Shown: positions 1-64,000 of the stretch, piece by piece
Layout of the letters: the number at the start of each line of letters is the position of its first letter
Numbering within the stretch: position 1 is the stretch's first letter
Origin: an uncultured delta proteobacterium
GTDB lineage: Bacteria > Myxococcota > Myxococcia > Myxococcales > Myxococcaceae
Direction: 5' to 3'
Length of the DNA: 64,000 bases
Assembly: GCA_963776345.1 (NCBI GenBank)
Contig: CAVZMH010000012.1
Location: 124,502-188,501, forward strand
Notes under the pieces: generated by a model
Told to the model about the DNA's origin: nothing
Seen by the model: only the letters and a program-made list of their open reading frames with translations
The model's database searches: none
Translations under genes and position numbers: made by a program

Positions 1-196
1 TCTCGCGCCGGATTCCCAGGGTGTCCCCCTGCTGGGTCCGGAGGGTGCAGTAAGCCAGCGAGCGGATCGCCGGGGTGGCCGTTCCCGGGCTCGACGGCGT
101 CGGGGCACCCGCGCCCCGGGCGGCGGACTGGAAGATCACCGAGCCTGCGGCGGCGACCCCGGCGTTCCTCAGCAAGGTCCTGCGGGTGGTTTCCAT
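1..196 (-). CDS. 5' part of a protein with a Tat-like signal peptide (runs off the window start)
   Basis: My translation from ATG at 196: METTRRTLLRNAGVAAAGSVIFQSAARGAG...; GAGGAGGAG RBS upstream; RR motif followed by a hydrophobic segment. Confidence 0.6.
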   Translation of the reverse strand, partial: METTRRTLLRNAGVAAAGSVIFQSAARGAGAPTPSSPGTATPAIRSLAYCTLRTQQGDTLGIRRE

Positions 197-334
197 GGGA
201 ACTCCTCCTCGGAGGGAGCGAGAGGTTGCATGCGGCGGGGCGGGAGCGCCAGCGCCACGAGCCTGACGCCGCGCGCCAGTTGCCACTGGACGGCGGTGGC
301 CGGCCCCCGTCCAACCGTGTAGAGAGCACGCACC

Positions 335-1526
335 GTGGACGCCAACTTCCTCACCGACCTGGCCGCCCGGACGCGCGAGCTCCGTGAGCAGGGCCTCTAC
401 AAGAACGAGCGGATCCTCGTCTCTCCCCAGAACGCGTCCATCCGCGTGGAGGGGGGTGCGCGAGGTCCTCAACTTCTGCGCCAACAACTACCTCGGCCTC
501 GCCGACCACCCGAAGGTGGTGGAGACGGCCCGCAGCGCGCTGGAGAAGTACGGCTTCGGCATGGCCTCGGTGCGCTTCATCTGCGGCACCCAGGACCTCC
601 ACAAGACCCTCGAGGCACGGCTGAGCCGCTTCCTCGGGACCGAGGACACCATCCTCTACTCGAGCTGCTTCGACGCCAACGGCGGCCTGTTCGAGACGCT
701 GCTCGGCGAGGAGGACGCGGTCATCACCGACGCGCTGAACCACGCCTCGATCATCGACGGCATCCGGCTGTGCAAGGCGAAGCGGCTCCGGTACGCGAAC
801 AACGACATGGGCGAGCTGGAGGCCCGGCTCAAGGAGGCCTCGAGCGCCCGGTACCGGCTCATCGCCACCGACGGCGTGTTCTCGATGGACGGGATCATCG
901 CCAATCTCCGGGCCATCTGCGACCTGGCGGACCGGCATCGCGCGCTGGTGATGGTGGACGACTCGCACGCGGTCGGCTTCGTGGGCGCCCGGGGCCGCGG
1001 GACGCCCGAGTTCTGCGAGGTGATGGGCCGGGTGGACATCATCACCGGCACGCTGGGTAAGGCGCTGGGTGGCGCGTCGGGCGGCTACACCGCGGCGCGG
1101 AAAGAAGTCGTCGCCTGGCTGCGGCAGCGGAGCCGGCCGTACCTGTTCTCCAACTCGCTGATGCCGGCCATCTGCGCGGCCACGCTCACCGTCCTCGACC
1201 TGCTCGAGGGCGGCGACGAGCTGAGGAAGCAGCTCCGGGCCAACGCCGAACACTTCCGGAGCGAGATGACCAGGCTGGGCTTCAAGCTGGCCGGCGCGAA
1301 CCACCCCATCATCCCGGTGATGCTCGGGGACGCGAAGCTCGCCTCGACCTTCGCCGAGCAGATGCTGGCCGAGGGCGTGTACGTCGTCGGCTTCAGCTAC
1401 CCGGTGGTGCCGCAGGGCCAGGCGCGGATCCGGACGCAGATGTCCGCGGCGCACACCCGCGAGCAGCTCGACCGGGCGATCGCCGCCTTCGCCAAGGTGG
1501 GCCGCGCCCTGGGGGTGATCCGGTGA
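335..1526 (+). CDS. kbl: Glycine C-acetyltransferase (2-amino-3-ketobutyrate CoA ligase); one frameshift near 450-458
   Basis: [14 protein letters not shown] in the frame from 335 joins [47 protein letters not shown] in the frame ending at 1526; break at a G6 run. Confidence 0.92.
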
Positions 1527-2551
1527 GAGCGCTGGTGAAGGCCAAGGCCGAGCCCGGCATCTGGATGCAGGACGTGCCGGTGCCGGAGATCGGCCCGAAC
1601 GACGTGCTGATCAAGGTCCGCAAGGCGAGCATCTGCGGCACGGACATCCACATCTGGAACTGGGACCCGTGGTCGCAGAAGACCATCAAGGTCCCGATGG
1701 TCATCGGCCACGAGTTCATGGGCGAGGTGGCGAAGCTCGGGGCCGAGGTCACCGGGTTCCAGGTGGGGGACCGGGTGAGCGGCGAGGGGCACATCACCTG
1801 TGGCCACTGCCGGAACTGCCGCGCCGGCAAGCGGCACCTCTGCCGCAACACGCTGGGGCTGGGCGTGAACCGGCCGGGCTGCTTCGCCGAGTACCTGTCG
1901 CTGCCGGCGTTCAACGTCTTCCGGGTGCCCAAGGAGATCCCCGACGAGATCGCGTCGTTCTTCGATCCGCTGGGGAACGCGGTGCACACCGCGCTGTCGT
2001 TCGACCTGGTGGGCGAGGACGTGCTGATCACCGGCGCCGGGCCCATCGGGGTGATGGCGGCGGCAATCTCCCGGCACGTCGGCGCGCGGCACGTGGTGGT
2101 GACCGACGTGAACCCCTTCCGGCTGGAGCTGGCGCAGAAGATGGGCGCCACCCGCGCGGTGGACGTGCGGACCCAGACGCTCGGCGACGTGATGCGCGGG
2201 CTGGGGATGACCGAGGGCTTCGACGTCGGGATGGAGATGTCGGGGAACGGCCAGGCCTTCCGCGATCTCCTGGGGGTGATGAACCACGGCGGCCGGGTGG
2301 CGATCCTCGGCATTCCTCCCTCGGAGGTCTCGATCGACTGGAACCAGGTCATCTTCAAGGGCCTGATGCTGAAGGGCGTGTACGGCCGGGAGATGTTCGA
2401 GACCTGGTACAAGATGGTGGCGATGCTCCAGAGCGGCCTGGACGTCGCTCCGGTGGTGACTCACCGCTTTCCCGCGGTCCGGTACGCCGAGGCATTCGAG
2501 GCGATGCGCTCGGGCCAGAGCGGCAAGGTCGTCCTCGACTGGGCCGGTTGA
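1523..2551 (+). CDS. tdh: L-threonine 3-dehydrogenase
   Basis: [27 protein letters not shown] zinc motifs, GAGPIG; GTGA overlap with kbl. Confidence 0.95.
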
Positions 2552-3486
2552 TGGCCGTGGGCGAGCGGGCGGCGCGACCGAGGCTGATCTTCTCCACCGC
2601 GGCGGATGCGGTGCTCGCCGGGCAGCTCTGCGCGCTGGGTGCGGGCACACCCGGGCAGATCGACCGGGAGACGTTCCCCGACGGCGAGCGGGGGCTCAGG
2701 CTGGCGAGCGCGGTGGCGGATGCGGACGCCATCCTGGTCGGTGGCACGGGATCGGACTCCGAGACGCTCGAGCTGTACGACCTGGCCTGCGCCCTGGTGG
2801 AGTGCGGCCTGCACGCGCTGACGCTGGTCGTGCCCTACTTCGGGTACTCGACGCAGGAGCGGCCGAGCAAGGACGGGGAGAGCGTCACCGCCAAGACGCG
2901 CGCCCGGCTCCTCTCGTCGATCCCGCTGCCGTCGGGGGGCATCCGGGTTCTGCTGGTGGACCTGCACACCGCCGGGCTGCCGTTCTACTTCGAGGGTGGG
3001 GCGCGGCCGGTGCACGTGAGTGCGCGGCCGCTCTTTGTCGAGGCGATCCGCGCCCACGCTCCGGGCGGCTGCGTGGTGGCGAGCACCGACGCCGGCCGGG
3101 CGAAGTACGTGGAGGCGCTGGCCAACGACCTCCGGGTTGACGCGAGCTTCGTGTTCAAGCGGCGGGACGGCGGAAACACGCGGGTCCTGGCGGTGAGCGC
3201 CCGGGTGGCCGGGCATCACGTGATGCTCTACGACGACATGGTCCGCACCGGCGGGTCGCTGATCGCCGCGGCGGAGGCGTACCGCGAGGCGGGGGCGAGC
3301 AAGATCACCGCGCTCGCCACGCACGGCGTGCTCCCGGGGGACGCCGTGGCCCGGCTCGAGGCGAGCGGGCTGTTCACCCGGCTCATCGTGACCGACACCC
3401 ACCCCCGGGCCCGCCAGCTCGCGGGCGGCTTCGTCGAGGTCCGCTCGGTGGTGCCGCTGCTGGCTGCGGCCCTCCAGGCCAAGTGA
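2551..3486 (+). CDS. Ribose-phosphate pyrophosphokinase-like protein
   Basis: ETFPDGE, VPYFGYSTQER, DLH, YDDMVRTGGSL, ATHGV motifs; TGATG coupling to tdh. Confidence 0.8.
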   Translation: MAVGERAARPRLIFSTAADAVLAGQLCALGAGTPGQIDRETFPDGERGLRLASAVADADAILVGGTGSDSETLELYDLACALVECGLHALTLVVPYFGYSTQERPSKDGESVTAKTRARLLSSIPLPSGGIRVLLVDLHTAGLPFYFEGGARPVHVSARPLFVEAIRAHAPGGCVVASTDAGRAKYVEALANDLRVDASFVFKRRDGGNTRVLAVSARVAGHHVMLYDDMVRTGGSLIAAAEAYREAGASKITALATHGVLPGDAVARLEASGLFTRLIVTDTHPRARQLAGGFVEVRSVVPLLAAALQAK

Positions 3487-3577
3487 CCTCGCGCTTGCAC
3501 GACCCGGGCCGACGAATCGCCTTCCGCATCACGTGGTTCGCCGACGAGTCGTCCCACGACGAGGCCACCACTTCGCT

Positions 3578-3846
3578 CACTACGAGGTCTCCACTACGAG
3601 GTGTCTGACACCTCGAATGAGACGGTGGGTCTCGAATGCCACCACTACGAGGTGTCCACTACGAGGTGTCTGACACCTCGAATGAGACGGTGGGTCTCGA
3701 ATGCTGGACCACGAGGGCGGCGATGGGACGCATTACGCGGTGTCCCATTACGAGGTGTCCATTACGAGGTGTCCATTACGAGGTGTCTGACACCTTCCCG
3801 AGGGACACCTTCCCGAGGACACCTTCCCGACGACACCTTCCCGAGG
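3578..3846. repeat. REP-like palindromic repeat locus 1
   Basis: Three GAGGTGTCTGACACCT cores; tandem CA(C/T)TACGAGGTGTC and GACACCTTCCCGAG units; 65-bp direct duplication. Confidence 0.9.
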
Positions 3847-3864
3847 GTCCGGAGTTCTCGCCGT

Positions 3865-4800
3865 TTAGGGCGCTCGGGGCGTGTAGAGGAAGCGTTCGGG
3901 GCGGGTGCCGCCGTCACCGAGGGCGATGACCACCCACGACTCGAGGCCCTCGGCCGTCCTCCGGTAGGTGAGCCCGTCGAAGTAGACAGCGGAGCGGGCA
4001 GCCCGGACGAGCGGGAACTCGACGGCGCGCTCGGGCGACTCCCATCCGCGCAGGTCGGGCGCGAAGTGCTTCAGGCGGAAGACCAGCGACCCACCCGCCT
4101 CGACCACGGTCATCAGCTCGTAGAAGCTCACCTGGCCCCCGCGCGTCCCCCGGTACACGCCGGCGAGGGAGCCTGCGGCGGGCAGGAGCCACGCCTCCTC
4201 GGAGACACCGCCCAGGCCCTGGCCTGTCCAGTCTCCCGAGAGCCAGGCGACGGCCGACACCCGCGCGGGGGGCGAGTCGGAGCCCGGGACGGCCTTGAGC
4301 ACTGGCGGGGTCTCCCGCACCGAGGGCGGCACGGAAGGTCTGCGCCGGACCACGTGCGAGAGGCGGACCTGCTCGGGGGGTTCGCCTGGGCGCTCGAACT
4401 CGAGGACGAAGCTCTGCCCCGAGCGCCGCACGCGGAACCCGTCGAATGCCACCTCCTCCTCGGAGATCCCGACCAGGCGTCGCGGCGGGGGAGACCCCTG
4501 GGACTCGCGCCCCGCCAGCTGCGCGTCGAGGCGCTTGAACCGGAGGACGAGCGAGCCGTCCTGCTCGGTGATGGTCGCGAGGGCGTACCCGAGCACACGG
4601 CCCTCGCGGATTCGCCGGAGGACTCCGGCCATCGTTCCTGCGGAGGGCGGAAGCCAGAACGCATCGACGTGGCCGGCGGGCCCGTCTCCCTGCCACTCGC
4701 CGGAGAGCCAGCGCAGGGGCTCGAGATCGCTCCGCGGCGGCGAGGCCAGCGCCGGAACGGCGAGCAGCATCAGGCAGAGCACGGGGACCCGCGACGTCAT
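3865..4800 (-). CDS. Secreted protein with two tandem DUF6265-like domains
   Basis: Signal peptide MTSRVPVLCLMLLAVPALA; two copies of (L/V)xWLSG(E/D)WxGxG...W.....G(T/S)(M/L)AGV...GSLV(L/F)RxK. Confidence 0.7.
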   Translation of the reverse strand: MTSRVPVLCLMLLAVPALASPPRSDLEPLRWLSGEWQGDGPAGHVDAFWLPPSAGTMAGVLRRIREGRVLGYALATITEQDGSLVLRFKRLDAQLAGRESQGSPPPRRLVGISEEEVAFDGFRVRRSGQSFVLEFERPGEPPEQVRLSHVVRRRPSVPPSVRETPPVLKAVPGSDSPPARVSAVAWLSGDWTGQGLGGVSEEAWLLPAAGSLAGVYRGTRGGQVSFYELMTVVEAGGSLVFRLKHFAPDLRGWESPERAVEFPLVRAARSAVYFDGLTYRRTAEGLESWVVIALGDGGTRPERFLYTPRAP

Positions 4801-5092
4801 CCACCACCTCCCGCGCAGACCGGCCGGCGGGGGTTCCCGGTGTGTCATCGATCGGGGCGATCCGCCACATCCGAGTGAGCGCCGGCCGGCCGCGCAGGGG
4901 CAGGTGGCAGCGAGGAGGCCACGATCGGGCCGATGGAGGGTTCGGCGGTCTTCACTGACGGTCCGTTCGCGACCCTCGGCCTGCTCCTCGTCATGCTCCA
5001 CGCCCGGGCTCGTGCAGCACTTTTGGAAACGAGCGCTCGAACAGGCGACGGTGCGCTGAACGACAGCCAGGCGGTTCAAGCTGTTCACACCC

Positions 5093-5758
5093 ATGACCCG
5101 CGTCAGGCATTGTGCGGGGACGGAGTGCACCCGGTGTCGAGCGAGGCTCGCGCCCAGGGCGAGGTCGTTGACGATCGACGAGGGACAGAAGCTGCGACTG
5201 GCACTCCGCCTGGCGGGAGTGACGCAAGCCAGGGCGGCGCAGGTGCTCGACGCGCGGCAGACGCAGCTCTCGGCCTGGATGGCGCGGGGCAGGGGCCCCG
5301 AGGATGCGGTGCAGCGCCTCGAGGCGGCGTTCGGCTTCCGGACCGACGCGCTGGTCGAGGCGTGTCCGCGGCGCAGGGGCAACGTGCTCTGCCACCGTTA
5401 CAAGGTACGCGGGGCACCGTACTGCGCTGCCTGCGCGATGCTCGTCCCGCCTCCGGCCGCGGTGGTGGTGCCGCTGGGCGGAGACAGGGAGCCACGCGAG
5501 CTCAGCTGCGTGAGCTGCGGCAAATCGGAGGCGGACCGGGCGCGGCTCCGGCAGGCGCGGATGCTGTCAGGCGGGAGCCGGATCCCGTTCGGGTCCGGCG
5601 CGGCAGGGGGCGCGGTCTACATCTGCACCCAGTGCCGCAACGCGCACCGACACCAGCTCCATCGCTGTCCGAACTGCGACGGGTGGATGCGGGCCGGGCG
5701 CGATCGCTGCCATCGATGCACCTTCCGGGCCGGCGGCGGTAACGCCGGGGCGGGGTAG
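5093..5758 (+). CDS. Hypothetical protein with an XRE-like HTH and multiple CxxC zinc-binding motifs
   Basis: LRLALRLAGVTQARAAQVLDARQTQLSAW (HTH-like); CTRC, CAAC, CVSC, CTQC, CPNC, CHRC. Confidence 0.6.
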   Translation: MTRVRHCAGTECTRCRARLAPRARSLTIDEGQKLRLALRLAGVTQARAAQVLDARQTQLSAWMARGRGPEDAVQRLEAAFGFRTDALVEACPRRRGNVLCHRYKVRGAPYCAACAMLVPPPAAVVVPLGGDREPRELSCVSCGKSEADRARLRQARMLSGGSRIPFGSGAAGGAVYICTQCRNAHRHQLHRCPNCDGWMRAGRDRCHRCTFRAGGGNAGAG

Positions 5759-5765
5759 GCGACCG

Positions 5766-5848
5766 CATGACGAGGTGTCCATTACGAGGTGTCTGACACC
5801 TCGTGGGGGACACCTCGTGGGGCCTCGGGGCCTCATGGGGCCTCAGGG
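5766..5848. repeat. REP-like palindromic repeat locus 2
   Basis: CATGACGAGGTGTC-CATTACGAGGTGTC-T-GACACCTCGTGGGG-GACACCTCGTGGGG, then degenerate units. Confidence 0.9.
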
Positions 5849-5855
5849 GAGGCAG

Positions 5856-6227
5856 TCAGGCGTTCCGAGGCGAGTGAAGGGCGACAGAGTTGCCCTCCGT
5901 GTCCCGGAAGACGGCGATGAAGCCCGGGTCGCCGATGTCGGTCCGGGGCATCAGCAGGGTGCCGCCGGCGGCCCGGAGCCGCTCGACGCAGGCGTCCAGC
6001 TTCCCGGCCGCGTCCAGGTAGATCAGCGTCCCTTCCGAGGAGGGCTTCCGGTGGCCGTCCTGGATGAGGGCGCCGCTGGCGTCGCTCTGCCCCGCCGGGA
6101 AGATGGCGTGGGGGACGCCTCCGAAGATCTCGCGCTTGAGTCGGACGCCGAGGACGGTCTCGTAGAACCGGACCGCCCGGTCCAGGTCCAGGGTGGGGAT
6201 CTCGAACCAGGTGAGTGCGTTGGCCAT
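5856..6227 (-). CDS. VOC/glyoxalase family protein
   Basis: NALTWFEIPTLDLDRAVRFYETVLG...GFIAVFRDTEGNSVALHS. Confidence 0.9.
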   Translation of the reverse strand: MANALTWFEIPTLDLDRAVRFYETVLGVRLKREIFGGVPHAIFPAGQSDASGALIQDGHRKPSSEGTLIYLDAAGKLDACVERLRAAGGTLLMPRTDIGDPGFIAVFRDTEGNSVALHSPRNA

Positions 6228-6323
6228 GACGTGCTCCGTTGCGGTGTGGCGGCCCCGCGGAAATCGCGAGTGCGGCCGGCAACATGGCTTGCCCCGTTGT
6301 CAGGTGTATGTCAGCTTTGAACG

Positions 6324-6956
6324 ATGCGCCGGCAGGCACGGCTGTTCGCACTGGCAGAGCACCTCCGGGCCCGGCGGACGGGGGTGACGGCCGCCGAGCT
6401 GGCCGAGCGCTTCGGAGTGACGCTCCGGACCATCTACCGGGACCTCGACGCGCTGCGCGAGGCGGAGCTCCCCCTGTCGGCCGAGCGAGGCCGAGGAGGC
6501 GGGTACGCGCTGGACCGTGCCTACTCCCTGCCGCCGGTGAACTTCACCGCCCGGGAGGCAGCGCTGCTCTCGGCCCTCGGCGACTGGGCGATCCGGGCCC
6601 GGCTGGTGCCGTTCACCCGGACGCTGCAGGGGAGCATCGACAAGGTACGCGGGGCGCTGGCCGCATCGGCCCAGCGGGAGCTGCTGGAGCTGATGCGCGA
6701 GCTGACCTTCGTGGGAATCCCGGCGCACCCAGCAGCCCCCGGTGTCCGCGAGGCGGTCGAGGACGCGTGGTTCGAGCGCCGGGTGACGCGGGTGCGGTAC
6801 CGGTCGTCGGAGGGAACGGTGAGCGAGCGGCGCGTCCGGGTGCGCGGGCTGACGATGGAGCGCTCGCTGACGATGGTCCACTGCGACGACCTGGATCGCG
6901 GCGAGCGCCGGACGCTGCGGCTCGACCGGGTGGAGCGGGCGACGCTCGAGGGCTGA
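6324..6956 (+). CDS. YafY-family HTH-WYL transcriptional regulator
   Basis: TAAELAERFGVTLRTIYRDLDAL..GRGGGYAL; C-terminal RTLRLDRV; divergent from the VOC gene. Confidence 0.88.
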   Translation: MRRQARLFALAEHLRARRTGVTAAELAERFGVTLRTIYRDLDALREAELPLSAERGRGGGYALDRAYSLPPVNFTAREAALLSALGDWAIRARLVPFTRTLQGSIDKVRGALAASAQRELLELMRELTFVGIPAHPAAPGVREAVEDAWFERRVTRVRYRSSEGTVSERRVRVRGLTMERSLTMVHCDDLDRGERRTLRLDRVERATLEG

Positions 6957-6957
6957 G

Positions 6958-7857
6958 TCAGCGCGCCGGAGGGTTGAAGGGCGACGGCTCGCCGCGGGCC
7001 CAGCGGAGCGGAATCGCGCCGTCGATCTGGATGACCCGGTTCACCGCGAACCGGAGCACGCGTTCGGCGCCGGGGATGGCAGCCGCGGACTCGGCGGACC
7101 AGTCGATCGAGAGCTTCCCCGAGAGCTGCAGTGTGGAGCCGGTCTTGCCGTCGAGGAACAGCAGACCCGCGGCCGGGTGAACGGCGGCATTTCCCAGCGA
7201 GTTGAAGAGGGCGTTCCCCGAGTAGTCACCCCAGATGAGCTCGCGTGGCCCGGTGACGCGAACGAAGCCTGGAGCACCGCCGCGGTGTGAGGCGTCGGCA
7301 CCGGCCTCGGGGTGAAGCGTGCCGAGGAAGAACGTCTCGGCACGTTGGATCCAGCGGCACTGGTGGTCATCGAGCTGGTCACTCGTGCGGGGGCTGCCCT
7401 GGAGCACCGCCCCGTCAGGGACCGGGCGGTACGCCTGGATGTACTTGGGACAGTTGCCGTACGCCTCGCGGACGTCGACGAGGAGCTCTGGTCCGACGGT
7501 CACGACCGTTCCGTTGACCCGGAACCGACGGCGGGCGGCGAAATCGATAGTGACGAGCCCGACGGACGCTCCCGGCCGCAGTGCCTCGGCGATGGGATCA
7601 TCGCTGCGGGGGGCCGCGGAGATACGCAGCCGGTGACCGTCCTCGGAGGGCTCGAGGAACCCGGGCGCACCCGCGAGAACGCTCACCCAGACATGGTCGT
7701 CGGCCGTTGCGGCGGTGAGGACCACGAAGCGACGCTCGGCGAGAAAGGCACTCGGCCCAGGGGAAATCGCGCGCCGGAGAATCTGACCCGTGCGCTGCGC
7801 GTCACTGAGGACTCCGGCGCGCTCCTGAACGAGCAGTTCGCCTTCGTGGAAGCTCAC
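6958..7857 (-). CDS. Pyridoxamine 5'-phosphate oxidase-like FMN-binding protein (two domains)
   Basis: FHEGELLVQERAGV, RRRFRVNG, EAYGNCPKYIQ, DASHRGGAPGFV, DYSGNALFNSLGN. Confidence 0.85.
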   Translation of the reverse strand: MSFHEGELLVQERAGVLSDAQRTGQILRRAISPGPSAFLAERRFVVLTAATADDHVWVSVLAGAPGFLEPSEDGHRLRISAAPRSDDPIAEALRPGASVGLVTIDFAARRRFRVNGTVVTVGPELLVDVREAYGNCPKYIQAYRPVPDGAVLQGSPRTSDQLDDHQCRWIQRAETFFLGTLHPEAGADASHRGGAPGFVRVTGPRELIWGDYSGNALFNSLGNAAVHPAAGLLFLDGKTGSTLQLSGKLSIDWSAESAAAIPGAERVLRFAVNRVIQIDGAIPLRWARGEPSPFNPPAR

Positions 7858-7914
7858 CGCCGGCTGCTACTCGTCCCAGCGGAGCCGTTCAAGACAATCG
7901 CCGTGATCGTCCGT

Positions 7915-9689
7915 TCAAGGGCACGACTGGATTGGTGTCGTGGGATTCCCGGTGTTCCGGACGTCGTGCTGGTACTTGGGCCACGGCGCGGTCTGCGTCG
8001 AGACCTGGGCTGTCGACGACCAACGAAAAAAGGCTCCCAGCCGTGCTGCCTAGATAGAGCACTCCCGCGGAGTTCTTGATGGCAACGCCGGCTTCCCGCG
8101 AGCAGTCGAGGGTCATCGAAGCGGAGATGTTCTCAGACAGCGGAGTCGACCATGCACTCACGCCACCCGACCGTGCCTCGAGCGCTCCACCATTCGTAGC
8201 GAGATAGAGAATTCCGCCCGCACCGAGAACGGGGACGCTCCGCGATGGCCCTCCGATTGCGGTCCCCGATCCGGAGAACGAGACCGAATCCAATGCCCAC
8301 ACTCTTGGTGAGGTGAGGTCAGTGTCCGAGAAGAAGACTTGGGCCACGCTCACTACTGGTCCCGAGGGATCAGTCTTGATTCCTCCGTCTGGCCCAAGCC
8401 GGCTGACCGCTCCCGTGCTTTTCCCGATTCTGCACAAACCGTCCGGTCGGACGGTCGCGAACAGATCAGTTCCAGAGATTGCGATGGGACCCAGCTCACC
8501 CTCACCAACGAGCGCCGTGCCGCTAGGCCATCCTGGATTCTTCACCCAGTTCCGGGAAGTCTCATCGAAGACAAACGAGCGAGTCGTGTTGTCCGCCGCT
8601 CCGATAAAGAGCCCCGACGCATCCCCGGCGATTGTCTCCATCTGGGTCTGCTGAACGGTGACAAACGCTTCGATACACGCTGAGTCAGTTGGCGTCTGAG
8701 CCTTAGGCCGGAGCGTGTACAGCCGGTTTGCTCCTGAGATGCCCACCGCAGACTCCAGCGGTCCGTTGTCAGAGATCGTCTGAACAAGAGCGAGACCGGC
8801 GAGGAAAGGGGCGCCCGTACTTGAGGCGCAGACTCCGGCATCTCCACCGTCGCTGAGCCTCAGTGCATACATCTTGGAGCCCACGCCAGCCGCTGTCGCC
8901 GCATATACCGTTGACGAGTCGGCTGAACCTGGCCCCACCGTGGGACTAGCTCGTATCGGCCCGAGCTCTACCGGCGCCCACTTCTCCACTCCCGCCGGCG
9001 TCAACGCGTACAGACTCCCGCTTCCCCCATCGCTCGTTCCGAACACGATCGTCCCATCGTCCGCGATCGCCGGCGTCGTGTAGATCGGCGCGCCCGCGGA
9101 GTACCTCCACTTCCACCGCGTCACGTTCACTCCGGCGTCGGCCTTCCCCAGGTTGTTGCTCAGGTCGGATCCCGGACGCCTCGATCGCAACCACGCCGCG
9201 GAAGGCCTCGAACGGCAAGACGGCCAGAGCGAGACCGTCGCCTCTCTGCAGAACGGATTCGACGCGTTCGGGTTGCCCGGCGCGCACGCCACCGAGCTGC
9301 AGCTCGAGGGTCGTCCCGGGATTGCCCGACACGCCGAACACGACCAGCTGCACCGACCCGGCGTCCACGTCGCGATCCGCCGAGGTCACGGTCACCACCA
9401 CGCTCTCGTCCCGCCGAAACGCGTCCACCCCACCGTCGGGTGAGCCCGGATCCAGCTCGGTCAGCTTCCCCGTGTTCTGCCGCGGGGGCGGCGGCGCGAT
9501 GACGATCGAGAACACCGGCGGCGTCTTGTCGTTCGGGTTGCTCCCCGAGACGCACGTCTTCGTCCCCGGGTCACACGTCCCGCCACTCACACAGTCCGCG
9601 TCCGAGCTGCACGACCGGGTCGGATCGAAGCAGGCCCCGACCAGCACCACCGCGGCGATCAGCCCCAGAGTCGAGATCGCAGTCCGCAT
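7915..9689 (-). CDS. Lipoprotein with an N-terminal Cys-rich motif and a C-terminal PQQ-like beta-propeller; about 4 frameshifts
   Basis: Lipobox LVGAC, CSSDADCVSGGTCDPGTKTC; WKWRY..TTPAIADDGTIVFG repeats; ends APWPKYQHDVRNTGN..SCP* after a frame change near 7990; other shifts at about 9170-9295. Confidence 0.7.
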
Positions 9690-9698
9690 CGTCGCTCC

Positions 9699-10655
9699 TC
9701 AGAACCGTCCCGCCATCACCAGCGAGCCCCCGCCCGGAGCCGGCCGGAGATCCACCCGCGCGCCCTCGGCCTTCCCGGAATCGAGCACCCACAAGGTCAC
9801 GCCGGTCGCGACCAGCGCCGCTCCGGCCACCAAGGCAATCGTCACCGGCGCGGTCTTTCCCCGCAAGGACTGCTGCGCTGCCTGGGCCTCCGGAGTCGGC
9901 GGGCGCTGACCGTACGGATCCAGCGTGGCCCGGTACGCGTCCTGGTCGCTCTTCGCCCCGAGGAAAAGCGCGGTCCCGACCGCCAGCGCCACCGCCCCCG
10001 CGCCCACGCAGGCGTATGCCGCGATGCGCTGCCCCGAGGCTCCCTGCGCAGCAACCGTGGCCACGGCCGCAGGGGGAACCTCGGCGCGCGGCTCGGGCGC
10101 GCTGACCACCGCGGGGACCTCGCCCGGCACCGCGGCCGGAGCCGCCACCAGGGGCTGCAGGTCCAGCGTCTCCAGATGGAGCCCCTCGGTCAGCACCTTC
10201 TCGATTCCTGGACGGATCATCTCAGGGCGGAGACGGCCCTTCGGGCGGGTGACCTCCAGATTGGACACGCTCCGCTCCAGGAGCCCGTCGGACCGGACGA
10301 GCTTCCCCACGAACACCATCCGGGGCCGGAATGGGTACACGCTGATGTAGAGCGCACGCTGCCCACCGCAGGCACGGGCGAGCTCGGCCAGGCACCGCTC
10401 GTCCCCGCCGCAGCTGCCGCCGGGCCGAGCGGCCACGAACTGGCGGGCGCACGCTTGCCCGACGAGGCGGACGTCACGCCGGGAGAGCTCGGCATCGAGC
10501 TGTGGACCGAGCCGCGCCGCGTCGTCCTCGCTCCCGCCGACCACCACCAGCGGGTGCGGAACCAGCCCTGGCGTGGACGTCCCCTGCGGAGCGGCGAAGG
10601 CGGAGACGGTCACCAGAACCGACCCGCACAGCGCTGCCCGCCGCAAGCCGTTCAT
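9699..10655 (-). CDS. Secreted myxobacterial-type protein with a C-terminal hydrophobic hairpin and terminal Phe
   Basis: Signal peptide; CGGDERCLAELARAC; two Gly/Ala-rich hydrophobic segments; ends SLVMAGRF. Confidence 0.7.
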   Translation of the reverse strand: MNGLRRAALCGSVLVTVSAFAAPQGTSTPGLVPHPLVVVGGSEDDAARLGPQLDAELSRRDVRLVGQACARQFVAARPGGSCGGDERCLAELARACGGQRALYISVYPFRPRMVFVGKLVRSDGLLERSVSNLEVTRPKGRLRPEMIRPGIEKVLTEGLHLETLDLQPLVAAPAAVPGEVPAVVSAPEPRAEVPPAAVATVAAQGASGQRIAAYACVGAGAVALAVGTALFLGAKSDQDAYRATLDPYGQRPPTPEAQAAQQSLRGKTAPVTIALVAGAALVATGVTLWVLDSGKAEGARVDLRPAPGGGSLVMAGRF

Positions 10656-10708
10656 GCCCCCCTCCTTCGGATCCGCCGAGAAAGGTCATAGCATCGCCCG
10701 TCCTGGGC

Positions 10709-10724
10709 CGGCACCTCCCTTGCT
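10709..10724 (+). promoter_or_regulatory. Candidate sigma-54 (-24/-12) promoter
   Basis: CGGCACCTCCCTTGCT versus consensus TGGCACGNNNNTTGCW, with exact GG-N10-GC spacing, 48 bp upstream of the RBS-led GTG at 10772. Confidence 0.5.
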
Positions 10725-10771
10725 AGGTGCATGCCAGGGTGCGCGCGCGTCACGTCGCATGGGGGAGGGTC

Positions 10772-12226
10772 GTGGTCTCGATTCGCCGGTGGGTGCTCGG
10801 TGGGGTGCTCGCGTCCTCGGCTGCGGTCGCCGCTCCCCGGATGGCGCTGGTCGCGCTCGGCGACTGCCGTGACCCGGACCTCCTCCGGTACGAGCGGGAG
10901 TTCGAGCAGCGGCTCTCGGACCGGGTTGGCCCACAGCTCCTGCCCGAGGAGCAGTTCCAGGCCCGCGTCGGACCACCGCCCACCCACACCCTCGACGAGG
11001 TGCGCCGGCAGGTCTCCACCGCCGAGAACCTCTTCTACAACGACCGGGTGGCGGACTCGCTGGCGCTGCTCGACCAGACCCGGGCCGAGCTCGAGCGACT
11101 ACCGCCCGGACCCGAGCGCTGGAGGACCTTCGCCGACGCCCAGCTGATCCGCGGCATGGCGCTCAGCAGCCAGCGGCGCCGGGACGCGTCCGACGACGCC
11201 TTCCGCTCGGTGCTCCGCGTGGACCCGCGTCACGTGATGAGCCCGGACGCCTTCTCGCCGACGTTCCGCCAGCGCTTCGACAAGCTGCGGGCCGAGCTTG
11301 CCCGCGCCCACAAGCTCCACCTCTCGGTGCAGTCGCAGCCAGCGGGCGCCACCGTGTACGTGGACGGGCTCGCGCTCGGGCACACGCCCGCGACCCTCGA
11401 CCTCGTCCCCGGCAACTACCAGATCTTCGTCGGCCGCCCGGACGCGTTCTCCTTCCCCCACCTGGTCCAGCTCCGGGAGGACACCAGCCTCCGGGTCGAC
11501 CTGGCGTTCGAGCAGACCCTCCCGCCCTCGCGCGCCGCGTGCCTCCAGCAGCCGCGCGACGGGAAGGAGACGCCGCTGGGGAACGCGTTGAAGCTGGCGC
11601 TCCTGCTCGAGGTCGACCAGCTGGTGGTGCTCCGGCTCGACAGGCCCGCCGCCGGACCGAGCTGGCTCTCCGCGGCGGTCCTCAATGCGCAGACCGCGCA
11701 GCGTACCCGCGAGGGCGGCATCCAGCTCGGCGGGACGCGCTCCGGCGGCGACGACCTCGGCGAGCTGGCGCGCTTCGTCGTCACCGGCGAGACGGGAGAG
11801 CGGGTGGTGGTGGTGAACCCGTCCACCCCCCAGGCCTCGGTGCTCGCCCTCCCGCCGCCCGCGGCGGTCACCCAGCTCCAGTCCAGTCCGGCGAGGACCT
11901 GGCGCACGCCCACCGGCATCGCGCTCACCGCGACCGGGGCCGTCGCGCTCGGGCTCGGAGTGGTGTTCCAGCTAAAGGCGAACGACTCGGCGTCCAAGTT
12001 CAACCAGGCCTACTCCGGCGGAACCGCGCCCCTCCCCGGCCAGGTCGGGACGGTCGACGGGTACCGCAACGATGCCCACACCCAGCAGACGCTGGCCTAC
12101 GTCGGGTACGGCGTGGGGGCGGTCGCGCTCGGCACGGGCCTGTGGCTGTGGCTGACCGACGGAAAGGCCGGGAGCACCGCGGTGATCGCCGGGCCAAGCT
12201 CGATTGCCGTCGCCGGGCAGTTCTGA
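10772..12226 (+). CDS. PEGA-domain protein with a TPR-like helical region and C-terminal hydrophobic hairpin
   Basis: LSVQSQPAGATVYVDGLALGHTPATLDLVPGNYQIFV (PEGA); GGAGG RBS; ends SIAVAGQF. Confidence 0.8.
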   Translation: MVSIRRWVLGGVLASSAAVAAPRMALVALGDCRDPDLLRYEREFEQRLSDRVGPQLLPEEQFQARVGPPPTHTLDEVRRQVSTAENLFYNDRVADSLALLDQTRAELERLPPGPERWRTFADAQLIRGMALSSQRRRDASDDAFRSVLRVDPRHVMSPDAFSPTFRQRFDKLRAELARAHKLHLSVQSQPAGATVYVDGLALGHTPATLDLVPGNYQIFVGRPDAFSFPHLVQLREDTSLRVDLAFEQTLPPSRAACLQQPRDGKETPLGNALKLALLLEVDQLVVLRLDRPAAGPSWLSAAVLNAQTAQRTREGGIQLGGTRSGGDDLGELARFVVTGETGERVVVVNPSTPQASVLALPPPAAVTQLQSSPARTWRTPTGIALTATGAVALGLGVVFQLKANDSASKFNQAYSGGTAPLPGQVGTVDGYRNDAHTQQTLAYVGYGVGAVALGTGLWLWLTDGKAGSTAVIAGPSSIAVAGQF

Positions 12227-12230
12227 GGGC

Positions 12231-13922
12231 TCAGGGGACGTAGACCCGGACGTCGGTCGCGGTGCTGTAAACCAGCCCTGGCTTGCGTCCGAACATCGCC
12301 GGATGCCAGGCGACCGCCGAGGCGCTGTCCGGCGCGGTGGCGAGCACCGTCCACGGCGAGTCGCAGTCGGTGGACAGGTCCCGCTCGAGCAGCTCGAGGA
12401 GATTGCTCGCGTTCCGCCGGGCCCCGAGCACCCGCGCGCTCTCGTGACGGGTGGCGACCGTGAGGCCTCCCGGCGCGGGGCGATCCACCGGCGCAGGGCA
12501 GACGCCCGCATCGGGGGCCGACTCACAGCTGCGGCACAACTCGACGCGCGTTCCGGTCCGGGTATCGAACGCGACGACGCTCCGGTCCGCACGCGGAAGG
12601 GCGAGCGAGAACCTCGGATCGTCGGCGAGGTCGGTGCGGACGGGCGGCTCGACGTGGAGCTCCTCGGTGGGACTCGCGCCGCAGCTGGCCCGGAACCAGG
12701 CGCGGAGCAGCCGGTGCTGGGCGTCGGTCGCGACCACCTCCCAGAATTGCTCGGAGCGAATGGCGAGCCGGTCGGGAACGAAGCCGATGGCCAGAGAGTA
12801 CGGGCCGCGGGAGTACCCGCCGGTGGAGCTCACCACGCCCACCGAGCCGACCGCGGCGGCGGGCTCCGCGCACGAGGGGCCCGTCGGCACGACGGCGGCG
12901 GCGGAGGGCGTCGAGAACGCGGACCCGATCCGCACGTCCACCCGGTCCGTCGCGTCGTGCTGGAGGACCGAGGCGACCCGGAGTGGATCTCCGCCGTCGG
13001 CCTGGAACGCGGTGCTGGCCCTCAGCGCGGTGAGCGGCGGGGCCGGGACGTCGAGCAACGTCAGCTGCTCGAACTGGCCGTCGGCGGGGTTGAACCAGCC
13101 CCAGATCACCTTGCTCGAGGTCTCGATGGCCAGCGTGACGACCCCGTCCTCGTCGGACGCGGCATCGAACGAGACCACGGACCCGAGCCCACCGATGGTC
13201 CCGCTCTGCGCCGGGCGCGCGGCGGTCCAGAACCGGGCCGATGCGGGCAGGTTCGGGTTCTCGAACGCGTCGGCCACCACGCCCGCCTCGACGCCGACCC
13301 GGTAGCCGGTGTCGTGGCTGAGCCCGGTGAAGACGAACCGCTGTCGCGTCGAGTCGTAGGCGCCGGTGGCTCCGCCGGGCTGAAGCACGGCCGGGACCCC
13401 CGCGCCGGTCACCGCCTCCCCGAAGTCGACCGTCAGCTGCACGTCGGCGCCCCGCTCGCCGTCTGCCGGCGAGAACCTGGGCCGCGGAAGCACGTCGTCC
13501 ACCCGGAACGGAACCGAGACTCGGCGCTCGCGAGCCTGGCTGTCGCGGGCGAGCAGCACGAGCTGCACGTCCACCCCGTCCAGCGGCGGCAAGGGGATGG
13601 TCAGGGCGAAGAGCCCGCCGTCCACCGGGACGCCTCCCGCGGTGCCCGCGTCCAGCAGCTGGTAGCTCATCCCGATCAGGGTCGCGTCGGACCAGGTGGC
13701 GACTGTCCCCCGCACCTCGAGGGTCGGGTCCTTCACCGCGGCGTCCGGCTTCGGCGTGAGCACGGTGATCTGGGGGTTCAGATCGAGCACGCAGAGGTGC
13801 GTCTGCTCATCGCAGCTCTGGCCCTCGGGACAGGCCGAGCTTGAGCAGTCCGCCGCAGGGGTGAGCGAGGTGCACGCGGTGCCCGCGAGCAGCAGCAGTC
13901 CTGCCGCGATGTGTCTCGACAT
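12231..13922 (-). CDS. Lipoprotein with an N-terminal Cys-rich motif and Ig-like domains
   Basis: MSRHIAAGLLLLAGTAC lipobox; CSSSACPEGQSCDEQTHLC; FSPADGE..LTVDFGEAV..LSHDTGYRVGVEAGVVADAFEN (Big_5-like). Confidence 0.7.
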   Translation of the reverse strand: MSRHIAAGLLLLAGTACTSLTPAADCSSSACPEGQSCDEQTHLCVLDLNPQITVLTPKPDAAVKDPTLEVRGTVATWSDATLIGMSYQLLDAGTAGGVPVDGGLFALTIPLPPLDGVDVQLVLLARDSQARERRVSVPFRVDDVLPRPRFSPADGERGADVQLTVDFGEAVTGAGVPAVLQPGGATGAYDSTRQRFVFTGLSHDTGYRVGVEAGVVADAFENPNLPASARFWTAARPAQSGTIGGLGSVVSFDAASDEDGVVTLAIETSSKVIWGWFNPADGQFEQLTLLDVPAPPLTALRASTAFQADGGDPLRVASVLQHDATDRVDVRIGSAFSTPSAAAVVPTGPSCAEPAAAVGSVGVVSSTGGYSRGPYSLAIGFVPDRLAIRSEQFWEVVATDAQHRLLRAWFRASCGASPTEELHVEPPVRTDLADDPRFSLALPRADRSVVAFDTRTGTRVELCRSCESAPDAGVCPAPVDRPAPGGLTVATRHESARVLGARRNASNLLELLERDLSTDCDSPWTVLATAPDSASAVAWHPAMFGRKPGLVYSTATDVRVYVP

Positions 13923-14075
13923 TCGTCCCCCCGTCCCTCGGCCCGGACGGACCCGATGCGAGCCCCGGGCGTTCCGGGTCCGGTGCGGGGGAGATTCTGC
14001 ACGCCACATTCCAGCTTTCGGAGCGTTTTCGAGCAGGACTACGCTTGGCCGGAGGGATGCAGAGGGGGGCCGGGC

Positions 14076-15434
14076 ATGAAGCTGGGGGCATCGTGGCTGC
14101 CGATCGCGCTCCTCGCCGCGTGCGGGACGGTCGACTCCGGACCGGGGCAGGACCTGAGCGTCCAGCTCGCGGCGCTGCCGGACGCGGTGGTCGGCCGCGA
14201 CTACCGCGAACGGAGCGTGGTGCTGCAGGCGCAGGGCGGGAGCGGTTCCCTCTCGTGGAGCCTTCCCCAGCGACCTCCCTCCCTGGCCTGGCTGAGCATC
14301 GGCGAGAGCACCGGGCTCCTCATGGGAACGCCGCTGGACGTGGTCTCCCCGGCGGCGGACTTCGTGGTGCAGGTCACGAACGGCACGGCGCGCGCGCAGC
14401 AGCCGTTCAAGCTGTCCGTGGGGTGCTCGGAGGGTGCGAGCAGCCCCTGCGGCGTGCCCGACGCGACGCTGGCGATGTGCGTCGCCGGGACGCGCGTGTG
14501 CCTGAACGGGAAGCTCGGGGGGTGCACGGCCGATCCCGGCCGACCGCCGTACGAGGCCGACGCCACGCACTGCGGCGCGAGCTGTGACGAGACCTGCTCT
14601 CGCACGTCGACGAACCGGTGCGTCGGAACGTGCTCCTGTGGCAGCGCCGGCGGACCCTGTTCGGGCGCGACCCCGGCCTGCTGCCCGGGGAGCGATGGGA
14701 GGCCGGAGAGCTTCTCTTGCGTCTCGCTGCAGACGGCCCAGCACTGCGGAGCGTGCCAGACGGCGTGCCAGCCGAAGGCGAACACCGACGTCGGTTGCGC
14801 GAGCAGCACCTGCAGCTTCCCCTGCAAGGCGCCCTGGCTGAACTGCAACGGCGGGACGGTGACGGCCGACGGCGCGGACGCGGACGGTTGCGAGACCCGC
14901 GTCGACGGCGACGTGAACAACTGTGGCGCGTGTGGACGGAGGTGTCCGGCGAGCCTGACCGCAGCGGCCCACGCGGCCCCCGGAGCCTCACCCTCCTGCG
15001 CCGAGGGAAGCTGCCGTTACCGGTGCGACCTGCCCAGGTACCACGACTGCACCGGCGGAACGTGCCGGGACGACACCACGGACCAGGACCCGGATGGGTG
15101 CGAGACGGACTTCTCCAGCGCGAGCAGCTGCGGTGGGAGCGGCAACGTCTGCCCGGCCATCGACAACGCGGACCCGATCTGCATGCTGAACGGAAGCACC
15201 GGGCGTTACGAGTGCGGCCTGAGGTGCAAGGCCGGCTTCGACCCCGACCCGTGCGGCTCGCCACCGGTGTGCAGGCCGCTGAACGACCCCGAGAACTGCG
15301 GAGTGTGCGGCCGGGCCTGCCCGACGATCGACACGCAGGAGGAGCAGCAGCACTGCTCGAGCGCGGGGCAGTGCTGCATGCAACTCTGCGATCCGGCCAA
15401 CAGGCCCCCCTGCGGACACGAGTTCTGCGGCTAG
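14076..15434 (+). CDS. Cys-rich lipoprotein with a putative Ig domain and repeated (H/N)CGxC motifs
   Basis: LLAAC lipobox; LPDAVVGRDY..LAWLSIGESTGLLMGTP; HCGASC, HCGACQTAC, NNCGACGRRC, ENCGVCGRAC; DGCET repeats. Confidence 0.75.
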   Translation: MKLGASWLPIALLAACGTVDSGPGQDLSVQLAALPDAVVGRDYRERSVVLQAQGGSGSLSWSLPQRPPSLAWLSIGESTGLLMGTPLDVVSPAADFVVQVTNGTARAQQPFKLSVGCSEGASSPCGVPDATLAMCVAGTRVCLNGKLGGCTADPGRPPYEADATHCGASCDETCSRTSTNRCVGTCSCGSAGGPCSGATPACCPGSDGRPESFSCVSLQTAQHCGACQTACQPKANTDVGCASSTCSFPCKAPWLNCNGGTVTADGADADGCETRVDGDVNNCGACGRRCPASLTAAAHAAPGASPSCAEGSCRYRCDLPRYHDCTGGTCRDDTTDQDPDGCETDFSSASSCGGSGNVCPAIDNADPICMLNGSTGRYECGLRCKAGFDPDPCGSPPVCRPLNDPENCGVCGRACPTIDTQEEQQHCSSAGQCCMQLCDPANRPPCGHEFCG

Positions 15435-15502
15435 AGCCCCGGGATTCGGCGCGTCGGGCGAGGGGTGGAGATGGCAGGAGGATCGCCCTACGGTGCGTGG
15501 GC

Positions 15503-16664
15503 ATGACCGACCCCGGGGACGTCCAGCCCTTCCGCGCCAGCGTCTCGGAGGTGGTGCTGGCGGACCTGCGCGAGCGCCTCGCGGGGACGCGCTGGCCGGA
15601 ACCGGTGACCGGCGTCGGGTGGAGCGAAGGCGTCGACCAGGCCTGGCTCCGGCGCGTGGTGGCGCACTGGGAGAGCCGGTTCGACTGGCGGATCCAGGAG
15701 GCCCGGCTGAACGCCTTCCCCCAGTTCCTGGTGCGGGTGGGCGACACCCGGATCCACTGCATCCACCTGCGCGGTCGCGGGCCGAGGCCGATGCCGCTGG
15801 TCATCACCCACGGCTGGCCCGGGTCGGTGTTCGAGATGCTGCGGCTCGTCCCGCTGCTGGCGAATCCGGCCGCGCACGGAGGTTCGCCCCAGGACGCCTT
15901 CGACGTGGTGGTGCCGTCGATTCCCGGGTACGGCTTCTCGGACCGGCCGACGTCCCCCGGGATGTCGAACTCGGCGGTGGCCGACCTCTGGGTCGTGCTG
16001 ATGGAACGGCTGGGGTACCCGCGGTTCGCGGCGCAGGGCGGCGACTGGGGGGCGGGCATCTCGACCTGGGTGGCGCGAAAAGCGCGCGAGCGGCTCGTCG
16101 GCCTGCACCTCAACTACATCCCCGGCTCGTTCCGGCCCTGGGTCGAGGACGAGGCGGGGCTGAGCGCGGAGGAGCGCGGCTTCCTCGCGGACAAGGCGCA
16201 CTGGTCCGAGGAAGAAGGCGCGTACGGGCACCTGCAGTCGACACGGCCCGGGACGCTGGGCGTCGGCGCTGACGGACTCGCCGGCCGGGCTCGCGGCGTG
16301 GATCCTGGAGAAAGTCCGGGCGTGGAGCGACTGCGACGGGGACGTCGAGTCGCGATTCTCGCTGGACGAGCTACTGGCGAACGTGACCCTGTACTGGGTG
16401 ACGAACACGGCGGCGTCGTCCATCCGGTTGTACCGCGAGTCGAAGCTCACGCCGCTCCAGCTTGGGCCCGGCGAGCGGATCCGCGTGCCGATGGGGTTCG
16501 CCCACTTCCCCGCCGAGGCGCCGTCTCCTCCGCGGCGCTGGGTCGAGCGCGGCTATGACGTGCGGCGGTGGACCGAGATGCCCCGCGGTGGCCACTTTGC
16601 GGCCTGGGAGGAGCCGGAGCTGCTGGCCCAGGACCTCCGGGAGTTCTTCCGCCCCCTCAGGTGA
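15503..16664 (+). CDS. Epoxide hydrolase family protein; frameshift near 16265
   Basis: LADLRERLAGTRWPE, HGWPGS, PSIPGYGFS, QGGDWG; continues LTDSPAGLAAWILEK...RGGHFAAWEEP in the next frame. Confidence 0.9.
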
Positions 16665-16674
16665 GTCATGACTT

Positions 16675-16848
16675 TGCGAGGTGTCCTCGTACGAGGCGTC
16701 TCTCTTACGAGGTGTCTCTTACGAGGTGTCTGACGAGTGTCTTACGAGGTGTCTTACGAGGTGTCCCTTACGAGGTGTCTGACACCTTGAAGCAGACACC
16801 TTGAAGCAGCTGGCCGTCGACACCTTCAGGTCGGACACCTCGGTGTCG
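16675..16848. repeat. REP-like repeat locus 3 (3' flank of the RAYT-like gene)
   Basis: About 7 (CT)TACGAGGTGTC-like units, then core T-GACACC, then GACACCTTGAAGCA x2 and degenerate GACACCT units. Confidence 0.9.
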
Positions 16849-16861
16849 AAGCCCGAGGACG

Positions 16862-17779
16862 CTAGGTCGGTGAGGCCGGCGCAACCGGCCGCAGAAAGGG
16901 GCGGAACGCGTTCTCCGGGAACACGGCCGAGAGATCGCCGCTGCGCCAGCGAGCCGATGCCTTGGAGAATGCGGCCCGGAACGCGCGGTACCGTTCGATG
17001 AACGCTATTCTGAGGCTTGCGGAGACGGCGTGACACCAGGGTCGTCTCGAACGCTTGGGTCGATCGGGACGGTGTTGTGGATCCTGGGCAAGAACTCCGG
17101 CGCGCCCGAGGACACGCGGGTGCGCACGCCGCCCCTGCTGCTTGATCGCCTCGAGCGCACGCCGGATGAAGCGACGCCACGCGGACTTCCGAGAGAATCT
17201 CACCAGCGGCAGCGGAGTGAGCTCGAGCGCCTCCGCTTCGGCGAGCCGTTCATCGAAGCGCGGCGCAACACCCTTTCCTGAGCGAACTCCCCAGCGTCGG
17301 CTCCAGTCGAACCAGCTGAACTTTCGTGCGCGGGTGCCCAGGAACTCGGGTAGCGAACTGAGGCCGGGCCACTCCTGACAGGTCCGGACCAGCCCTTCTT
17401 TGACGCCGTGAGAGATGATGTAGCGGACGCGCGAGAGGAGGGCCCCTTCGTCGAGCACCGGCTCGGCCGAGTACCGCCGCTCCCAAAAGGCCCCTCGCCA
17501 GCCCACGAGCGCTCCGACCTTCTTCGAGATGTTCGTCAGCAAGTACTGCATGAACTGCGGGAGATTGCCCTTAGGAGCTCGGACCAACAGGTGAACGTGG
17601 TTCGACGCGAACGTGAAGCCGAAGAGCTCGACCTCGCCGCGCCTCGCGGCCCGTGCCAGCACGCCGCCCAGGACGACGTTCGTCTGCTTCGACGGACGGA
17701 GCAGAAGCCGTCCCTGGGAGCACCTGACGGTGACGAAGTAAATCTGCGCTTGCTCGTAGTTTCTCAGCGGCCAGCCCAT
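16862..17779 (-). mobile_element. REP-associated tyrosine transposase (RAYT-like, HUH/Y1 IS200-superfamily)
   Basis: IYFVTVRC, FASNHVHLLV (HUH), GAFWERRY, RYIISHGVKEGLV (catalytic Tyr region), EWPGLSS; 305 aa; flanked on both sides by the palindromic repeats; no tnpB. Confidence 0.85.
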
Positions 17780-17837
17780 GTGGAGTCCCCCTCTCCCGGG
17801 GACTCGGGAGCACGAACCGGGCCAATTGCCGCGCACC

Positions 17838-17957
17838 TCAATGACGAAGTGTTTGACACCAATGACGGACACCAATGACGAGGCAATGACGAGGTGTTTG
17901 ACACCTCCGGGGGGACACCTCCGGGGAGGACATCTCCAACACGAGGTGTGTGACACT
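17838..17957. repeat. REP-like repeat locus 4 (5' flank of the RAYT-like gene), variant cores
   Basis: AATGACGAAGTGTTTGACACC, AATGACGAGGTGTTTGACACCTCCGGGG, ACGAGGTGTGTGACAC; tandem CAATGACG and GACACCTCCGGGG units. Confidence 0.85.
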
Positions 17958-17983
17958 AGCTCCTAGAGGGCCCGAGCCTCGCC

Positions 17984-20206
<2,223 letters not shown>

Positions 20207-20207
20207 G

Positions 20208-20861
20208 TCAGTGGAGGAAGGAGGCCAGCACCCGGCGGCCATCGGCGTTGCCGAGCAGCGGCTCGGCGTTCCGCTCGGGGTGGGGCATCATCCCCAGCAC
20301 GTTGCCCGAGGCGTTCACGATGCCGGCGATGTCGTTCCGGCTCCCGTTGGGGTTCCCGACGTAGCGGAAGGCCACCTGGCCCTCGCCCTCGAGCCGCTTC
20401 AGGCCCTCGTCGTCGATGAAGTAGTTCCCGTCGCCGTGGGCGATGGGGATCCTGAACCGCTCGCCGGGCGAGAGCGTGGCGGTGAAGCGCGTCCGCGCCT
20501 TCTCCGTCCGGAGAATCACGTCCTGGCAGATGTACTGGCGGTTGGCGTTCTGGAGCAGCGCGCCCGGTAGCAGGCCCGCCTCGGTGAGGATCTGGAAGCC
20601 GTTGCAGATGCCGATGACCGGCCCGCCCTTGCGCGCGAACGCGGCGACCTCCTCCATCACCGGCGCGAAGCGGGCGATGGCCCCGCAGCGCAGGTAGTCC
20701 CCGTAGCTGAAGCCCCCGGGGAGGATGACCAGCTCGCTCCCCCGAAGGTGGTGATCCTTGTGCCAGAGCATCTGGGGCCGGTGCCCGAGAACCTGCCCCA
20801 CCACGTGAAAGGCGTCCTCGTCGCAGTTGCTGCCGGGGAAGACGACGATCCCGACCTTCAT
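20208..20861 (-). CDS. purQ: FGAM synthase glutaminase subunit PurQ
   Basis: [39 protein letters not shown]. Confidence 0.97.
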
Positions 20862-21097
20862 CCGATCTCCACCCGGAAGTTCTCCACCACCGTGTTGGCG
20901 AGGAGCTTCCGGCACATCTCCTCCACCTGGGCGCGGGCCTCGGGGCCGCTGCCGTCGGGGAGCTGCAGCTCGATGTACTTGCCCAGCCGGACACCGGAGA
21001 CCTGGCCGAAGCCGAGCGCGTGCAGGCTGCCCTCCACGGCCTTGCCGGCGGGGTCGAGCACCCCCGGCTTCAGCGTCACGTACACCCGTGCGAGCAT
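20858..21097 (-). CDS. purS: FGAM synthase subunit PurS
   Basis: VTLKPGVLDPAG..VRLGKYIEL..MCRKLLANTVVE. Confidence 0.96.
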   Translation of the reverse strand: MLARVYVTLKPGVLDPAGKAVEGSLHALGFGQVSGVRLGKYIELQLPDGSGPEARAQVEEMCRKLLANTVVENFRVEIG

Positions 21098-21242
21098 GTC
21101 ACCTCCGGTGGGAGACCCGCGGACTGGCGCGGGGCGTCGGCGCCGCCTCTATCAGCCGTCCGAGGAAGCGTCTACCCGTGTCTTAATGCAGGGTTAGAGC
21201 GTCGGCCAGCACAGTTGGGCGTGCCGTGCTAACCGTTTGGAG

Positions 21243-22574
21243 ATGCCGTCCTGGGCGCTGTGGCTCGGGTGCGTCGGCCTCCTGCTGGTCCGTGCCCTGA
21301 TGGCCGCGGCGGAGTCGGCGCTCTCGGGCGTCTCCGAGCTGAAGGCCAAGGAGCTGGCCACCCAGCACGGGAGGGCCGGCCGGCGTGTGCTCCGGCTGCG
21401 CACCCAGCGCGAGACGACGGCGTCGTCGCTCCGCATCGGGATGGTGCTCAGCGGCTTCCTGGCCGCGGGGGTCGGCGCGCTCGCGCCGCCGGCGATGGTC
21501 CAGTTCGACGTGGCCCGGCTGGGCGGGTACTGGGGCGTGCTCGCGGCGCCGCTGGCCGGCGTGCTCTTCGTGGGCCTGCTCGCTGCCCTGATGGACGTCA
21601 CCGCGCGCGCGGTGGCGAGCACCGACCCCGAGGTGGCCGCGCTGCGCCTCTCGTGGCTGGCCGGCCTGCTGTCCACGGTCCTGGGGCCGTTCGCCCGCGT
21701 GCTCCTGGCCGGGGTCAATCTGGTCCTCCGGCCGTTCGGGGTACGGGCGCGTTTCGAGCCGCCGCCGCCGCCGCTCGAGGAGCTCGAGCGGATGCTCACC
21801 GCCCAGGCCGCGAAGCAGGGGGTCGACGCGAGCGCGCCGGAGCTGATCCGCAGCGTGTTCGAGCTCTCGGACAAGCGGTGCCGGGACGTGATGGTGCCGC
21901 GCACCGAGGTGGTGGCGGTGGACATCTCGACCGCGCCGGCCGATATCCTCCGCATCCTCGCCGAGGAGAGCCATAGCCGGATCCCGGTCTACCGCGACGA
22001 CATCGACCACATCGTCGGGGTGCTACACGCGCGCGATCTGATCCCGTTCCTGCAGCACCCGGAGCTCATCGTCCTCGCCGACGTGGTGCGCCCGGCGGTG
22101 TTCGTGCCGTGGATCAAGCCGGTGGGCGACCTGCTGCGCGAGATGCAGCGTCGCCGGATCCACATGGCGATGGTCACCGACGAGTACGGCGGGTTCATGG
22201 GCGTGGTGACGCTCGAGGACATCCTGCGGGAGATCGTCGGCGACATCGCGGACGAGTTCGAGCAGCCCGAGTCGCTCATCGAGAAGCAGCCGGACGGCTC
22301 CTTCCTCGTGGACGCGATGCTCGAGGTGGACGAGTTCGCCGAGGCCTTTGGGCTTCCGCTGCCTGACGGGGAGTACGAGACGCTCGGCGGATACCTGAGC
22401 TCGCTCTCGGGAAGCATCCCCGAGGTGGGCGACCGCTTCACCTACGACGGGTGGCAGTTCACGATCGCGTCGAAGCAGGGCCCGCGGCTCGGCCGCGTCC
22501 GGATGAGCCGCCTCAAGGCGCCGCCCACTTCGACGCGCGAGGGCGGAGCGCAGCCGAGCACCGCCACGCCTTGA
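21243..22574 (+). CDS. HlyC/CorC (CNNM + CBS pair + CorC) hemolysin-family membrane protein
   Basis: AAESAL TM region; RDVMVPRTEV, HSRIPVY, TDEYGGFMGVVTLEDILREIVGDIADE, YETLGGY. Confidence 0.92.
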   Translation: MPSWALWLGCVGLLLVRALMAAAESALSGVSELKAKELATQHGRAGRRVLRLRTQRETTASSLRIGMVLSGFLAAGVGALAPPAMVQFDVARLGGYWGVLAAPLAGVLFVGLLAALMDVTARAVASTDPEVAALRLSWLAGLLSTVLGPFARVLLAGVNLVLRPFGVRARFEPPPPPLEELERMLTAQAAKQGVDASAPELIRSVFELSDKRCRDVMVPRTEVVAVDISTAPADILRILAEESHSRIPVYRDDIDHIVGVLHARDLIPFLQHPELIVLADVVRPAVFVPWIKPVGDLLREMQRRRIHMAMVTDEYGGFMGVVTLEDILREIVGDIADEFEQPESLIEKQPDGSFLVDAMLEVDEFAEAFGLPLPDGEYETLGGYLSSLSGSIPEVGDRFTYDGWQFTIASKQGPRLGRVRMSRLKAPPTSTREGGAQPSTATP

Positions 22575-22592
22575 CGCAGCGCGGCTAATTTA

Positions 22593-22724
22593 GAGCTGTC
22601 AATTACGAGGTGTCCAATTACGAGGTGTCAATTACGAGGTGTCTGACACCTTCCGGGGACACCTTCCGGGGGGGAGACACCTTCCGGGGACACCTTCCTT
22701 CCGGGCCTTCCGGGGGACACCTCC
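22593..22724. repeat. REP-like repeat locus 5
   Basis: AATTACGAGGTGTC x3, core T, then GACACCTTCCGGG x3-4 decaying outward. Confidence 0.9.
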
Positions 22725-22765
22725 TGAGGCCTCAAGCCTGACTGGGGGCCCGGAGCCCGGTCCCG

Positions 22766-23683
22766 CTACCGGCCGAGCAGTGGGTTGAGGGCGTCGACCG
22801 TGAGCGGCCAGCCGTTCCGCTGGGCGGTCAGCTGGAGCGCCCGCGCGAACTCGGAGGCGGTCTGGAACCGCTTCGCGCGGTCGGCGAAGGTCGCCTGCCG
22901 CACAACGTGGGCCAGGTACTCGGGGACCCCGGACCGGATCGGCTCGAGCAGCGGAACCTGGGCGTCGCGCACCCGCTCGAGCAGGTCCAGCTCGTTCGCC
23001 TGGGGAAACAAGCGCCGGTTCGCGATCAGCTCCCAGAGGATGACCCCGACCGAGTAGAGGTCGCTGCGCGCGTCGATGGACTCGCCAACCACCTGCTCCG
23101 GGCTCATGTAGGCCACCGTCCCGCGCAGCGCGCCGGGCTCCGCCCGGGGGAAGCCGTCGAACTCGGCGATGCCGAAGTCCGTCAGCTTCACGTCGCCGCT
23201 GACAGAGAGCAGCACGTTCGACGGATTCACGTCCCGGTGAACCAGCGGGACGGCCGGGCTCGCGCCGATCCCGCCGTGCAGATATGCGAGCGCCTCGAGC
23301 AGACACCACGCGATGTAGTTGGCTGCGGGCAGCGGCATCGGCGTGCCGGACTGGATGAGGAGCTCGAGGAAGTAGCCCAGCGTCCGGCCCGCGACGAGCT
23401 CTTGGACCATCAGGTAGTCCGAGCCCGCCTTGAAGCAGCGGAAGGTACGCACCAGGTGCCGATGCTGGAGGCGCACGGCGATCTTCGCCTCGTCGATGAA
23501 GTGCTTCACGTGCGCGCCGTCGTTGCGATACGCGGGAAGCAGCCGCTTGAGCACGACCTCCGGTCCTTCTCCGGCGACGGGAGTGGTCGTGGGAAGCGGC
23601 CTGGCCTGATAGACCTCGGCCATCCCGCCAACCGCGAGACGACCCACGATCTCGTAGCCTCCGAGCTCTCGGTCCAGCGCCAC
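22766..23683 (-). CDS. Hanks-type Ser/Thr protein kinase (catalytic domain only)
   Basis: LAVGGMAEVY, VVLKRL, HRDVNPSN, DFG, YMSPEQ, DARSDLYSVG. Confidence 0.93.
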   Translation of the reverse strand: MALDRELGGYEIVGRLAVGGMAEVYQARPLPTTTPVAGEGPEVVLKRLLPAYRNDGAHVKHFIDEAKIAVRLQHRHLVRTFRCFKAGSDYLMVQELVAGRTLGYFLELLIQSGTPMPLPAANYIAWCLLEALAYLHGGIGASPAVPLVHRDVNPSNVLLSVSGDVKLTDFGIAEFDGFPRAEPGALRGTVAYMSPEQVVGESIDARSDLYSVGVILWELIANRRLFPQANELDLLERVRDAQVPLLEPIRSGVPEYLAHVVRQATFADRAKRFQTASEFARALQLTAQRNGWPLTVDALNPLLGR

Positions 23684-23782
23684 GGGTCAGGAGTCTACCG
23701 CGCAGCCCGGGGCCCCCGGCGGATCCTGTGGAAATCCGGCGGCGACCGACGCATTGTGCGCGGACCTCTTGAGGGAGCTTGG

Positions 23783-24112
23783 ATGGTCTTCGCGCCGAGT
23801 CTCGTGTCTGGCATTGGAGCGTTGCTCTTCACCGTCATCGGAGCCGTCATCGGGCTGCTCGGCCCGGTGCTGCTCCTCCCACTCTGGCGAATCTTCGGCG
23901 CCAAGACCGTGCCGCTCTCACTGCTCGCCTCGGTGGGTCTGGGCATCGCCGGGGGAGTGACCGCGGGGATGCTCACGCCGTTCTTCGCGCCGGCGGGGCA
24001 GATGTTCCACGCGGTGTGGTGGGGATTCCTGCTCGCGGCGGGCAATGCCGGCGGCGTGGTCTTTACCGGGGCGATGATCGCCTCGGTTCCGGCCCGGAAC
24101 GCCGGGTACTGA
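23783..24112 (+). CDS. Small hypothetical membrane protein (about 3 TM)
   Basis: GAGGGAG RBS; MVFAPSLVSGIGALLFTVIGAVIGLLGPVLLLPLW..., strongly hydrophobic. Confidence 0.6.
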   Translation: MVFAPSLVSGIGALLFTVIGAVIGLLGPVLLLPLWRIFGAKTVPLSLLASVGLGIAGGVTAGMLTPFFAPAGQMFHAVWWGFLLAAGNAGGVVFTGAMIASVPARNAGY

Positions 24113-24307
24113 ACCGTCCCAGGTTTGACGCCGACCGCCCGGTCCCGAGTCTCCCTGTGGTCCGGGAGCGAGCGGGCGCTTGCGACCGATTTCCGCCGAG
24201 TGTTTGCCACGCCCCGCCCCCGCCGCCAGAACGGGCGCGGGCCTGGTGGCTCCGGGCATCGGCCGGAGTCCGGCTCCGGTCGCAACCACCCGTCCTTCTT
24301 CACCTTC

Positions 24308-24373
24308 TCGAGGTGTCAGACACCTCGTAATGACAGACACCTCGTAATGGCCTCGTAATGGACACCTCGTCAT
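24308..24373. repeat. REP-like repeat locus 6 (inverted orientation)
   Basis: CGAGGTGTC-A-GACACCTCGTAATG followed by GACACCTCGTAATG, CCTCGTAATG, GACACCTCGTCATG. Confidence 0.9.
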
Positions 24374-24379
24374 GGCGCC

Positions 24380-25798
24380 TCAGCGGGACTGCGGACTCGC
24401 GACGGGGTCGTCCCAGCCGCCGAGGTCGGCCGCCAGCCGTTCGGCGTCCCGGGGGCCCCAGCTCGCCGGCTCGTAGAACTGGAGCGGGGTGACGTTGCCC
24501 AGGATGGGCTCGACCACCGCCCATGCCGCCTCCACCGCGTCCTGCCGGACGAAGAGCGTAGCGTCCCCGTTCATCGCGTCGGTGAGCAGCCGCTCGTACG
24601 CGTCCGCCTCGTCGCTGCTCTGCTGCTTCACCGCCGCCAGCTCCACCGTCTGCCCCACCAGCTCGGGACCCGGCTTCTTCACCCTTGCGCTGAGCGACAG
24701 CGCCATGTCCGGTCCGAGCCGGAAGCGGAAGGTGTTCGCGTCGCGCCGGGTGAGCTTCCGAAGCGGGGGCCGGCGCAGCTTCACCACCACCTCGGTCGCC
24801 GTCACCGGCATGCACTTCCCCGAGCGGATGAGGAACGGCACCCCGTCCCATCGCCACGACGAGACCTGGAGGCGGACCGCGGCGTACGTCTCCACCTGCG
24901 ACGCGGGCGCGACCCCCGGCTCCTGCCGGTACCCTACGAACTGACCGCGGACCACGTCCTCGGGACGGATGGGCGGAATGGCCCGGAAGACGTCCCCCAC
25001 CTCGTTCCGCACCGATTCCCAGTACAGGTCGGACGGCGGCTCCATCGCCAGGAAGCCGATGACTTGAAGGAGGTGGTTCTGCACCACGTCCCGGATGCAG
25101 CCGGCCTCTTCGTAGAACCGGCCGCGTCCCTCCACGCCGAAGTTCTCGGCCATGGTGATCTGCACGCTCTCCACGTAGTTCCGGTTCCAGATCGGCTCCA
25201 GGAACGTGTTGGAGAAGCGGAAGAACAGGAGGTTCTCCACCGCCTCCTTCCCCAGGTAGTGGTCGATGCGAAAGACCGAGCGCTCGGGGAACACCTGGTG
25301 GAGGATCCGGTTCAGCTCCTCGGCGGAGGCGAGGTCCCGTCCGAACGGCTTCTCCACCACCACCCGCGCGCCCTCGGCGCAGCTCGAGCGGCTCAGCGCC
25401 TCGACGACCGTGGCGAACAGGGTGGGCGGGATCGCCAGGTAGTGCGTCGCCGCCCGCGCTCCCTCCAGCAGCGACTTGAGCTGGGTGAAGGTCGCGGGGT
25501 CGCCGTAGTCGCCATCGACGTAGCGCAGCTGCGACATCAGCTTGGAGAACGCCGGCTCGCGCACCCCGGCTCCGTGCTTCTCCACGCTCTCGCGCGCCCG
25601 CGCCTTCAGCTGCTCGAGCGTCCAGCCGGCCTTCGCCACGCCGATGACCGGACAGTCGAGAACACCGCTTTCCACCATCGACTGGAGCGCGGGGAAGATC
25701 TTCTTGTAGGCCAGGTCACCGGTCGCACCGAAGAACACCAGCGCGTCGGAACGGGTGCTGGCCTTCGGGCCCTGCCAGAACGCATCCGCGCCGCTCAT
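24380..25798 (-). CDS. zwf: Glucose-6-phosphate 1-dehydrogenase
   Basis: [43 protein letters not shown]. Confidence 0.96.
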
Positions 25799-25813
25799 GT
25801 CCGCGGACTCGTA

Positions 25814-27257
25814 TCAGCCGGCGAGCGAGGCGTACAGCCGTTCGTAGGCCGCGGCCGACGTCTCCCACGACCAGTCCTGCGCCATCCCGCGTCGCCGGAG
25901 CGCATCCAGCGCGTCACGCCGATGCCACCACCAGTCCATCGCCCGCCCGCTCGCCCAGAGCAACCCAGCTGCATCGAAGGTGCTGGAACTTGAAGCCGGT
26001 GCCATCCGGAAGGTCGGCGTCGCGCACCGTGTCCTCGAGACCGCCGGTGGCCCGCACCACCGGCACCGTCCCGTAGCGCAGCGAGTACATCTGGTTCAGG
26101 CCGCAGGGCTCGTAGAGCGAGGGCATCAGGAAGAAGTCGCACCCGGCCTCCACCAGGTGCGAGAGCCCCGGATCGAAGCCGATGAACGCGCGGACCCGGT
26201 CCGGCCGCGACGCCGAGAGATCGCGCAGCCCGTCCTCGTACCAGCGCTCTCCGTTGCCGACCACCACCGCCTCGGCGCCGCCATCCACCAGCACCGGCAG
26301 CGCCTCGAGCAGAAGCGAGATGCCTTTCTGCGCCGCGAGCCGGGTGACCACGCCGAACAGCGGCGCGGCCGAGACGACCTCCGGCTCCGGCAAGCCGAAC
26401 CGGTGACGAAGCTCCGCCTTGCACACCGCCTTCCCGGAGAGATCGTTCGCGTCGTACGGCGCCGGGATGAAGGGGTCGGCCCGCGGGTCCCACTCGTGTA
26501 CGTCGATGCCGTTCAGGATGCCGTGCAGCTCGTGGGCGCGCGCCCGGAGGAGGCCCTCGAGCATGCAGCCGTAGGCCTCGGTCTGGATCTCCCGGGCGTA
26601 GGTCGGGCTCACCGTGCTCAGCGCGTCGGCGAAGGCCAGGCCGGCCTTCATGAAGTTCACCTGGCCGTAGAACTCGAGCCCGCCCGGGGTGAACGCGTCC
26701 CAGGGCAGCCCGAGGTCTCCCATCGCGTCCTTGGAGAAGAGCCCCTGGTAGGCGAGGTTGTGGATGGTGAAGAGGCTGCTCGCCTCTCCCACCGACGTGC
26801 CGCGGAACCCGCGCGCCAGCGCCAGCGCCGCGAGCCCGGTCTGCCAGTCGTTCAGGTGCACCAGGTCCGGCGCGAACTGCATCGTCTGCGCCGCGACGAG
26901 CGCGCCCACCGAGAGAAAGGCGAAGCGCCGGTGGTTGTCCCCATAGTCCCCGCTCGAGTCGCCGTAGAGGCCGGCCCGGCCGAAGAACCCCGGGTGGTCG
27001 AGGAACCAGACCTCGTGCCGGGGCGCCGGGCGAGCGACGCGGATCGCCGCTCGCTCTTCGCCGAACGGGAAGCGCAACCGGACGGCACGTCCGGAGTCCT
27101 CCGCGTTCGGCACGCGCGCCGAGGCGTACAGCGGGGTGACGACCCGGACCTCGTGACCACGCGCCGAGAGCGCCCGCGGCAACGCGTGCGCCACGTCCCC
27201 GAGGCCGCCCGATTTGCTGTAGGGGGCGACCTCCGAGGCCACGTAGAGGATCTTCAT
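25814..27257 (-). CDS. glgA: Glycogen synthase; frameshift near 25980
   Basis: KSGGLGDV, HLNDWQT, FTIHNLAYQG, MPSLYEPCGLNQMY; C-terminus FDAAGLL..GMAQDWSWETSAAAYERLY in the adjacent frame. Confidence 0.93.
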
Positions 27258-27328
27258 CGGCCCACCATGCCCACTGCTGGCCGGGCGTCAACGCCCGAGT
27301 GCGCGGCGGCTCTGGTATGGAGGGGCCT

Positions 27329-27910
27329 ATGACGGATCCGTTTCAGCAGTTCGCGGAGTGGTTCCGTGAGGCCGAGGCCGCCGTTCCGGTGGACCCGAAT
27401 TCGATGGTGCTCTCCACCGTGGGGCCGGACGGCCGACCCAGCTCGCGCGTGGTGCTCCTCAAGGGGTTCGACCACGAGGGCTTCGTCTTCTACGGCAACC
27501 TCGAATCGCGGAAATTCCGCGAGCTCCGGGCGCACCCCTGGGCCGCGCTGAACTTCCACTGGAAGCCGCTGGAGACGCAGGTGCGCATCGAGGGCCGCGT
27601 GACCCAGGTTTCGGACGCCGAGGCGGACGCGTACTTCGCCACCCGGCCGCGGGGGAGCCAGGTCGGCGCGTGGGCGTCGAAGCAGAGCGCGCCGCTCGCC
27701 AGCCGCGCGGCGCTCGAGGCGGCGGTGCGCGAGGTCGAGGGCCGGTACGCCGGCCGCGATGTCCCGCGTCCATCGCACTGGTCCGGCTTCCGGCTCGAGC
27801 CGGATCGGATCGAGTTCTGGAAGGCCGGCGAGTTCCGGCTGCACGACCGGCACGTGTTCCGCCGGCCGTCGCCCGACGCGCCGTGGGTCGAGGAGCGGCT
27901 CTACCCCTGA
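27329..27910 (+). CDS. pdxH: Pyridoxamine 5'-phosphate oxidase (fprA in Myxococcus)
   Basis: PSSRVVLLKG, QVRIEG, YFATRPRGSQVGAWASKQS, EFWKAGEFRLHDR. Confidence 0.95.
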   Translation: MTDPFQQFAEWFREAEAAVPVDPNSMVLSTVGPDGRPSSRVVLLKGFDHEGFVFYGNLESRKFRELRAHPWAALNFHWKPLETQVRIEGRVTQVSDAEADAYFATRPRGSQVGAWASKQSAPLASRAALEAAVREVEGRYAGRDVPRPSHWSGFRLEPDRIEFWKAGEFRLHDRHVFRRPSPDAPWVEERLYP

Positions 27911-27970
27911 GAGTGCGGGGGCCGAGCCTGGACGCGCAGTGCTCGTGCGCCGCCGGGCCTCACCGCCACG

Positions 27971-28165
27971 GCGCTCCCCGTCGAGGCACGCCTCCCCGCG
28001 GTGCCGGGCAGTCCACGGCCGTCAACCTGTCGCGGGGCGTCGAGCCCCGACGCGCGGCGCTCGTGCGCCGGTCAGCGTCATCGGCGTGGCGCTCCCCCTC
28101 GAGTTCCAGCACGCCTCCCCGTGGTGCCGGGCACCCTGCAGCCGTCCCCTGTCGCGGGGACCGAG
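27971..28165. repeat. Imperfect direct repeat (about 75 bp x2, period about 120 bp) between pdxH and csgA
   Basis: GCGCTCCCC.TCGAG...GCACGCCTCCCCG.GGTGCCGGGCA...GCCGTC..CCTGTCGCGGGG occurs twice. Confidence 0.65.
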
Positions 28166-28168
28166 TCG

Positions 28169-28849
28169 TCACCAGGGAATCTCGCGCCCCTGGAAGTCGA
28201 ACATCCGACCGCTCTGCTCGGCCGTGAGCCCATCCACGATCCGGAGCATCCCGCGGATCGACTGTTCGGGTGGCACCGGCGCGGCGCTCCCGCCCATCCG
28301 CGTCTGCACCCACCCCGGATGGAGGGCCACGGTGCGGAACCCCTCGCCACGCAGGTCCTCGGCCAGGAGCCGGGTGGCCATGTTCAGCGCGACCTTGCTC
28401 AATCGATACGCGTACCGCCCCCCCGAGGCCTCGGCGATGCTCCCGAGCTGGCTGGTGAGGTTGACGATCTTCTTGCCTCCCCCGGCGCGCAGCCGCGGCA
28501 GGAGCGCACGGACCACCCGCAGCGTGCCGGCGGCGTTCACGTTGAAGACCCGCAGGATGTCGGGCGGGTCGATCGGTTCGCCGCCCTTCACCCCGGAGAC
28601 GCCGGCGTTGTTGATCAGCACGTCCACCGGACCGGGCGGGAGCTGCCCGGCGAAGGCCGCCACGCTCGCGTCGTCGGCGACGTCCAGCCGGTGGATCCGG
28701 AGCCGGGCGCCGGTGCGGGCCAGCGCCTGCAGCTCCGGCGCATCGTCCGGGTCACGCGCCGTCGCTTCCACGTCCTCGCCCCGCGCGGTCAGTTGCTTGA
28801 CGAACTCGAGCCCGATACCCCTGTTCGCACCGGTGACCACGAACCGCAT
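28169..28849 (-). CDS. csgA: CsgA (C-factor)-like short-chain dehydrogenase
   Basis: MRFVVTGANRGIGLEFV, GPVDVLINNAGVSG, YAYRLSKVALNM, LHPGWVQTRMGG, SGRMFDFQGREIPW; closely resembles M. xanthus CsgA as I recall it, in the same pdxH/hemG neighbourhood. Confidence 0.8.
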   Translation of the reverse strand: MRFVVTGANRGIGLEFVKQLTARGEDVEATARDPDDAPELQALARTGARLRIHRLDVADDASVAAFAGQLPPGPVDVLINNAGVSGVKGGEPIDPPDILRVFNVNAAGTLRVVRALLPRLRAGGGKKIVNLTSQLGSIAEASGGRYAYRLSKVALNMATRLLAEDLRGEGFRTVALHPGWVQTRMGGSAAPVPPEQSIRGMLRIVDGLTAEQSGRMFDFQGREIPW

Positions 28850-28894
28850 GGCCGTGAGATAAGCAGCGGCCGCCCCGGGGGCGAGGGAAACCAC

Positions 28895-30265
28895 GTGCCG
28901 CACCTGCGAACTGCCATCGTCGGAGCCGGGATCTCCGGCCTCACACTCGCCTGGGCGCTCCGCGCGCGCGGGACACCGGTGACGGTGCTCGAGGCCGACG
29001 ACCGCGTCGGGGGCCAGATCCGCTCCTGGCTCGACGAGGGGTTCGTGCTCGAGTCCGGGCCGAACGGGTTCCTGGACCGTGACGGAGCCGTCGCCCGGGT
29101 GGCGACACAGCTGGGCATCGCCGACCGCCTCCGGCCTGCTTCCGTGGCCGCGGACCGGCGCGCACTGTTCGTGCGGGGGAAGCTCCGGTTCCTTCCGGCG
29201 AAGCCGCCCGAGCTCCTCCGCTCGGACATCGTGCCCTGGTGGGCCAAGCTCCGCCTGCTGCTCGAGCCGTTCAGCCGTCGCGGGCCGGCGGGGGTCGACG
29301 AGAGCGTGGCCCAGTTCGGCCGCCGGCACCTCGGCCGTCACGTCACCGAGACGCTGCTCGACGCGGTGCAGACCGGCATCTTCGGCGGCGACTCGGAGCG
29401 GCTGAGCGTGCGCGCCGCTTTCCCGCGGTTGTACCAGATGGAGCAGAGTCACCGGAGCCTGCTGCTCGCGGCCCGCGCGATGCGCCCCTCGACGCGGGGT
29501 GCTCCTCTCCGGCTCGCGTCGTTCGAGGGTGGGCTCGAGACGCTGCCCCGCGCGCTCGGCGCGGCGCTGGGGGAGGCGGTCCGACTGGGAGTGCGGGTCC
29601 GTGCGCTCGACCCCGGAGGGAGTGGCTGGCAGGTGCGGTGGGAAGGCGGAGGCGATCGGTTCGATCGGGTGATCCTCACCGTCCCGCCCCGGATCTCCGC
29701 CGAGCTGCTCCGGCCCCTGGATGCGAGCATCGCCACGGCGCTCGACGCGATCCGCGCGGTGCCCATCTCGGTGGTGCACCTCGGCTGGCGGCCGGCGCTC
29801 GAGCCCGACCCGGAGGGCTTCGGTGTGCTCGTGCCCGCCCGGGAGCGGCGGCGGGTGCTGGGCGTCATCTTCGCCTCCTCGGCGTATCCGTTCCGCGCGC
29901 CCGGCGGTGGAACGCTGCTGACCACGCTGGTGGGCGGGGCGCACGGCGCCGGGTGGGCCGCGCTCCCCGATGTGGAGCTGGTGGCCCTGGTCCGCGAGGA
30001 GCTGCGCGCGATCGTCGGCGTGGAGAGGCCCCCCGACCTGGTGCGCATCGTGCGCTGGTCGCATGCCATCCCGCAGTACGAGATCGGCCACCAGGCGCGA
30101 CTGGAGGCGATCGCCTCGGCACTGCGGAGGCACCCGCCGCTGGTGCTCGCGGGGAGCGCGTTCCGCGGACCGGGCATCGCCGACTGTGTGCGGGAGTCAC
30201 TGGCGCTCGCCGAGACCATCGCGCCGGCGAGCGCGGCTCCAGGCGCCGTGGCCTCGAACGGCTGA
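28895..30265 (+). CDS. hemG: Protoporphyrinogen/coproporphyrinogen oxidase (HemY type)
   Basis: IVGAGISGL, RVGGQI, ESGPNGFL, GIFGGD, AIPQYEIGH. Confidence 0.92.
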   Translation: MPHLRTAIVGAGISGLTLAWALRARGTPVTVLEADDRVGGQIRSWLDEGFVLESGPNGFLDRDGAVARVATQLGIADRLRPASVAADRRALFVRGKLRFLPAKPPELLRSDIVPWWAKLRLLLEPFSRRGPAGVDESVAQFGRRHLGRHVTETLLDAVQTGIFGGDSERLSVRAAFPRLYQMEQSHRSLLLAARAMRPSTRGAPLRLASFEGGLETLPRALGAALGEAVRLGVRVRALDPGGSGWQVRWEGGGDRFDRVILTVPPRISAELLRPLDASIATALDAIRAVPISVVHLGWRPALEPDPEGFGVLVPARERRRVLGVIFASSAYPFRAPGGGTLLTTLVGGAHGAGWAALPDVELVALVREELRAIVGVERPPDLVRIVRWSHAIPQYEIGHQARLEAIASALRRHPPLVLAGSAFRGPGIADCVRESLALAETIAPASAAPGAVASNG

Positions 30266-30496
30266 GGCGTCCGGGTGCTCGCGGGGTGCCGTCGCGTCGG
30301 CGGGACGGGGGTGCACGCCCTGGCGACCACCGCCGACGGTCGGGGAGGGGCGGCGCCGCCGGGGAGCCTCTTCCGAGCTCCGCGGCTCCGGACCATGCCG
30401 CGCGGGCGCGATGGGTCCGGGCCTCGGGGCGAGCTCGGCTCCCTCGGACTCGCGCTGAGCTGGGCGCGCCGAGCAACGGCCTGGTCGGACGACGCT

Positions 30497-31351
30497 TCAG
30501 CTCGCCAGACTGCGCTTCTCGCAGCGCGCGATGCGCCCGCCCGAGGTCTCGATGAGCCAGTAGCCCTCGTGCCCCGCCTGGGTCGACGAGCCGGCGCCGA
30601 AGATGTGCGGGCGGTGCTCGGTGGCGGGGAAGTGGTAGCGCTGGTGGATGTGCCCGTGGAGCAGCGCGAACCGGTCGCCGGGCAGGAGCGCGAGGAGCGC
30701 CGGCGCGTCCACGAGCCCGTGCAGCAGCCGGTCGGGCTTTCCGAGCACGCCGAACGGCGCGTGGTGGACGACCACCAGCACGGCGCGGCCATCGAGCTCG
30801 GGGCGCTGGAGGATCGCGGCGAGGGCGTCCCGCTGCTTCCGGCCCACGACGCCGTACGAGAGCCCGGGGAAGTACGGCACGCGCGCCGACTGGAGCCCGA
30901 TGACCGCGTCGTGCTCGCCGAGGAGCCGGACGAAGGGGAAGCCCTCCTCGACGGCAACGTCGGGGAGGTCGGAGACCAGGAGGTTCCCGAAGGTCTGCTC
31001 GAACCGGCGGGTGCGATGCGCGCCCGGCGTGTACCGGTCGTGGTTTCCGGGGATGACCGTGCAGCGGCGCGGGTCCTCCGCCCAGCGGCCGAGGGCGTCG
31101 CGGACCCCCTGGAACTCGGCCGGCAGCGCGTAGGCGGTCAGGTCGCCCGAGAGAACAACGTGGTCGACCTGGAGCGTGCTGGCGTCCTCGAGGATGCGGC
31201 CGATGGTCTCCGGCGCGCGGGCGAACGCGCGGGCCCGGCCGCCGACGGTGAGCTCCATGAACGCGATCCAGCGGCGCCATCCGAGCCGCAGGAACGAGTG
31301 CCGGCGGTAGTTCGCCGTGACGTGGACGTCGGAGAAGTGGAGAAACCGCAT
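30497..31351 (-). CDS. Metallophosphoesterase
   Basis: SDVH, SGDLT, PGNHD, HHAP, LHGHIH. Confidence 0.9.
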   Translation of the reverse strand: MRFLHFSDVHVTANYRRHSFLRLGWRRWIAFMELTVGGRARAFARAPETIGRILEDASTLQVDHVVLSGDLTAYALPAEFQGVRDALGRWAEDPRRCTVIPGNHDRYTPGAHRTRRFEQTFGNLLVSDLPDVAVEEGFPFVRLLGEHDAVIGLQSARVPYFPGLSYGVVGRKQRDALAAILQRPELDGRAVLVVVHHAPFGVLGKPDRLLHGLVDAPALLALLPGDRFALLHGHIHQRYHFPATEHRPHIFGAGSSTQAGHEGYWLIETSGGRIARCEKRSLAS

Positions 31352-31441
31352 CGGGCGCCGGGCTCTTAGCAAGCCGCGGGCCCGCCGGCACGAGGCGTTC
31401 GGCGCGGCATCCTCCGGAAATCACGACCAGTGGAGCCTCGG

Positions 31442-31528
31442 TCCGAGGCGGTCTGAGGCCGGTCTGAGGGGTCTGAGGTGTCAGACACCTCGTAATGGAC
31501 ACCTCGTCATGGACACCTCGTCATCGTG
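31442..31528. repeat. REP-like repeat locus 7 (inverted orientation)
   Basis: GGTCTGAGG units, GAGGTGTC-A-GACACCTCGTAATG, GACACCTCGTCAT x2. Confidence 0.88.
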
Positions 31529-31609
31529 ATCGTGGGGCGGCCCCTGGCCAGGCGACAGGCCCCCGGGGCATTGCCGGGGAGGGGGCCATGTGGCACGTCT
31601 GAGCGACAC

Positions 31610-32557
31610 GTGACGGCGACGCATCGCGGCCGGTTCGCCCCGAGTCCCACGGGGCGGCTCCACCTCGGCAATGCCTGGGCGGCGGTGCTCGGCTGGTTGT
31701 GGGCCCGCTCGGAAGGCGGGGAGTTCCTGCTCCGGATCGAGGACCTGGACACCGCGCGGGCCCGGCAGGAGCTCACCGAGGCGCTCCTCGCCGACCTCGA
31801 CTGGCTCGGTCTGACCTTCGACGGACCTCCCATCTTCCAGAGCCGGCGCCTGGACCTCTACCGTGCTGCGTTCGAGCGGCTGCGGGCGGCCGGCAGGGTC
31901 TATCCGTGCCACTGCACACGGAGCGAGATCGCCCGCGCGGTCGCCGCCCCGCATGGCCCGGCGGACGAGGGGCCTCGCTACCCCGGCACGTGCCTCGCGC
32001 TCTCCGAGGACGAGAGCGCCGAGCGCTCCCGGACGCGCCCGCCGGCCTGGCGGTTCCGCCCCCGCGAGGGCAGCACCGAGGTGCGGGACCTGCTGCACGG
32101 CTCCTTCGCCCAGGACGTCGCGCAGGAGGTCGGCGACTTCGCGGTGCTGCGGAACGACGGCGTTCCGAGCTACCAGCTCGCGGTGGTGGTCGACGACGCG
32201 GCGATGGGCATCACCCACGTGCTCCGTGGTGACGACCTGCTCGCCTCCACGCCGCGGCAGGTCCAGCTCTGCGAGGCGCTCGGGCTCCCGGTTCCGGTCT
32301 ACGCCCACGTGCCGCTGCTCCTCGGGCCGGACGGCAAGCGCCTCGCCAAGCGCGCGGGAACGCCGAGCCTCGCCCACCTGCGAGAGCGCCGTGTCACTCC
32401 GGAGCGGCTGGTGGGGCTGCTCGCCGGCTGGGCCGGCCTCGGCGACGGGAGGCCCGTGTCACTCCAGGCCCTGGTCCCCCGCTTCGCGCTCGACCGGCTC
32501 CCCCGCGCCCCGGTCGCGGTCGACCCGTCCGCCGTCCACGATGTCCTGTTCCGCTGA
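31610..32557 (+). CDS. gluQ: tRNA glutamyl-Q(34) synthetase
   Basis: GRFAPSPTGRLHLGN, LRIEDLD, CHCTR, YQLAVVVDD, THVLRGDDL, RLAKR; no anticodon-binding domain. Confidence 0.92.
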   Translation: MTATHRGRFAPSPTGRLHLGNAWAAVLGWLWARSEGGEFLLRIEDLDTARARQELTEALLADLDWLGLTFDGPPIFQSRRLDLYRAAFERLRAAGRVYPCHCTRSEIARAVAAPHGPADEGPRYPGTCLALSEDESAERSRTRPPAWRFRPREGSTEVRDLLHGSFAQDVAQEVGDFAVLRNDGVPSYQLAVVVDDAAMGITHVLRGDDLLASTPRQVQLCEALGLPVPVYAHVPLLLGPDGKRLAKRAGTPSLAHLRERRVTPERLVGLLAGWAGLGDGRPVSLQALVPRFALDRLPRAPVAVDPSAVHDVLFR

Positions 32558-32613
32558 GGCGGAGCGCCCTGCCTGGTGACGGCCGCCGTCACTGCGCGGT
32601 AGGACGCCTCGCG

Positions 32614-33213
32614 ATGACCTCCCGCATCCAGCCCGACGGCGCCCGCGTCGCGCTCCGCTGCGAGACGGATCCGCGCTGGCTCCCGAACGCCCTCGCGCAC
32701 CTCGACCAGGTGCTGGTCGACCACGCGCATTGCGAGAAGAAGGCCGCGGCGAACGCCCTCTCGCTGCTCCAGGCCTACCCCGAGGTGCCGGGCCTTCCCG
32801 GGCACATGGCACGGCTCGCACGCGAGGAGAGCGGGCACCTGGCGCGGGTGCTCCAGCTCCTCGAGAGGCGCGGACTCGCGCTCGGGCGCGACCCGGGAGA
32901 CCCCTACGCCCAGGCGCTCCAGGCGCTGGTCCGGACACCGGCGGCGCAGCGGCAGATGGACCGCTTCCTGGTCGCGGCGATCATCGAGGCCCGGAGCTGC
33001 GAGCGTCTCGCGCTGCTCGCCGGCGGACTCCCCGACCCGGAGCTGCGCCGGTTCTACGACGAGCTCGCCCGGAGCGAGGACGGGCACCAGAAGCTCTTCC
33101 TCCGGCTCGCCTCGCACGTGCACGACGAGGCGGTGGGGCCGCGCCTCGACCGGCTGCTGGAGGCCGAGGCGGAGCTGGTCCGGCGGCTGCCCATCCGCGC
33201 GGCGATCCACTGA
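32614..33213 (+). CDS. miaE: tRNA-(ms2io6A) hydroxylase MiaE family
   Basis: LVDHAHCEKKAA, LAREESGH, IIEARSCERL, ARSEDGH di-iron motifs. Confidence 0.92.
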   Translation: MTSRIQPDGARVALRCETDPRWLPNALAHLDQVLVDHAHCEKKAAANALSLLQAYPEVPGLPGHMARLAREESGHLARVLQLLERRGLALGRDPGDPYAQALQALVRTPAAQRQMDRFLVAAIIEARSCERLALLAGGLPDPELRRFYDELARSEDGHQKLFLRLASHVHDEAVGPRLDRLLEAEAELVRRLPIRAAIH

Positions 33214-33270
33214 CCCCGCGCTCGACGAGCCGCTCCCGGGCCCGGTCAGCTGGGCGAGCCGCGCGCTGGA

Positions 33271-34713
33271 CTACGCGCCGGGCGGGACCAGGTGGACCCC
33301 GCTCGGAGGCCGTATCCCCGGTCCGGTCTGCTCCCGCACCGAATGCGGACCGGTCCCGGACCCCGAGCCCTTCCGGACCTCCGCCCAGATGCGGGTCCGG
33401 CTGGTCTCGGGAAGAAACAGAGCTCCGACGAGCGCCGTGATCAGCGCGATGCCACAGGGCCAGACCAGGCCGATGTATCGATTGTTCGCTCCAAACGCGA
33501 GCTTGGTGGCGAGCACCGGAATGAGGCCGCCGAAGATGCCGTTGCCCAGGTGGTAGGGGATCGAGAGAGAGATGTACCGGGAGCGCGCCGGGAACCACTC
33601 CACCAGAAACGCCGCGATCGGACCGTAGGTCATGGCCACCAGGACCACCTGCGCAAACACCAGCGTCGTCATCAGCAATGGGTTGAACGGCGCCGCGGCC
33701 TTGCTCATCAGGATGTAGATCGGCACGAAGGAGATCGCCGCCAACAGATTCCCGGTCACCATGAGCCGCTTGCGGCCGATGACGTCGGACAGCGCGCCGA
33801 AGACGACGAACAGCGGGATCCCGCAGATGAGAGCGACGGACAGGATCGTCCATGCCGTCTCCCGGGGCAGCCCGAGCGTCTTGGTCATGAACAGCGAGGA
33901 GTAGAACTGGGCGGTGTACCAGATGACGCCCTGACCCGCGGTCGCGCCGAAGAGCGCGACCACCAGCTTCTTCCAGTTCCCGGCCGCGTCGGCGAGCGGC
34001 TCGCGCGAGAGACGGTGGTCACGCCGGATGCGTTCCCAGAGCGGCGATTCTCCGAGGTTGGTGCGTACCCACCCAGCGATTGCGAGGAGGAACAGCGAGA
34101 AGACGAAGGGCAGCCTCCAGCCCCACCGCGCGAACTCCGCGGCACCGAAGTACTGCTGCACGGCGAGGATGGTGGCCATCGAGATGAGGAGGCCAAGGCT
34201 CGCCGTGATCTGGACGAAGCTGGTGTAGTACCCACGTTCGCCGTCCGGAACGTTCTCCGCCACGTAAATTGCGGCTCCGCCGTACTCGCCCCCCAGCGCG
34301 AAGCCCTGAAGGAGCCTCATCATCACCAGGAGGATCGGCGCGGCCACGCCGATCTTCGCATACGGCGGAAGGATCCCGATGACGGTCGTGGCCCCGCCCA
34401 TGAGGAGGAGCGTCACGAGGAACGCGCTCTTGCGGCCCGCGAGGTCACCCATGCGGCCGAAGAACACCGCCCCGACGGGCCGGATGACGAACCCCGTCGC
34501 GTTCGCCGCGAGCGCCGTCAGCCAGCCGACCAGCGGATCGCCCGAGGGGAAGAACGCGGGCTGCATCACCGCGAACAGCGCCAGGTACAGGTAGAAGTCG
34601 TACCACTCGATGGTGGTGCCGGTGATGATCGACGCGATGAGCGCGCGCCGCCTCCGACGGTCACGGGTGTACGTCACGGCCTCGGTGCTGGCGGACACGG
34701 CGGGAGCGAGCAT
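33271..34713 (-). CDS. MFS transporter (metabolite:H+ symporter family)
   Basis: GTTIEWYDFY, RPVGAVFFGRMGDLAGRK, QGFALGGEYGGA, WGWRLPF. Confidence 0.92.
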   Translation of the reverse strand: MLAPAVSASTEAVTYTRDRRRRRALIASIITGTTIEWYDFYLYLALFAVMQPAFFPSGDPLVGWLTALAANATGFVIRPVGAVFFGRMGDLAGRKSAFLVTLLLMGGATTVIGILPPYAKIGVAAPILLVMMRLLQGFALGGEYGGAAIYVAENVPDGERGYYTSFVQITASLGLLISMATILAVQQYFGAAEFARWGWRLPFVFSLFLLAIAGWVRTNLGESPLWERIRRDHRLSREPLADAAGNWKKLVVALFGATAGQGVIWYTAQFYSSLFMTKTLGLPRETAWTILSVALICGIPLFVVFGALSDVIGRKRLMVTGNLLAAISFVPIYILMSKAAAPFNPLLMTTLVFAQVVLVAMTYGPIAAFLVEWFPARSRYISLSIPYHLGNGIFGGLIPVLATKLAFGANNRYIGLVWPCGIALITALVGALFLPETSRTRIWAEVRKGSGSGTGPHSVREQTGPGIRPPSGVHLVPPGA

Positions 34714-35025
34714 CGGAGCGCGGGATGCTAGCAGCCCCGGCCAAACCGCCATCCGGCGCGCACCGAGGCGCACACGGAGCGAGGCGTTCGAGCGCCGCTG
34801 GTTTCCACAGCCCAGCGGCTCGGACCGAGTCCGCCGAGGGCACGTCGCCCTCACGGATCTCCCGAGGACCTCGCGGACGAGAGCTCGTCGCGGAGCCGCC
34901 GAGCCGCCGGGCGGCGACCGGGAACGACCTCCAGGGCCGCGGGACCGTCCGCCTGCCCGCGCCCGAGGGGGTGAAAGAAGCCCCAGGTCAGCGCACCGTG
35001 CGGAGGCGCTCGCCGCGATGATGAG

Positions 35026-35291
35026 GCCGACGAGGTGTCGGCCGTCGAGGCCCGACGAGGTCTCCTCCGACGAGATGTCTCCGACGAGATGTCTCCGACG
35101 AGGTGTCTGACACCCTCCGAGGGACACCCTGCCGAAGGCCCTTCCGAGGCCGAGGCCGCCCCATTACGAGGTGTCTGACATTACGAGGTGTCATCTACGA
35201 GGTGTCTGACACCTTCTCACTACGAGGTGTCTGACACCTTCCGAAACAGTCCATTACGAGGTGTCTGACACCTTCCGAAACACCTTCCGAG
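35026..35291. repeat. REP-like repeat locus 8 (multi-core)
   Basis: CCGACGAG(G/A)TGTC units; four full GGTGTCTGACACC cores plus one truncated core. Confidence 0.9.
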
Positions 35292-35511
35292 AGGCGCTCC
35301 GCAGGCATCGCCGCGACTGCCTCCGCCGCAGCGTCCGCTGCGCCGCGCTTTCGCGCCGCGTCAGCACGCGCAGCCCTTGCTAATCCTCCGGATGAGCGCA
35401 CAAGGTGTTCGCCCCGATGCGTCGCCCCGGATCGGCGACACTTGGGTGCACAGCCGGCCGGAGGCTGTATTAGAGGGCCCTCTCCTCAATATTCGTTCGG
35501 GAGATGAACTG

Positions 35512-37293
35512 ATGGCGAGCCAGATCGACGGGAGCACGACGTCGCTCACCAAGAACAAGGCACTGCTCGACTGGGTGCGGGACTGTGCCGCGCTCGTCCA
35601 GCCGGACCGCATCGTCTGGTGCGACGGCTCGGAGGCCGAGAAGGAACGACTCACCAAGCACGCGGTCGACACCGGGGTGCTGATCCCGCTCAATCCCAAG
35701 AAGCGACCGGGCTGCTACCTGCACCGCTCGAACCCGAACGACGTGGCGCGCGTCGAGCACCTCACCTTCATCTGCACCAAGACCAAGGAAGCCGCGGGAC
35801 CGACCAACAACTGGATGGCGCCCGAGGAGGCCTACGGGAAGCTGACCAAGCTGTTCCACGGCTCGATGAAGGGCCGGACCCTGTACGTCATCCCGTACCT
35901 CATGGGTCCCGTCGGCTCGCCGCTGACGAAGGTGGGCATCGAGATCACCGACAGCGTGTACGTGGCCCTCAACATGCGGATCATGACCCGCATGGGGAAG
36001 GCCGCGCTGGACGTGCTCGGCGACTCCAACGACTTCAACCGCGGGCTTCACTGCACCGGCGACGTCAACCCCGAGCGCCGCTTCATCTGCCACTTTCCCC
36101 AGGACAACACCATCTGGAGCTTCGGCTCGGGCTACGGCGGCAACGCGCTCCTCGGGAAGAAGTGCCTCGCGCTCCGCATCGGCAGCTGGCTCGGCAAGGA
36201 CGAGGGCTGGTTCGCCGAGCACATGCTGATCCTCGGGGTGGAGAGCCCCGACGGGCAGATGACCTACGTCACCGGCGCGTTCCCCTCGGCCTGCGGCAAG
36301 ACCAACTTCGCGATGATGATTCCCCCCAAGCGGTTCGCGGGGTGGAAGGTCTGGACCGTCGGCGACGACATCACCTGGATGCGGGTTGGCAAGGACGGCC
36401 GGCTCTGGGCGGTGAACCCCGAGAATGGCTACTTCGGCGTCGCCCCGGGCACCAACTTCGCGTCGAACCCGAACGCGATGATGACCATCGCCAAGGACAC
36501 CATCTTCACCAACGTCGCCATGACCAAGGACGGCGATGTGTGGTGGGAGGGGATCGACGGCGAGGTCCCCGACGAACTCATCGACTGGCAGGGCCGCCCC
36601 TGGAAGAAGGGCTCGCCGGAGAAGGCCGCACACCCGAACGCGCGCTTCACCGCGCCGATGACCAACAACCCGGTGCTCAGCAAGCACGTGAACGACCCCG
36701 AGGGCGTGCCCATCAGCGCCATCGTCTTCGGCGGCCGCCGTGCGACGACCGTTCCTCTGGTCCTGCAGAGCTTCAACTGGGCGCACGGCGTGTTCCTCGG
36801 CGCGACGCTCGGTTCGGAGACCACCGCCGCCGCCGCCGGGAAGGTGGGCGTGGTGCGACGAGACCCGATGGCCATGCTTCCCTTCACCGGGTACAACATG
36901 GGCGAGTACCTCCAGCACTGGCTGGACATGCAGGCGAAGATTCCGTACCCGCCCAAGCTCTTCCAGGTGAACTGGTTCCGGAAGGGGCAGGACGGCAAGT
37001 TCCTCTGGCCGGGCTTCGGCGAGAACATGCGGGTGCTGAAGTGGATCGTCGACCGGGCGCACGTCCGCGTCGGCGGCCAGGAGACCCCGTTCGGCTGGGT
37101 GCCCAAGGCAGGCGACCTGGACCTCTCCGAGCTGGACATCCCGCCGGAGAAGGTGGACGAGGCCACCGCCATCAACCCCGAGGAGTGGAAGAAGGAGCTC
37201 ACCGACGAGGGCGAGTTCTTCGAGATGCTCGGGAAGACCGCGCCCGAGACGCTCCAGCTCCAGCGCAAGCTGCTCCTCTCTCGCCTGAGCTGA
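35512..37293 (+). CDS. pckG: Phosphoenolpyruvate carboxykinase (GTP)
   Basis: DVARVE, FGSGYGGNALLGKKCLALRI, AFPSACGKTN, VGDDI, HPNARF. Confidence 0.96.
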   Translation: MASQIDGSTTSLTKNKALLDWVRDCAALVQPDRIVWCDGSEAEKERLTKHAVDTGVLIPLNPKKRPGCYLHRSNPNDVARVEHLTFICTKTKEAAGPTNNWMAPEEAYGKLTKLFHGSMKGRTLYVIPYLMGPVGSPLTKVGIEITDSVYVALNMRIMTRMGKAALDVLGDSNDFNRGLHCTGDVNPERRFICHFPQDNTIWSFGSGYGGNALLGKKCLALRIGSWLGKDEGWFAEHMLILGVESPDGQMTYVTGAFPSACGKTNFAMMIPPKRFAGWKVWTVGDDITWMRVGKDGRLWAVNPENGYFGVAPGTNFASNPNAMMTIAKDTIFTNVAMTKDGDVWWEGIDGEVPDELIDWQGRPWKKGSPEKAAHPNARFTAPMTNNPVLSKHVNDPEGVPISAIVFGGRRATTVPLVLQSFNWAHGVFLGATLGSETTAAAAGKVGVVRRDPMAMLPFTGYNMGEYLQHWLDMQAKIPYPPKLFQVNWFRKGQDGKFLWPGFGENMRVLKWIVDRAHVRVGGQETPFGWVPKAGDLDLSELDIPPEKVDEATAINPEEWKKELTDEGEFFEMLGKTAPETLQLQRKLLLSRLS

Positions 37294-37309
37294 GGCCGCG
37301 CCGCTGGCC

Positions 37310-38107
37310 ATGACCAGCGTCCTCCCCTGGTGGGAAGGGTTCTTCGACCAGGAGTACGTACGGCTCTGGGGCCAGCTCTCCGCGCCGGGTGCCGATGAGG
37401 CGGCGTCGCTCTGGCGCATCCTCGGTCTGTCCGCGCGATGCCGGGTGCTGGACGCAGGTTGCGGCGACGGGCGGGTGGCGCTTCCACTCGCGCGTCTGGG
37501 AGCGATCGTCCTCGGAGTCGACCAGTCCGCCGCGCTGCTCGCCGAGGCGGAGCGCCGGCGGGGTGAGCTCCGCCCGGAGCGGCTCCGCTACCTCCGGCAC
37601 GATCTCCGGACCCCATTGGCCGAATCCGGGTTCGACGTCGCGATCAGCCTCTTCAGCTCTCTGGGGTACGGCACCGAGGCCGAGGACGCGGCGATCCTCC
37701 GCACCCTGACCTCGGCCGTCGGTGACGGTGGCCGTGTGGTCATCGACACGATGCACCGCGACGTCCTCGCGGCGCGACTCGCCCGGGACACCGTCCCGGC
37801 GCAGCGCCTGCCCGATGGGACGCTGCTGATCGAGGAGCCCCGGTTCGATCCGGTCGCAGGCAGGGTCGAGACCACCTGGTATTGGGCCGGGCCGGGTGGC
37901 TCGGGCCAGAGGTCGGCCTCGATCAGGGTCTACACGATCACCGAGCTGGTCCGGCTGATCGAGGCCGCGGGGCTGCGGTTCCGCGCCGCGCTCCATCCGG
38001 GCTCCGGCACGCCCTTCAGCCCGGCGGGCCCGTCGCTCGGCGGCCGGGTCCTTCTGGTGGCCGAACGGACGGTGTCCGGAGGCAGTCTCCCGGCGCCAGG
38101 CTCCTGA
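37310..38107 (+). CDS. Class I SAM-dependent methyltransferase
   Basis: RVLDAGCGDGR, FDVAISLFSSLGY. Confidence 0.88.
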   Translation: MTSVLPWWEGFFDQEYVRLWGQLSAPGADEAASLWRILGLSARCRVLDAGCGDGRVALPLARLGAIVLGVDQSAALLAEAERRRGELRPERLRYLRHDLRTPLAESGFDVAISLFSSLGYGTEAEDAAILRTLTSAVGDGGRVVIDTMHRDVLAARLARDTVPAQRLPDGTLLIEEPRFDPVAGRVETTWYWAGPGGSGQRSASIRVYTITELVRLIEAAGLRFRAALHPGSGTPFSPAGPSLGGRVLLVAERTVSGGSLPAPGS

Positions 38108-38239
38108 GGCGCCGGCCGGGTCCGCGGAATCATCCGGCGGCATGATGCGTTTGTGTTGCCGGTGCGGGCCCGACCAGGCATCACCTGCCCGGCAAGACGG
38201 GCCGGGCCGGCCCGCCCGCGCGCGGGAGAGGGGCGAGCA

Positions 38240-40879
38240 GTGTCGAAGCATCGGGCTTGGTGGGTGGCAGCGTTCGTGTGTGCTCCGGCGCTGGCCCTCG
38301 CCCAGGCCCCGGCGCCGCCGCCCCAGGCCACCGGGAGCGCCCCGGCCGCCGAGGCCGGCAAGCCCGCCGGACCGACGCTCACCCGCGCTCCCACGCTCGA
38401 GCGGTTCGTCGAGGCGCCCTACCCGCCCGAGGCCGAGGCCCAGAAGCTCGAGGGACGGGTGGTCCTGAGCATCGACCTCTCCGCCACCGGGGAGGTCACC
38501 CGCGCCGAGGTCGTCGAGCCCGCGGGCCACGGTTTCGACGAGGCCGCGCTCGACGCCGTTCGCCAGTTCCGCTTCACCCCCGCGGAGATCGACGGCAAGC
38601 CGAGCCCGGTTCGCATCACCTACGCCTACGACTTCGTCCTCCGCCCGGCGGCTGCCGCGGCCCAGGTGAAGCAGGAAGGCCCGGTCAACCTCACCGGCAG
38701 GGTCCTCGAGCGCGGCAACCGCAAGCCGCTCGCCGGCGCCGAGGTGGCGCTCCCGGCGCTGGGGATGAGCACCATCACCGACGAGCGCGGACAGTTCTCC
38801 TTCCGCGACGTGCCCGCGGGCAGCGTCCAGGTGGTCATCACCGCGAGCGAGTTCCAGCGCTTCGAGACCAACGAGCGCGTCGACGCCGGCCAGCAGACCC
38901 GGGCCACGTACCACGTCCTCCGGACCTTCTTCTCCCCCTACGAGACGGTGGTCCGCGGCGCTCGGGAGAAGAAGGAGGTCAGCCAGACCACCCTCTCGCT
39001 CCAGGAGATCCAGCGCATCCCCGGCACCACCGGCGACGCGCTCAAGGTCATCCAGAACCTCCCGGGCGTGGCGCGGCCTCCGCTCAACGGAGGGCTGATC
39101 GTCATCCGGGGAACCAGCCCGCGCGACTCGGGCATCTTCCTCGACGGCGAGCGCATCCCGCTGCTCTTCCACTTCGGCGGGCTCACCGCGGTCTACAACA
39201 GCGAGCTGCTCGAGGCGGTCGACTACCTCCCCGGGAACTTCTCCTCGTACTACGGCGGCGTGGTGGGCGGCGTGGTGGACGTGAAGAGCAGGAACCCCAA
39301 GACCGACGGGTTCCACGGGGTGCTCGAGGTCAACGCCTACAACGCGAACGTGGTCCTGGAGACGCCCATCACCGACACCCTGAGCATCGCCGGGGCCTAC
39401 CGTCGCTCGTACATCGACCTCATCCTGCCGCTGTTCCTCAAGGACGACTCGCCGAGCTTCACCGTCGCCCCGCGCTACGACGACGCGCAGCTCAAGCTGG
39501 TGTGGAAGCCCGACGCCAGGAACACCGTTCAGCTCCTCGGGCTCCACAGCCAGGACGCGCTCCAGCTCATCACCAAGAGCTCGATCTCCGGTGACCCGAC
39601 CATCGGCCGCGACTTCAAGAACGAGACCGGCTTCAACCAGTTCCGCCTCCGGCACACCCTGGTGGACGGCGCGTGGCGCGTTGACACCATCGGCGGCTTC
39701 GACCGGACCGAGGTGAACCTGAACATCGGCGGCCAGCGCGGGCTCGCCCTCGGCGTCAGCACGTGGGCCCTGCGCAGCACCGCCGAGCTCCGGCTGGAGG
39801 ACTGGATCACCCCCGCGGCCGGCGTGGACTGGACGTACAGCCGGGGCACCGTCAGCGCTGCGATCGGGCAGCCTCCGCGCGAGGGCCAGCCGGCCTACTT
39901 CGGGCCGACCCGGCAGGTGCTCTACGCGGACTCACCCTTCTGGCAGAGCCAGCTGGGCCTGTGGACCGAGCTCCGGCTGCGCCCGTTCCCCGCCCTCCTC
40001 GTCATCCCGGGCGTGCGGATGGACATCGTCACCATTCGCCTCCAGCAGACGCCCCTCGTGACCGCCGACCCGCGGCTGGCAGTGCGGTGGAGCGTTCTGC
40101 CAGCCGTGACCGTGAAAGGAGGCGTCGGGCTCTACCACTCCCCGCCCTCGCTCCAGGGCGGCGAGGCGGATCCCACGTTCGGCAACCCGGACCTCGGGAG
40201 CCGCTACGCGCTCCAGACCAGCGTGGGCGCCGAGTGGAACATCCTTCCCGACCTCTTCCTCAGCTTGGAGGGCTTCTACAACCGCCTCTGGGACGTCCCG
40301 GTGAGCACCAGCGCGCTCATCGAGCGAAACGGGCAGCTGGTCCCGCAGAACCTGGTCAACGAGGGCCGCGGGCGAATCTACGGATTCGAGGTGCTCTTTC
40401 GCCAGGCGCTCACCAAGCGGCTGTTCGGATGGATCGCCTACACCTTCTCGCGGAGCGAGCGCATCGACCACCCCGGCGCGAACTGGCGGCTCTTCGACTT
40501 CGACCAGACGCACGTGCTCACGGCGATCGCCAGCTACAAGCTGGGGGCCGGCTGGGAGATCGGAGGCCGTTTCCGCTACGCCACCGGCAACCCCCAGACC
40601 CCGGTGGTGGGCTCGGTGAAGGACGACCTCACCGACAGCTTCGTGCCCCTCTTCGGGCCGGTGAACTCGCTGCGGCTCCCGGCCTTCGCGCAGCTCGACG
40701 TGCGCATCGACAAGGTCTGGGTGTTCGACAACTGGTCGCTGGACCTCTACCTGGACGTCCAGAACGTGACCAACACCCGCAGCGTCGAGGGCACGCAGTA
40801 CAACTACAACTACTCGCAGAAGGGCCAGTTCGAGGGGCTTCCGATCGTGCCCATCCTGGGCGTGAAGGGGACGTGGTGA
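38240..40879 (+). CDS. TonB-dependent receptor with an N-terminal TonB C-terminal-like domain and a carboxypeptidase-regulatory-like domain
   Basis: PYPPEAEAQKLEGRVVL..GFDEAALDAVRQFRFTPA; TDERGQFSF; plug IQRIPGTTGDALKVIQNLPGV; barrel ending GVKGTW. Confidence 0.88.
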   Translation: MSKHRAWWVAAFVCAPALALAQAPAPPPQATGSAPAAEAGKPAGPTLTRAPTLERFVEAPYPPEAEAQKLEGRVVLSIDLSATGEVTRAEVVEPAGHGFDEAALDAVRQFRFTPAEIDGKPSPVRITYAYDFVLRPAAAAAQVKQEGPVNLTGRVLERGNRKPLAGAEVALPALGMSTITDERGQFSFRDVPAGSVQVVITASEFQRFETNERVDAGQQTRATYHVLRTFFSPYETVVRGAREKKEVSQTTLSLQEIQRIPGTTGDALKVIQNLPGVARPPLNGGLIVIRGTSPRDSGIFLDGERIPLLFHFGGLTAVYNSELLEAVDYLPGNFSSYYGGVVGGVVDVKSRNPKTDGFHGVLEVNAYNANVVLETPITDTLSIAGAYRRSYIDLILPLFLKDDSPSFTVAPRYDDAQLKLVWKPDARNTVQLLGLHSQDALQLITKSSISGDPTIGRDFKNETGFNQFRLRHTLVDGAWRVDTIGGFDRTEVNLNIGGQRGLALGVSTWALRSTAELRLEDWITPAAGVDWTYSRGTVSAAIGQPPREGQPAYFGPTRQVLYADSPFWQSQLGLWTELRLRPFPALLVIPGVRMDIVTIRLQQTPLVTADPRLAVRWSVLPAVTVKGGVGLYHSPPSLQGGEADPTFGNPDLGSRYALQTSVGAEWNILPDLFLSLEGFYNRLWDVPVSTSALIERNGQLVPQNLVNEGRGRIYGFEVLFRQALTKRLFGWIAYTFSRSERIDHPGANWRLFDFDQTHVLTAIASYKLGAGWEIGGRFRYATGNPQTPVVGSVKDDLTDSFVPLFGPVNSLRLPAFAQLDVRIDKVWVFDNWSLDLYLDVQNVTNTRSVEGTQYNYNYSQKGQFEGLPIVPILGVKGTW

Positions 40880-41757
40880 TGCGGCGCGGGCTGTGGGCAC
40901 TGGCCGGAGGAGGCATCGCGCTGCTGGTGGCGCTCGCCTGTGGACCCACCCTCGAGAACCAGAGCCAGCTGCTCGCGCGGGTGCGCCTCCTGGCGCTCCG
41001 GGCCGACCCGCCGGAGGCGAACCTCGAGGACGGGGGGATTCCGCCGCCGATCACCTTCGAGCCGCTGGCGTATCCGGACGGTGGGCTGACCTTCCGGCTC
41101 GCGCTCTGCGGCCCGGGGAACCCGTTCGCCGCGGACTACGACTGCCCCGGGAGCAACGGCCTCGATCTGCCGGGTCTGGTGCTCGATGCCGCGCGGCCCG
41201 AGGTGCTGGCATTCCTCCAGTCGGCGTTCGGGTCGGTGGCCGCGCTCGACGGAGGCATCAACGTCACCGAGCCCGGTGTCGCGCAGATCGCCGTCGGTTA
41301 CGAGCTGGCCCGCGTGGACGCGGGCACGGACCCCGCCAACCGCGAGCGCGGCATCTACCGGCTGGCGGTGCGCTTCTCCGGAGCGCCGAACCACAACCCG
41401 GAGCTGCTCGACGTCACGCTCCCCGACGGGGGCCCGCTGCAGGGAGCGGTGCTCCCGCTGAACCAGGAGATCCGCCTCTATCCGCACATCCCCGACGGGG
41501 GTCCGGGCGGAATCGAGACCTACCCCGGCCTCGACGGCGGCGTGCAGCACGAGCGCTTCAGCTACAGCTGGGCGGCGACCGCGGGCGAGGTGGTGGAGTT
41601 CCGCTCCGCCGAGCCCATCCCGGAGGACCCGAACGCCACCAGCGACATCCGGTTCCGGACGCACGAGACGCCGACCCCGGTGCGCTTCTACGTGGTGCTG
41701 CGCGATCTGCGCGGAGGCGTGGCCTGGCGGGTGTTCGACGCCACGCTCGGCCCGTGA
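40879..41757 (+). CDS. Lipoprotein partner of the TonB-dependent receptor
   Basis: LVALAC lipobox; RLLALRADPPE; NHNP; FYVVLRDLRGGVAW; TGATG coupling. Confidence 0.75.
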   Translation: MRRGLWALAGGGIALLVALACGPTLENQSQLLARVRLLALRADPPEANLEDGGIPPPITFEPLAYPDGGLTFRLALCGPGNPFAADYDCPGSNGLDLPGLVLDAARPEVLAFLQSAFGSVAALDGGINVTEPGVAQIAVGYELARVDAGTDPANRERGIYRLAVRFSGAPNHNPELLDVTLPDGGPLQGAVLPLNQEIRLYPHIPDGGPGGIETYPGLDGGVQHERFSYSWAATAGEVVEFRSAEPIPEDPNATSDIRFRTHETPTPVRFYVVLRDLRGGVAWRVFDATLGP

Positions 41758-41797
41758 GCGTCGCCCGGCGTCGTGGCTCCGTCGCCCGTCAGGGGGC

Positions 41798-41872
41798 CAT
41801 TACGAGGTGTCTGACACCTCCCGTCGCCTCCCGTCGACCTCCCCGCCGGTAACGAGGTGTTTGGCACCTCGA
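41798..41872. repeat. REP-like repeat locus 9
   Basis: CATTACGAGGTGTCTGACACCTCCCGTCG-CCTCCCGTCG; second variant core ACGAGGTGTTTGGCACCTCG. Confidence 0.85.
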
Positions 41873-41917
41873 AAAAGGTCCGAGATCCAGGCTGTTACGC
41901 GACGTGGCGGGAACCTT

Positions 41918-43171
41918 TCAGAGCTGTCCGAGGAACACGAGGAGCGCCTCCTGGTCCGCGGGACCGAGCGCCCGGAAGCGATCCACCACCCCGGCCGCCT
42001 CGGAGCCCGGTCCGGCGTGCCCGAGCACGGCATCGCGCAGCGTCGCCGCCCGTCCGTCGTGGAGGTAGGCGGGGAGGTACCTCAGGCCGATGAGTGGAGC
42101 GGTGCGGAAGTCGCGCGGCCCGGCGCCCTCCTCCTCCTGGCCGTCGGCGAGGTCGGCCCCCATGTCGTGGAGGAGGAGGTCCGTGAAGACCGGCGCGTCG
42201 ATGCCCGCCAGCTGTGGCGTGGGCCAGTCCGCGTGCGTCCCGAGGCTCGGGACATGGCACACCGCGCAACCCACCGACTCGAACAGCGCGGCCCCCCGTG
42301 CATCCGGGGCCGGCCGCTCGGGGATGTCGAGGAGACGCGTGTACTGCACGACCGCCGCGAGCTGCGCGTCCTGGAGGTCGACGCCGGGGAGCAGGTCGTC
42401 GGCCAGGCCGTCGGGGTTCGGCAGCTCCGCGGGTCGGAGGCTGGTGGTCAGGCCGAGGTCGCCCTGGAGCGCATCGGCGGCCACGTCGTCCAGCGTCGCC
42501 AGGCGTGCCTTCACCCCGAAGCGGCCGACGAGGCCGGTCTCGCCGCTGACATGCACCGGGAAGCGCGGGTCGATCGATCGGCTCGAATGGAAGGACACTC
42601 GGTGCACCCGTCCGTGGATGGCGTCGGTCCGGAGCGCCTGCTCCGCGGCCACCCGCTCGATCTCCGACTCGGCGATGGCCTCCAGGTACGCCCGGCCGAA
42701 GACCGGGGCGGCGACGCGCGTCGTGACCTCGAGCGCCGCGCCGGGTGGAAGCCCCCCGTCGGGCGGGAGGACCGGAGTCACCGCCCCGGCCGTCACCAGC
42801 GGCCTCACCAGCGGGCCGAAGGGCAGCAGCGCGACCGGCCTCCCCGTGCTCGCCGAGACCACCGCCATGCGCTGGGTCTGACCGGGTCCCCGGCCGCCGC
42901 GCAGGTGGCATGCGGTGCACGAGGGGCGCACGTAGACCGGCCCGAGCCCCTCGACCGGATCGAACAGGTGCTCGAACACGGCATCACCGCCGCGGAACGC
43001 ACGGGCCTGGTCGATCGTCGCCTGGTGCATCAGCGCGTCCGGCGTTCCCGGTGACGGGGCAAGGGCCACCCCGGGCACCCCGGAGTCCGCGGCTCCAGGC
43101 GTTCCTCCTCCTCCGCAGGCGAGGAGCACCAGGGCGAGCACGCAGAGACGGGCCACGGCCCAGGCATCCAA
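41918..43171 (-). CDS. Di-heme oxidoreductase-like (DUF1111/DHOR) lipoprotein
   Basis: LLAC lipobox; GLGPVY..SCTACH, GRFGVKA, GCAVCH, FTDLLLHDMG, FRTAPLIGL, YLHDGRA. Confidence 0.88.
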   Translation of the reverse strand: MDAWAVARLCVLALVLLACGGGGTPGAADSGVPGVALAPSPGTPDALMHQATIDQARAFRGGDAVFEHLFDPVEGLGPVYVRPSCTACHLRGGRGPGQTQRMAVVSASTGRPVALLPFGPLVRPLVTAGAVTPVLPPDGGLPPGAALEVTTRVAAPVFGRAYLEAIAESEIERVAAEQALRTDAIHGRVHRVSFHSSRSIDPRFPVHVSGETGLVGRFGVKARLATLDDVAADALQGDLGLTTSLRPAELPNPDGLADDLLPGVDLQDAQLAAVVQYTRLLDIPERPAPDARGAALFESVGCAVCHVPSLGTHADWPTPQLAGIDAPVFTDLLLHDMGADLADGQEEEGAGPRDFRTAPLIGLRYLPAYLHDGRAATLRDAVLGHAGPGSEAAGVVDRFRALGPADQEALLVFLGQL

Positions 43172-43232
43172 CCACCACCAGCACGCCCGTGGCGACGCCT
43201 CTGGCCGCGCGGGGCGACCCAGGCGACGCCGA

Positions 43233-44132
43233 TCAGGTGCCGAGCAGCGCCACCAGCATGGTGAGCACCGCGACCACGCTCGAGACGAGGAGGTCGAGCA
43301 TCCCGAGGGTCACCGTCTTCAGCAGGGTCATCGGCCAGCCGCTCCGGTAGAAGCGCCGCGCCGCGAGGAGGAACCAGACCACCGGTCCCACCGCGCCGAG
43401 CAGCTGCACCGGCGGCCATCCAGTGAGCCCGAGCCCCAGCCCGAGGAACAGGACGGTGTGCGCGTGGAGCGCGAAGACCAGACTCTCCACGTAGAGCCGC
43501 TTCCACCAGAGCATCCGCAGCAGCAGCGCGAACACGGGGAGGAGGAGGAAGATGGCCTTGGGCAGCCGGCTCAGGAACTCGAGCCGCAGCCGCTCCTTGG
43601 CCGAGGAGAGACTCTGGTCGCCGGTCTGCTTCCCGGCGCCCTCGACGGAGCCCGGCGCCCCGGGCGGCACGTCCTCGAGCCGCTCCAGCTTCTCTTGAAG
43701 TCGCCGCTCCAGGCTCGGCGCGAAGGGGAGGCTGATCCGATCGCCCTTCCCCACCTTGAGGGTCATCACATGCAGCGGACGGAGCGCCAGCGCCGAGAAG
43801 AACAGAACGCTCACCCAGAAGTAGAGCCGGAGCGGGCGGATGTAACGGCTGCGCTTGCCTTCCGCGTAGGCCTCGCTCAGCGCTCCGGGATGGCGGAGCA
43901 GCGTCCAGAGGGTCCGCCAGAGCTTCGACTCCAGCAGGACCGCGGGTCCGACCGCGTCCTTGAGCAGCTGCCAGAGGCTCCGGTGCTCGGGCTCGTTCTT
44001 CTGGCCGCAGGTGGCGCAGAAGGGCCCCCGCATCAGCGCGCCGCAATCGAGGCAGTGGTCCGGAAGCCGCTCTCCCCGGCGCGAGTAGCGCCAGGGCTCG
44101 AGCTGCTCCTCTGGCCGGACCCTCTCCTGCAC
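43233..44132 (-). CDS. DUF3667-domain membrane protein
   Basis: CLDCGALMRGPFCATCGQK; KLWRTLWTLLRHPGALS..GKRSRYIRPLRLY. Confidence 0.82.
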   Translation of the reverse strand: MQERVRPEEQLEPWRYSRRGERLPDHCLDCGALMRGPFCATCGQKNEPEHRSLWQLLKDAVGPAVLLESKLWRTLWTLLRHPGALSEAYAEGKRSRYIRPLRLYFWVSVLFFSALALRPLHVMTLKVGKGDRISLPFAPSLERRLQEKLERLEDVPPGAPGSVEGAGKQTGDQSLSSAKERLRLEFLSRLPKAIFLLLPVFALLLRMLWWKRLYVESLVFALHAHTVLFLGLGLGLTGWPPVQLLGAVGPVVWFLLAARRFYRSGWPMTLLKTVTLGMLDLLVSSVVAVLTMLVALLGT

Positions 44133-44174
44133 GTGAAGGCGGCGAGCGTACCCGATGCGGCGCGCCGACGGCGC

Positions 44175-46304
44175 TCAGGTGACGAGCGGCTTCTTTGCCA
44201 CCCTGTAGAGCAGCACGCCCATCAGCACGAAGAACGCGACCCCGAGCAGGTCGAACCCGCCCCTGCCCAGCGCACCGACGAGCGGGCCACTGAAGTCGAG
44301 CTTGCCGAGCAAGCCCTCGATGCTCGGGGAGATGGAGAGCAGCGCCACCGCCACCCCGAGGAGTGTGCCGCCCGCCACCAGCCCGGTGGCGAAGAGGCTT
44401 CCGGAGCCCAGCTCGTCGTCGTGCGAGGCGCCCTTCTTCTCGCTGGTCCGGTCCACGATGGCCTTCACCACCCCTCCACAGAAGATGGGGAGGGTGGTGG
44501 ACAGCGGCAGGTATGCGCCGACGGCGAAGGACAGGGGCGAGACGCCGCACAGCTCCACGGTGAGCGCGAGGAACACGCCCACCAGCACGAACTGCCAGTC
44601 GAGGTTGAAGGAGAGCAGCCCGCGGATGAGCGTGGCCATCAGCGTGCCCTGGGGCGCCGGGAACCGGGTGGTGCCGATCTGGTGCATCAGCGTGCCGGTG
44701 GCCTGGTCGAGGACTGGCTTGTCCAGCGCGGTGACGGTGATGCCGATGATCAGCGACGCGGCGACCACGCCGATGATCAGCCCGAGCTGCTGGTACCTCG
44801 GCGTCGCCCCGACCAAGAAGCCGGTCTTGAGGTCCTGCGAGGTCGCCCCCGCGTTCGCCGCCGCCACGCACACGATGCCGCCCACGCACAGGGCCATCGG
44901 CTGATACGGGTCCGAGGTCCAGCCGAGCCCGATGAAGAGGAGACAGGTCGCCATCAGCGTGGCGATGGTCATCCCCGAGACCGGGCTGCTGCTGGTGCCG
45001 ATGATGCCCACGATGCGCGAGGCCACCGTCACGAAGAAGAAGCCGAAGACGATGATCAGCACGCCCAGCACCAGCCGCCCGAGGAAGGTGCCGGGGATGA
45101 ACGGCAGGAAGGCCATGATCAGCACCAGCGCGATGCTGCCACCCACGGTCACGGTGAGAGGCAGGTCGTTCTCGGTCCGCCGGGCGGTGACTCCCTCGCG
45201 GCCGGCCTTGAGCGCCGCGATGCTGCTCTTGAAGCTGCTGATGATGGTGGGCAGCGTCTTGAGGAGGGTCATGAAGCCGCCCGCGGCCACCGCGCCAGCG
45301 CCGATCTGCCGGACGTACGCGTAGTAGATGGCGGTGTTCAGCTCCGCGAAGGTGTGTGTCGCCGGGTTCCAGCCGTAGCGCCCGGCCCTCATGAGGTCGG
45401 GCAGATACCCGAGCTTGTGCAGCTGGACCGCGACGATCTGCGGCGGCACCAGCGAGGCGAGCAGCGGGATCAGCCCGAGCCAGGCGAGCACGCCGCCCGC
45501 GACCAGCACCCCGGCGATCCGCGGGCCGATGATGTAGCCCACGCCGAGGTACTCGGGAGTGATGCTCCCGTTCACCGTGGCCGCAGGGAACACCCGGCTG
45601 GTGGCGCGGGTCACGTACCCCGGTGTGTCGGCGATCACCTTGAAGACCTGCTGGAGCAGCGCGTACACCACCGCGAAGCCGAGCCCCCGGTAGGCGGTCG
45701 CGGCCATCTCGCCGCCCTTCTCGCCGGCGATGAGCACCTGGGCGCAGGCCGTGCCCTCGGGGTACGGCAGGTTCCCGTGCTCGTTGACGATCAGCGCCCG
45801 CCGCAGCGGAATCATCATCAGCACGCCGAGGATGCCGCCCAGCACCGCCAGGGTGAAGATGACCGGGTAGCTGAAGTACGGAGCACCCACGCTGGTGCGG
45901 GTCTGGGCGTCGGCGGCGAGGAAGAGGAAGCCCGGGAGGGTGAACACCACGCCCGAGGCGATGCTCTCGCCGGCGGACCCGATGGTCTGGACGATGTTGT
46001 TCTCCAGGATGGTGGAGCCGCCGAGGCGCTTCAGGACGGAGATCGACAGCACCGCCACCGGGATGGACGCCGACACCGTCAGGCCCGCCTTGAGCGCCAG
46101 GTAGACGGTGGAGGCGCCGAAGAGCAGGCCGAAGAACACCCCCACCCCGATCGCCTTGGGGGTGAACTCCTTCAGCTGGGTGTCGTCGCTGACATAGGGC
46201 TTGAAGTCGGACGCGGCCTCCGCGGCGACTCCGGCGGGAAGGACGCTGGCGGCACCGGCCGGCGAGGACGCGGCGGTGTGTGGCGCGGCGGGGTCGACTG
46301 CCAT
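44175..46304 (-). CDS. OPT family oligopeptide transporter
   Basis: YLALKAGLTVSASIP, ILENNIVQTIGSAGES, LPYPEGTACA, SPVSGMTIA, QDLKTG, PAPQGTLMA. Confidence 0.93.
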   Translation of the reverse strand: MAVDPAAPHTAASSPAGAASVLPAGVAAEAASDFKPYVSDDTQLKEFTPKAIGVGVFFGLLFGASTVYLALKAGLTVSASIPVAVLSISVLKRLGGSTILENNIVQTIGSAGESIASGVVFTLPGFLFLAADAQTRTSVGAPYFSYPVIFTLAVLGGILGVLMMIPLRRALIVNEHGNLPYPEGTACAQVLIAGEKGGEMAATAYRGLGFAVVYALLQQVFKVIADTPGYVTRATSRVFPAATVNGSITPEYLGVGYIIGPRIAGVLVAGGVLAWLGLIPLLASLVPPQIVAVQLHKLGYLPDLMRAGRYGWNPATHTFAELNTAIYYAYVRQIGAGAVAAGGFMTLLKTLPTIISSFKSSIAALKAGREGVTARRTENDLPLTVTVGGSIALVLIMAFLPFIPGTFLGRLVLGVLIIVFGFFFVTVASRIVGIIGTSSSPVSGMTIATLMATCLLFIGLGWTSDPYQPMALCVGGIVCVAAANAGATSQDLKTGFLVGATPRYQQLGLIIGVVAASLIIGITVTALDKPVLDQATGTLMHQIGTTRFPAPQGTLMATLIRGLLSFNLDWQFVLVGVFLALTVELCGVSPLSFAVGAYLPLSTTLPIFCGGVVKAIVDRTSEKKGASHDDELGSGSLFATGLVAGGTLLGVAVALLSISPSIEGLLGKLDFSGPLVGALGRGGFDLLGVAFFVLMGVLLYRVAKKPLVT

Positions 46305-46367
46305 TTGGGGTGAGCCTCCCTCCCTCGGAGAAGGGTCGGCATTGAGGCAGGGCGCTCCCCCCCGCTG

Positions 46368-47009
46368 TCAAGAGCTTCCGCGGGCGCTCCGGGCGGCGGG
46401 CGGACGCGCGACGCCGCGGATGCTCCTGCTGACCAGCGTGGCCGAGCCGGGGAGCAGCTCCTCGGTGCAAGGCGCGAGCTCGAACCCGGCGGACTCGAGC
46501 AGCGGGCCGGTCTCGCGGGTCAGGTGGCAGTTCCCGGCGATGCGCCTCCACACCGGCTCGAGGACGCCCTGGGCACGACGGGCCCACGTCCCGGGGGGCG
46601 CGGCGACGTGCTCGATGAAGAGGAACATCCCGCCGGGTCGGAGCACCCGGTGGATCTCGGAGAGGACCCCCGACGGGTCATGCACCGAGCAGAGGACCAG
46701 CGTGGCGACGACGGTGTCGAAGCTCTGCGCGGCGAGCGGCAGGGCCTCGGCGGGGGCATCCAGGACCTCCACGCCGGGCCGGCCGCCGATCCGGCGCTGG
46801 AGGACCTCGCGCATGTGTCGGTCGGGCTCGGAGAGGACCAGCCGGGAGAGGTTCCCCGGGTACAGGGCCAGGTTGCCGCCGGTCCCGGCGCCGAGTTCGA
46901 GCACGTCGCCCCGGGCGCGGCCGAGCAGCTCCCGGCGCCAGTCCCGGAGCCCTGCCTCCTCGGCGCCCTCCATGAAGCGGTCGTATATCCGCGAAATCAG
47001 CCAGCCCAC
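46368..47009 (-). CDS. Class I SAM-dependent methyltransferase
   Basis: VLELGAGTG, FDTVVATLVLCSV, RVLRPGG, NCHLTR. Confidence 0.88.
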   Translation of the reverse strand: MGWLISRIYDRFMEGAEEAGLRDWRRELLGRARGDVLELGAGTGGNLALYPGNLSRLVLSEPDRHMREVLQRRIGGRPGVEVLDAPAEALPLAAQSFDTVVATLVLCSVHDPSGVLSEIHRVLRPGGMFLFIEHVAAPPGTWARRAQGVLEPVWRRIAGNCHLTRETGPLLESAGFELAPCTEELLPGSATLVSRSIRGVARPPAARSARGSS

Positions 47010-47081
47010 GGTGAAGCACCTCGCGTCGAATCCAAGGTGAAGCGGAGCGCAGCCTGCGCTAGAGAGCCGCCCCGAGAAAAG

Positions 47082-47624
47082 ATGCCCACGCAAATCGTCA
47101 TCTGGCCCGACAAGGTTCTAACCACCCGGACCCGCGCGGTGACCGACTTCGGTCCCGCGCTGACCGCGTTGCTGGACGGGATGATGGAGTCGCTGCGGGC
47201 GGCGGAGGGGATCGGAATCGCGGCCAACCAGATCGGGGTGTCGTTGGCGGTGGCCTGGGTGGGCCGCGAGGACGGAACCTTCTTCGAGATCGTGAACCCG
47301 GCGGTGCTGGAGAAGAGCGAGCCGGTGAGCCTCGAGGAGGGGTGTCTCTCGGTGCCGCACGAGTGGGAGCAGACGCCGCGGTTCGGGAAGGTCCGGGTGC
47401 GGTACCAGGACCGGAATGGCGCGGAGCAAGAGCTCACGGCCGAGGGGCGGCTGGCCCACGTCCTGCAGCACGAGATCGATCACCTCGGGGGGACGACCTT
47501 CGTGGACCACCTGTCGCAGCTCAAGCGCGGGCTGATCCGCAAGCGGATGCAGAAGCTCCAGAAGGAGCGTGCAGCCGACCTGGCCGGCGGGCACGTCCAC
47601 ACCGAGGACTGCGAGCACGACTGA
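47082..47624 (+). CDS. def: Peptide deformylase
   Basis: GIGIAANQIG, EGCLSVP, QHEIDHL. Confidence 0.95.
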   Translation: MPTQIVIWPDKVLTTRTRAVTDFGPALTALLDGMMESLRAAEGIGIAANQIGVSLAVAWVGREDGTFFEIVNPAVLEKSEPVSLEEGCLSVPHEWEQTPRFGKVRVRYQDRNGAEQELTAEGRLAHVLQHEIDHLGGTTFVDHLSQLKRGLIRKRMQKLQKERAADLAGGHVHTEDCEHD

Positions 47625-47679
47625 GCCGGTCGCCGGGGTCCCGGCTGGGCGGGGAGCGCCCTGCCCAGCTCGAGAGGCG

Positions 47680-47992
47680 TCTATTTCGAGGTGTCATTGT
47701 GTCCCATTTCGAGGTGTCTGACACCTCGATCCGGACACCTCGATTCGGGGCGTCGATTCGGTCCGCAACCTCTCGTGATCCTGGGAGGACCCGAGGCTCA
47801 CCCAGGTCCACGGCCGAGGACTGGGCCATCTCGTTCGAGGTGTTCTCGTTCGGGGACAGAACCCCTCGTTCGGGACGCCTTGTTCGGACAGCCCGGCTGA
47901 GAGGTGCCTATTTCGAGGTGTCATTTCGAGGTGTCTGACACCTCGATTTGGGGGAGAACTGGTTCGAGGGCACCTCGCTCGGACACCTCGCT
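47680..47992. repeat. REP-like repeat locus 10 (two cores about 215 bp apart)
   Basis: ATTTCGAGGTGTC units, cores GAGGTGTCTGACACCTCGAT at about 47710 and 47927, GACACCTCG units; degenerate CTCGTTCG units between them. Confidence 0.88.
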
Positions 47993-48185
47993 CCGGCTCC
48001 TCGGCTCGGGCCTAGTGGAGCCGGGGAGCCGGTCCTCCCAGGTCCGTACCGCATCGCGTTGGACGGTGCGGCTGCTTGCTCGGCCACCGACGGCCCGCGG
48101 GGCGCGGGCCGGGCGCAGGAAGGCCCCCGGCGCCGCCGATTTCGTCGCCTCCAACCGCCCCGGCCCGTGCGAGTCTCCCGGGCTT

Positions 48186-50726
48186 GTGACGACCGACGAC
48201 CGCAACTTCCGCCTCTCCCGGGACGTCCTCCCCCGGCGCACCCAGGCGACGCTCACCCTGGACCTCGATGCGCGGACCTTCGCCGGCGAGGCCGAGTTCA
48301 CGCTCTCGGTCGAGCAGCCGGTCCGGAGCCTCGTCCTGCACGCGGTGGAGCTCGACGTCTCCCGCGCCGAAGTGCACGCCGGCGGCCACACGGCCCGCGC
48401 CAGCGTCCGGGTACAGCCGGTGAGCGAGACGGTGGTGCTCGACCTCGACGCCGAGCTGCCGAAGGGCGAGGCCCGTCTGCACCTCGCGTGGACCGGACGC
48501 TTCACCGAGGGGCTGCGGGGCCTCTACCTGGCTGGCCCGGTCGCGGCGACCCAGTTCGAGGCGGCCGATGCCCGACGGGTCTTCCCCTGCTTCGACGAGC
48601 CGGCGTTCAAGTGCACCTGGGCGCTCACGGTGAAGGTGCCGCCCGGCCTCGTCGCGCTGAGCAACGGCCGCGTGCTCGCCGAGGAGCTCGAGGGCCACCA
48701 CCGGAAGGTCCGCTTCGCGGAGACCGAAGTGCTCCCGAGCTACCTGGTGGCGCTGGTGGTGGGGCCGCTCGTCTCCACCGCCGAGGAGAGCGCGGCGGGC
48801 ATCCCCGTGCGGACCTGGTGCCTCGAGGAGAAAGGGGCGCTGCTCGGCTTCGGCCAGCAGACCGCGCTCGCCGTGCTGCCGCGGCTCCAGGACTACTTCG
48901 GCCTCCCGTACGCGTTCGGGAAGCTCGACCAGGTCGGCATCCCCGACTTCGAGGCCGGGGCCATGGAGAACGCCGGGCTCATCACCTACCGCGAGGTGGC
49001 GCTGCTGCTCGACCCGGCCACCGCGCCACTCTCGGTCCAGAAGCGCGTCGCCGAGGTGGTGACCCACGAGCTCGCCCACCAGTGGTTCGGCAACTGGGTG
49101 ACGATGGTCTGGTGGGACGACCTCTGGCTCAACGAGGCCTTCGCCACCTGGATGGCCTACAAGATCGTCGACGGCTGGCGGCCGGACTGGCGGGTGTGGC
49201 TCGACTTCGACACCGGGAAGGCCACCGCCCTCCACCTGGACGCGCTGCGCTCCACCCATCCCATCCGCGGCACGGTGGCGAACGCGGCCGAGGCCACCGA
49301 GAGCTTCGACGCCATCACCTACGAGAAGGGCGGCGCGGTCCTCCGGATGATCGAGGGCTTCGTCGGCGAGGAGGCCTTCCGGGCGGGCATCCGCGACTAC
49401 ATGCGCAAGCACGCGCGCGCGAACGCCGTCGCCGATGACCTCTGGGGAGCGCTGGCCAGGGCCTCGCACGCGCCGGTGGTCGAGCTGGCCAACGCGTGGA
49501 TCCGCCAGAGCGGCTACCCGGTGGTGAGCGTGACGCTCGAGGGCAACCGCGTGCGCGTCTCCCAGGGGCGCTTCTTCTCCGAGCCCGGCCTCGCCGGGCC
49601 CGAGACCTGGCCGGTGCCGCTGGTCCTCGCCTGGGGCGACGACCGGGGCCGGCACACCCGGACGTTCCTCCTCGAGGGGCAGACCGGAGAGGTGACGCTG
49701 GAGGCCGCGGGCCCGGTGCGCTGGCTGGACGCGAACGCGGGGTCCACCGGCTTCTACCGGGTCGCGTACTCGGCCGTGCTGCTGGCGGGGCTGGGCAAGG
49801 CTCTCGCCGATCTGCTCCCGGCCGAGCGCATCGGGCTGCTCGCGGACCAGTGGGCGCTGGTCCGGGCCGGCCGGGCGCGCATCTCGGACTTCCTGGACCT
49901 GGTGCTCGCCTTCGGCGGGGAGTCGGACCATGCCGTGCTCGACGAGCTCGTGGGACGGCTGGCCTACATCGAGGCGCGCCTGGTCGACGGCGACGACCAG
50001 GAGCGCTTCCGGCGGCTCGTCGAGCGGCTCTTCCTCCCGCGGCTCCGGCAGATGGGCTGGGACCCGGTGGCCGGCGAGACGGACCAGGATCGGCTGCGGC
50101 GCGCGGCCCTCCTCCGCGCGGTGGCGGGCGTGGCGCGCGAAAGATCGGTGCTCGCGGAGACCGCGCCCCGCGTGGACCGGGTGCTCAACGGACAGCGCAC
50201 CGCGCTCGACCCCAACCTGGTGGATACCGCGGTGGCGGTCACCGCCCGCGACGGGGACGGCGAGCTGTTCGACCAGCTCCGCGCCGCGTTCCCGCAGGAG
50301 CCGGACCCGGCGGTGAAGCGGCGATACCTCCTGGCGCTGACCGCCTTCGAGCGGCCCGAGCTCGTGGACCGTGCCCAGGCGATGCTCCTCGACGGCGCCG
50401 TGCCGCTCCAGGACTTCGCCTCCTTCGTGCACGGCATGCTGGCGAACCGCGAGGCGCGCGAGGGCAGCTGGAAGCTGCTGCGCGACCGCTGGTCGACGGT
50501 GATGGAGAAGACCGCCGGCGCGCCGATGCTGCTCCGCCGCGTGGTGGAGGCGCTGGGCAACCTCCGCGAGCGGCGGCACCTCGACGAGGCCCGGGCGTTC
50601 CTCTCCGCGCACCCGGTGGCCGAGGCGCAGCAGGCCGTGGCACAGACTCTCGAGCGCCTGGCGCAGGACGTCGCCCTGCGCGAGCGGCTGGTTCCCGAGG
50701 TCTCGGTGTGGCTCCGCGGCCGGTGA
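48186..50726 (+). CDS. M1 family aminopeptidase with an ERAP1-like C-terminal domain
   Basis: TQFEAADARRVFPCFDEP, GAMEN, HELAHQWFGN..WLNEAFA, YEKG. Confidence 0.94.
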   Translation: MTTDDRNFRLSRDVLPRRTQATLTLDLDARTFAGEAEFTLSVEQPVRSLVLHAVELDVSRAEVHAGGHTARASVRVQPVSETVVLDLDAELPKGEARLHLAWTGRFTEGLRGLYLAGPVAATQFEAADARRVFPCFDEPAFKCTWALTVKVPPGLVALSNGRVLAEELEGHHRKVRFAETEVLPSYLVALVVGPLVSTAEESAAGIPVRTWCLEEKGALLGFGQQTALAVLPRLQDYFGLPYAFGKLDQVGIPDFEAGAMENAGLITYREVALLLDPATAPLSVQKRVAEVVTHELAHQWFGNWVTMVWWDDLWLNEAFATWMAYKIVDGWRPDWRVWLDFDTGKATALHLDALRSTHPIRGTVANAAEATESFDAITYEKGGAVLRMIEGFVGEEAFRAGIRDYMRKHARANAVADDLWGALARASHAPVVELANAWIRQSGYPVVSVTLEGNRVRVSQGRFFSEPGLAGPETWPVPLVLAWGDDRGRHTRTFLLEGQTGEVTLEAAGPVRWLDANAGSTGFYRVAYSAVLLAGLGKALADLLPAERIGLLADQWALVRAGRARISDFLDLVLAFGGESDHAVLDELVGRLAYIEARLVDGDDQERFRRLVERLFLPRLRQMGWDPVAGETDQDRLRRAALLRAVAGVARERSVLAETAPRVDRVLNGQRTALDPNLVDTAVAVTARDGDGELFDQLRAAFPQEPDPAVKRRYLLALTAFERPELVDRAQAMLLDGAVPLQDFASFVHGMLANREAREGSWKLLRDRWSTVMEKTAGAPMLLRRVVEALGNLRERRHLDEARAFLSAHPVAEAQQAVAQTLERLAQDVALRERLVPEVSVWLRGR

Positions 50727-50756
50727 CACGGGCGCCCGATGCGGGCGGACAAGGCC

Positions 50757-50834
50757 AAAACGAGTAAATCGAGAAAACGAGGTGTCAAGAAAACGAGGTG
50801 TCAGACACCTCGTTTTGTGACACCTCGTTTTGTG
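50757..50834. repeat. REP-like repeat locus 11 (inverted; perfect 13-bp arms)
   Basis: AAAACGAGGTGTC-A-GACACCTCGTTTT at 50790-50816, with each arm duplicated outward. Confidence 0.9.
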
Positions 50835-50842
50835 TTCTGATT

Positions 50843-52165
50843 TCAGTGACTTGAGTTGACGGGCTCGGAGCTGGGCTGAAGCGCCGCCCGGGCCGCCTCG
50901 GTGCCGAAGCGGAGGGCGTCGAGCAGTCCGGGGCCGAAGAGCTGGCGCCGGGACTCGCCGGCCGCCCCGGCCACCCGGTCCGGCGGCTCGACGTAGCCGA
51001 GGTAGCCGTTCACCAGCGACACCACGCGTGCGCCCCCCGAGGCCGCCTCGAGCACCGCGCCGGACGCGGCGGTGGTCTCCACCGGGACGCCGAGCAGCCG
51101 GACCGCGCCGATGCGCAGCTCCGACAGCTCGGTCCACCCCGGCGCCCAGGGCCAGAGCGCCACGTTGTCCACCAGCGTCGCCGCTCCCCAGGGCACGAGG
51201 CGAGAGGCATCCGGCCCGGGCAGCGCGACCTCGAGCCGCGCGTGGGAGAGGCCCGGCCCCATCGGCCGGAGGGGCACCGCCTGCACCGCCGCCTCAACCA
51301 CCCGCGCGAAGGCCTCGGCCGGCTCCTCCGACCCCGCCGCCGCGCGCTGGACGCTCACGTTCCCCACGCTCCCCTGGAGCACCAGGGTGACCCCCTGCCC
51401 TCCGCGCTCCTCCGCCCGGGCCAGGCGACCCGGCCAGTCGGGGTCCAGCCCCGGCGGGGGCCTGGCGACCAACGTGGGGTGCGCGGCGAGCACCACCAGC
51501 TGCGCCACCGGGCCCGCCGCGCCGCGCAGCTGGACGCGCGTCAGCCGGCGGTCCACCTCGGGGAACTCGTCCCGGCTGGCCGTCCCCGCGCTGAGCTCCG
51601 ACACCCCGGCCAGCGCCTCCACGGGCTGGAGCGACGCCGAGGCCGCGGTCAGCGCCCGCGACGCCGCCTCCACCACCCGCGCCCGCACCTCGGGCCGGAA
51701 GCGCGCCGTCCCCGCAACCTGCGCCACCGGATTCAACGCGAACCCGCCCGCCGACGAGTGCGTGTGCGTGGCGGCGACCCACACCGCCGACAGCCCCAGC
51801 CCGGACACGCTCCGCCGCACGGCATCCACCAGCCCCGCGTCGGCCAGCAGCAGGTCCAGGGTGACCAGCCCCACCCGCTCCTCGTCCGAGGCGAGCACCA
51901 CCGCCCGCGCCGAGACCGGAAGCACCAGGCGATCGACCTCGGGCCGGACGAGCCCGTAGCCCACCGCCGGGACCGGGAGGGGCATCGCCATGTCCGCCGT
52001 CCCCGCCCCGGCCCGCAGCGGTCCGTCCCCGGCGCCGCGCGCGACCCGACGCACCTTCGGCTCCCGGCCGAGACCGGAGAGCGGAGCCACCGCCAGGAGC
52101 GCCAGCGCCCCGAGCAGCGCCACGAACCACCGCGGCAGTCGCCGCGCGCCTCGCCTCCGGGTCAT
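50843..52165 (-). CDS. Neutral/alkaline ceramidase N-terminal-domain family protein
   Basis: LRAGAG, SARAVVL, AATHTHSS, AAHPT, LQGSVGN, SLVNGYLGYV. Confidence 0.75.
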   Translation of the reverse strand: MTRRRGARRLPRWFVALLGALALLAVAPLSGLGREPKVRRVARGAGDGPLRAGAGTADMAMPLPVPAVGYGLVRPEVDRLVLPVSARAVVLASDEERVGLVTLDLLLADAGLVDAVRRSVSGLGLSAVWVAATHTHSSAGGFALNPVAQVAGTARFRPEVRARVVEAASRALTAASASLQPVEALAGVSELSAGTASRDEFPEVDRRLTRVQLRGAAGPVAQLVVLAAHPTLVARPPPGLDPDWPGRLARAEERGGQGVTLVLQGSVGNVSVQRAAAGSEEPAEAFARVVEAAVQAVPLRPMGPGLSHARLEVALPGPDASRLVPWGAATLVDNVALWPWAPGWTELSELRIGAVRLLGVPVETTAASGAVLEAASGGARVVSLVNGYLGYVEPPDRVAGAAGESRRQLFGPGLLDALRFGTEAARAALQPSSEPVNSSH

Positions 52166-53028
52166 GCCGCGGCGGCGGCCGGGCCCGCGAGCCGCACGCT
52201 CACCTCCCACAGCCGGCGCGCCACCTCCATGTCCCGGGCCGCGGGGCTGGGGCGACTCCGGCGCTCGTCCTGGAAGTACTCGCCGCTCACCCCTTCCACC
52301 GCGGGCGAGGTGGCCAGGTACACCAGCGTCCGCGCCCCTCGCTCGGGCGAGCGGGCGAAGGCCTGGCCCCACTTCACCAGCGTGCCGAGAAGCCCGGGGT
52401 TGTTGTGCCCGAACCCGGTGCGGACGAAGCCCGGATGCATCGCGTTCACGGTGACCCCGGTGCCCTCCAGCCGACGGGCGAGCTCACGGGTGAAGAGGAT
52501 GTTCATCAGCTTCGAGCGGCCGTAAGCCAGGAAGGGGCGGTACCGCCCCCGCGCGCACATCAGGTCGTCGAAGTCGATGCCCTTCCAGCGGTGCGCGCCC
52601 GAGCTCACGTTCACGATGCGCGCCGGTGCGGAGGATTTCAGCAGGGGCAGCAGCTCCTCCGTCAGGACGAAGTAGGCCAGGTGGTTGAGCGCCAGGGTGC
52701 GCTCCAGGCCCTCCGGGGTGACCTCGCGCCGGGCGAAGAGCGCCCCGGCGTTGTTGAGGAGGACGTGCAGCCGGTGGTGCCCGGCCCGGAACTCGGCGGC
52801 GACGCGGCGGACCTCGGATACCCTGGAGAGGTCGCCCGCCAGCACTCCCACCTTCGCCCCGGGAGTCCTCGCCCGCAGCTCCGCCGCCAGCGCCTCCAGG
52901 CGGGCCCGGTCGCGGGCCACCAGGACCAGCTCCATCCCCATGGGGGCCAGCGCCGCGGCCGCCGCCCGGCCGATGCCCAGCGTGGCCCCGGTGAGCAGAC
53001 AGACCCGTGCTGCAGACTCCGCGGTCAT
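52162..53028 (-). CDS. SDR oxidoreductase (retinol dehydrogenase-like)
   Basis: TGATLGIG, LLNNAG, NHLAYF, YGRSKLMN, HPGFVRT. Confidence 0.92.
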   Translation of the reverse strand: MTAESAARVCLLTGATLGIGRAAAAALAPMGMELVLVARDRARLEALAAELRARTPGAKVGVLAGDLSRVSEVRRVAAEFRAGHHRLHVLLNNAGALFARREVTPEGLERTLALNHLAYFVLTEELLPLLKSSAPARIVNVSSGAHRWKGIDFDDLMCARGRYRPFLAYGRSKLMNILFTRELARRLEGTGVTVNAMHPGFVRTGFGHNNPGLLGTLVKWGQAFARSPERGARTLVYLATSPAVEGVSGEYFQDERRSRPSPAARDMEVARRLWEVSVRLAGPAAAAA

Positions 53029-53110
53029 GAGGGCACAGTACCAGCCACCCCGTCCGGCAGGGATGCGAGACGCTCCCTTCCCGTGTATGTGAGGCGTTCG
53101 AGCCCAGCCC

Positions 53111-54481
53111 ATGTGCGGCATCTTCGGCATCTACGGACATCCCGAGGCGTCCAACATCACCTACCTCGGGCTGCACGCGCTCCAGCACCGCGGCCAGGAG
53201 TCGGCGGGCATCGTCAGCGCCGACGGGCACGGGCTGCACGCGCGCCGGGAGATGGGCCTGGTGCAGGAGGTGTTCGGCGCCCGCGAGCTGGAGGCGCTGG
53301 CCGGCAGCTCGGCCATCGGGCACGTCCGCTACTCCACCGCGGGGGTGAGCCAGGCCAAGAACGCCCAGCCGCTCACCATGCAGTACGCCGGGGGCAAGGT
53401 CGCCGTCGCTCACAACGGCAACCTGGTCAACGCCCAGACGCTGCGCGCGCGGCTCGAGGCCGAGGGCGCCATCTTCGCCGGTGATTCGGACACCGAGGTC
53501 ATCGTCCACCTGATGGCCAGGAGCCGGGTGAAGAAGCTCGAGGACCAGATCGTCGAGGCGCTGCGCCAGGTCGTCGGCGCCTACAGCCTCATCTTCGAGA
53601 CCCCCAGCCAGCTCATCGGCGTGCGCGACCCGTACGGCTTCCGTCCGCTGGTGCTCGGCCGGCTCCGCGAGGCCTACGTGCTCGCCAGCGAGACCACCGC
53701 CCTCGACCTGGTCGAGGCCGAGTACGTCCGGGAGATCGAGCCCGGGGAGATGGTGGTCATCGACAACGCCGGCCTCCGCTCCAGCAAGCCCTTCCAGTCG
53801 GTCCGGCCGGCGCGCTGCGTGTTCGAGTTGGTGTACTTCGCCAAGCCCGACTCGGTCCTCTTCGGGAGCAGCGTGTACGAGACCCGCAAGGCGCTGGGGC
53901 GGCAGCTGGCGAAGGAGCAGCCGGCGCGCGCAGATCTGGTCATCGCGGTGCCGGACTCGGGCGTCCCGGCGGCCATCGGGTTCAGCCAGGTCTCCGGCAT
54001 CCCCTACGACGTGGGCCTCATCCGCAGCCACTACGTGGGCCGCACCTTCATCGAGCCGCAGCAGTCGATCCGCCACTTCGGGGTGAAGCTGAAGCTCTCC
54101 GCGGTGCGGGAGGTGCTGCGTGGCAAGCGGGTGGTGGTGGTGGACGACTCCATCGTCCGCGGAACCACCTCGCGGAAGATCGTGAAGATGATCAAGGCCG
54201 CCGGCGCCTCCGAGGTGCACCTGCGCATCTCCAGCCCTGCCACGCGCTGGCCCTGCTACTACGGCATCGACACGCCGGTGCGGCAGGACCTGATCGCGGC
54301 GACCCACTCCACCGAAGAGATCGCCACCTACGTCACCGCCGACAGCCTCGGGTACCTGACCGTCGAGGGGCTGGGCCAGGCGGTGGGCGACCCCGCCTGG
54401 AAGACGTACTGCAACGCCTGCTTCACGGGGAACTACCTGACCCCGCTCGAGTCGCCGCAGGCCACCCCCTCGCAGGGGTAG
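53111..54481 (+). CDS. purF: Amidophosphoribosyltransferase
   Basis: [49 protein letters not shown]. Confidence 0.97.
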
Positions 54482-54491
54482 GCTCCTGGCA

Positions 54492-56143
54492 GTGGCCGTG
54501 TCGGACAAGGTGACCGCTTCGGAATCCCGGCGCTCGGTCGCCGGGAGCGCCGCGGACCGGCGCCTGGCGCGCTCGGTGCTGATCGGGCTCGCGGGCGTGG
54601 CGGTCATCAGCCTGGTGGGGCCGCTGCTCACCTACCTCAACGAGGTGCGCGAGACGCAGCACCTGCTCCGCTCGCGGGTGGCCCGCGAGGCGTCGGTGTA
54701 CGCCGAGGCGCTCGGCCTCCACTTCGGGACCCTGGAGCACGAGCTCGAGCGGCTGGCCTCGCGCCCCCAGGTCGACCTGCTCGACGAGAACCTCCAGCCC
54801 GAGCGCGAGCTGCTGGAGTTCACCCACCACAACTCGCCGTTCTTCTCCGCGGTGCTGTTCCTCGACGGAGCGGGCGACCCGGTGTGGAGCGAACCGCGCG
54901 GCGTGCTGCCGGCCGGCTCACGGGCCAGGGACCGCTGGTTCCAGCGACTGTTGCGCACCGGGCGCCCGGTGGTGGACGCGCTCGAGCCGGGGAGCCGGAG
55001 CTTCGTCGTCGCCGCTCCGGTGCTGCGCGAGGGCCGCATCTCCGGCGCGGTGGTGGGCCTGGTGGACGCCTCCAAGCGGGGGCTGCCCGGAGGGCGAGCG
55101 ACCACCGAGGGCTCGACGCTGGTCGTCTCCACCGACAGCGGCGACGTGCTGCTCCCCGCCACCCCACCCGCCTGGACGTTCGCCAGCGGGTTCCCCGAGC
55201 GTCTGCGAAAGCTCGTTCGCCAGGGCCATCCGGAGACCACCCAGCTCTCCGGAACGCCCGAGTACGCGGCCGCCACCACGGTGGGGGACACCGGCCTGCG
55301 CCTGCTCCTGGTGGTCGAGGAGACGCCGATGCTCGCCCCGGTGCGCTGGCGCTTCCTCTGGCAGATGCTCCTGGTGCTGGTGGGACAGACCACCACCGTG
55401 CTGCTCTTCAGCTGGTTCCTCCGGCGCACGTACCTCCGCTACCGCGAGCTGGACGAGGCGCTGGCCCAGCGCGAGAAGCTGGCGGCGCTGGGGCAGGCCG
55501 CCTCGCTCATCGCCCACGAGGTGAAGAACTCGCTCAACGGCATGAAGGCCGCCGCCTCGATGCTCGCCATGGACGGGGACCGCACGCTGCCGGTGAAGAC
55601 GATGCGCGGGCAGATCGACCGGCTGAGCCACCTCGCGACCTCGTTGCTTCAGTTCGGCAAGCCGACCAGCGCGCAGCTCTCGCTCACCCCGGTGGGGCAG
55701 CTGGTGTCGGAGGCGGTCGAGTCCCTCCGCGCCCTGCCCGAAGCCGACGAGGTCGAGGTGGAGTCCGAGCTGGACACCTCGCTCGAGGTCCATTGCGATC
55801 CACTGCTGCTGGCCACCGCCCTGGACAACCTCCTGCGCAACGCGATGGAGGCTGCGGTGGTCGCCAAGGACCTGGGCCGGCAGGCAAATCCCCGCGTCCG
55901 CATCACCACTCGCCGCGTGGATGGTGCTGTCCGGGTCGAGGTGGAGGATAATGCAGGCGGTCCACCGCCGGGGTTCGAGGCCGGCCTGTTCCAGCCCTTC
56001 GTGACGACCAAGCCGAGGGGCATCGGGCTCGGGCTGTCCATGGCCCGTCAGGCGGTGGAACGACAGGGCGGGTCGCTGGCGTTCGAGCGAACGGCGACGG
56101 GGAGCCGCTTCACGGTGCAGCTCGGGCTGGGAACGACTCCTCC

Positions 56144-56147
<4 letters not shown>
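54492..56147 (+). CDS. Membrane sensor histidine kinase (Cache-like periplasmic domain)
   Basis: Two TM segments; AHEVKNSL H-box, NLLRNAME, EDNAGG, FQPFVTTK, GIGLGL. Confidence 0.92.
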
Positions 56148-57487
<1,340 letters not shown>

Positions 57488-57499
57488 GCGCCCGGCGGA

Positions 57500-60400
57500 T
57501 CAGCGCCGGCGAGTGACCACGGCCCGACGCCGCGAGGCCGTGAGCGAGACTCCGACCAGCACAGGACGGCGAACGTCCCGCTCGCCGTGCCCGAGGCGCT
57601 GCACCCGAGCCCGCTGGAGGACTTGCCGGAGGTCGTCAGCGCAGAGGAGCGCGCGGCGACGGCGCGGGCGCTCGGGTCGCCGAGCAGGACGAAGGTGGCG
57701 TGGAGGTCCGAGTCGGAGATGCCCGCGAGCGCGGCCTGGGTGGCCTCGCCGAGCGTCATGCCGTCGACGAGGAGGGCCTTCACCAGCGCGCGGTCGACTG
57801 CTGGGTGCTCGGACGGATAGGTCATCGCCGTGCTGCCCCATGCTCCCCACGCGCCCCCGCTCTGGGCGAGGAGCGTTGCCACGGCCAGGCTCTGCCGGCG
57901 CGGGTCCTGGAAGAACCCGGTCATGCAGGTCATGTCGACCCAGAGGGCAGTCCCGCCTCCGGCGAGGGCATCCGTGTCATCGACAGTGTGGAGATTGCCA
58001 GCCCAGAAGGTCTCGGACGCGTGACCCGCGTAGTTGACCAGCGCGGGCCCGGCACGGGCGGCGTCAAGGAACTGCTGATGGAGGACCTCATCCGGCTGTG
58101 AGCCACGAATGAGCACGGTGGCGTTCGCCTCCGGCAGCGCGGCGCGGAGGTCCGCCGTCATCTCGGGGAAGTCGCTGGTCCCGAGCTGGTCGGCGACGAG
58201 GAGCACCGACGACCGGGTGTTCGCCTCGCGGCGGCCGAGGATCTTCGCGACTACCGCCTCGGTCTCGGCGAGCGTGCGCACCGGAAGCCGTCCGATGGAC
58301 AGGGCGTCCGCGCCGGGGACGGCGAGGAACCAGCTGTCCGAGGCGGCCTCGAGCTGCTCGGTCTGGACGATGCCGCTCGGCGTCAGATCACCGCCGAGCC
58401 CGAGGTAATTTCGCGGATCGTAGCTCGCCGAACCCAGGAGGAGCACCCAGCGGGGCGAAGTCGACCAGGCCTTCAGCGACTGGGTGAGGAAAGCGCGGAT
58501 GGCGTCGGCGCTCTTCTCGCCGGAGGCGAACTCGTCCTGGACGTCCTCGATGTCCACCAGCGCGACGGTCAGGCCTTCACTGGTTCGGCGCTCCACCAGC
58601 GGTTGCACGCCGGGGAAGAGCGCCGAGGGTCCGATGATCACCAGGTCCGCGCCATCGAAAGTGTGCCAGCTGCTCGGGCGATTGGCGACGACCGAGTCCG
58701 GAGCGACGACGTCGCCGGGGAGGTACGCGAACAGCCGCCGGACGCCGCTGCCCGATGCCGCGACCGCCGCCGCGCCCGAGGCGTCCCAGGTGGCGAGCCG
58801 GACCGGAGCGTCCGGGTCGGTGATGTCCAGCACCTGGGTCAGCGCCGCTTCGAAGCCGTCGAGCCGGGCGGAGCCGCCGCCGGCCAGGGTGAACTCGAGC
58901 GGGCCCGAGCCCCGCGCCGCCATCCGGGGGTACACGAGGCGGACGTACTGCTCGAGCGAGACGTCGGACCCGGCCGGGGCCACGAGCCCGACCACGTTGT
59001 CGCCGGGCAGCAGCGCGCCGGGCGGGAGGTCGATGCGCGCCGTGCCCAGCACCTGGCCGTCGAAGGCGAGGGTGCCGACCGGCAGCCCGTTCACCGTGAG
59101 ATTCACCGCGTGCGGAGTCTGGGTCACCCCCTGGAGCGCGACCTCGAGCCGCGCACCCGCGGCGGAGACGTCGAGGCCTTCGAGCGAAAGCGTGCGCTGG
59201 CGAGCCTGCGAGTACACCGCCGGCCCGAAGAACTTCTCGGCATCCCCGTTCTGGACGGCACCGAACCAGACCAGCCGCTCGCGAATCTCCGCGGCGGCGA
59301 GGAAGGTGGCGACCCCCGCGCCGGTCGAGACCGCGGCCTGACTCGCCAGCGCGCGGCCGACACCCGGTCCCGCCCTCAACCAGTAGACCGCTGACCCGGA
59401 GTATCGGGTGTCCATGCCCTCGCCGTAGAACTCGACGGCATCGCCGGCGCTGAGCGTCGCCCCGTCGGCGGCGAGCACCGAACGGGGCACCTCGCGGCCT
59501 TGCCGGAACAGCCGGATCGCGGAGATCGGCGTGCCCACCGGCAGGCCCACGGCGAACAGGGACTCCGCGGAGACATGGACGACACCCGGGCGAGACACCA
59601 CCAGCTTCACGGTGTTCTCCGCCGCGAGCTGCCACTGCACGCCCTGGGCGACCGGCGCGCTCCGTGGCCGGAGCGGCTCGGCAGGCGAGACCTGCAGGGC
59701 GGGCTGCTCGCGGAGCACGCTCGCGGGCTGCCCGATGACCGCGGAGGCGAAGACGGGCGCCTTTCCGCCGGCCGGGGTGGCGCGGAGCCACTCGGTGGTC
59801 CCGTCGAGGCGCAGGGCCTCGACGAAGTACTGCGCCCCGAACGGCGGCCGAGCATCCAGCCACCCCAGCTCGGACCCGGCGAGGAGCGTGGCCCGGCTGC
59901 TGAGAACGGGACCGGCGACGAGATCAGGGGTCAGGAGCTCCCGGCGGCCGGCCGACTCACGCCAGACCCGAAAGCCCACCACGTCGGAGCCGGGCTCGAG
60001 CTTCCAGGAAACGGCCGCCCCAGAGCCGGAGATGCGCACCTCCGGGGCGGCCACGCCCGTGCGGGTCGGATTCGAGGCGTGGATGGGGACGGCAGCCAGC
60101 GACCAGAGGTTGGCGGTGTTGGGCGTGAGGTTCCAGGACATGGTCGTCGTGCCTGGACTGGTCACGTTGAAGGTGTCCGCCGCGCCGAACTCGGTGCTGT
60201 TCAGGGTGGCCCAGCGGACGATCGCCGACGACTGGACCGGCGTCGCGGAGGTGGCCGCGGAGTTCGACGACAGCACGGAGAACACCTTGTCACCCTGGAC
60301 GGTGGTGACGTTCACCGTGGCGAGGCCCACGGGGTTGTCCACCCCGACTGCGGCCGTCCCCACCGGGGTCGTCTGGTTCACCCCGCTGTAGGAGACCGAA

Positions 60401-61545
60401 CCCGCCACCGCGAAGCAGCTCCCCGCGTTCCAGGTGACGGTGATGGTGTTCGTGCCCCGGGCTGGCGCAACCAGACCGTAGAGGAACACCCGGGTGGTCC
60501 CGGCGTTGTCGCTCGTCAGGAGGGCCATGCCCTGCGCGCCGTAGCTCACCGCGCTCGGACCGGTGGTCGCGCCGGCGAACCCTGTCGAGATGCCGACGAC
60601 CAGGTAGCGATCGGTGGCGTTCGCGCCGACGGTGTGCTGCCAGGTCAAGCTGGCCGCGCAGGTCCCGGTCGTGGAGGCGAGGGCGTCCACCTGGACCGCC
60701 TGCACGTACACCTCGAGCTGGAGCGAGTTGCCCGACGTTTTGAGCGCGAACCCGTTGCCACTGGCCGTGGTCCCGAGCGAGACCCCGGTGGTGTCCAGCG
60801 TCCCTCCCGTCGAGGTGACGATGGTGTAGGTCCCGGGGGTGATCGTCACGCCGTTGTTCTTCGTGACGTTGATCACCCCGGACACCGTCGCGTTTCCGCT
60901 CACCGTGAGCGCGGTCACGGTGGTGGCTGCGGAGAAGTTCACGGTGAGACCACCGCCCGAGGGGACGGACAGCGAGCTCGCGCTCAGGTTGGCTCCCAGG
61001 GCCACGATGCCGGTCGAGCTGACGGTCATCGAACCGGCGTTCCCGCCTCCGCTCAGGGTGAGCGTGCCGACACCGGCGGTGGTCAAGGTGCTGGCAGTGA
61101 CCGCGCCGTTGATGGTGACACCGAACCCGGAATGGTTCAGGGTGACGGTGCCGTTCAGCGTCGTCGGGCAGGCGAGGATCTGGTTCGTCGCCGCCGCGGT
61201 GTGCGTGAGCCCGCTTGCGCTGATGGTCATCGTGGTAGCGGTACAGCTCACCGTGGTGGTCGCGGTCCCGCCGAAGGTCAGACCGAGCACGCTCGCGCTG
61301 GCCCCGCTGACGGTGATGGTTCCGGCGGTGCCGCCCGAGATCGTCGCGGTGTCGGTCGCATTGGGGACCGCGCGCGGCCTGGGACTCCAGTTGCTTGCGG
61401 TGTTCCATTCGCCCGCGTCGCGCCTGAAGGTCCGAGCCACCGCGTGGGCGCTCGGAGAGGCCAGCAGCGCAGCGAGCAAGACCAGCGGAACCCAGCGACC
61501 CAGCCGCGCCGACCCCTTGACTCTGTCTCTGCTCTCAGCGCTCAT
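57500..61545 (-). CDS. Large secreted C25 (gingipain-family) cysteine peptidase with N-terminal beta-rich passenger-like domains and a MYXO-CTERM-like anchor; frameshift near 57565
   Basis: Signal peptide; C25 motifs VDIEDVQDEF, WVLLLGSASYDPRNYLG, ASDSWF, IGRLPVRT, VNYAGH (His), MTCMTGFF (Cys), FVLLGDP; tail GLGCSAS..TFAVL/VLVGVSLTASRRR. Confidence 0.85.
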
Positions 61546-61750
61546 CGGGAGGCTCCCGCTGCGGATCATTGCATGCTTTCCGCCACCGCGAAGAAGGGCG
61601 CGTGCACTCTCGGAGCTCCGCGCACGGGGCCGGGTCCCAACACCGCGCATGGGTCTGCCGCCACCTGACGCAGCGTTGCGAGCATGGGCGAAAAGTGCAG
61701 CTGTGAGCGCCGGGAGCAGAAGGTGCGCGCCCAGCGGGTCGGCCGGTCCG

Positions 61751-62761
61751 CTAGGGGGTGTGAGGGGCGTGCGGATCGGCTGGCACCCGCGTCCGGAGTC
61801 GACGGAGCGCATGACGCGATCCGCGCCGGAGCAGCTCCAGGAGCTGCAGCGGAAGTCTCGGCACACCACGAAATGGCGCGTCGAGGTGGAGGGTCGAGGA
61901 CAGCGGGTCCGGCCAGCGGGCGCGCAAGGCGCTGGGCAGCCGGGACCACGAGATGCCCTCGAGCCGCTCCGGCGATGGGCGATAGCCGCGCGCCCAGGCC
62001 CGCCTGACCGCGCGTTCGAACCAAACCGGCACGGTCGACGCAGGCGGGGCCACGCTGGGTCGCGCCCCCAGCCACTCGCTGGCGAGCTGGACGCAGGAGA
62101 GCACCCCCTCGCTGAGATGCTCGCTGCCCGCGAGGCATGCCGACCAGGAGAAATCCGCCGGGAGCGCCTCGACCAGCACCGCGACGTCGCAGAGCCAGAG
62201 CGGCCGCCAGCAGCCGTGGTGCAACTGATGCAGGCAGACCAGCCGCAGATGGTCGGCCGGGCCGAGGACCCGGATGTGCCCTCCGGGCACCGGCACCTCC
62301 TCGGACGCCTCGAGCAAGGCCTCGACGCTGCGGTCCGGCAGGTACCGGGCCAGGTCTGCCTGCAGATCGACCTCGCTCTCCCCCTGGAGGCGGGGGAGAA
62401 CCGAGCGCGCGTGCGTGAGGTCCTCGGGTCGAACCAACAAGTCCACGTCCCCCACCGGGCGTAGGCCAGGGCGGCCGTAGAGCCGCGCGATCGCCCAGCC
62501 CTTGAACGTCGCGGCACGAATCCCGTGCGCGTCGAACGCTGAGAAGAGCGAGACGAGCCACCGCTCCCGGCGCAGGAGCTCGAGGCTCTGGAACCTCTCG
62601 GTCTCGGACGGGGCGACCGTCGTGCGGCGGAGAATGAGCGCCTCCGCCCCGGTCACCTCCGCCGAAGCGACCAGCGCCGGTGGGAGGAGCAGAGGGGCGA
62701 CGGGTCCAGCCCGGAAGGTCCCGCGAAGCGCCTCCGCGAGAAGCGGAGCGCTCGCCGTCAC
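61751..62761 (-). CDS. Nucleotidyltransferase family protein (NTP_transf_5-like)
   Basis: TFKGWAIARLY..LRPVGDVDLLV, HLRLVCLH, WLCDVA; GTG start overlaps the upstream stop (GTGA). Confidence 0.85.
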   Translation of the reverse strand: MTASAPLLAEALRGTFRAGPVAPLLLPPALVASAEVTGAEALILRRTTVAPSETERFQSLELLRRERWLVSLFSAFDAHGIRAATFKGWAIARLYGRPGLRPVGDVDLLVRPEDLTHARSVLPRLQGESEVDLQADLARYLPDRSVEALLEASEEVPVPGGHIRVLGPADHLRLVCLHQLHHGCWRPLWLCDVAVLVEALPADFSWSACLAGSEHLSEGVLSCVQLASEWLGARPSVAPPASTVPVWFERAVRRAWARGYRPSPERLEGISWSRLPSALRARWPDPLSSTLHLDAPFRGVPRLPLQLLELLRRGSRHALRRLRTRVPADPHAPHTP

Positions 62762-63216
62762 TGACAGATGCCGGGCCCACCGCCAGGCTGACAGGTCAAG
62801 GGGCTGCAGCAATTGGGGGTGGTGGTGCACGCCTGCCCGAGCGTGGCGCAGGACGTTGCCGCCCGCGCCCGGGGGGCAGTGATGGCCATGATGACCGGGA
62901 TCGCCGCGAGCCCGACCTGCTTCATGAGCGTGCGACGGCTCAGCGCCGCACGGGCAGTCCCACTGCCGTCATGGATCAAAGCCGCCATCTCCAGCTCGCC
63001 GAGGGTCCAGCTGACCACGGCCTCACCGGCCGCACCCTCGCCGTAGGCCTCCGCGATCTGCCGCGCGGTCCGCGTGCCGTCACAGAGGGCCCAGACCCGC
63101 GCCGCGCGTGGGTCCAGGCAGTGCGCGCGATGGGTCCGCTCGTCGTAGACCAGGGTGTCCGGTCCGGTCGGCTGAACGAGCAGCTGGTCGGTTCGGGCCT
63201 TGGGTCGGTTCGCCAT
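62758..63216 (-). CDS. PqqD/RRE-domain protein fused to a twin-arginine-like leader and a 6-Cys peptide
   Basis: TLVYDERTHRAHCLDPRAARVWALCDGTRTARQIA..TLGELEMAALI (RRE), SRRTLMKQVGLAAIPVIMAITAPRARA, ATSCATLGQACTTTPNCCSPLTCQPGGGPGICQ. Confidence 0.82.
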   Translation of the reverse strand: MANRPKARTDQLLVQPTGPDTLVYDERTHRAHCLDPRAARVWALCDGTRTARQIAEAYGEGAAGEAVVSWTLGELEMAALIHDGSGTARAALSRRTLMKQVGLAAIPVIMAITAPRARAATSCATLGQACTTTPNCCSPLTCQPGGGPGICQ

Positions 63217-63452
63217 CGGGAGCGGTCGGAGTGCAGCTTCGGTGCCCGTATCCTCGCAGACAGCCTGACAGTCCGTCGAGAAACCGAATGGGCGATACGG
63301 GCCGGGCCGCGTCCTGCCGGGGTCGAACTTGGCCGTGGGGTTGTGGGCCCCGACGACGCCGCACTCCGACATGGCTGGAACGCGCAGCCGGTGTATGCGT
63401 CCCGCGCCGAGTCGGCGAGACTGGTCAGGTCAGGGGTGACGCACGGCTCCGC

Positions 63453-64000
63453 TCAGCGCGCGTGGCGCCGGCGGAGCGAGAGGGCCAACACCGCGAGCAC
63501 CAGCGGCGCCAGCGCTGCGAGGGGACTGCCGGGGGTACTGCACCCGCCGGCCCCGGCCTTCGGCGTGTTGACCACCGTGGCCGCCGGGCTCCGAGCCGCC
63601 ACCGCGCGCGCGCTCGGGTCGCCGAGCAGGTGGAACGTGGCGCGAACGTCCGGGTCGCTCACCGCCTGCTTCGCCTTGAGCGTGGCCTCGCCGAGCGTGA
63701 GCCCCTCGTTGAGCACCCCCGAGAGGATCGTCCTGCTCAGGAGTGCGTGCTCTGTCGGGATCGTGAACGCCGACGACGCCCACATGCCCCAGGCGCCCCC
63801 GCGGGAGCGCGCAGCAACGCCGACGCCAAGGCTCTCCGCCGATGTCGACGAAGTACCCGTTCAGGCAGGTGGCGGCGACGACCAGCCGCGGTTCGCCGTG
63901 CCGGCGAGCGCATCGCTGTCCTTGGTGGTCAGGATCCGCCCGTCCACAAGTCCTCGGCGCCGTGCCCTGGTAGTCGACCGCGACCGGTCCGCTCCGCAGC
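63453..64000 (-). CDS. C-terminal part of a second C25 peptidase with a MYXO-CTERM-like tail (runs off the window; several indels)
   Basis: Piecewise translation VDYQGHG, AATCLNGYFVD, GAWGMWASS, LTLGEAT, TFHLLGDPSARAVAARS, GGCSTPGSPLAALAPLVLAVLALSLRRR. Confidence 0.8.

Follow-up and report, generated by a model that had tools for sequence, protein, structure and literature searches.

In the window (the whole stretch of 64,000 nucleotides analysed here), small palindromes carry short tandem arrays in which the repeated unit is a single hairpin arm plus 4-9 flanking bases. Judged by their sequence, these loci belong, as REPs, to a REP/RAYT system with its RAYT gene inside the window, and the comparisons below indicate that amplification of the arms in place is real. 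Tandem arrays of whole REPs and REPs flanking RAYT genes are already published; arm-only arrays were not found in the literature. The arm arrays likely mark where the putative partner enzyme cuts.

The palindrome GGTGTC-W-GACACC (GGTGTCWGACACC) had 16 exact matches in the window, against an expectation of 0.00 and with none of 100 shuffles reaching 16; the whole genome had 45. The first-pass annotation had listed 11 loci, eight in one orientation and three inverted, and the exact pattern count agreed: the 16 copies were spread over eight T-centred loci (3600/3665/3782, 5788, 16774, 22638, 35102-35260, 41806, 47713 and 47930) and three A-centred loci (24312, 31477 and 50797). With up to two mismatches allowed in the 17-mer, 18 places were found in the window against 0.02 expected, including variant cores at 17891 and 41854 that were missing from the earlier list. 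The element is asymmetric, with the consensus [target DNA]-GA-GGTG(T/C)C-A-(G/A)ACACC-TC-GTWAC(C). According to a crude gene call on open frames, the array loci lie between long open frames of high GC3, many of them between convergent genes.

Tandem units of 12-17 nt abut the window cores, on one side or on both. Their linkers are those named in the first-pass annotation, and its description of half-sites reiterated in short units holds. At 3578..3704 (+), a whole REP with its flank is present as two tandem 65-nt copies (cores 3598-3614 and 3663-3679), each with two left units, CACTACGAGGT(C/G)TC. The array at 3731..3846 (+; core 3780-3796) has four left units CATTACGAGGTGTC, the outermost degenerate, and four right units GACACCTTCCCGAG; that at 5766..5848 (+; core 5786-5802) has two left and two right units with the linkers CATKAC and GTGGGG. 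At 22593..22714 (+; core 22636-22652), three to four left units ((C)AATTACGAGGTGTC) and four to five right units (GACACCTTCCGGG) were found. The array at 24310..24361 (-; core 24310-24326, A-centred on the + strand) has tag-side units, two of which are 17 nt long and take in two bases from across the dyad (CAGACACCTCGTAATGA), and the one at 31439..31524 (-; core 31475-31491, A-centred) has three tag-side units GACACCTCGT(A/C)ATG and, on the opposite side, degenerate units of 10-11 nt. A cluster of four cores (35100, 35199, 35224 and 35258) with arm arrays occupies 35023..35290 (+). The locus at 41804..41870 (+) combines a core with short right repeats (41804-41820) and a variant core, GAGGTGTTTGGCACCTC, at 41854-41870. 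About two left units CATTTCGAGGTGTC, one of them broken, and three right units GACACCTCGATYCG flank the core 47711-47727 (47680..47760, +), while two left units ATTTCGAGGTGTC and degenerate right units flank the core 47928-47944 (47901..48009, +). The last array (50772..50834, -; core 50795-50811, A-centred) has two units per side, complementary to each other; in single-stranded form it would fold into a near-perfect ladder hairpin of 28 bp.

Genome-wide, a strict parser detected at least two tandem units (range 2-8) on 69 of the 236 arms of 118 family cores. As controls, random positions gave 5 of 1000, and solitary GGTGTC words distant from cores 6 of 1938. In 35 of 38 clean arrays, the periodicity broke off precisely at the final half-site base, beside the central base; the exceptional units ended 2-4 nt across the dyad, still inside the predicted loop. 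Amplification rates were alike on the two sides (37 and 30 of 100), and the number of units on the left was nearly independent of that on the right (rho 0.19). The linkers were mostly non-complementary, at least six of eight flank bases being symmetric at only 8 of the 118 cores. The arrays are predicted to fold as single strands into ladder hairpins in which L1 pairs with R1, L2 with R2 and so on (z -4 to -9 in four of five arrays).

The flanks copied with the half-sites had been called locus-specific. This was correct for the non-tag flank, where locus-specific DNA was duplicated along with the arm, but several of the left linkers (CATTA, CACTA, CTTA and AATTA) are variants of the conserved tag of the family. 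The locus-specific copied flank, together with variable or empty orthologous sites and unit-sized differences between strains, argues for amplification in place, as had been claimed. Orthologous spacers in sister species were empty, held a single REP, or held arrays with the same linker and other unit numbers; the spacer of the 22593..22714 array was compared across nine sister species. Near-identical strains were separated by unit-sized indels, as judged from k=31 metagenome contigs in which repeats may collapse and from alignments that, inside tandem arrays, cannot tell which unit was gained or lost. In strain X19, about 51 nt of inner units were absent at 16734-16795 with the outer degenerate units shared, one 14-nt unit fewer was present at 35065, 43 letters replaced 155 at 35130-35286, and extra letters were found at 41804..41870. 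No arrays copied as a whole between loci were found, in line with the earlier reading, except where whole REPs had been duplicated locally in tandem.

The likely partner gene had been overlooked by the first-pass annotation. It is a RAYT-like gene (HUH/tyrosine, IS200-like) at 16862..17779 (-), encoding 305 amino acids counted from MGWPLR. One REP array lies directly 3′ of it (16677..16850, +; core 16772-16788), with about eight left units CTTACGAGGTGT... and, on the right, two clean and two degenerate units. Another lies directly 5′ (17840..17955, +), around the variant core GAGGTGTTTGACACCTC at 17891-17907; its units consist of linker plus whole or partial core (AATGACG...) on one side and of GACACCTCCGGGG on the other. 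This flanking by two arrays points to a REP/RAYT system. A sigma-54-type -24/-12 element, TGGCCCGGTTCGTGCT, is predicted at 17809..17824 (-), 29 nt upstream of the start codon, and at RAYT loci a REP array is placed just upstream of this conserved promoter type.

PF01797 had three matches in the genome, including one inside the window (Pfam E 3.8e-7 for the window protein). The protein has the HUH motif NHVH (H61, H63) and Tyr120 as its predicted catalytic residue, and it is extended at the C-terminus by about 165 amino acids; the HUH motif and Tyr120 were invariant across 36 homologs, and homologs are annotated RayT by JGI. Its best solved relative, in sequence and in fold, was E. coli TnpA_REP (4ER8; E 0.0027; E 3.9e-5). 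Two observations speak against the RAYT assignment: the match to NCBIfam REP_Tyr_transpos (E 4.5e-16) scored 59 bits, under the cut-off of 80, and the window protein has YxxxHG in place of Y---NP, the signature of class 2 RAYTs as given in the part of PMC6006769 used here.

The genome has three RAYT paralogs, mutually 58-63% identical, and all three are flanked by family palindromes, each with its own core subtype. At the RAYT loci of relatives, a core was found by the search pattern within 200 nt upstream in 17 of 23 cases, with variant cores in four more. Within the family, at least three cores were present in 9 of 18 RAYT-positive genomes but in 0 of 63 RAYT-negative ones. By subtype, 16 of 45, 19 of 24 and 7 of 19 cores lay no more than 50 kb from the cognate RAYT gene (P 1e-16, 2e-28 and 4e-10), and similar clustering was seen, judged by eye, in genomes G007, G008 and G010. 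Arms with at least two units were commoner on the contig that carries the RAYT gene, C12 (20 of 32), than elsewhere in the genome (21 of 56, P 0.028), and commoner in this genome than in three sister genomes without this RAYT ortholog (10 of 46, P 0.005). Perfect two- and three-unit arrays were nevertheless present in sister genomes without this ortholog, where other paralogs are kept.

What causes the amplification, a RAYT nick at the hairpin tip or slippage, we infer from these patterns. Tentatively, and with the balance close to even, we favour a duplication that starts when the RAYT nicks the hairpin next to its central base. The enzyme would bind the hairpin in single-stranded or cruciform DNA and cut 3′ of the central base on either strand; repair synthesis would extend the 3′-OH by 12-16 nt, and the displaced, enzyme-linked 5′ end would be re-joined. 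In every cycle the innermost unit would be copied beside the core and older units shoved outward, with the RAYT acting chiefly near its own gene and replication slippage later changing unit numbers. A nick at the dyad is suggested by the 35 of 38 arms whose arrays halt at the central base and by exceptional units that end within the predicted loop, and the similar, nearly independent amplification of both arms is expected if the hairpin of each strand is cut separately. The excess on C12 and the lower frequency in the three sister genomes link the arrays to RAYT dose, and the clustering within 50 kb is consistent with action near the gene. Known Y1 enzymes (IS608 TnpA, E. coli TnpA_REP) cut the single-stranded flanks of their hairpins rather than the loop; this and the arrays in sister genomes without this ortholog tell against the proposed mechanism. 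Core orientation showed no association with GC skew (P 1.0), the skew itself being weak, and we counted this against the mechanism as well.

The data support, but do not prove, growth from the core outward as proposed in the first-pass annotation. Across the 30 arms that have three or more units, adjacent units differed by 0.87 edits on average in the innermost pair and by 2.73 in the next, and the first pair was better than the last in 27 arms, equal in three and worse in none; inner units are thus the most perfect, on a measure biased by a parser that requires a perfect core and is more lenient on outer units. The exact abutment on the central base and the absence of inner units in X19 at 16734-16795, with the outer degenerate ones shared, also favour outward growth. 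Its strict version is contradicted by one locus, 35052-35108, where the variant GAGATGTC is common to two middle units and missing from the innermost unit and from strain X19. This points to at least one duplication away from the core, and copying of the innermost unit only does not predict such a shared variant.

A quite possible, though doubtful, alternative is that these are REP/RAYT loci whose arm arrays arose independently of the RAYT: stalled replication or host nucleases at the hairpin would have produced a misaligned short duplication, followed by slippage or unequal exchange. Inner uniformity would then reflect the greater slippage of identical units and selection that keeps the core-proximal arm intact for the hairpin. 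Unit-sized indels between strains are the expected product of slippage, GAGATGTC in two middle units requires duplication off the core, and arrays exist in genomes without this ortholog. Slippage gives no reason, however, why the inner boundary should fall exactly on the central base despite differing linkers, as it does in 35 of 38 arms. Also against this alternative, 1932 of 1938 solitary GGTGTC words are array-free, and arrays are in excess on C12 over the rest of the genome and in this genome over the three ortholog-free sister genomes. Degradation of the core-proximal linker, which an edge effect should cause as well, was not seen.

It is improbable that the arrays were selected as functional sites, with duplication as the raw material, either as iterated half-sites for a DNA-binding protein (the RAYT or a sigma-54 promoter activator) or as ladder-hairpin transcript ends or stabilisers. 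The long ladder hairpins, the REP array immediately upstream of the sigma-54-type promoter and the convergent genes around many loci agree with such roles, but the almost uncorrelated unit numbers and non-complementary linkers imply that a longer stem is not generally built, and unit numbers vary freely among strains and species, with some sites empty. Assembly or base-calling stutter at hairpins has a negligible chance of accounting for the units: some copy-number differences do rest on k=31 contigs able to collapse perfect repeats, but contigs from four other sequencing runs of different studies bridge the window arrays, similarly built arrays are present in at least 12 sister genomes that were assembled independently, as well as in genera further removed, and the units bear point variants of their own.

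The loci had been said to differ from classical REP doublets and BIMEs. As REPs with a RAYT gene in the window they do not, and they share with the E. coli REP/BIME and TnpA_REP system (RAYT, YafM; 'REPtron') an HUH-Y1 gene with flanking small extragenic palindromes, which are scattered through the genome as well, the best PDB match, and a GTAG-like conserved tetranucleotide beside the hairpin. The tag is here on the opposite side (hairpin-GTWA on the A-centred strand, that is 5′-TWAC-hairpin on the T-centred one, versus the canonical 5′-GT[AG]G-hairpin), the stem is a perfect, bulge-free 8 bp, and the protein differs from TnpA_REP in its 305-aa length, C-terminal extension and YxxxHG. The claimed difference stands for the arm-only arrays, which fall outside the published BIME and REPIN descriptions, including the parts of PMC3116915 and PMC3733652 covered here: BIMEs alternate whole REPs in opposite orientation, and here single arms are iterated.

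With IS200/IS605 transposases (IS608 TnpA, ISDra2 TnpA) the system shares the HUH-Y1 fold (structure-match ranks 2-25) and hairpin substrates. IS608 inserts 3′ of TTAC, and the T-centred strand here often has TTAC or CTAC directly 5′ of the hairpin. Unlike these elements, the system lacks both TnpB and an element bounded by left and right ends, and its RAYT paralogs are not identical copies.

In Pseudomonas fluorescens SBW25, according to the sections of Bertels and Rainey (2011, PMC3116915) used here, each of three RAYT genes is accompanied by a cluster of REPs from its own group, flanking DNA is included where elements repeat in tandem, and inheritance is vertical with low gene copy number, all as in our genome. 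What repeats there is an entire REPIN or REP together with its flanks, at periods of about 70-180 bp or more, versus half a palindrome at 12-17 nt here. REPINs are also dispersed genome-wide, whereas here 29-64% of a subtype's loci lie no more than 50 kb from the cognate gene. Whole REPs are also reiterated in the clusters of Di Nocera et al. (2013, PMC3733652), in whose available text the word 'half' does not occur and myxobacteria are not mentioned. What the present genome adds is amplification of both arms, on 69 arms in one genome, with a comparison across species and strains and with clustering around the RAYT gene.

The window has a G+C content of about 70% and belongs to a 5.10-Mb assembly of 24 contigs. 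The 13-mer GGTGTCWGACACC had 16 matches in it against 0.00 expected, and these were at 11 loci, eight T-centred and three A-centred, just as the first-pass annotation of the sequence had counted them. When a 17-mer was searched with up to two mismatches, 18 places were found (0.02 expected), including variant cores at 17891 and 41854. A genome scan for GGTGTC[TA]GACACC, which the annotation had suggested, returned 45 exact cores, 16 of them inside the window. The relaxed core GGTG[TC][CT]N0-1[GA][GA]CACC occurred 181 times in the genome and 15 times in a reversed-genome control. The distribution of this REP family was very patchy: contigs C3, C13, C15, C16 and C18 (2.2 Mb in total) had 0–1 family loci each, and most loci were on C12 (the contig of the window), C14, C17, C22 and C23. 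Core orientation was not associated with local GC skew (73 loci, P = 1.0), a test that says little on replication strand because the skew is weak. No Rfam family was matched at gathering thresholds in the entire window.

Tandem Repeats Finder and direct reading detected runs of 12–17-nt units next to the cores, either on one side or on both, with each unit consisting of one palindrome arm and 4–9 further bases. In the genome, a parser that accepted an array only if its two innermost units were 78% identical or more found 2–8 units on 69 of the 236 arms of 118 family cores. The same parser reported arrays at 5 of 1000 random positions and at 6 of 1938 solitary GGTGTC words with no core within 200 nt. 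Genome-wide, 34 of the 110 merged Tandem Repeats Finder arrays whose period was 10–20 nt and not divisible by three adjoined a family core. The end of the periodicity coincided exactly with the final base of the half-site in 35 of the 38 arms with an equal-length inner unit pair; therefore, the arrays of both sides abut the single central base, and their inner boundary is at the dyad. In a few arrays the units crossed the dyad by 2–4 nt (17-nt units at 35162–35211 and 24317–24349, 21-nt units at 17843–17905). The arrays were intergenic by a crude GC3 gene call, which overlooked several real genes including that of the RAYT described below and shows only that they are outside the frames called.

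We oriented 100 cores by their central base and obtained the consensus [unconserved G+C-rich flank]-GA-GGTG(T/C)C-A-(G/A)ACACC-TC-G-T-(T/A)-A-C-C. On the A-centred strand, conservation was confined to the 3′ flank, and the 5′ flank beyond GA was not conserved. The tetranucleotide following CACCTC was GTTA in 35 of the 100 cores, GTAA in 12, GTGA in 8 and GTAG in 4, with GTTT, GTCA and others in fewer. The element is thus asymmetric with a conserved tag, and the left linkers CATTA, CACTA, CTTA and AATTA, which had been taken for locus-specific flanks, are therefore variants of the family tag. That description held for the linkers on the non-tag side, which are true local DNA. Arms were amplified on the non-tag side in 30 of the 100 cores and on the tag side in 37. 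Where local DNA was copied along with the arm, the duplication can only have occurred in place.

In single-stranded form, the arrays gave ladder hairpins on folding, with the left units pairing one after another with those on the right. The folding z-scores of four array loci were −3.95, −2.67, −8.97 and −6.18, compared with −1.9 for a single core with short flanks. The numbers of left and right units were nearly uncorrelated (rho = 0.19, Fisher P = 0.12), and six or more of the eight flank bases were symmetric in only 8 of 118 cores. Lengthening of the stem is thus not the general rule. Joint growth of both arms was rejected on account of the same weak correlation.

The amplification in place could be followed across species. 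At the spacer orthologous to window 22560–22760, compared in nine sister species, G003 and G006 had no REP, and G007 had one degenerate core. In G008, G005, G004 and G002 there were one or two units, and their left linker was AATTA as in the window. G001 had a different linker and two units per side, G010 had five cores with many units, and the window had 3–4 left and 4–5 right units. Downstream of the gene ending at 3486, G003, G010 and G007 each had a single REP followed by a window-like flank (GAGACGGTGGGTC-like), G005 had 2–3 right units, G004 had two cores, and the window had three cores with arrays; no REP was present within the 430 nt read in six genomes. The genes flanking this last cluster (3486–3865) were about 2–3.9 kb apart in relatives (L059 in G003, L060 in G010 and L061 in G007) versus about 380 nt here, a space filled with the three REP cores. 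In G003 and G010 this interval held a minus-strand ORF of 506 aa, and in G007 a related ORF. Loss of the gene through REP–REP recombination was not supported, because its distal end had no second REP in G003 or G010.

For near-identical strains, we used k=31 contigs from soil-metagenome runs holding up to half of the sampled words of the 8-kb stretch 16500–24500. Window parts without contig cover and the small word shares of runs X16–X24 were left unused. The contigs bridged the arrays, and the changes were unit-sized. For example, run X19 had exactly 14 nt missing at 35065, 43 letters in place of 155 nt at 35130–35286, 9 nt missing at 47698, small matched changes on both sides at 50784–50828, extra letters at 41819, and net changes of −51 nt at 16734–16795 and −34 nt at 17860–17910. 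At the array at 22.6 kb, X1 and X7 had 16 and 59 gap letters, respectively. Perfect multi-unit repeats might have collapsed in k=31 contigs; this should not affect the 14-nt case, where the identical units are only two (28 nt), or the cases in which the units are imperfect. The arrays are hypervariable: as in variable-number tandem repeats, the number of head-to-tail units differed among strains and also among species. The amplification in situ that the first-pass annotation had claimed is thus borne out by the copied local flanks and by these differences in unit number. The comparison with orthologous sites and strains that it had proposed as a check brought out both empty sites and unit-sized differences, the latter subject to possible collapse of repeats in the contigs. 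In the same contigs, X7 and X19 skipped 319 nt at 37562–37882, with six other letters (TGAGCG) between, a strain-level indel that falls within or between genes and is unrelated to REPs.

The annotation had overlooked a RAYT-like gene inside the window. A genome search with Pfam PF01797 gave three matches above the Pfam cut-off, one of which was at 16862–17779 on the minus strand; the two paralogs were on C14 and C23. The window protein scored 30.7 bits against Y1_Tnp (PF01797; cut-off 23, E = 3.8e-7). Against the NCBIfam equivalog NF047646 (REP_Tyr_transpos) it scored 59 bits, under the cut-off of 80, with a match covering 4–144 of 146 profile positions. The sole PDB match of a profile of the three paralogs was E. 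coli TnpA_REP (4ER8, E = 0.0027). An AlphaFold model (pLDDT 85.8) had 4ER8 as its best Foldseek match, followed by the ISDra2, IS200 and IS608 transposases. The HUH motif NHVH (H61, H63) and Y120 were invariant in 36 homologs, for which JGI gives the label 'REP element-mobilizing transposase RayT'. In the three-paralog profile alignment, Y120 was aligned with the third Tyr-bearing motif, VDY, of 4ER8, whose tyrosine we take, by counting on the alignment, to be the catalytic Tyr115.

The protein departs from known RAYTs in several respects. Its tyrosine motif was Y(I/V/L)xxHGVKEG, with H124 and G125 invariant. A C-terminal extension of about 165 aa (residues ~140–305, window 16862–17360) was conserved, with a pLDDT near 90 and with W156, W159, C249, H250 and W278 invariant; our PDB searches with the RAYT gave no match for it beyond the HUH domain. 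In the accessible part of PMC6006769, class 2 TnpA_REP proteins all have Y---NP, and the Y-x-x-x-H-G of the window RAYT sets it apart from them by motif. For class 3 HuH-Y proteins, the same source gives a Y----Q motif, along with flanking structures like CCGAGCCGCGACCGTAAGGGAGCGG that have a CnGA foot. This class of Quentin et al. 2018 was rejected as the home of the RAYT, which has no Q after the tyrosine and whose palindrome is unlike those repeats as far as the source describes them.

The RAYT and the REPs form a pair. REP arrays directly adjoined both ends of the window gene (16677–16850 and 17840–17955). The C14 paralog was flanked by GAGGTGTCAAACACCTC and GAGGTGCCAAACACCTC arrays, the C23 paralog had an array of three GGCCACCGAGGTGTC upstream, and family palindromes flanked all three paralogs. 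The repeats crowded around the genes: within 50 kb of the cognate RAYT were 16 of 45 perfect cores, 19 of 24 GGTGCCAARCACC cores and 7 of 19 GGTGTCAAACACC cores or, with tandem cores merged, 10 of 35, 9 of 14 and 5 of 17 loci, respectively (P = 1e-16 to 5e-7). Similar crowding was seen by eye near RAYT genes of G007, G008 and G010. This crowding around each gene suggests that a RAYT acts near the site of its making.

The association extended beyond this genome. Among 23 RAYT loci in Myxococcaceae MAGs, a core was found by pattern within 200 nt upstream in 17, variant cores were present in 4 and none in 2; iterated arms were seen by eye at no fewer than 12. Of 8 loci read in the family's more distant genera, 5–6 had iterated arms, again by eye, though around different core sequences. 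The RAYT clade is also carried by the complete genomes G021, G087 and G105, which have 7–19 matches. A RAYT gene was present in 18 of 81 Myxococcaceae genomes. Three or more cores of the pattern occurred in 9 of the 18 RAYT-positive versus 0 of the 63 RAYT-negative genomes, a test that overstates the co-occurrence because the genomes are related and not independent.

Whether the arrays grow from the core outward bears on their origin. The first-pass annotation had proposed such polarised growth, by nicking and duplication, and this interpretation is partly supported. Of 30 arms with at least three units, 27 had a closer match within the innermost pair than within the outermost, 3 had no difference between the two pairs, and none had the reverse. 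Distances to the array medoid averaged 0.6 in inner units, 0.73 in middle units and 3.57 in outer units. Both figures come from a parser that favours such a gradient, as it demands a perfect core and applies a laxer threshold to outer units. At 35052–35108, GAGATGTC was common to two middle units, and the innermost unit reads GAGGTGTC; X19 had one unit fewer there and a G at 35089. The simplest history would be a mutation in a unit other than the innermost, followed by duplication of that unit. The shared variant counts against strict growth by the innermost unit alone.

We tentatively favour, at somewhat under even chances, an origin of the arm arrays in nicking, extension and rejoining by the RAYT, with slippage in addition. 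The RAYT would cut the hairpin of either strand 3′ of its central base, the 3′-OH would be extended by 12–16 nt, and the enzyme-linked 5′ end would be re-joined. The net result would be one more copy of the innermost unit, and slippage might later alter the unit numbers.

A somewhat less probable, still substantial alternative is misalignment stimulated by the hairpin independently of any RAYT, again with slippage. At 16677–16780, the outer degenerate units were common to X19 and the window and about four inner units were absent in X19. This fits a change close to the core, and slippage between the units most alike would fit too. Dependence on the enzyme can be approached through unit numbers. 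For the perfect subtype, 41 of 88 arms in this genome had at least two units (20 of 32 on C12 and 21 of 56 elsewhere, P = 0.028), versus 10 of 46 (P = 0.005) in 20 regions of three sister genomes without an ortholog of the window RAYT (G003 3/14, G007 1/6, G006 6/26). The nearest RAYT identity in these three genomes was at most 63%; because they keep other RAYT paralogs, the link between array and enzyme is only a trend. Perfect cores numbered 39, 14, 22, 14, 24, 23 and 24 in genomes with the ortholog, counting the one of G004 that is split in two frames, and 17, 14, 7, 12, 2 and 6 in genomes without it. The ortholog of G010 may lie past a contig end. That of G004 (C21:633047–633953) matched as two overlapping pieces in different frames (residues 1–99 and 94–302) and is therefore probably frameshifted; this genome still holds 24 perfect cores.

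Selection for a function as the main reason why the arrays persist appears improbable, and an artefact is highly improbable.

A bolder form of the RAYT account, which we regard as doubtful, is that the arm arrays are a running tally, in which each repaired RAYT nick at the hairpin tip would add one arm-plus-flank unit by the core. If so, RAYT action would for the first time have been traced in vivo through its footprints: the arrays would place the cut next to the central base and would indicate that most of the enzyme's activity falls no farther than tens of kilobases from the gene encoding it. The abrupt inner end of the arrays gives a concrete prediction of where the RAYT would cleave.

As in REPtrons, there is a HUH-Y1 (PF01797) gene, the palindromes flank it and are also dispersed, and gene and repeats co-occur across genomes. 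The canonical 5′ GT[AG]G foot before the hairpin is absent, and the conserved flank is instead 3′ of the A-centred strand. BIMEs consist of whole REPs alternating in orientation with defined spacers, whereas here single arms are repeated in one orientation on each side of a core. Direct repeats of whole REPs were also present, with a 65-nt period at 3578–3704 and a 25–34-nt spacing at 35199–35274. A REPIN forms one long hairpin from two inverted REPs and a spacer; here, single palindromes form ladder hairpins from iterated arms. IS200/IS605 elements occur as near-identical copies with end hairpins and often tnpB, whereas the paralogs here are 58–63% identical. The ORFs of 200 aa or more listed next to the C14 and C23 copies included no second transposition gene.

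The accessible parts of PMC3116915, PMC3733652 and PMC6006769 describe RAYT genes with flanking REPs, genomes in which each of several RAYTs has a separate REP group, and whole REPs or REPINs that are tandemly repeated together with flanking DNA. No description of arm-only tandem arrays was found in these parts or in literature searches with incomplete journal cover. A search on RAYT and REP in Myxococcus returned nothing related, and myxobacterial genera were not found in the supplements of PMC6006769, of which table 2 was available for part 7 only. According to the accessible text of PMC6006769 and PMC3116915, the cellular role of RAYTs and how REPs multiply are still open; no in vivo reconstitution of RAYT/REP movement was found in the literature covered. 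The present genome offers a natural data set in this respect, with 69 amplified arms and three enzyme–repeat pairs side by side in 5.1 Mb, and the genus adds empty and filled orthologous sites and strain-level differences. The arrays could also serve as strain markers for uncultured soil myxobacteria. Many RAYT homologs (proteins P0002–P0121) were alone on contigs just 1.1–2 kb long in public assemblies, as expected if flanking arrays break short-read assemblies.

The surroundings of the RAYT genes had two further features. A sigma-54-type −24/−12 element, TGGC-N8-TGC[TA], was 27–46 nt upstream of the start codon at 29 of 34 RAYT loci, against a background of 0.7% per 122 nt; the loci were the window gene, L004–L027, L062–L068 and the C14 and C23 copies. 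The window copy was at 17809–17824 (−), and one locus, L068, had the canonical TGGCAC-N5-TTGCT. At RAYT genes, the REP array was directly upstream of this putative promoter. Judging from the motif, genes of the clade of the window's RAYT may need an enhancer-binding activator. In large complete genomes (G087 and G105; loci L062, L063 and L067), the RAYT was between inverted copies of a sequence that is itself no hairpin, GGTGTCAAAGGACTCG upstream and CGAGTTCTTTGACACC downstream. Each copy had outward tandem arrays of its GGTGTC/GACACC part, as if the gene had split the two arms of a palindrome.

Follow-up and report, generated by a model that had tools for sequence, protein, structure and literature searches.

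Why should one short gene join a PqqD/RRE domain, a twin-arginine signal and a cysteine-rich peptide in a single chain? The question is raised by a 152-aa precursor encoded on the minus strand (62758..63216) of the window, the 64,000-nucleotide stretch analysed here, in a soil myxobacterium whose genome carries three precursor copies. The reading we favour is a one-chain precursor for modify-then-export peptides, a proposal that, taken as a whole chain of steps, we regard as evenly poised. In the cytoplasm, as modelled, the second half of the protein's Tat signal would lie against the N-terminal RRE as an extra strand, and Ser122, held by the docked leader at a constant distance, would be offered to an HprK-like kinase whose gene is on another contig. 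By analogy with LPP and pseudomycoidin, a coupled nucleotidyltransferase would then perhaps extend the phosphate with a sugar or a nucleotide. The twin-arginine signal would then engage Tat while the RRE stays on the cytoplasmic side, signal peptidase would cut after ARA to release a 33-aa core, and the core would close three disulfides outside the cytoplasm to reach a knottin fold. Export, cleavage, modification and disulfide closure are what we infer for this chain, and the evidence for each is given below.

Layout and predicted fold of the precursor

The minus-strand frame from 63216 to 62758 holds 152 codons without a stop. It begins with the PqqD/RRE domain (residues 1-84, 62965..63216), delimited by an AlphaFold2 model, fold matches and PF05402. 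The twin-arginine motif SRRTLMK (residues 93-99, 62920..62940), recognised by its conservation, is followed by an uncharged stretch (residues 100-115) with the h-region (residues 101-115, 62872..62916, from model and conservation) and a c-region from R116 to A120 (62857..62871), in which register counts place a signal-peptidase-type site with ARA at residues 117-119. The 33-aa core (A120-Q152, 62761..62859) has the spacing C-x6-C-x5-CC-x4-C-x8-C, eight Ser/Thr and a knottin fold predicted from a model of the core, and its Ser122 (62851..62853), seven residues after P115, is the predicted kinase target on the basis of conservation and the LPP analogy. All of these features lie on the minus strand, and every motif named in a first-pass annotation of the DNA (the RRE, SRRTLMK, the hydrophobic stretch, ARA and the six-Cys core of 33 residues) is found in the translation. 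Position 63216 is the likely start, since close relatives begin at the Met of MANRP and the contigs of two sequencing runs carry single-base indels at 63292-63347; on the same grounds a longer frame from 63372 (204 aa) was rejected. A plus-strand frame over the locus was also rejected, and one RNA run that was examined gave no contig across the gene body.

The N-terminal domain almost certainly has the RRE fold. The PqqD match of the 152-aa protein reaches 19.9 bits, under the Pfam cut-off of 23.4, and PF05402 is found at E<=0.05 in 137/137 aligned relatives. The AlphaFold2 model computed from this 137-sequence alignment (mean pLDDT 86.6) consists of three strands followed by three helices, and its best structural matches among 48,161 chains are RREs, among them TfuB1 (6jx3_B; Z 9.3, rmsd 2.3, 80 residues aligned) and TbiB1 (5v1u; Z 8.3). 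The domain of about 85 residues that had been proposed from the DNA alone is thus matched by both the model and the family profile. In the model a further strand is placed at residues 109-113, inside the h-region (leader pLDDT 63-75). Structural alignments of the model to RREs stop near residue 83-89, except for 4wd9_A (NisB with the NisA leader), where residues 1..116 of the model align with 136..1020 (Z 7.3, rmsd 3.9, 96 aligned). The chain 4wd9_A has 1006 aa, while NisB has 996 aa with a three-residue offset in 6m7y, a difference of 13 residues, so that the extra residues are most likely the NisA leader and the model's own h-region is placed there. Judging from alignment end points rather than coordinates, the protein's own leader probably docks on its RRE as an added strand. 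Self-binding of this kind had been named in the first-pass annotation as something for structure prediction to look for, and the model supports it at moderate confidence.

The RRE-Tat-core fusion family is very large and apparently undescribed. A single-sequence search found 57 family proteins among 634 candidates and a genome scan 77 loci. In a profile search, 718 clusters (50% identity) reached E<=1e-30 and 5561 reached E<=1e-10, discrete RREs being among the weaker ones. Fused members occur in Myxococcaceae (Myxococcota), Acidobacteriota, Okeania (cyanobacteria), Solirubrobacterales (Actinomycetota), Chloroflexota and Gemmatimonadota. Within the host's own class, full-length or nearly full-length matches (E<1e-29) were found in 11/201 genomes, including all five other genomes of the genus that were searched, and the other matches among the 101 positive genomes of the class are weak and mostly RRE-only. 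An Atlas search returned only PqqD-annotated clusters, one of them with UPF0506 in 19% of its members. Published RRE surveys cover discrete RREs and enzyme fusions and, in the parts of these sources that are accessible, mention no fusion to a substrate (PMC7470986; PMC12710340; daptide preprint 10.1101/2023.03.08.531785); in one of them, again as far as its accessible part goes, 21% of PF05402 proteins exceed the length of an RRE alone and carry no other annotation (PMC12710340). No description of the fusion was found in our literature search, which covered open-access text; the RRE-Finder supplements may list members. A precursor in which the RRE is joined to its substrate and a Tat signal acts as the leader would be of a new design. 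As to gene integrity, a transposase-like ORF splits the precursor gene at one locus (L116:10144-12105), and at another (L067), 14 kb contain several copies of the fusion gene that are broken or frameshifted.

Neighbouring genes and the conserved serine

Three genes on the minus strand surround the precursor. Directly downstream lies a nucleotidyltransferase of the NTP_transf_5 family with its GDxD motif present (61751..62761; PF14907, 98.6 bits); its likely GTG start overlaps the precursor stop (GTGA), and both PF14907 genes of the genome directly follow such precursors. Next comes a gene for a large secreted C25 (gingipain/PorU-like) protein with a signal peptide (57454..61569; PF01364, 188.6 bits), and on the upstream side a second C25 gene is represented by its 3' end with a MYXO-CTERM motif (63453..64000; TIGR03382, 21.3 bits, cut-off 15.85), cut by the contig end. 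The only HprK-like kinase of the genome, with Walker A and SDE motifs intact, is encoded on another contig, C2 (24270-25286), about 8 kb from a different precursor copy; no kinase gene stands beside the 152-aa precursor at this locus.

Several irregularities were observed around these cassettes. The tail of the downstream C25 gene (57454-57600) is MYXO-CTERM-like and seemingly frameshifted, with the GC motif in frame and the hydrophobic stretch and RRR in another frame. In the upstream fragment (63453-64000) the frame breaks near the contig end, where the contigs of the two runs show length differences of single bases, so that assembly errors are likely there. A stretch of contig C2 (5674-6392) that covers the end of a sigma-54 regulator gene and a C25 tail is 87% identical to 57046-57771 of the window; the regulator is truncated in the C2 copy, which suggests duplication of the cassette. 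C2 also holds a tandem array (6129-16347) in the order precursor, nucleotidyltransferase, C25, precursor, C25, and its two six-Cys cores are near-identical, with C-x9-C as the first loop.

All three precursor copies stand within one gene of C25, all C25 matches of the genome fall in these cassettes, and C25 proximity recurs in relatives and in Blastocatellia loci. The core might accordingly be a partner of the C25 protein, as inhibitor, substrate or sortase-like surface cargo, and some knottins are indeed protease inhibitors, such as EETI-II among the matches of the core model. Such a partnership concerns only the role of the product and is compatible with modify-then-export; we hold it to be unlikely, as no more than 12 of 56 fused loci have C25, which occurs at 4 of 21 discrete-RRE loci too, and the core contains no Arg or Lys, the P1 residues of gingipains.

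Kinase and nucleotidyltransferase genes are more frequent companions. Across the 56 fused loci, a kinase is present at 35 (31 within 1.5 kb), a nucleotidyltransferase at 30 and both at 23, with the caveat that one of the 56 (L062) is probably a false member and that a true fusion (L033) is counted among the 21 discrete loci, neither having been moved. At those 21 loci a kinase occurs in 14 and a nucleotidyltransferase in 10; since both genes are thus also found near discrete RREs, their link is not specific to the fusion, and the fusion seems to derive from a wider RRE-kinase-transferase module. Multi-copy precursors were seen at three loci (L028, L039 and L030, the last with four), where a protein methyltransferase-like gene replaces kinase and transferase; L028 and L039 also carry a DUF1223 thioredoxin-like gene.

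The proposed target of these enzymes is held at a fixed position. Residue 122 is Ser or Thr in 127/137 relatives (Thr in 32/137), and a Ser/Thr lies exactly seven residues after P115 in 124/136. The same distance is kept at 54/62 loci selected by their RRE, including 16 of the 20 with fewer than four Cys, whether the cargo is a knottin, a Cys-free sequence or an 800-aa surface protein. The precursor core begins with ATS, and 17/62 relatives have Gln at the middle position. According to the accessible part of its description, the LPP core begins with AQS and is acted on by an RRE, an HprK kinase, an NTP transferase and a signal-peptidase-type enzyme; the kinase phosphorylates Ser3, LppK rejects Thr, and LppN was inactive when tested (PMC13381572). 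For pseudomycoidin, the part of the report available describes PsmN as required to add hexose to phospho-Ser (PMC6993621). By analogy, the balance tips slightly toward phosphorylation of Ser122 by the HprK-like kinase, whereas action of the nucleotidyltransferase on the core's phosphate, adding a sugar or a nucleotide, is a tentative suggestion. The kinase, the nucleotidyltransferase and the conserved Ser together probably explain the presence of the RRE.

The genes could instead serve other substrates, the RRE being a signal-binding cap or a relic and the product a plain, unmodified Tat-exported knottin. The distance of the kinase gene from this copy, its occurrence with the transferase beside discrete RREs, and 11 of the 56 fused loci in which kinase, nucleotidyltransferase and C25 are all absent (3-16 kb in view) fit such a product; the Ser/Thr kept at P115+7 over unrelated cargos, the GTGA overlap that couples the nucleotidyltransferase to the precursor, and the purifying selection on the RRE (pN/pS 0.28) make it rather improbable.

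The twin-arginine leader, the core and other cargos

The leader is the most conserved part of the precursor, above the RRE. In the alignment of 137 relatives, R94 is present in 137/137, R95 in 136/137 and K/R99 in 121/137, with no RR-to-K exchange, while P107, P115 and A120 are kept in 134/137, 136/137 and 121/137, respectively. Entropy is 1.58 bits in the leader, 1.86 in the RRE and 2.98 at non-Cys core positions, and pN/pS among six close orthologues is 0.14, 0.28 and 0.48 in the same order; no positive selection on the core was seen from these six sequences, whose synonymous sites are near saturation. The ARA register (117-119) fits 53/137 relatives, a register one residue later fits 101/137, and 133/137 fit one or the other. 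The first-pass annotation had expected a kept leader next to a hypervariable core and had staked its reading on conservation of RR and AxA; in the alignment the core varies as foreseen, RR is nearly invariant, and a peptidase-type site is found in all but four relatives.

A TatFind-like rule, applied without its N-terminal position limit, is passed by the 152-aa protein and by 131/150 representatives, as compared with 18/1346 background windows (internal 90-aa windows in long ORFs from the precursor's own genome). Since the alignment and the 150 representatives had been picked by a profile containing leader and core, such counts are partly circular, and the leader count was therefore repeated on loci found with RRE-only patterns: RR plus an uncharged stretch follows 63/71 strong RRE matches, and the full rule is passed in 46/71. 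The +3 residue is non-canonical. The motif S/T-R-R-x-hydrophobic-hydrophobic-K is present, with Leu at +3, where the Tat consensus has Phe; Phe occupies this position in only 3/149 family members. At E<=0.05 the Tat-signal models TIGR01409 and PF10518 match 24/137 and 5/137 relatives, respectively, and neither matches the 152-aa protein itself. Furthermore, the RR pair is located at residues 94-95 (family median about 101), away from the N-terminal position typical of Tat signals. The genome encodes TatC, and an internal Tat signal is known from a membrane protein, the Streptomyces Rieske protein, according to the accessible part of that study (PMC13186574). From these sequence features, we consider Tat export and cleavage of the core likely.

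Folded alone, the core gives a model with pLDDT 83.9 whose matches are mostly knottins from spiders, cone snails, sponges and plants, with draxin, Dickkopf and IGFBP also among them; scores stay low, with a best Z of 4.3 (rmsd 2.0, 33 residues aligned) and Foldseek E>=0.24, and the spacing of the Cys may by itself be enough for AlphaFold to produce a knottin. On this model a knottin fold is very probable, and the knottin framework read from the DNA, C-C-CC-C-C, is borne out both by the spacing and by the closest matches of the model. Knotted 1-4, 2-5 and 3-6 disulfides would follow from such a fold. The accompanying comparison to toxins holds for the fold and fails for activity: the core has no charged and no aromatic residue, such as typical channel toxins possess, which makes venom-like activity doubtful, and Pfam toxin matches are below cut-off. 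Rather than blocking channels like a venom peptide, the product most likely serves as a signal or binder or works at the cell surface.

The knottin is only one of several cargo types. Among 146 cargos selected by profile, Cys counts are even in 141, odd in three and zero in two, and the exact six-Cys framework is present in 56. The 62 cargos parsed from RRE-selected loci comprise 21 with the exact framework, 23 with another even number of Cys, 15 without Cys, one short cargo with an odd number and two long cargos with one Cys. Other cargos include IPT/CoaZ repeats, Gly-rich LTK sequences, collagen repeats, Dictyostelium repeats and a pretoxin Hint domain, ranging from short peptides to an 800-aa surface protein, and their extracellular-type domains argue for export. 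What had been called a self-chaperoning knottin precursor stands as regards the RRE, the modelled docking of the leader, the RR pair and cleavage site, the variable core and its fold; it was too narrow in its cargo, and it left out the kinase, the nucleotidyltransferase and the conserved Ser. Three members (P0116, P0188 and P0204) have a Hint domain after the Cys core (PT-HINT, 81.5 bits in P0188 and weaker in the others), which could free the C-terminus of the core through self-cleavage. In two Okeania loci (L010:9687-10598 and L015:8825-9733) a MauE-thioredoxin fusion, a candidate disulfide catalyst, is encoded between precursor and nucleotidyltransferase, and three other loci (L017, L023 and L032) have short, Cys-poor cargos rich in Pro, Thr and Gly beside kinase and glycosyltransferase genes.

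Two readings dispense with release of the core. The signal could remain uncleaved as an anchor, so that the membrane-held protein keeps its RRE inside, exposes its Cys domain to the outside and functions as an adaptor or sensor. The Streptomyces Rieske protein offers a precedent of an internal Tat signal in a membrane protein, in what is accessible of that work (PMC13186574), and the AxA register varies; given a peptidase-type site in 133/137 relatives and an h-region that is short (15 aa) and carries two conserved prolines, we judge an anchor distinctly improbable. A cytoplasmic RiPP precursor, in which the RR-hydrophobic-Pro segment is a leader for the RRE or enzymes only and the Cys are metal-bound or cross-linked, would suit the non-canonical +3 residue, the h-region modelled as an RRE-bound strand and the weak likeness that some members show to TIGR04117, the Cxxx-repeat radical SAM target family (E 0.0036), and is very unlikely in view of the extracellular cargo domains, the even Cys counts, the knottin-like core model and the absence of radical SAM and YcaO genes among the 142 adjacent same-strand ORFs scanned.

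Extended over all cargos, modify-then-export can be carried one step further. RRE, Tat leader and Ser might form a portable tag, in which the RRE would hide the h-region until the Ser next to the cleavage site is marked by a kinase, so that only modified cargo would be exported, whatever its nature, whether a peptide of 15 aa, a knottin or a surface protein as large as 800 aa. We regard this as a speculative and somewhat doubtful extension; if true, a very large pool of phospho(glyco)-knottins in bacteria would stem from it.

Relation to known systems

The nearest parallel is LPP of Bacillota. As far as the accessible part of its report shows, both systems combine an RRE with an HprK-like kinase and an NTP transferase, and have signal-peptidase-type cleavage (predicted here), a conserved N-terminal region, a variable core and a Ser at the core start, whereas in LPP the RRE is discrete, the leader is of the YxxP type (YxxPxV...FETxxS), and the system has an MsbA-like exporter and an SpI peptidase of its own (PMC13381572). 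By contrast, the present RRE is fused to the substrate, the leader is of the twin-arginine type, the core is Cys-rich, and the adjacent ORFs lack a dedicated peptidase or transporter, no SpI peptidase or MsbA-like exporter being found among the 142 adjacent same-strand ORFs. The precursor family is not an LPP member. The modification proposed here resembles the tailoring of the lasso peptides paeninodin and pseudomycoidin (PadeK, PsmK and PsmN), in which, in the available part of that study, a kinase phosphorylates a Ser and an NTP transferase is needed for attaching hexose to the phosphate (PMC6993621). Their target Ser is C-terminal, whereas the one proposed here lies near the N-terminus of the core, and no cyclase or B2 peptidase is encoded in the same 142 ORFs.

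The HPr-rel-A system (TIGR04352/TIGR04353) has a related kinase (E about 1e-15) and PqqD protein (E 0.0026), but the matches mostly remain under the curated cut-offs (57.8 against 200 for the kinase, 18.7 against 35 for this PqqD), one large-cargo member passing at 38; moreover, its PqqD model describes a discrete 74-aa chaperone, while the RRE is fused here. TorD and NapD are signal-peptide-binding chaperones that cover the signal until maturation. Compared with these, the covering domain would be the soluble RRE of the same chain, with a small peptide as cargo. The Streptomyces Rieske protein likewise has an internal Tat signal, so that a signal away from the N-terminus can work (PMC13186574, from its accessible part); what precedes the signal in the present precursor is a soluble RRE. 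If the proposal is correct, the precursor would show that in nature a soluble domain can precede a Tat signal that is cleaved. With the inhibitor cystine knots of spider toxins, conotoxins and squash inhibitors, the core shares the C-C-CC-C-C framework and the predicted fold; it differs from cystine-knot toxins in lacking charged and aromatic residues and in having an RRE-Tat unit instead of a Sec prepro-peptide. Bacterial knottins are listed in KNOTTIN, none with a solved structure in the accessible part of its 2017 description (PMC5753296), and the family would, if correctly read, be a large source of them. The PF14907 nucleotidyltransferases and HprK-like kinases would also gain a defined substrate. 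Finally, at four loci (L060, L061, L068 and L070) a second RRE, joined to a radical-SAM-like domain (CxxxCxxC), comes after a discrete RRE; this is a related RRE clade that belongs to a different system.
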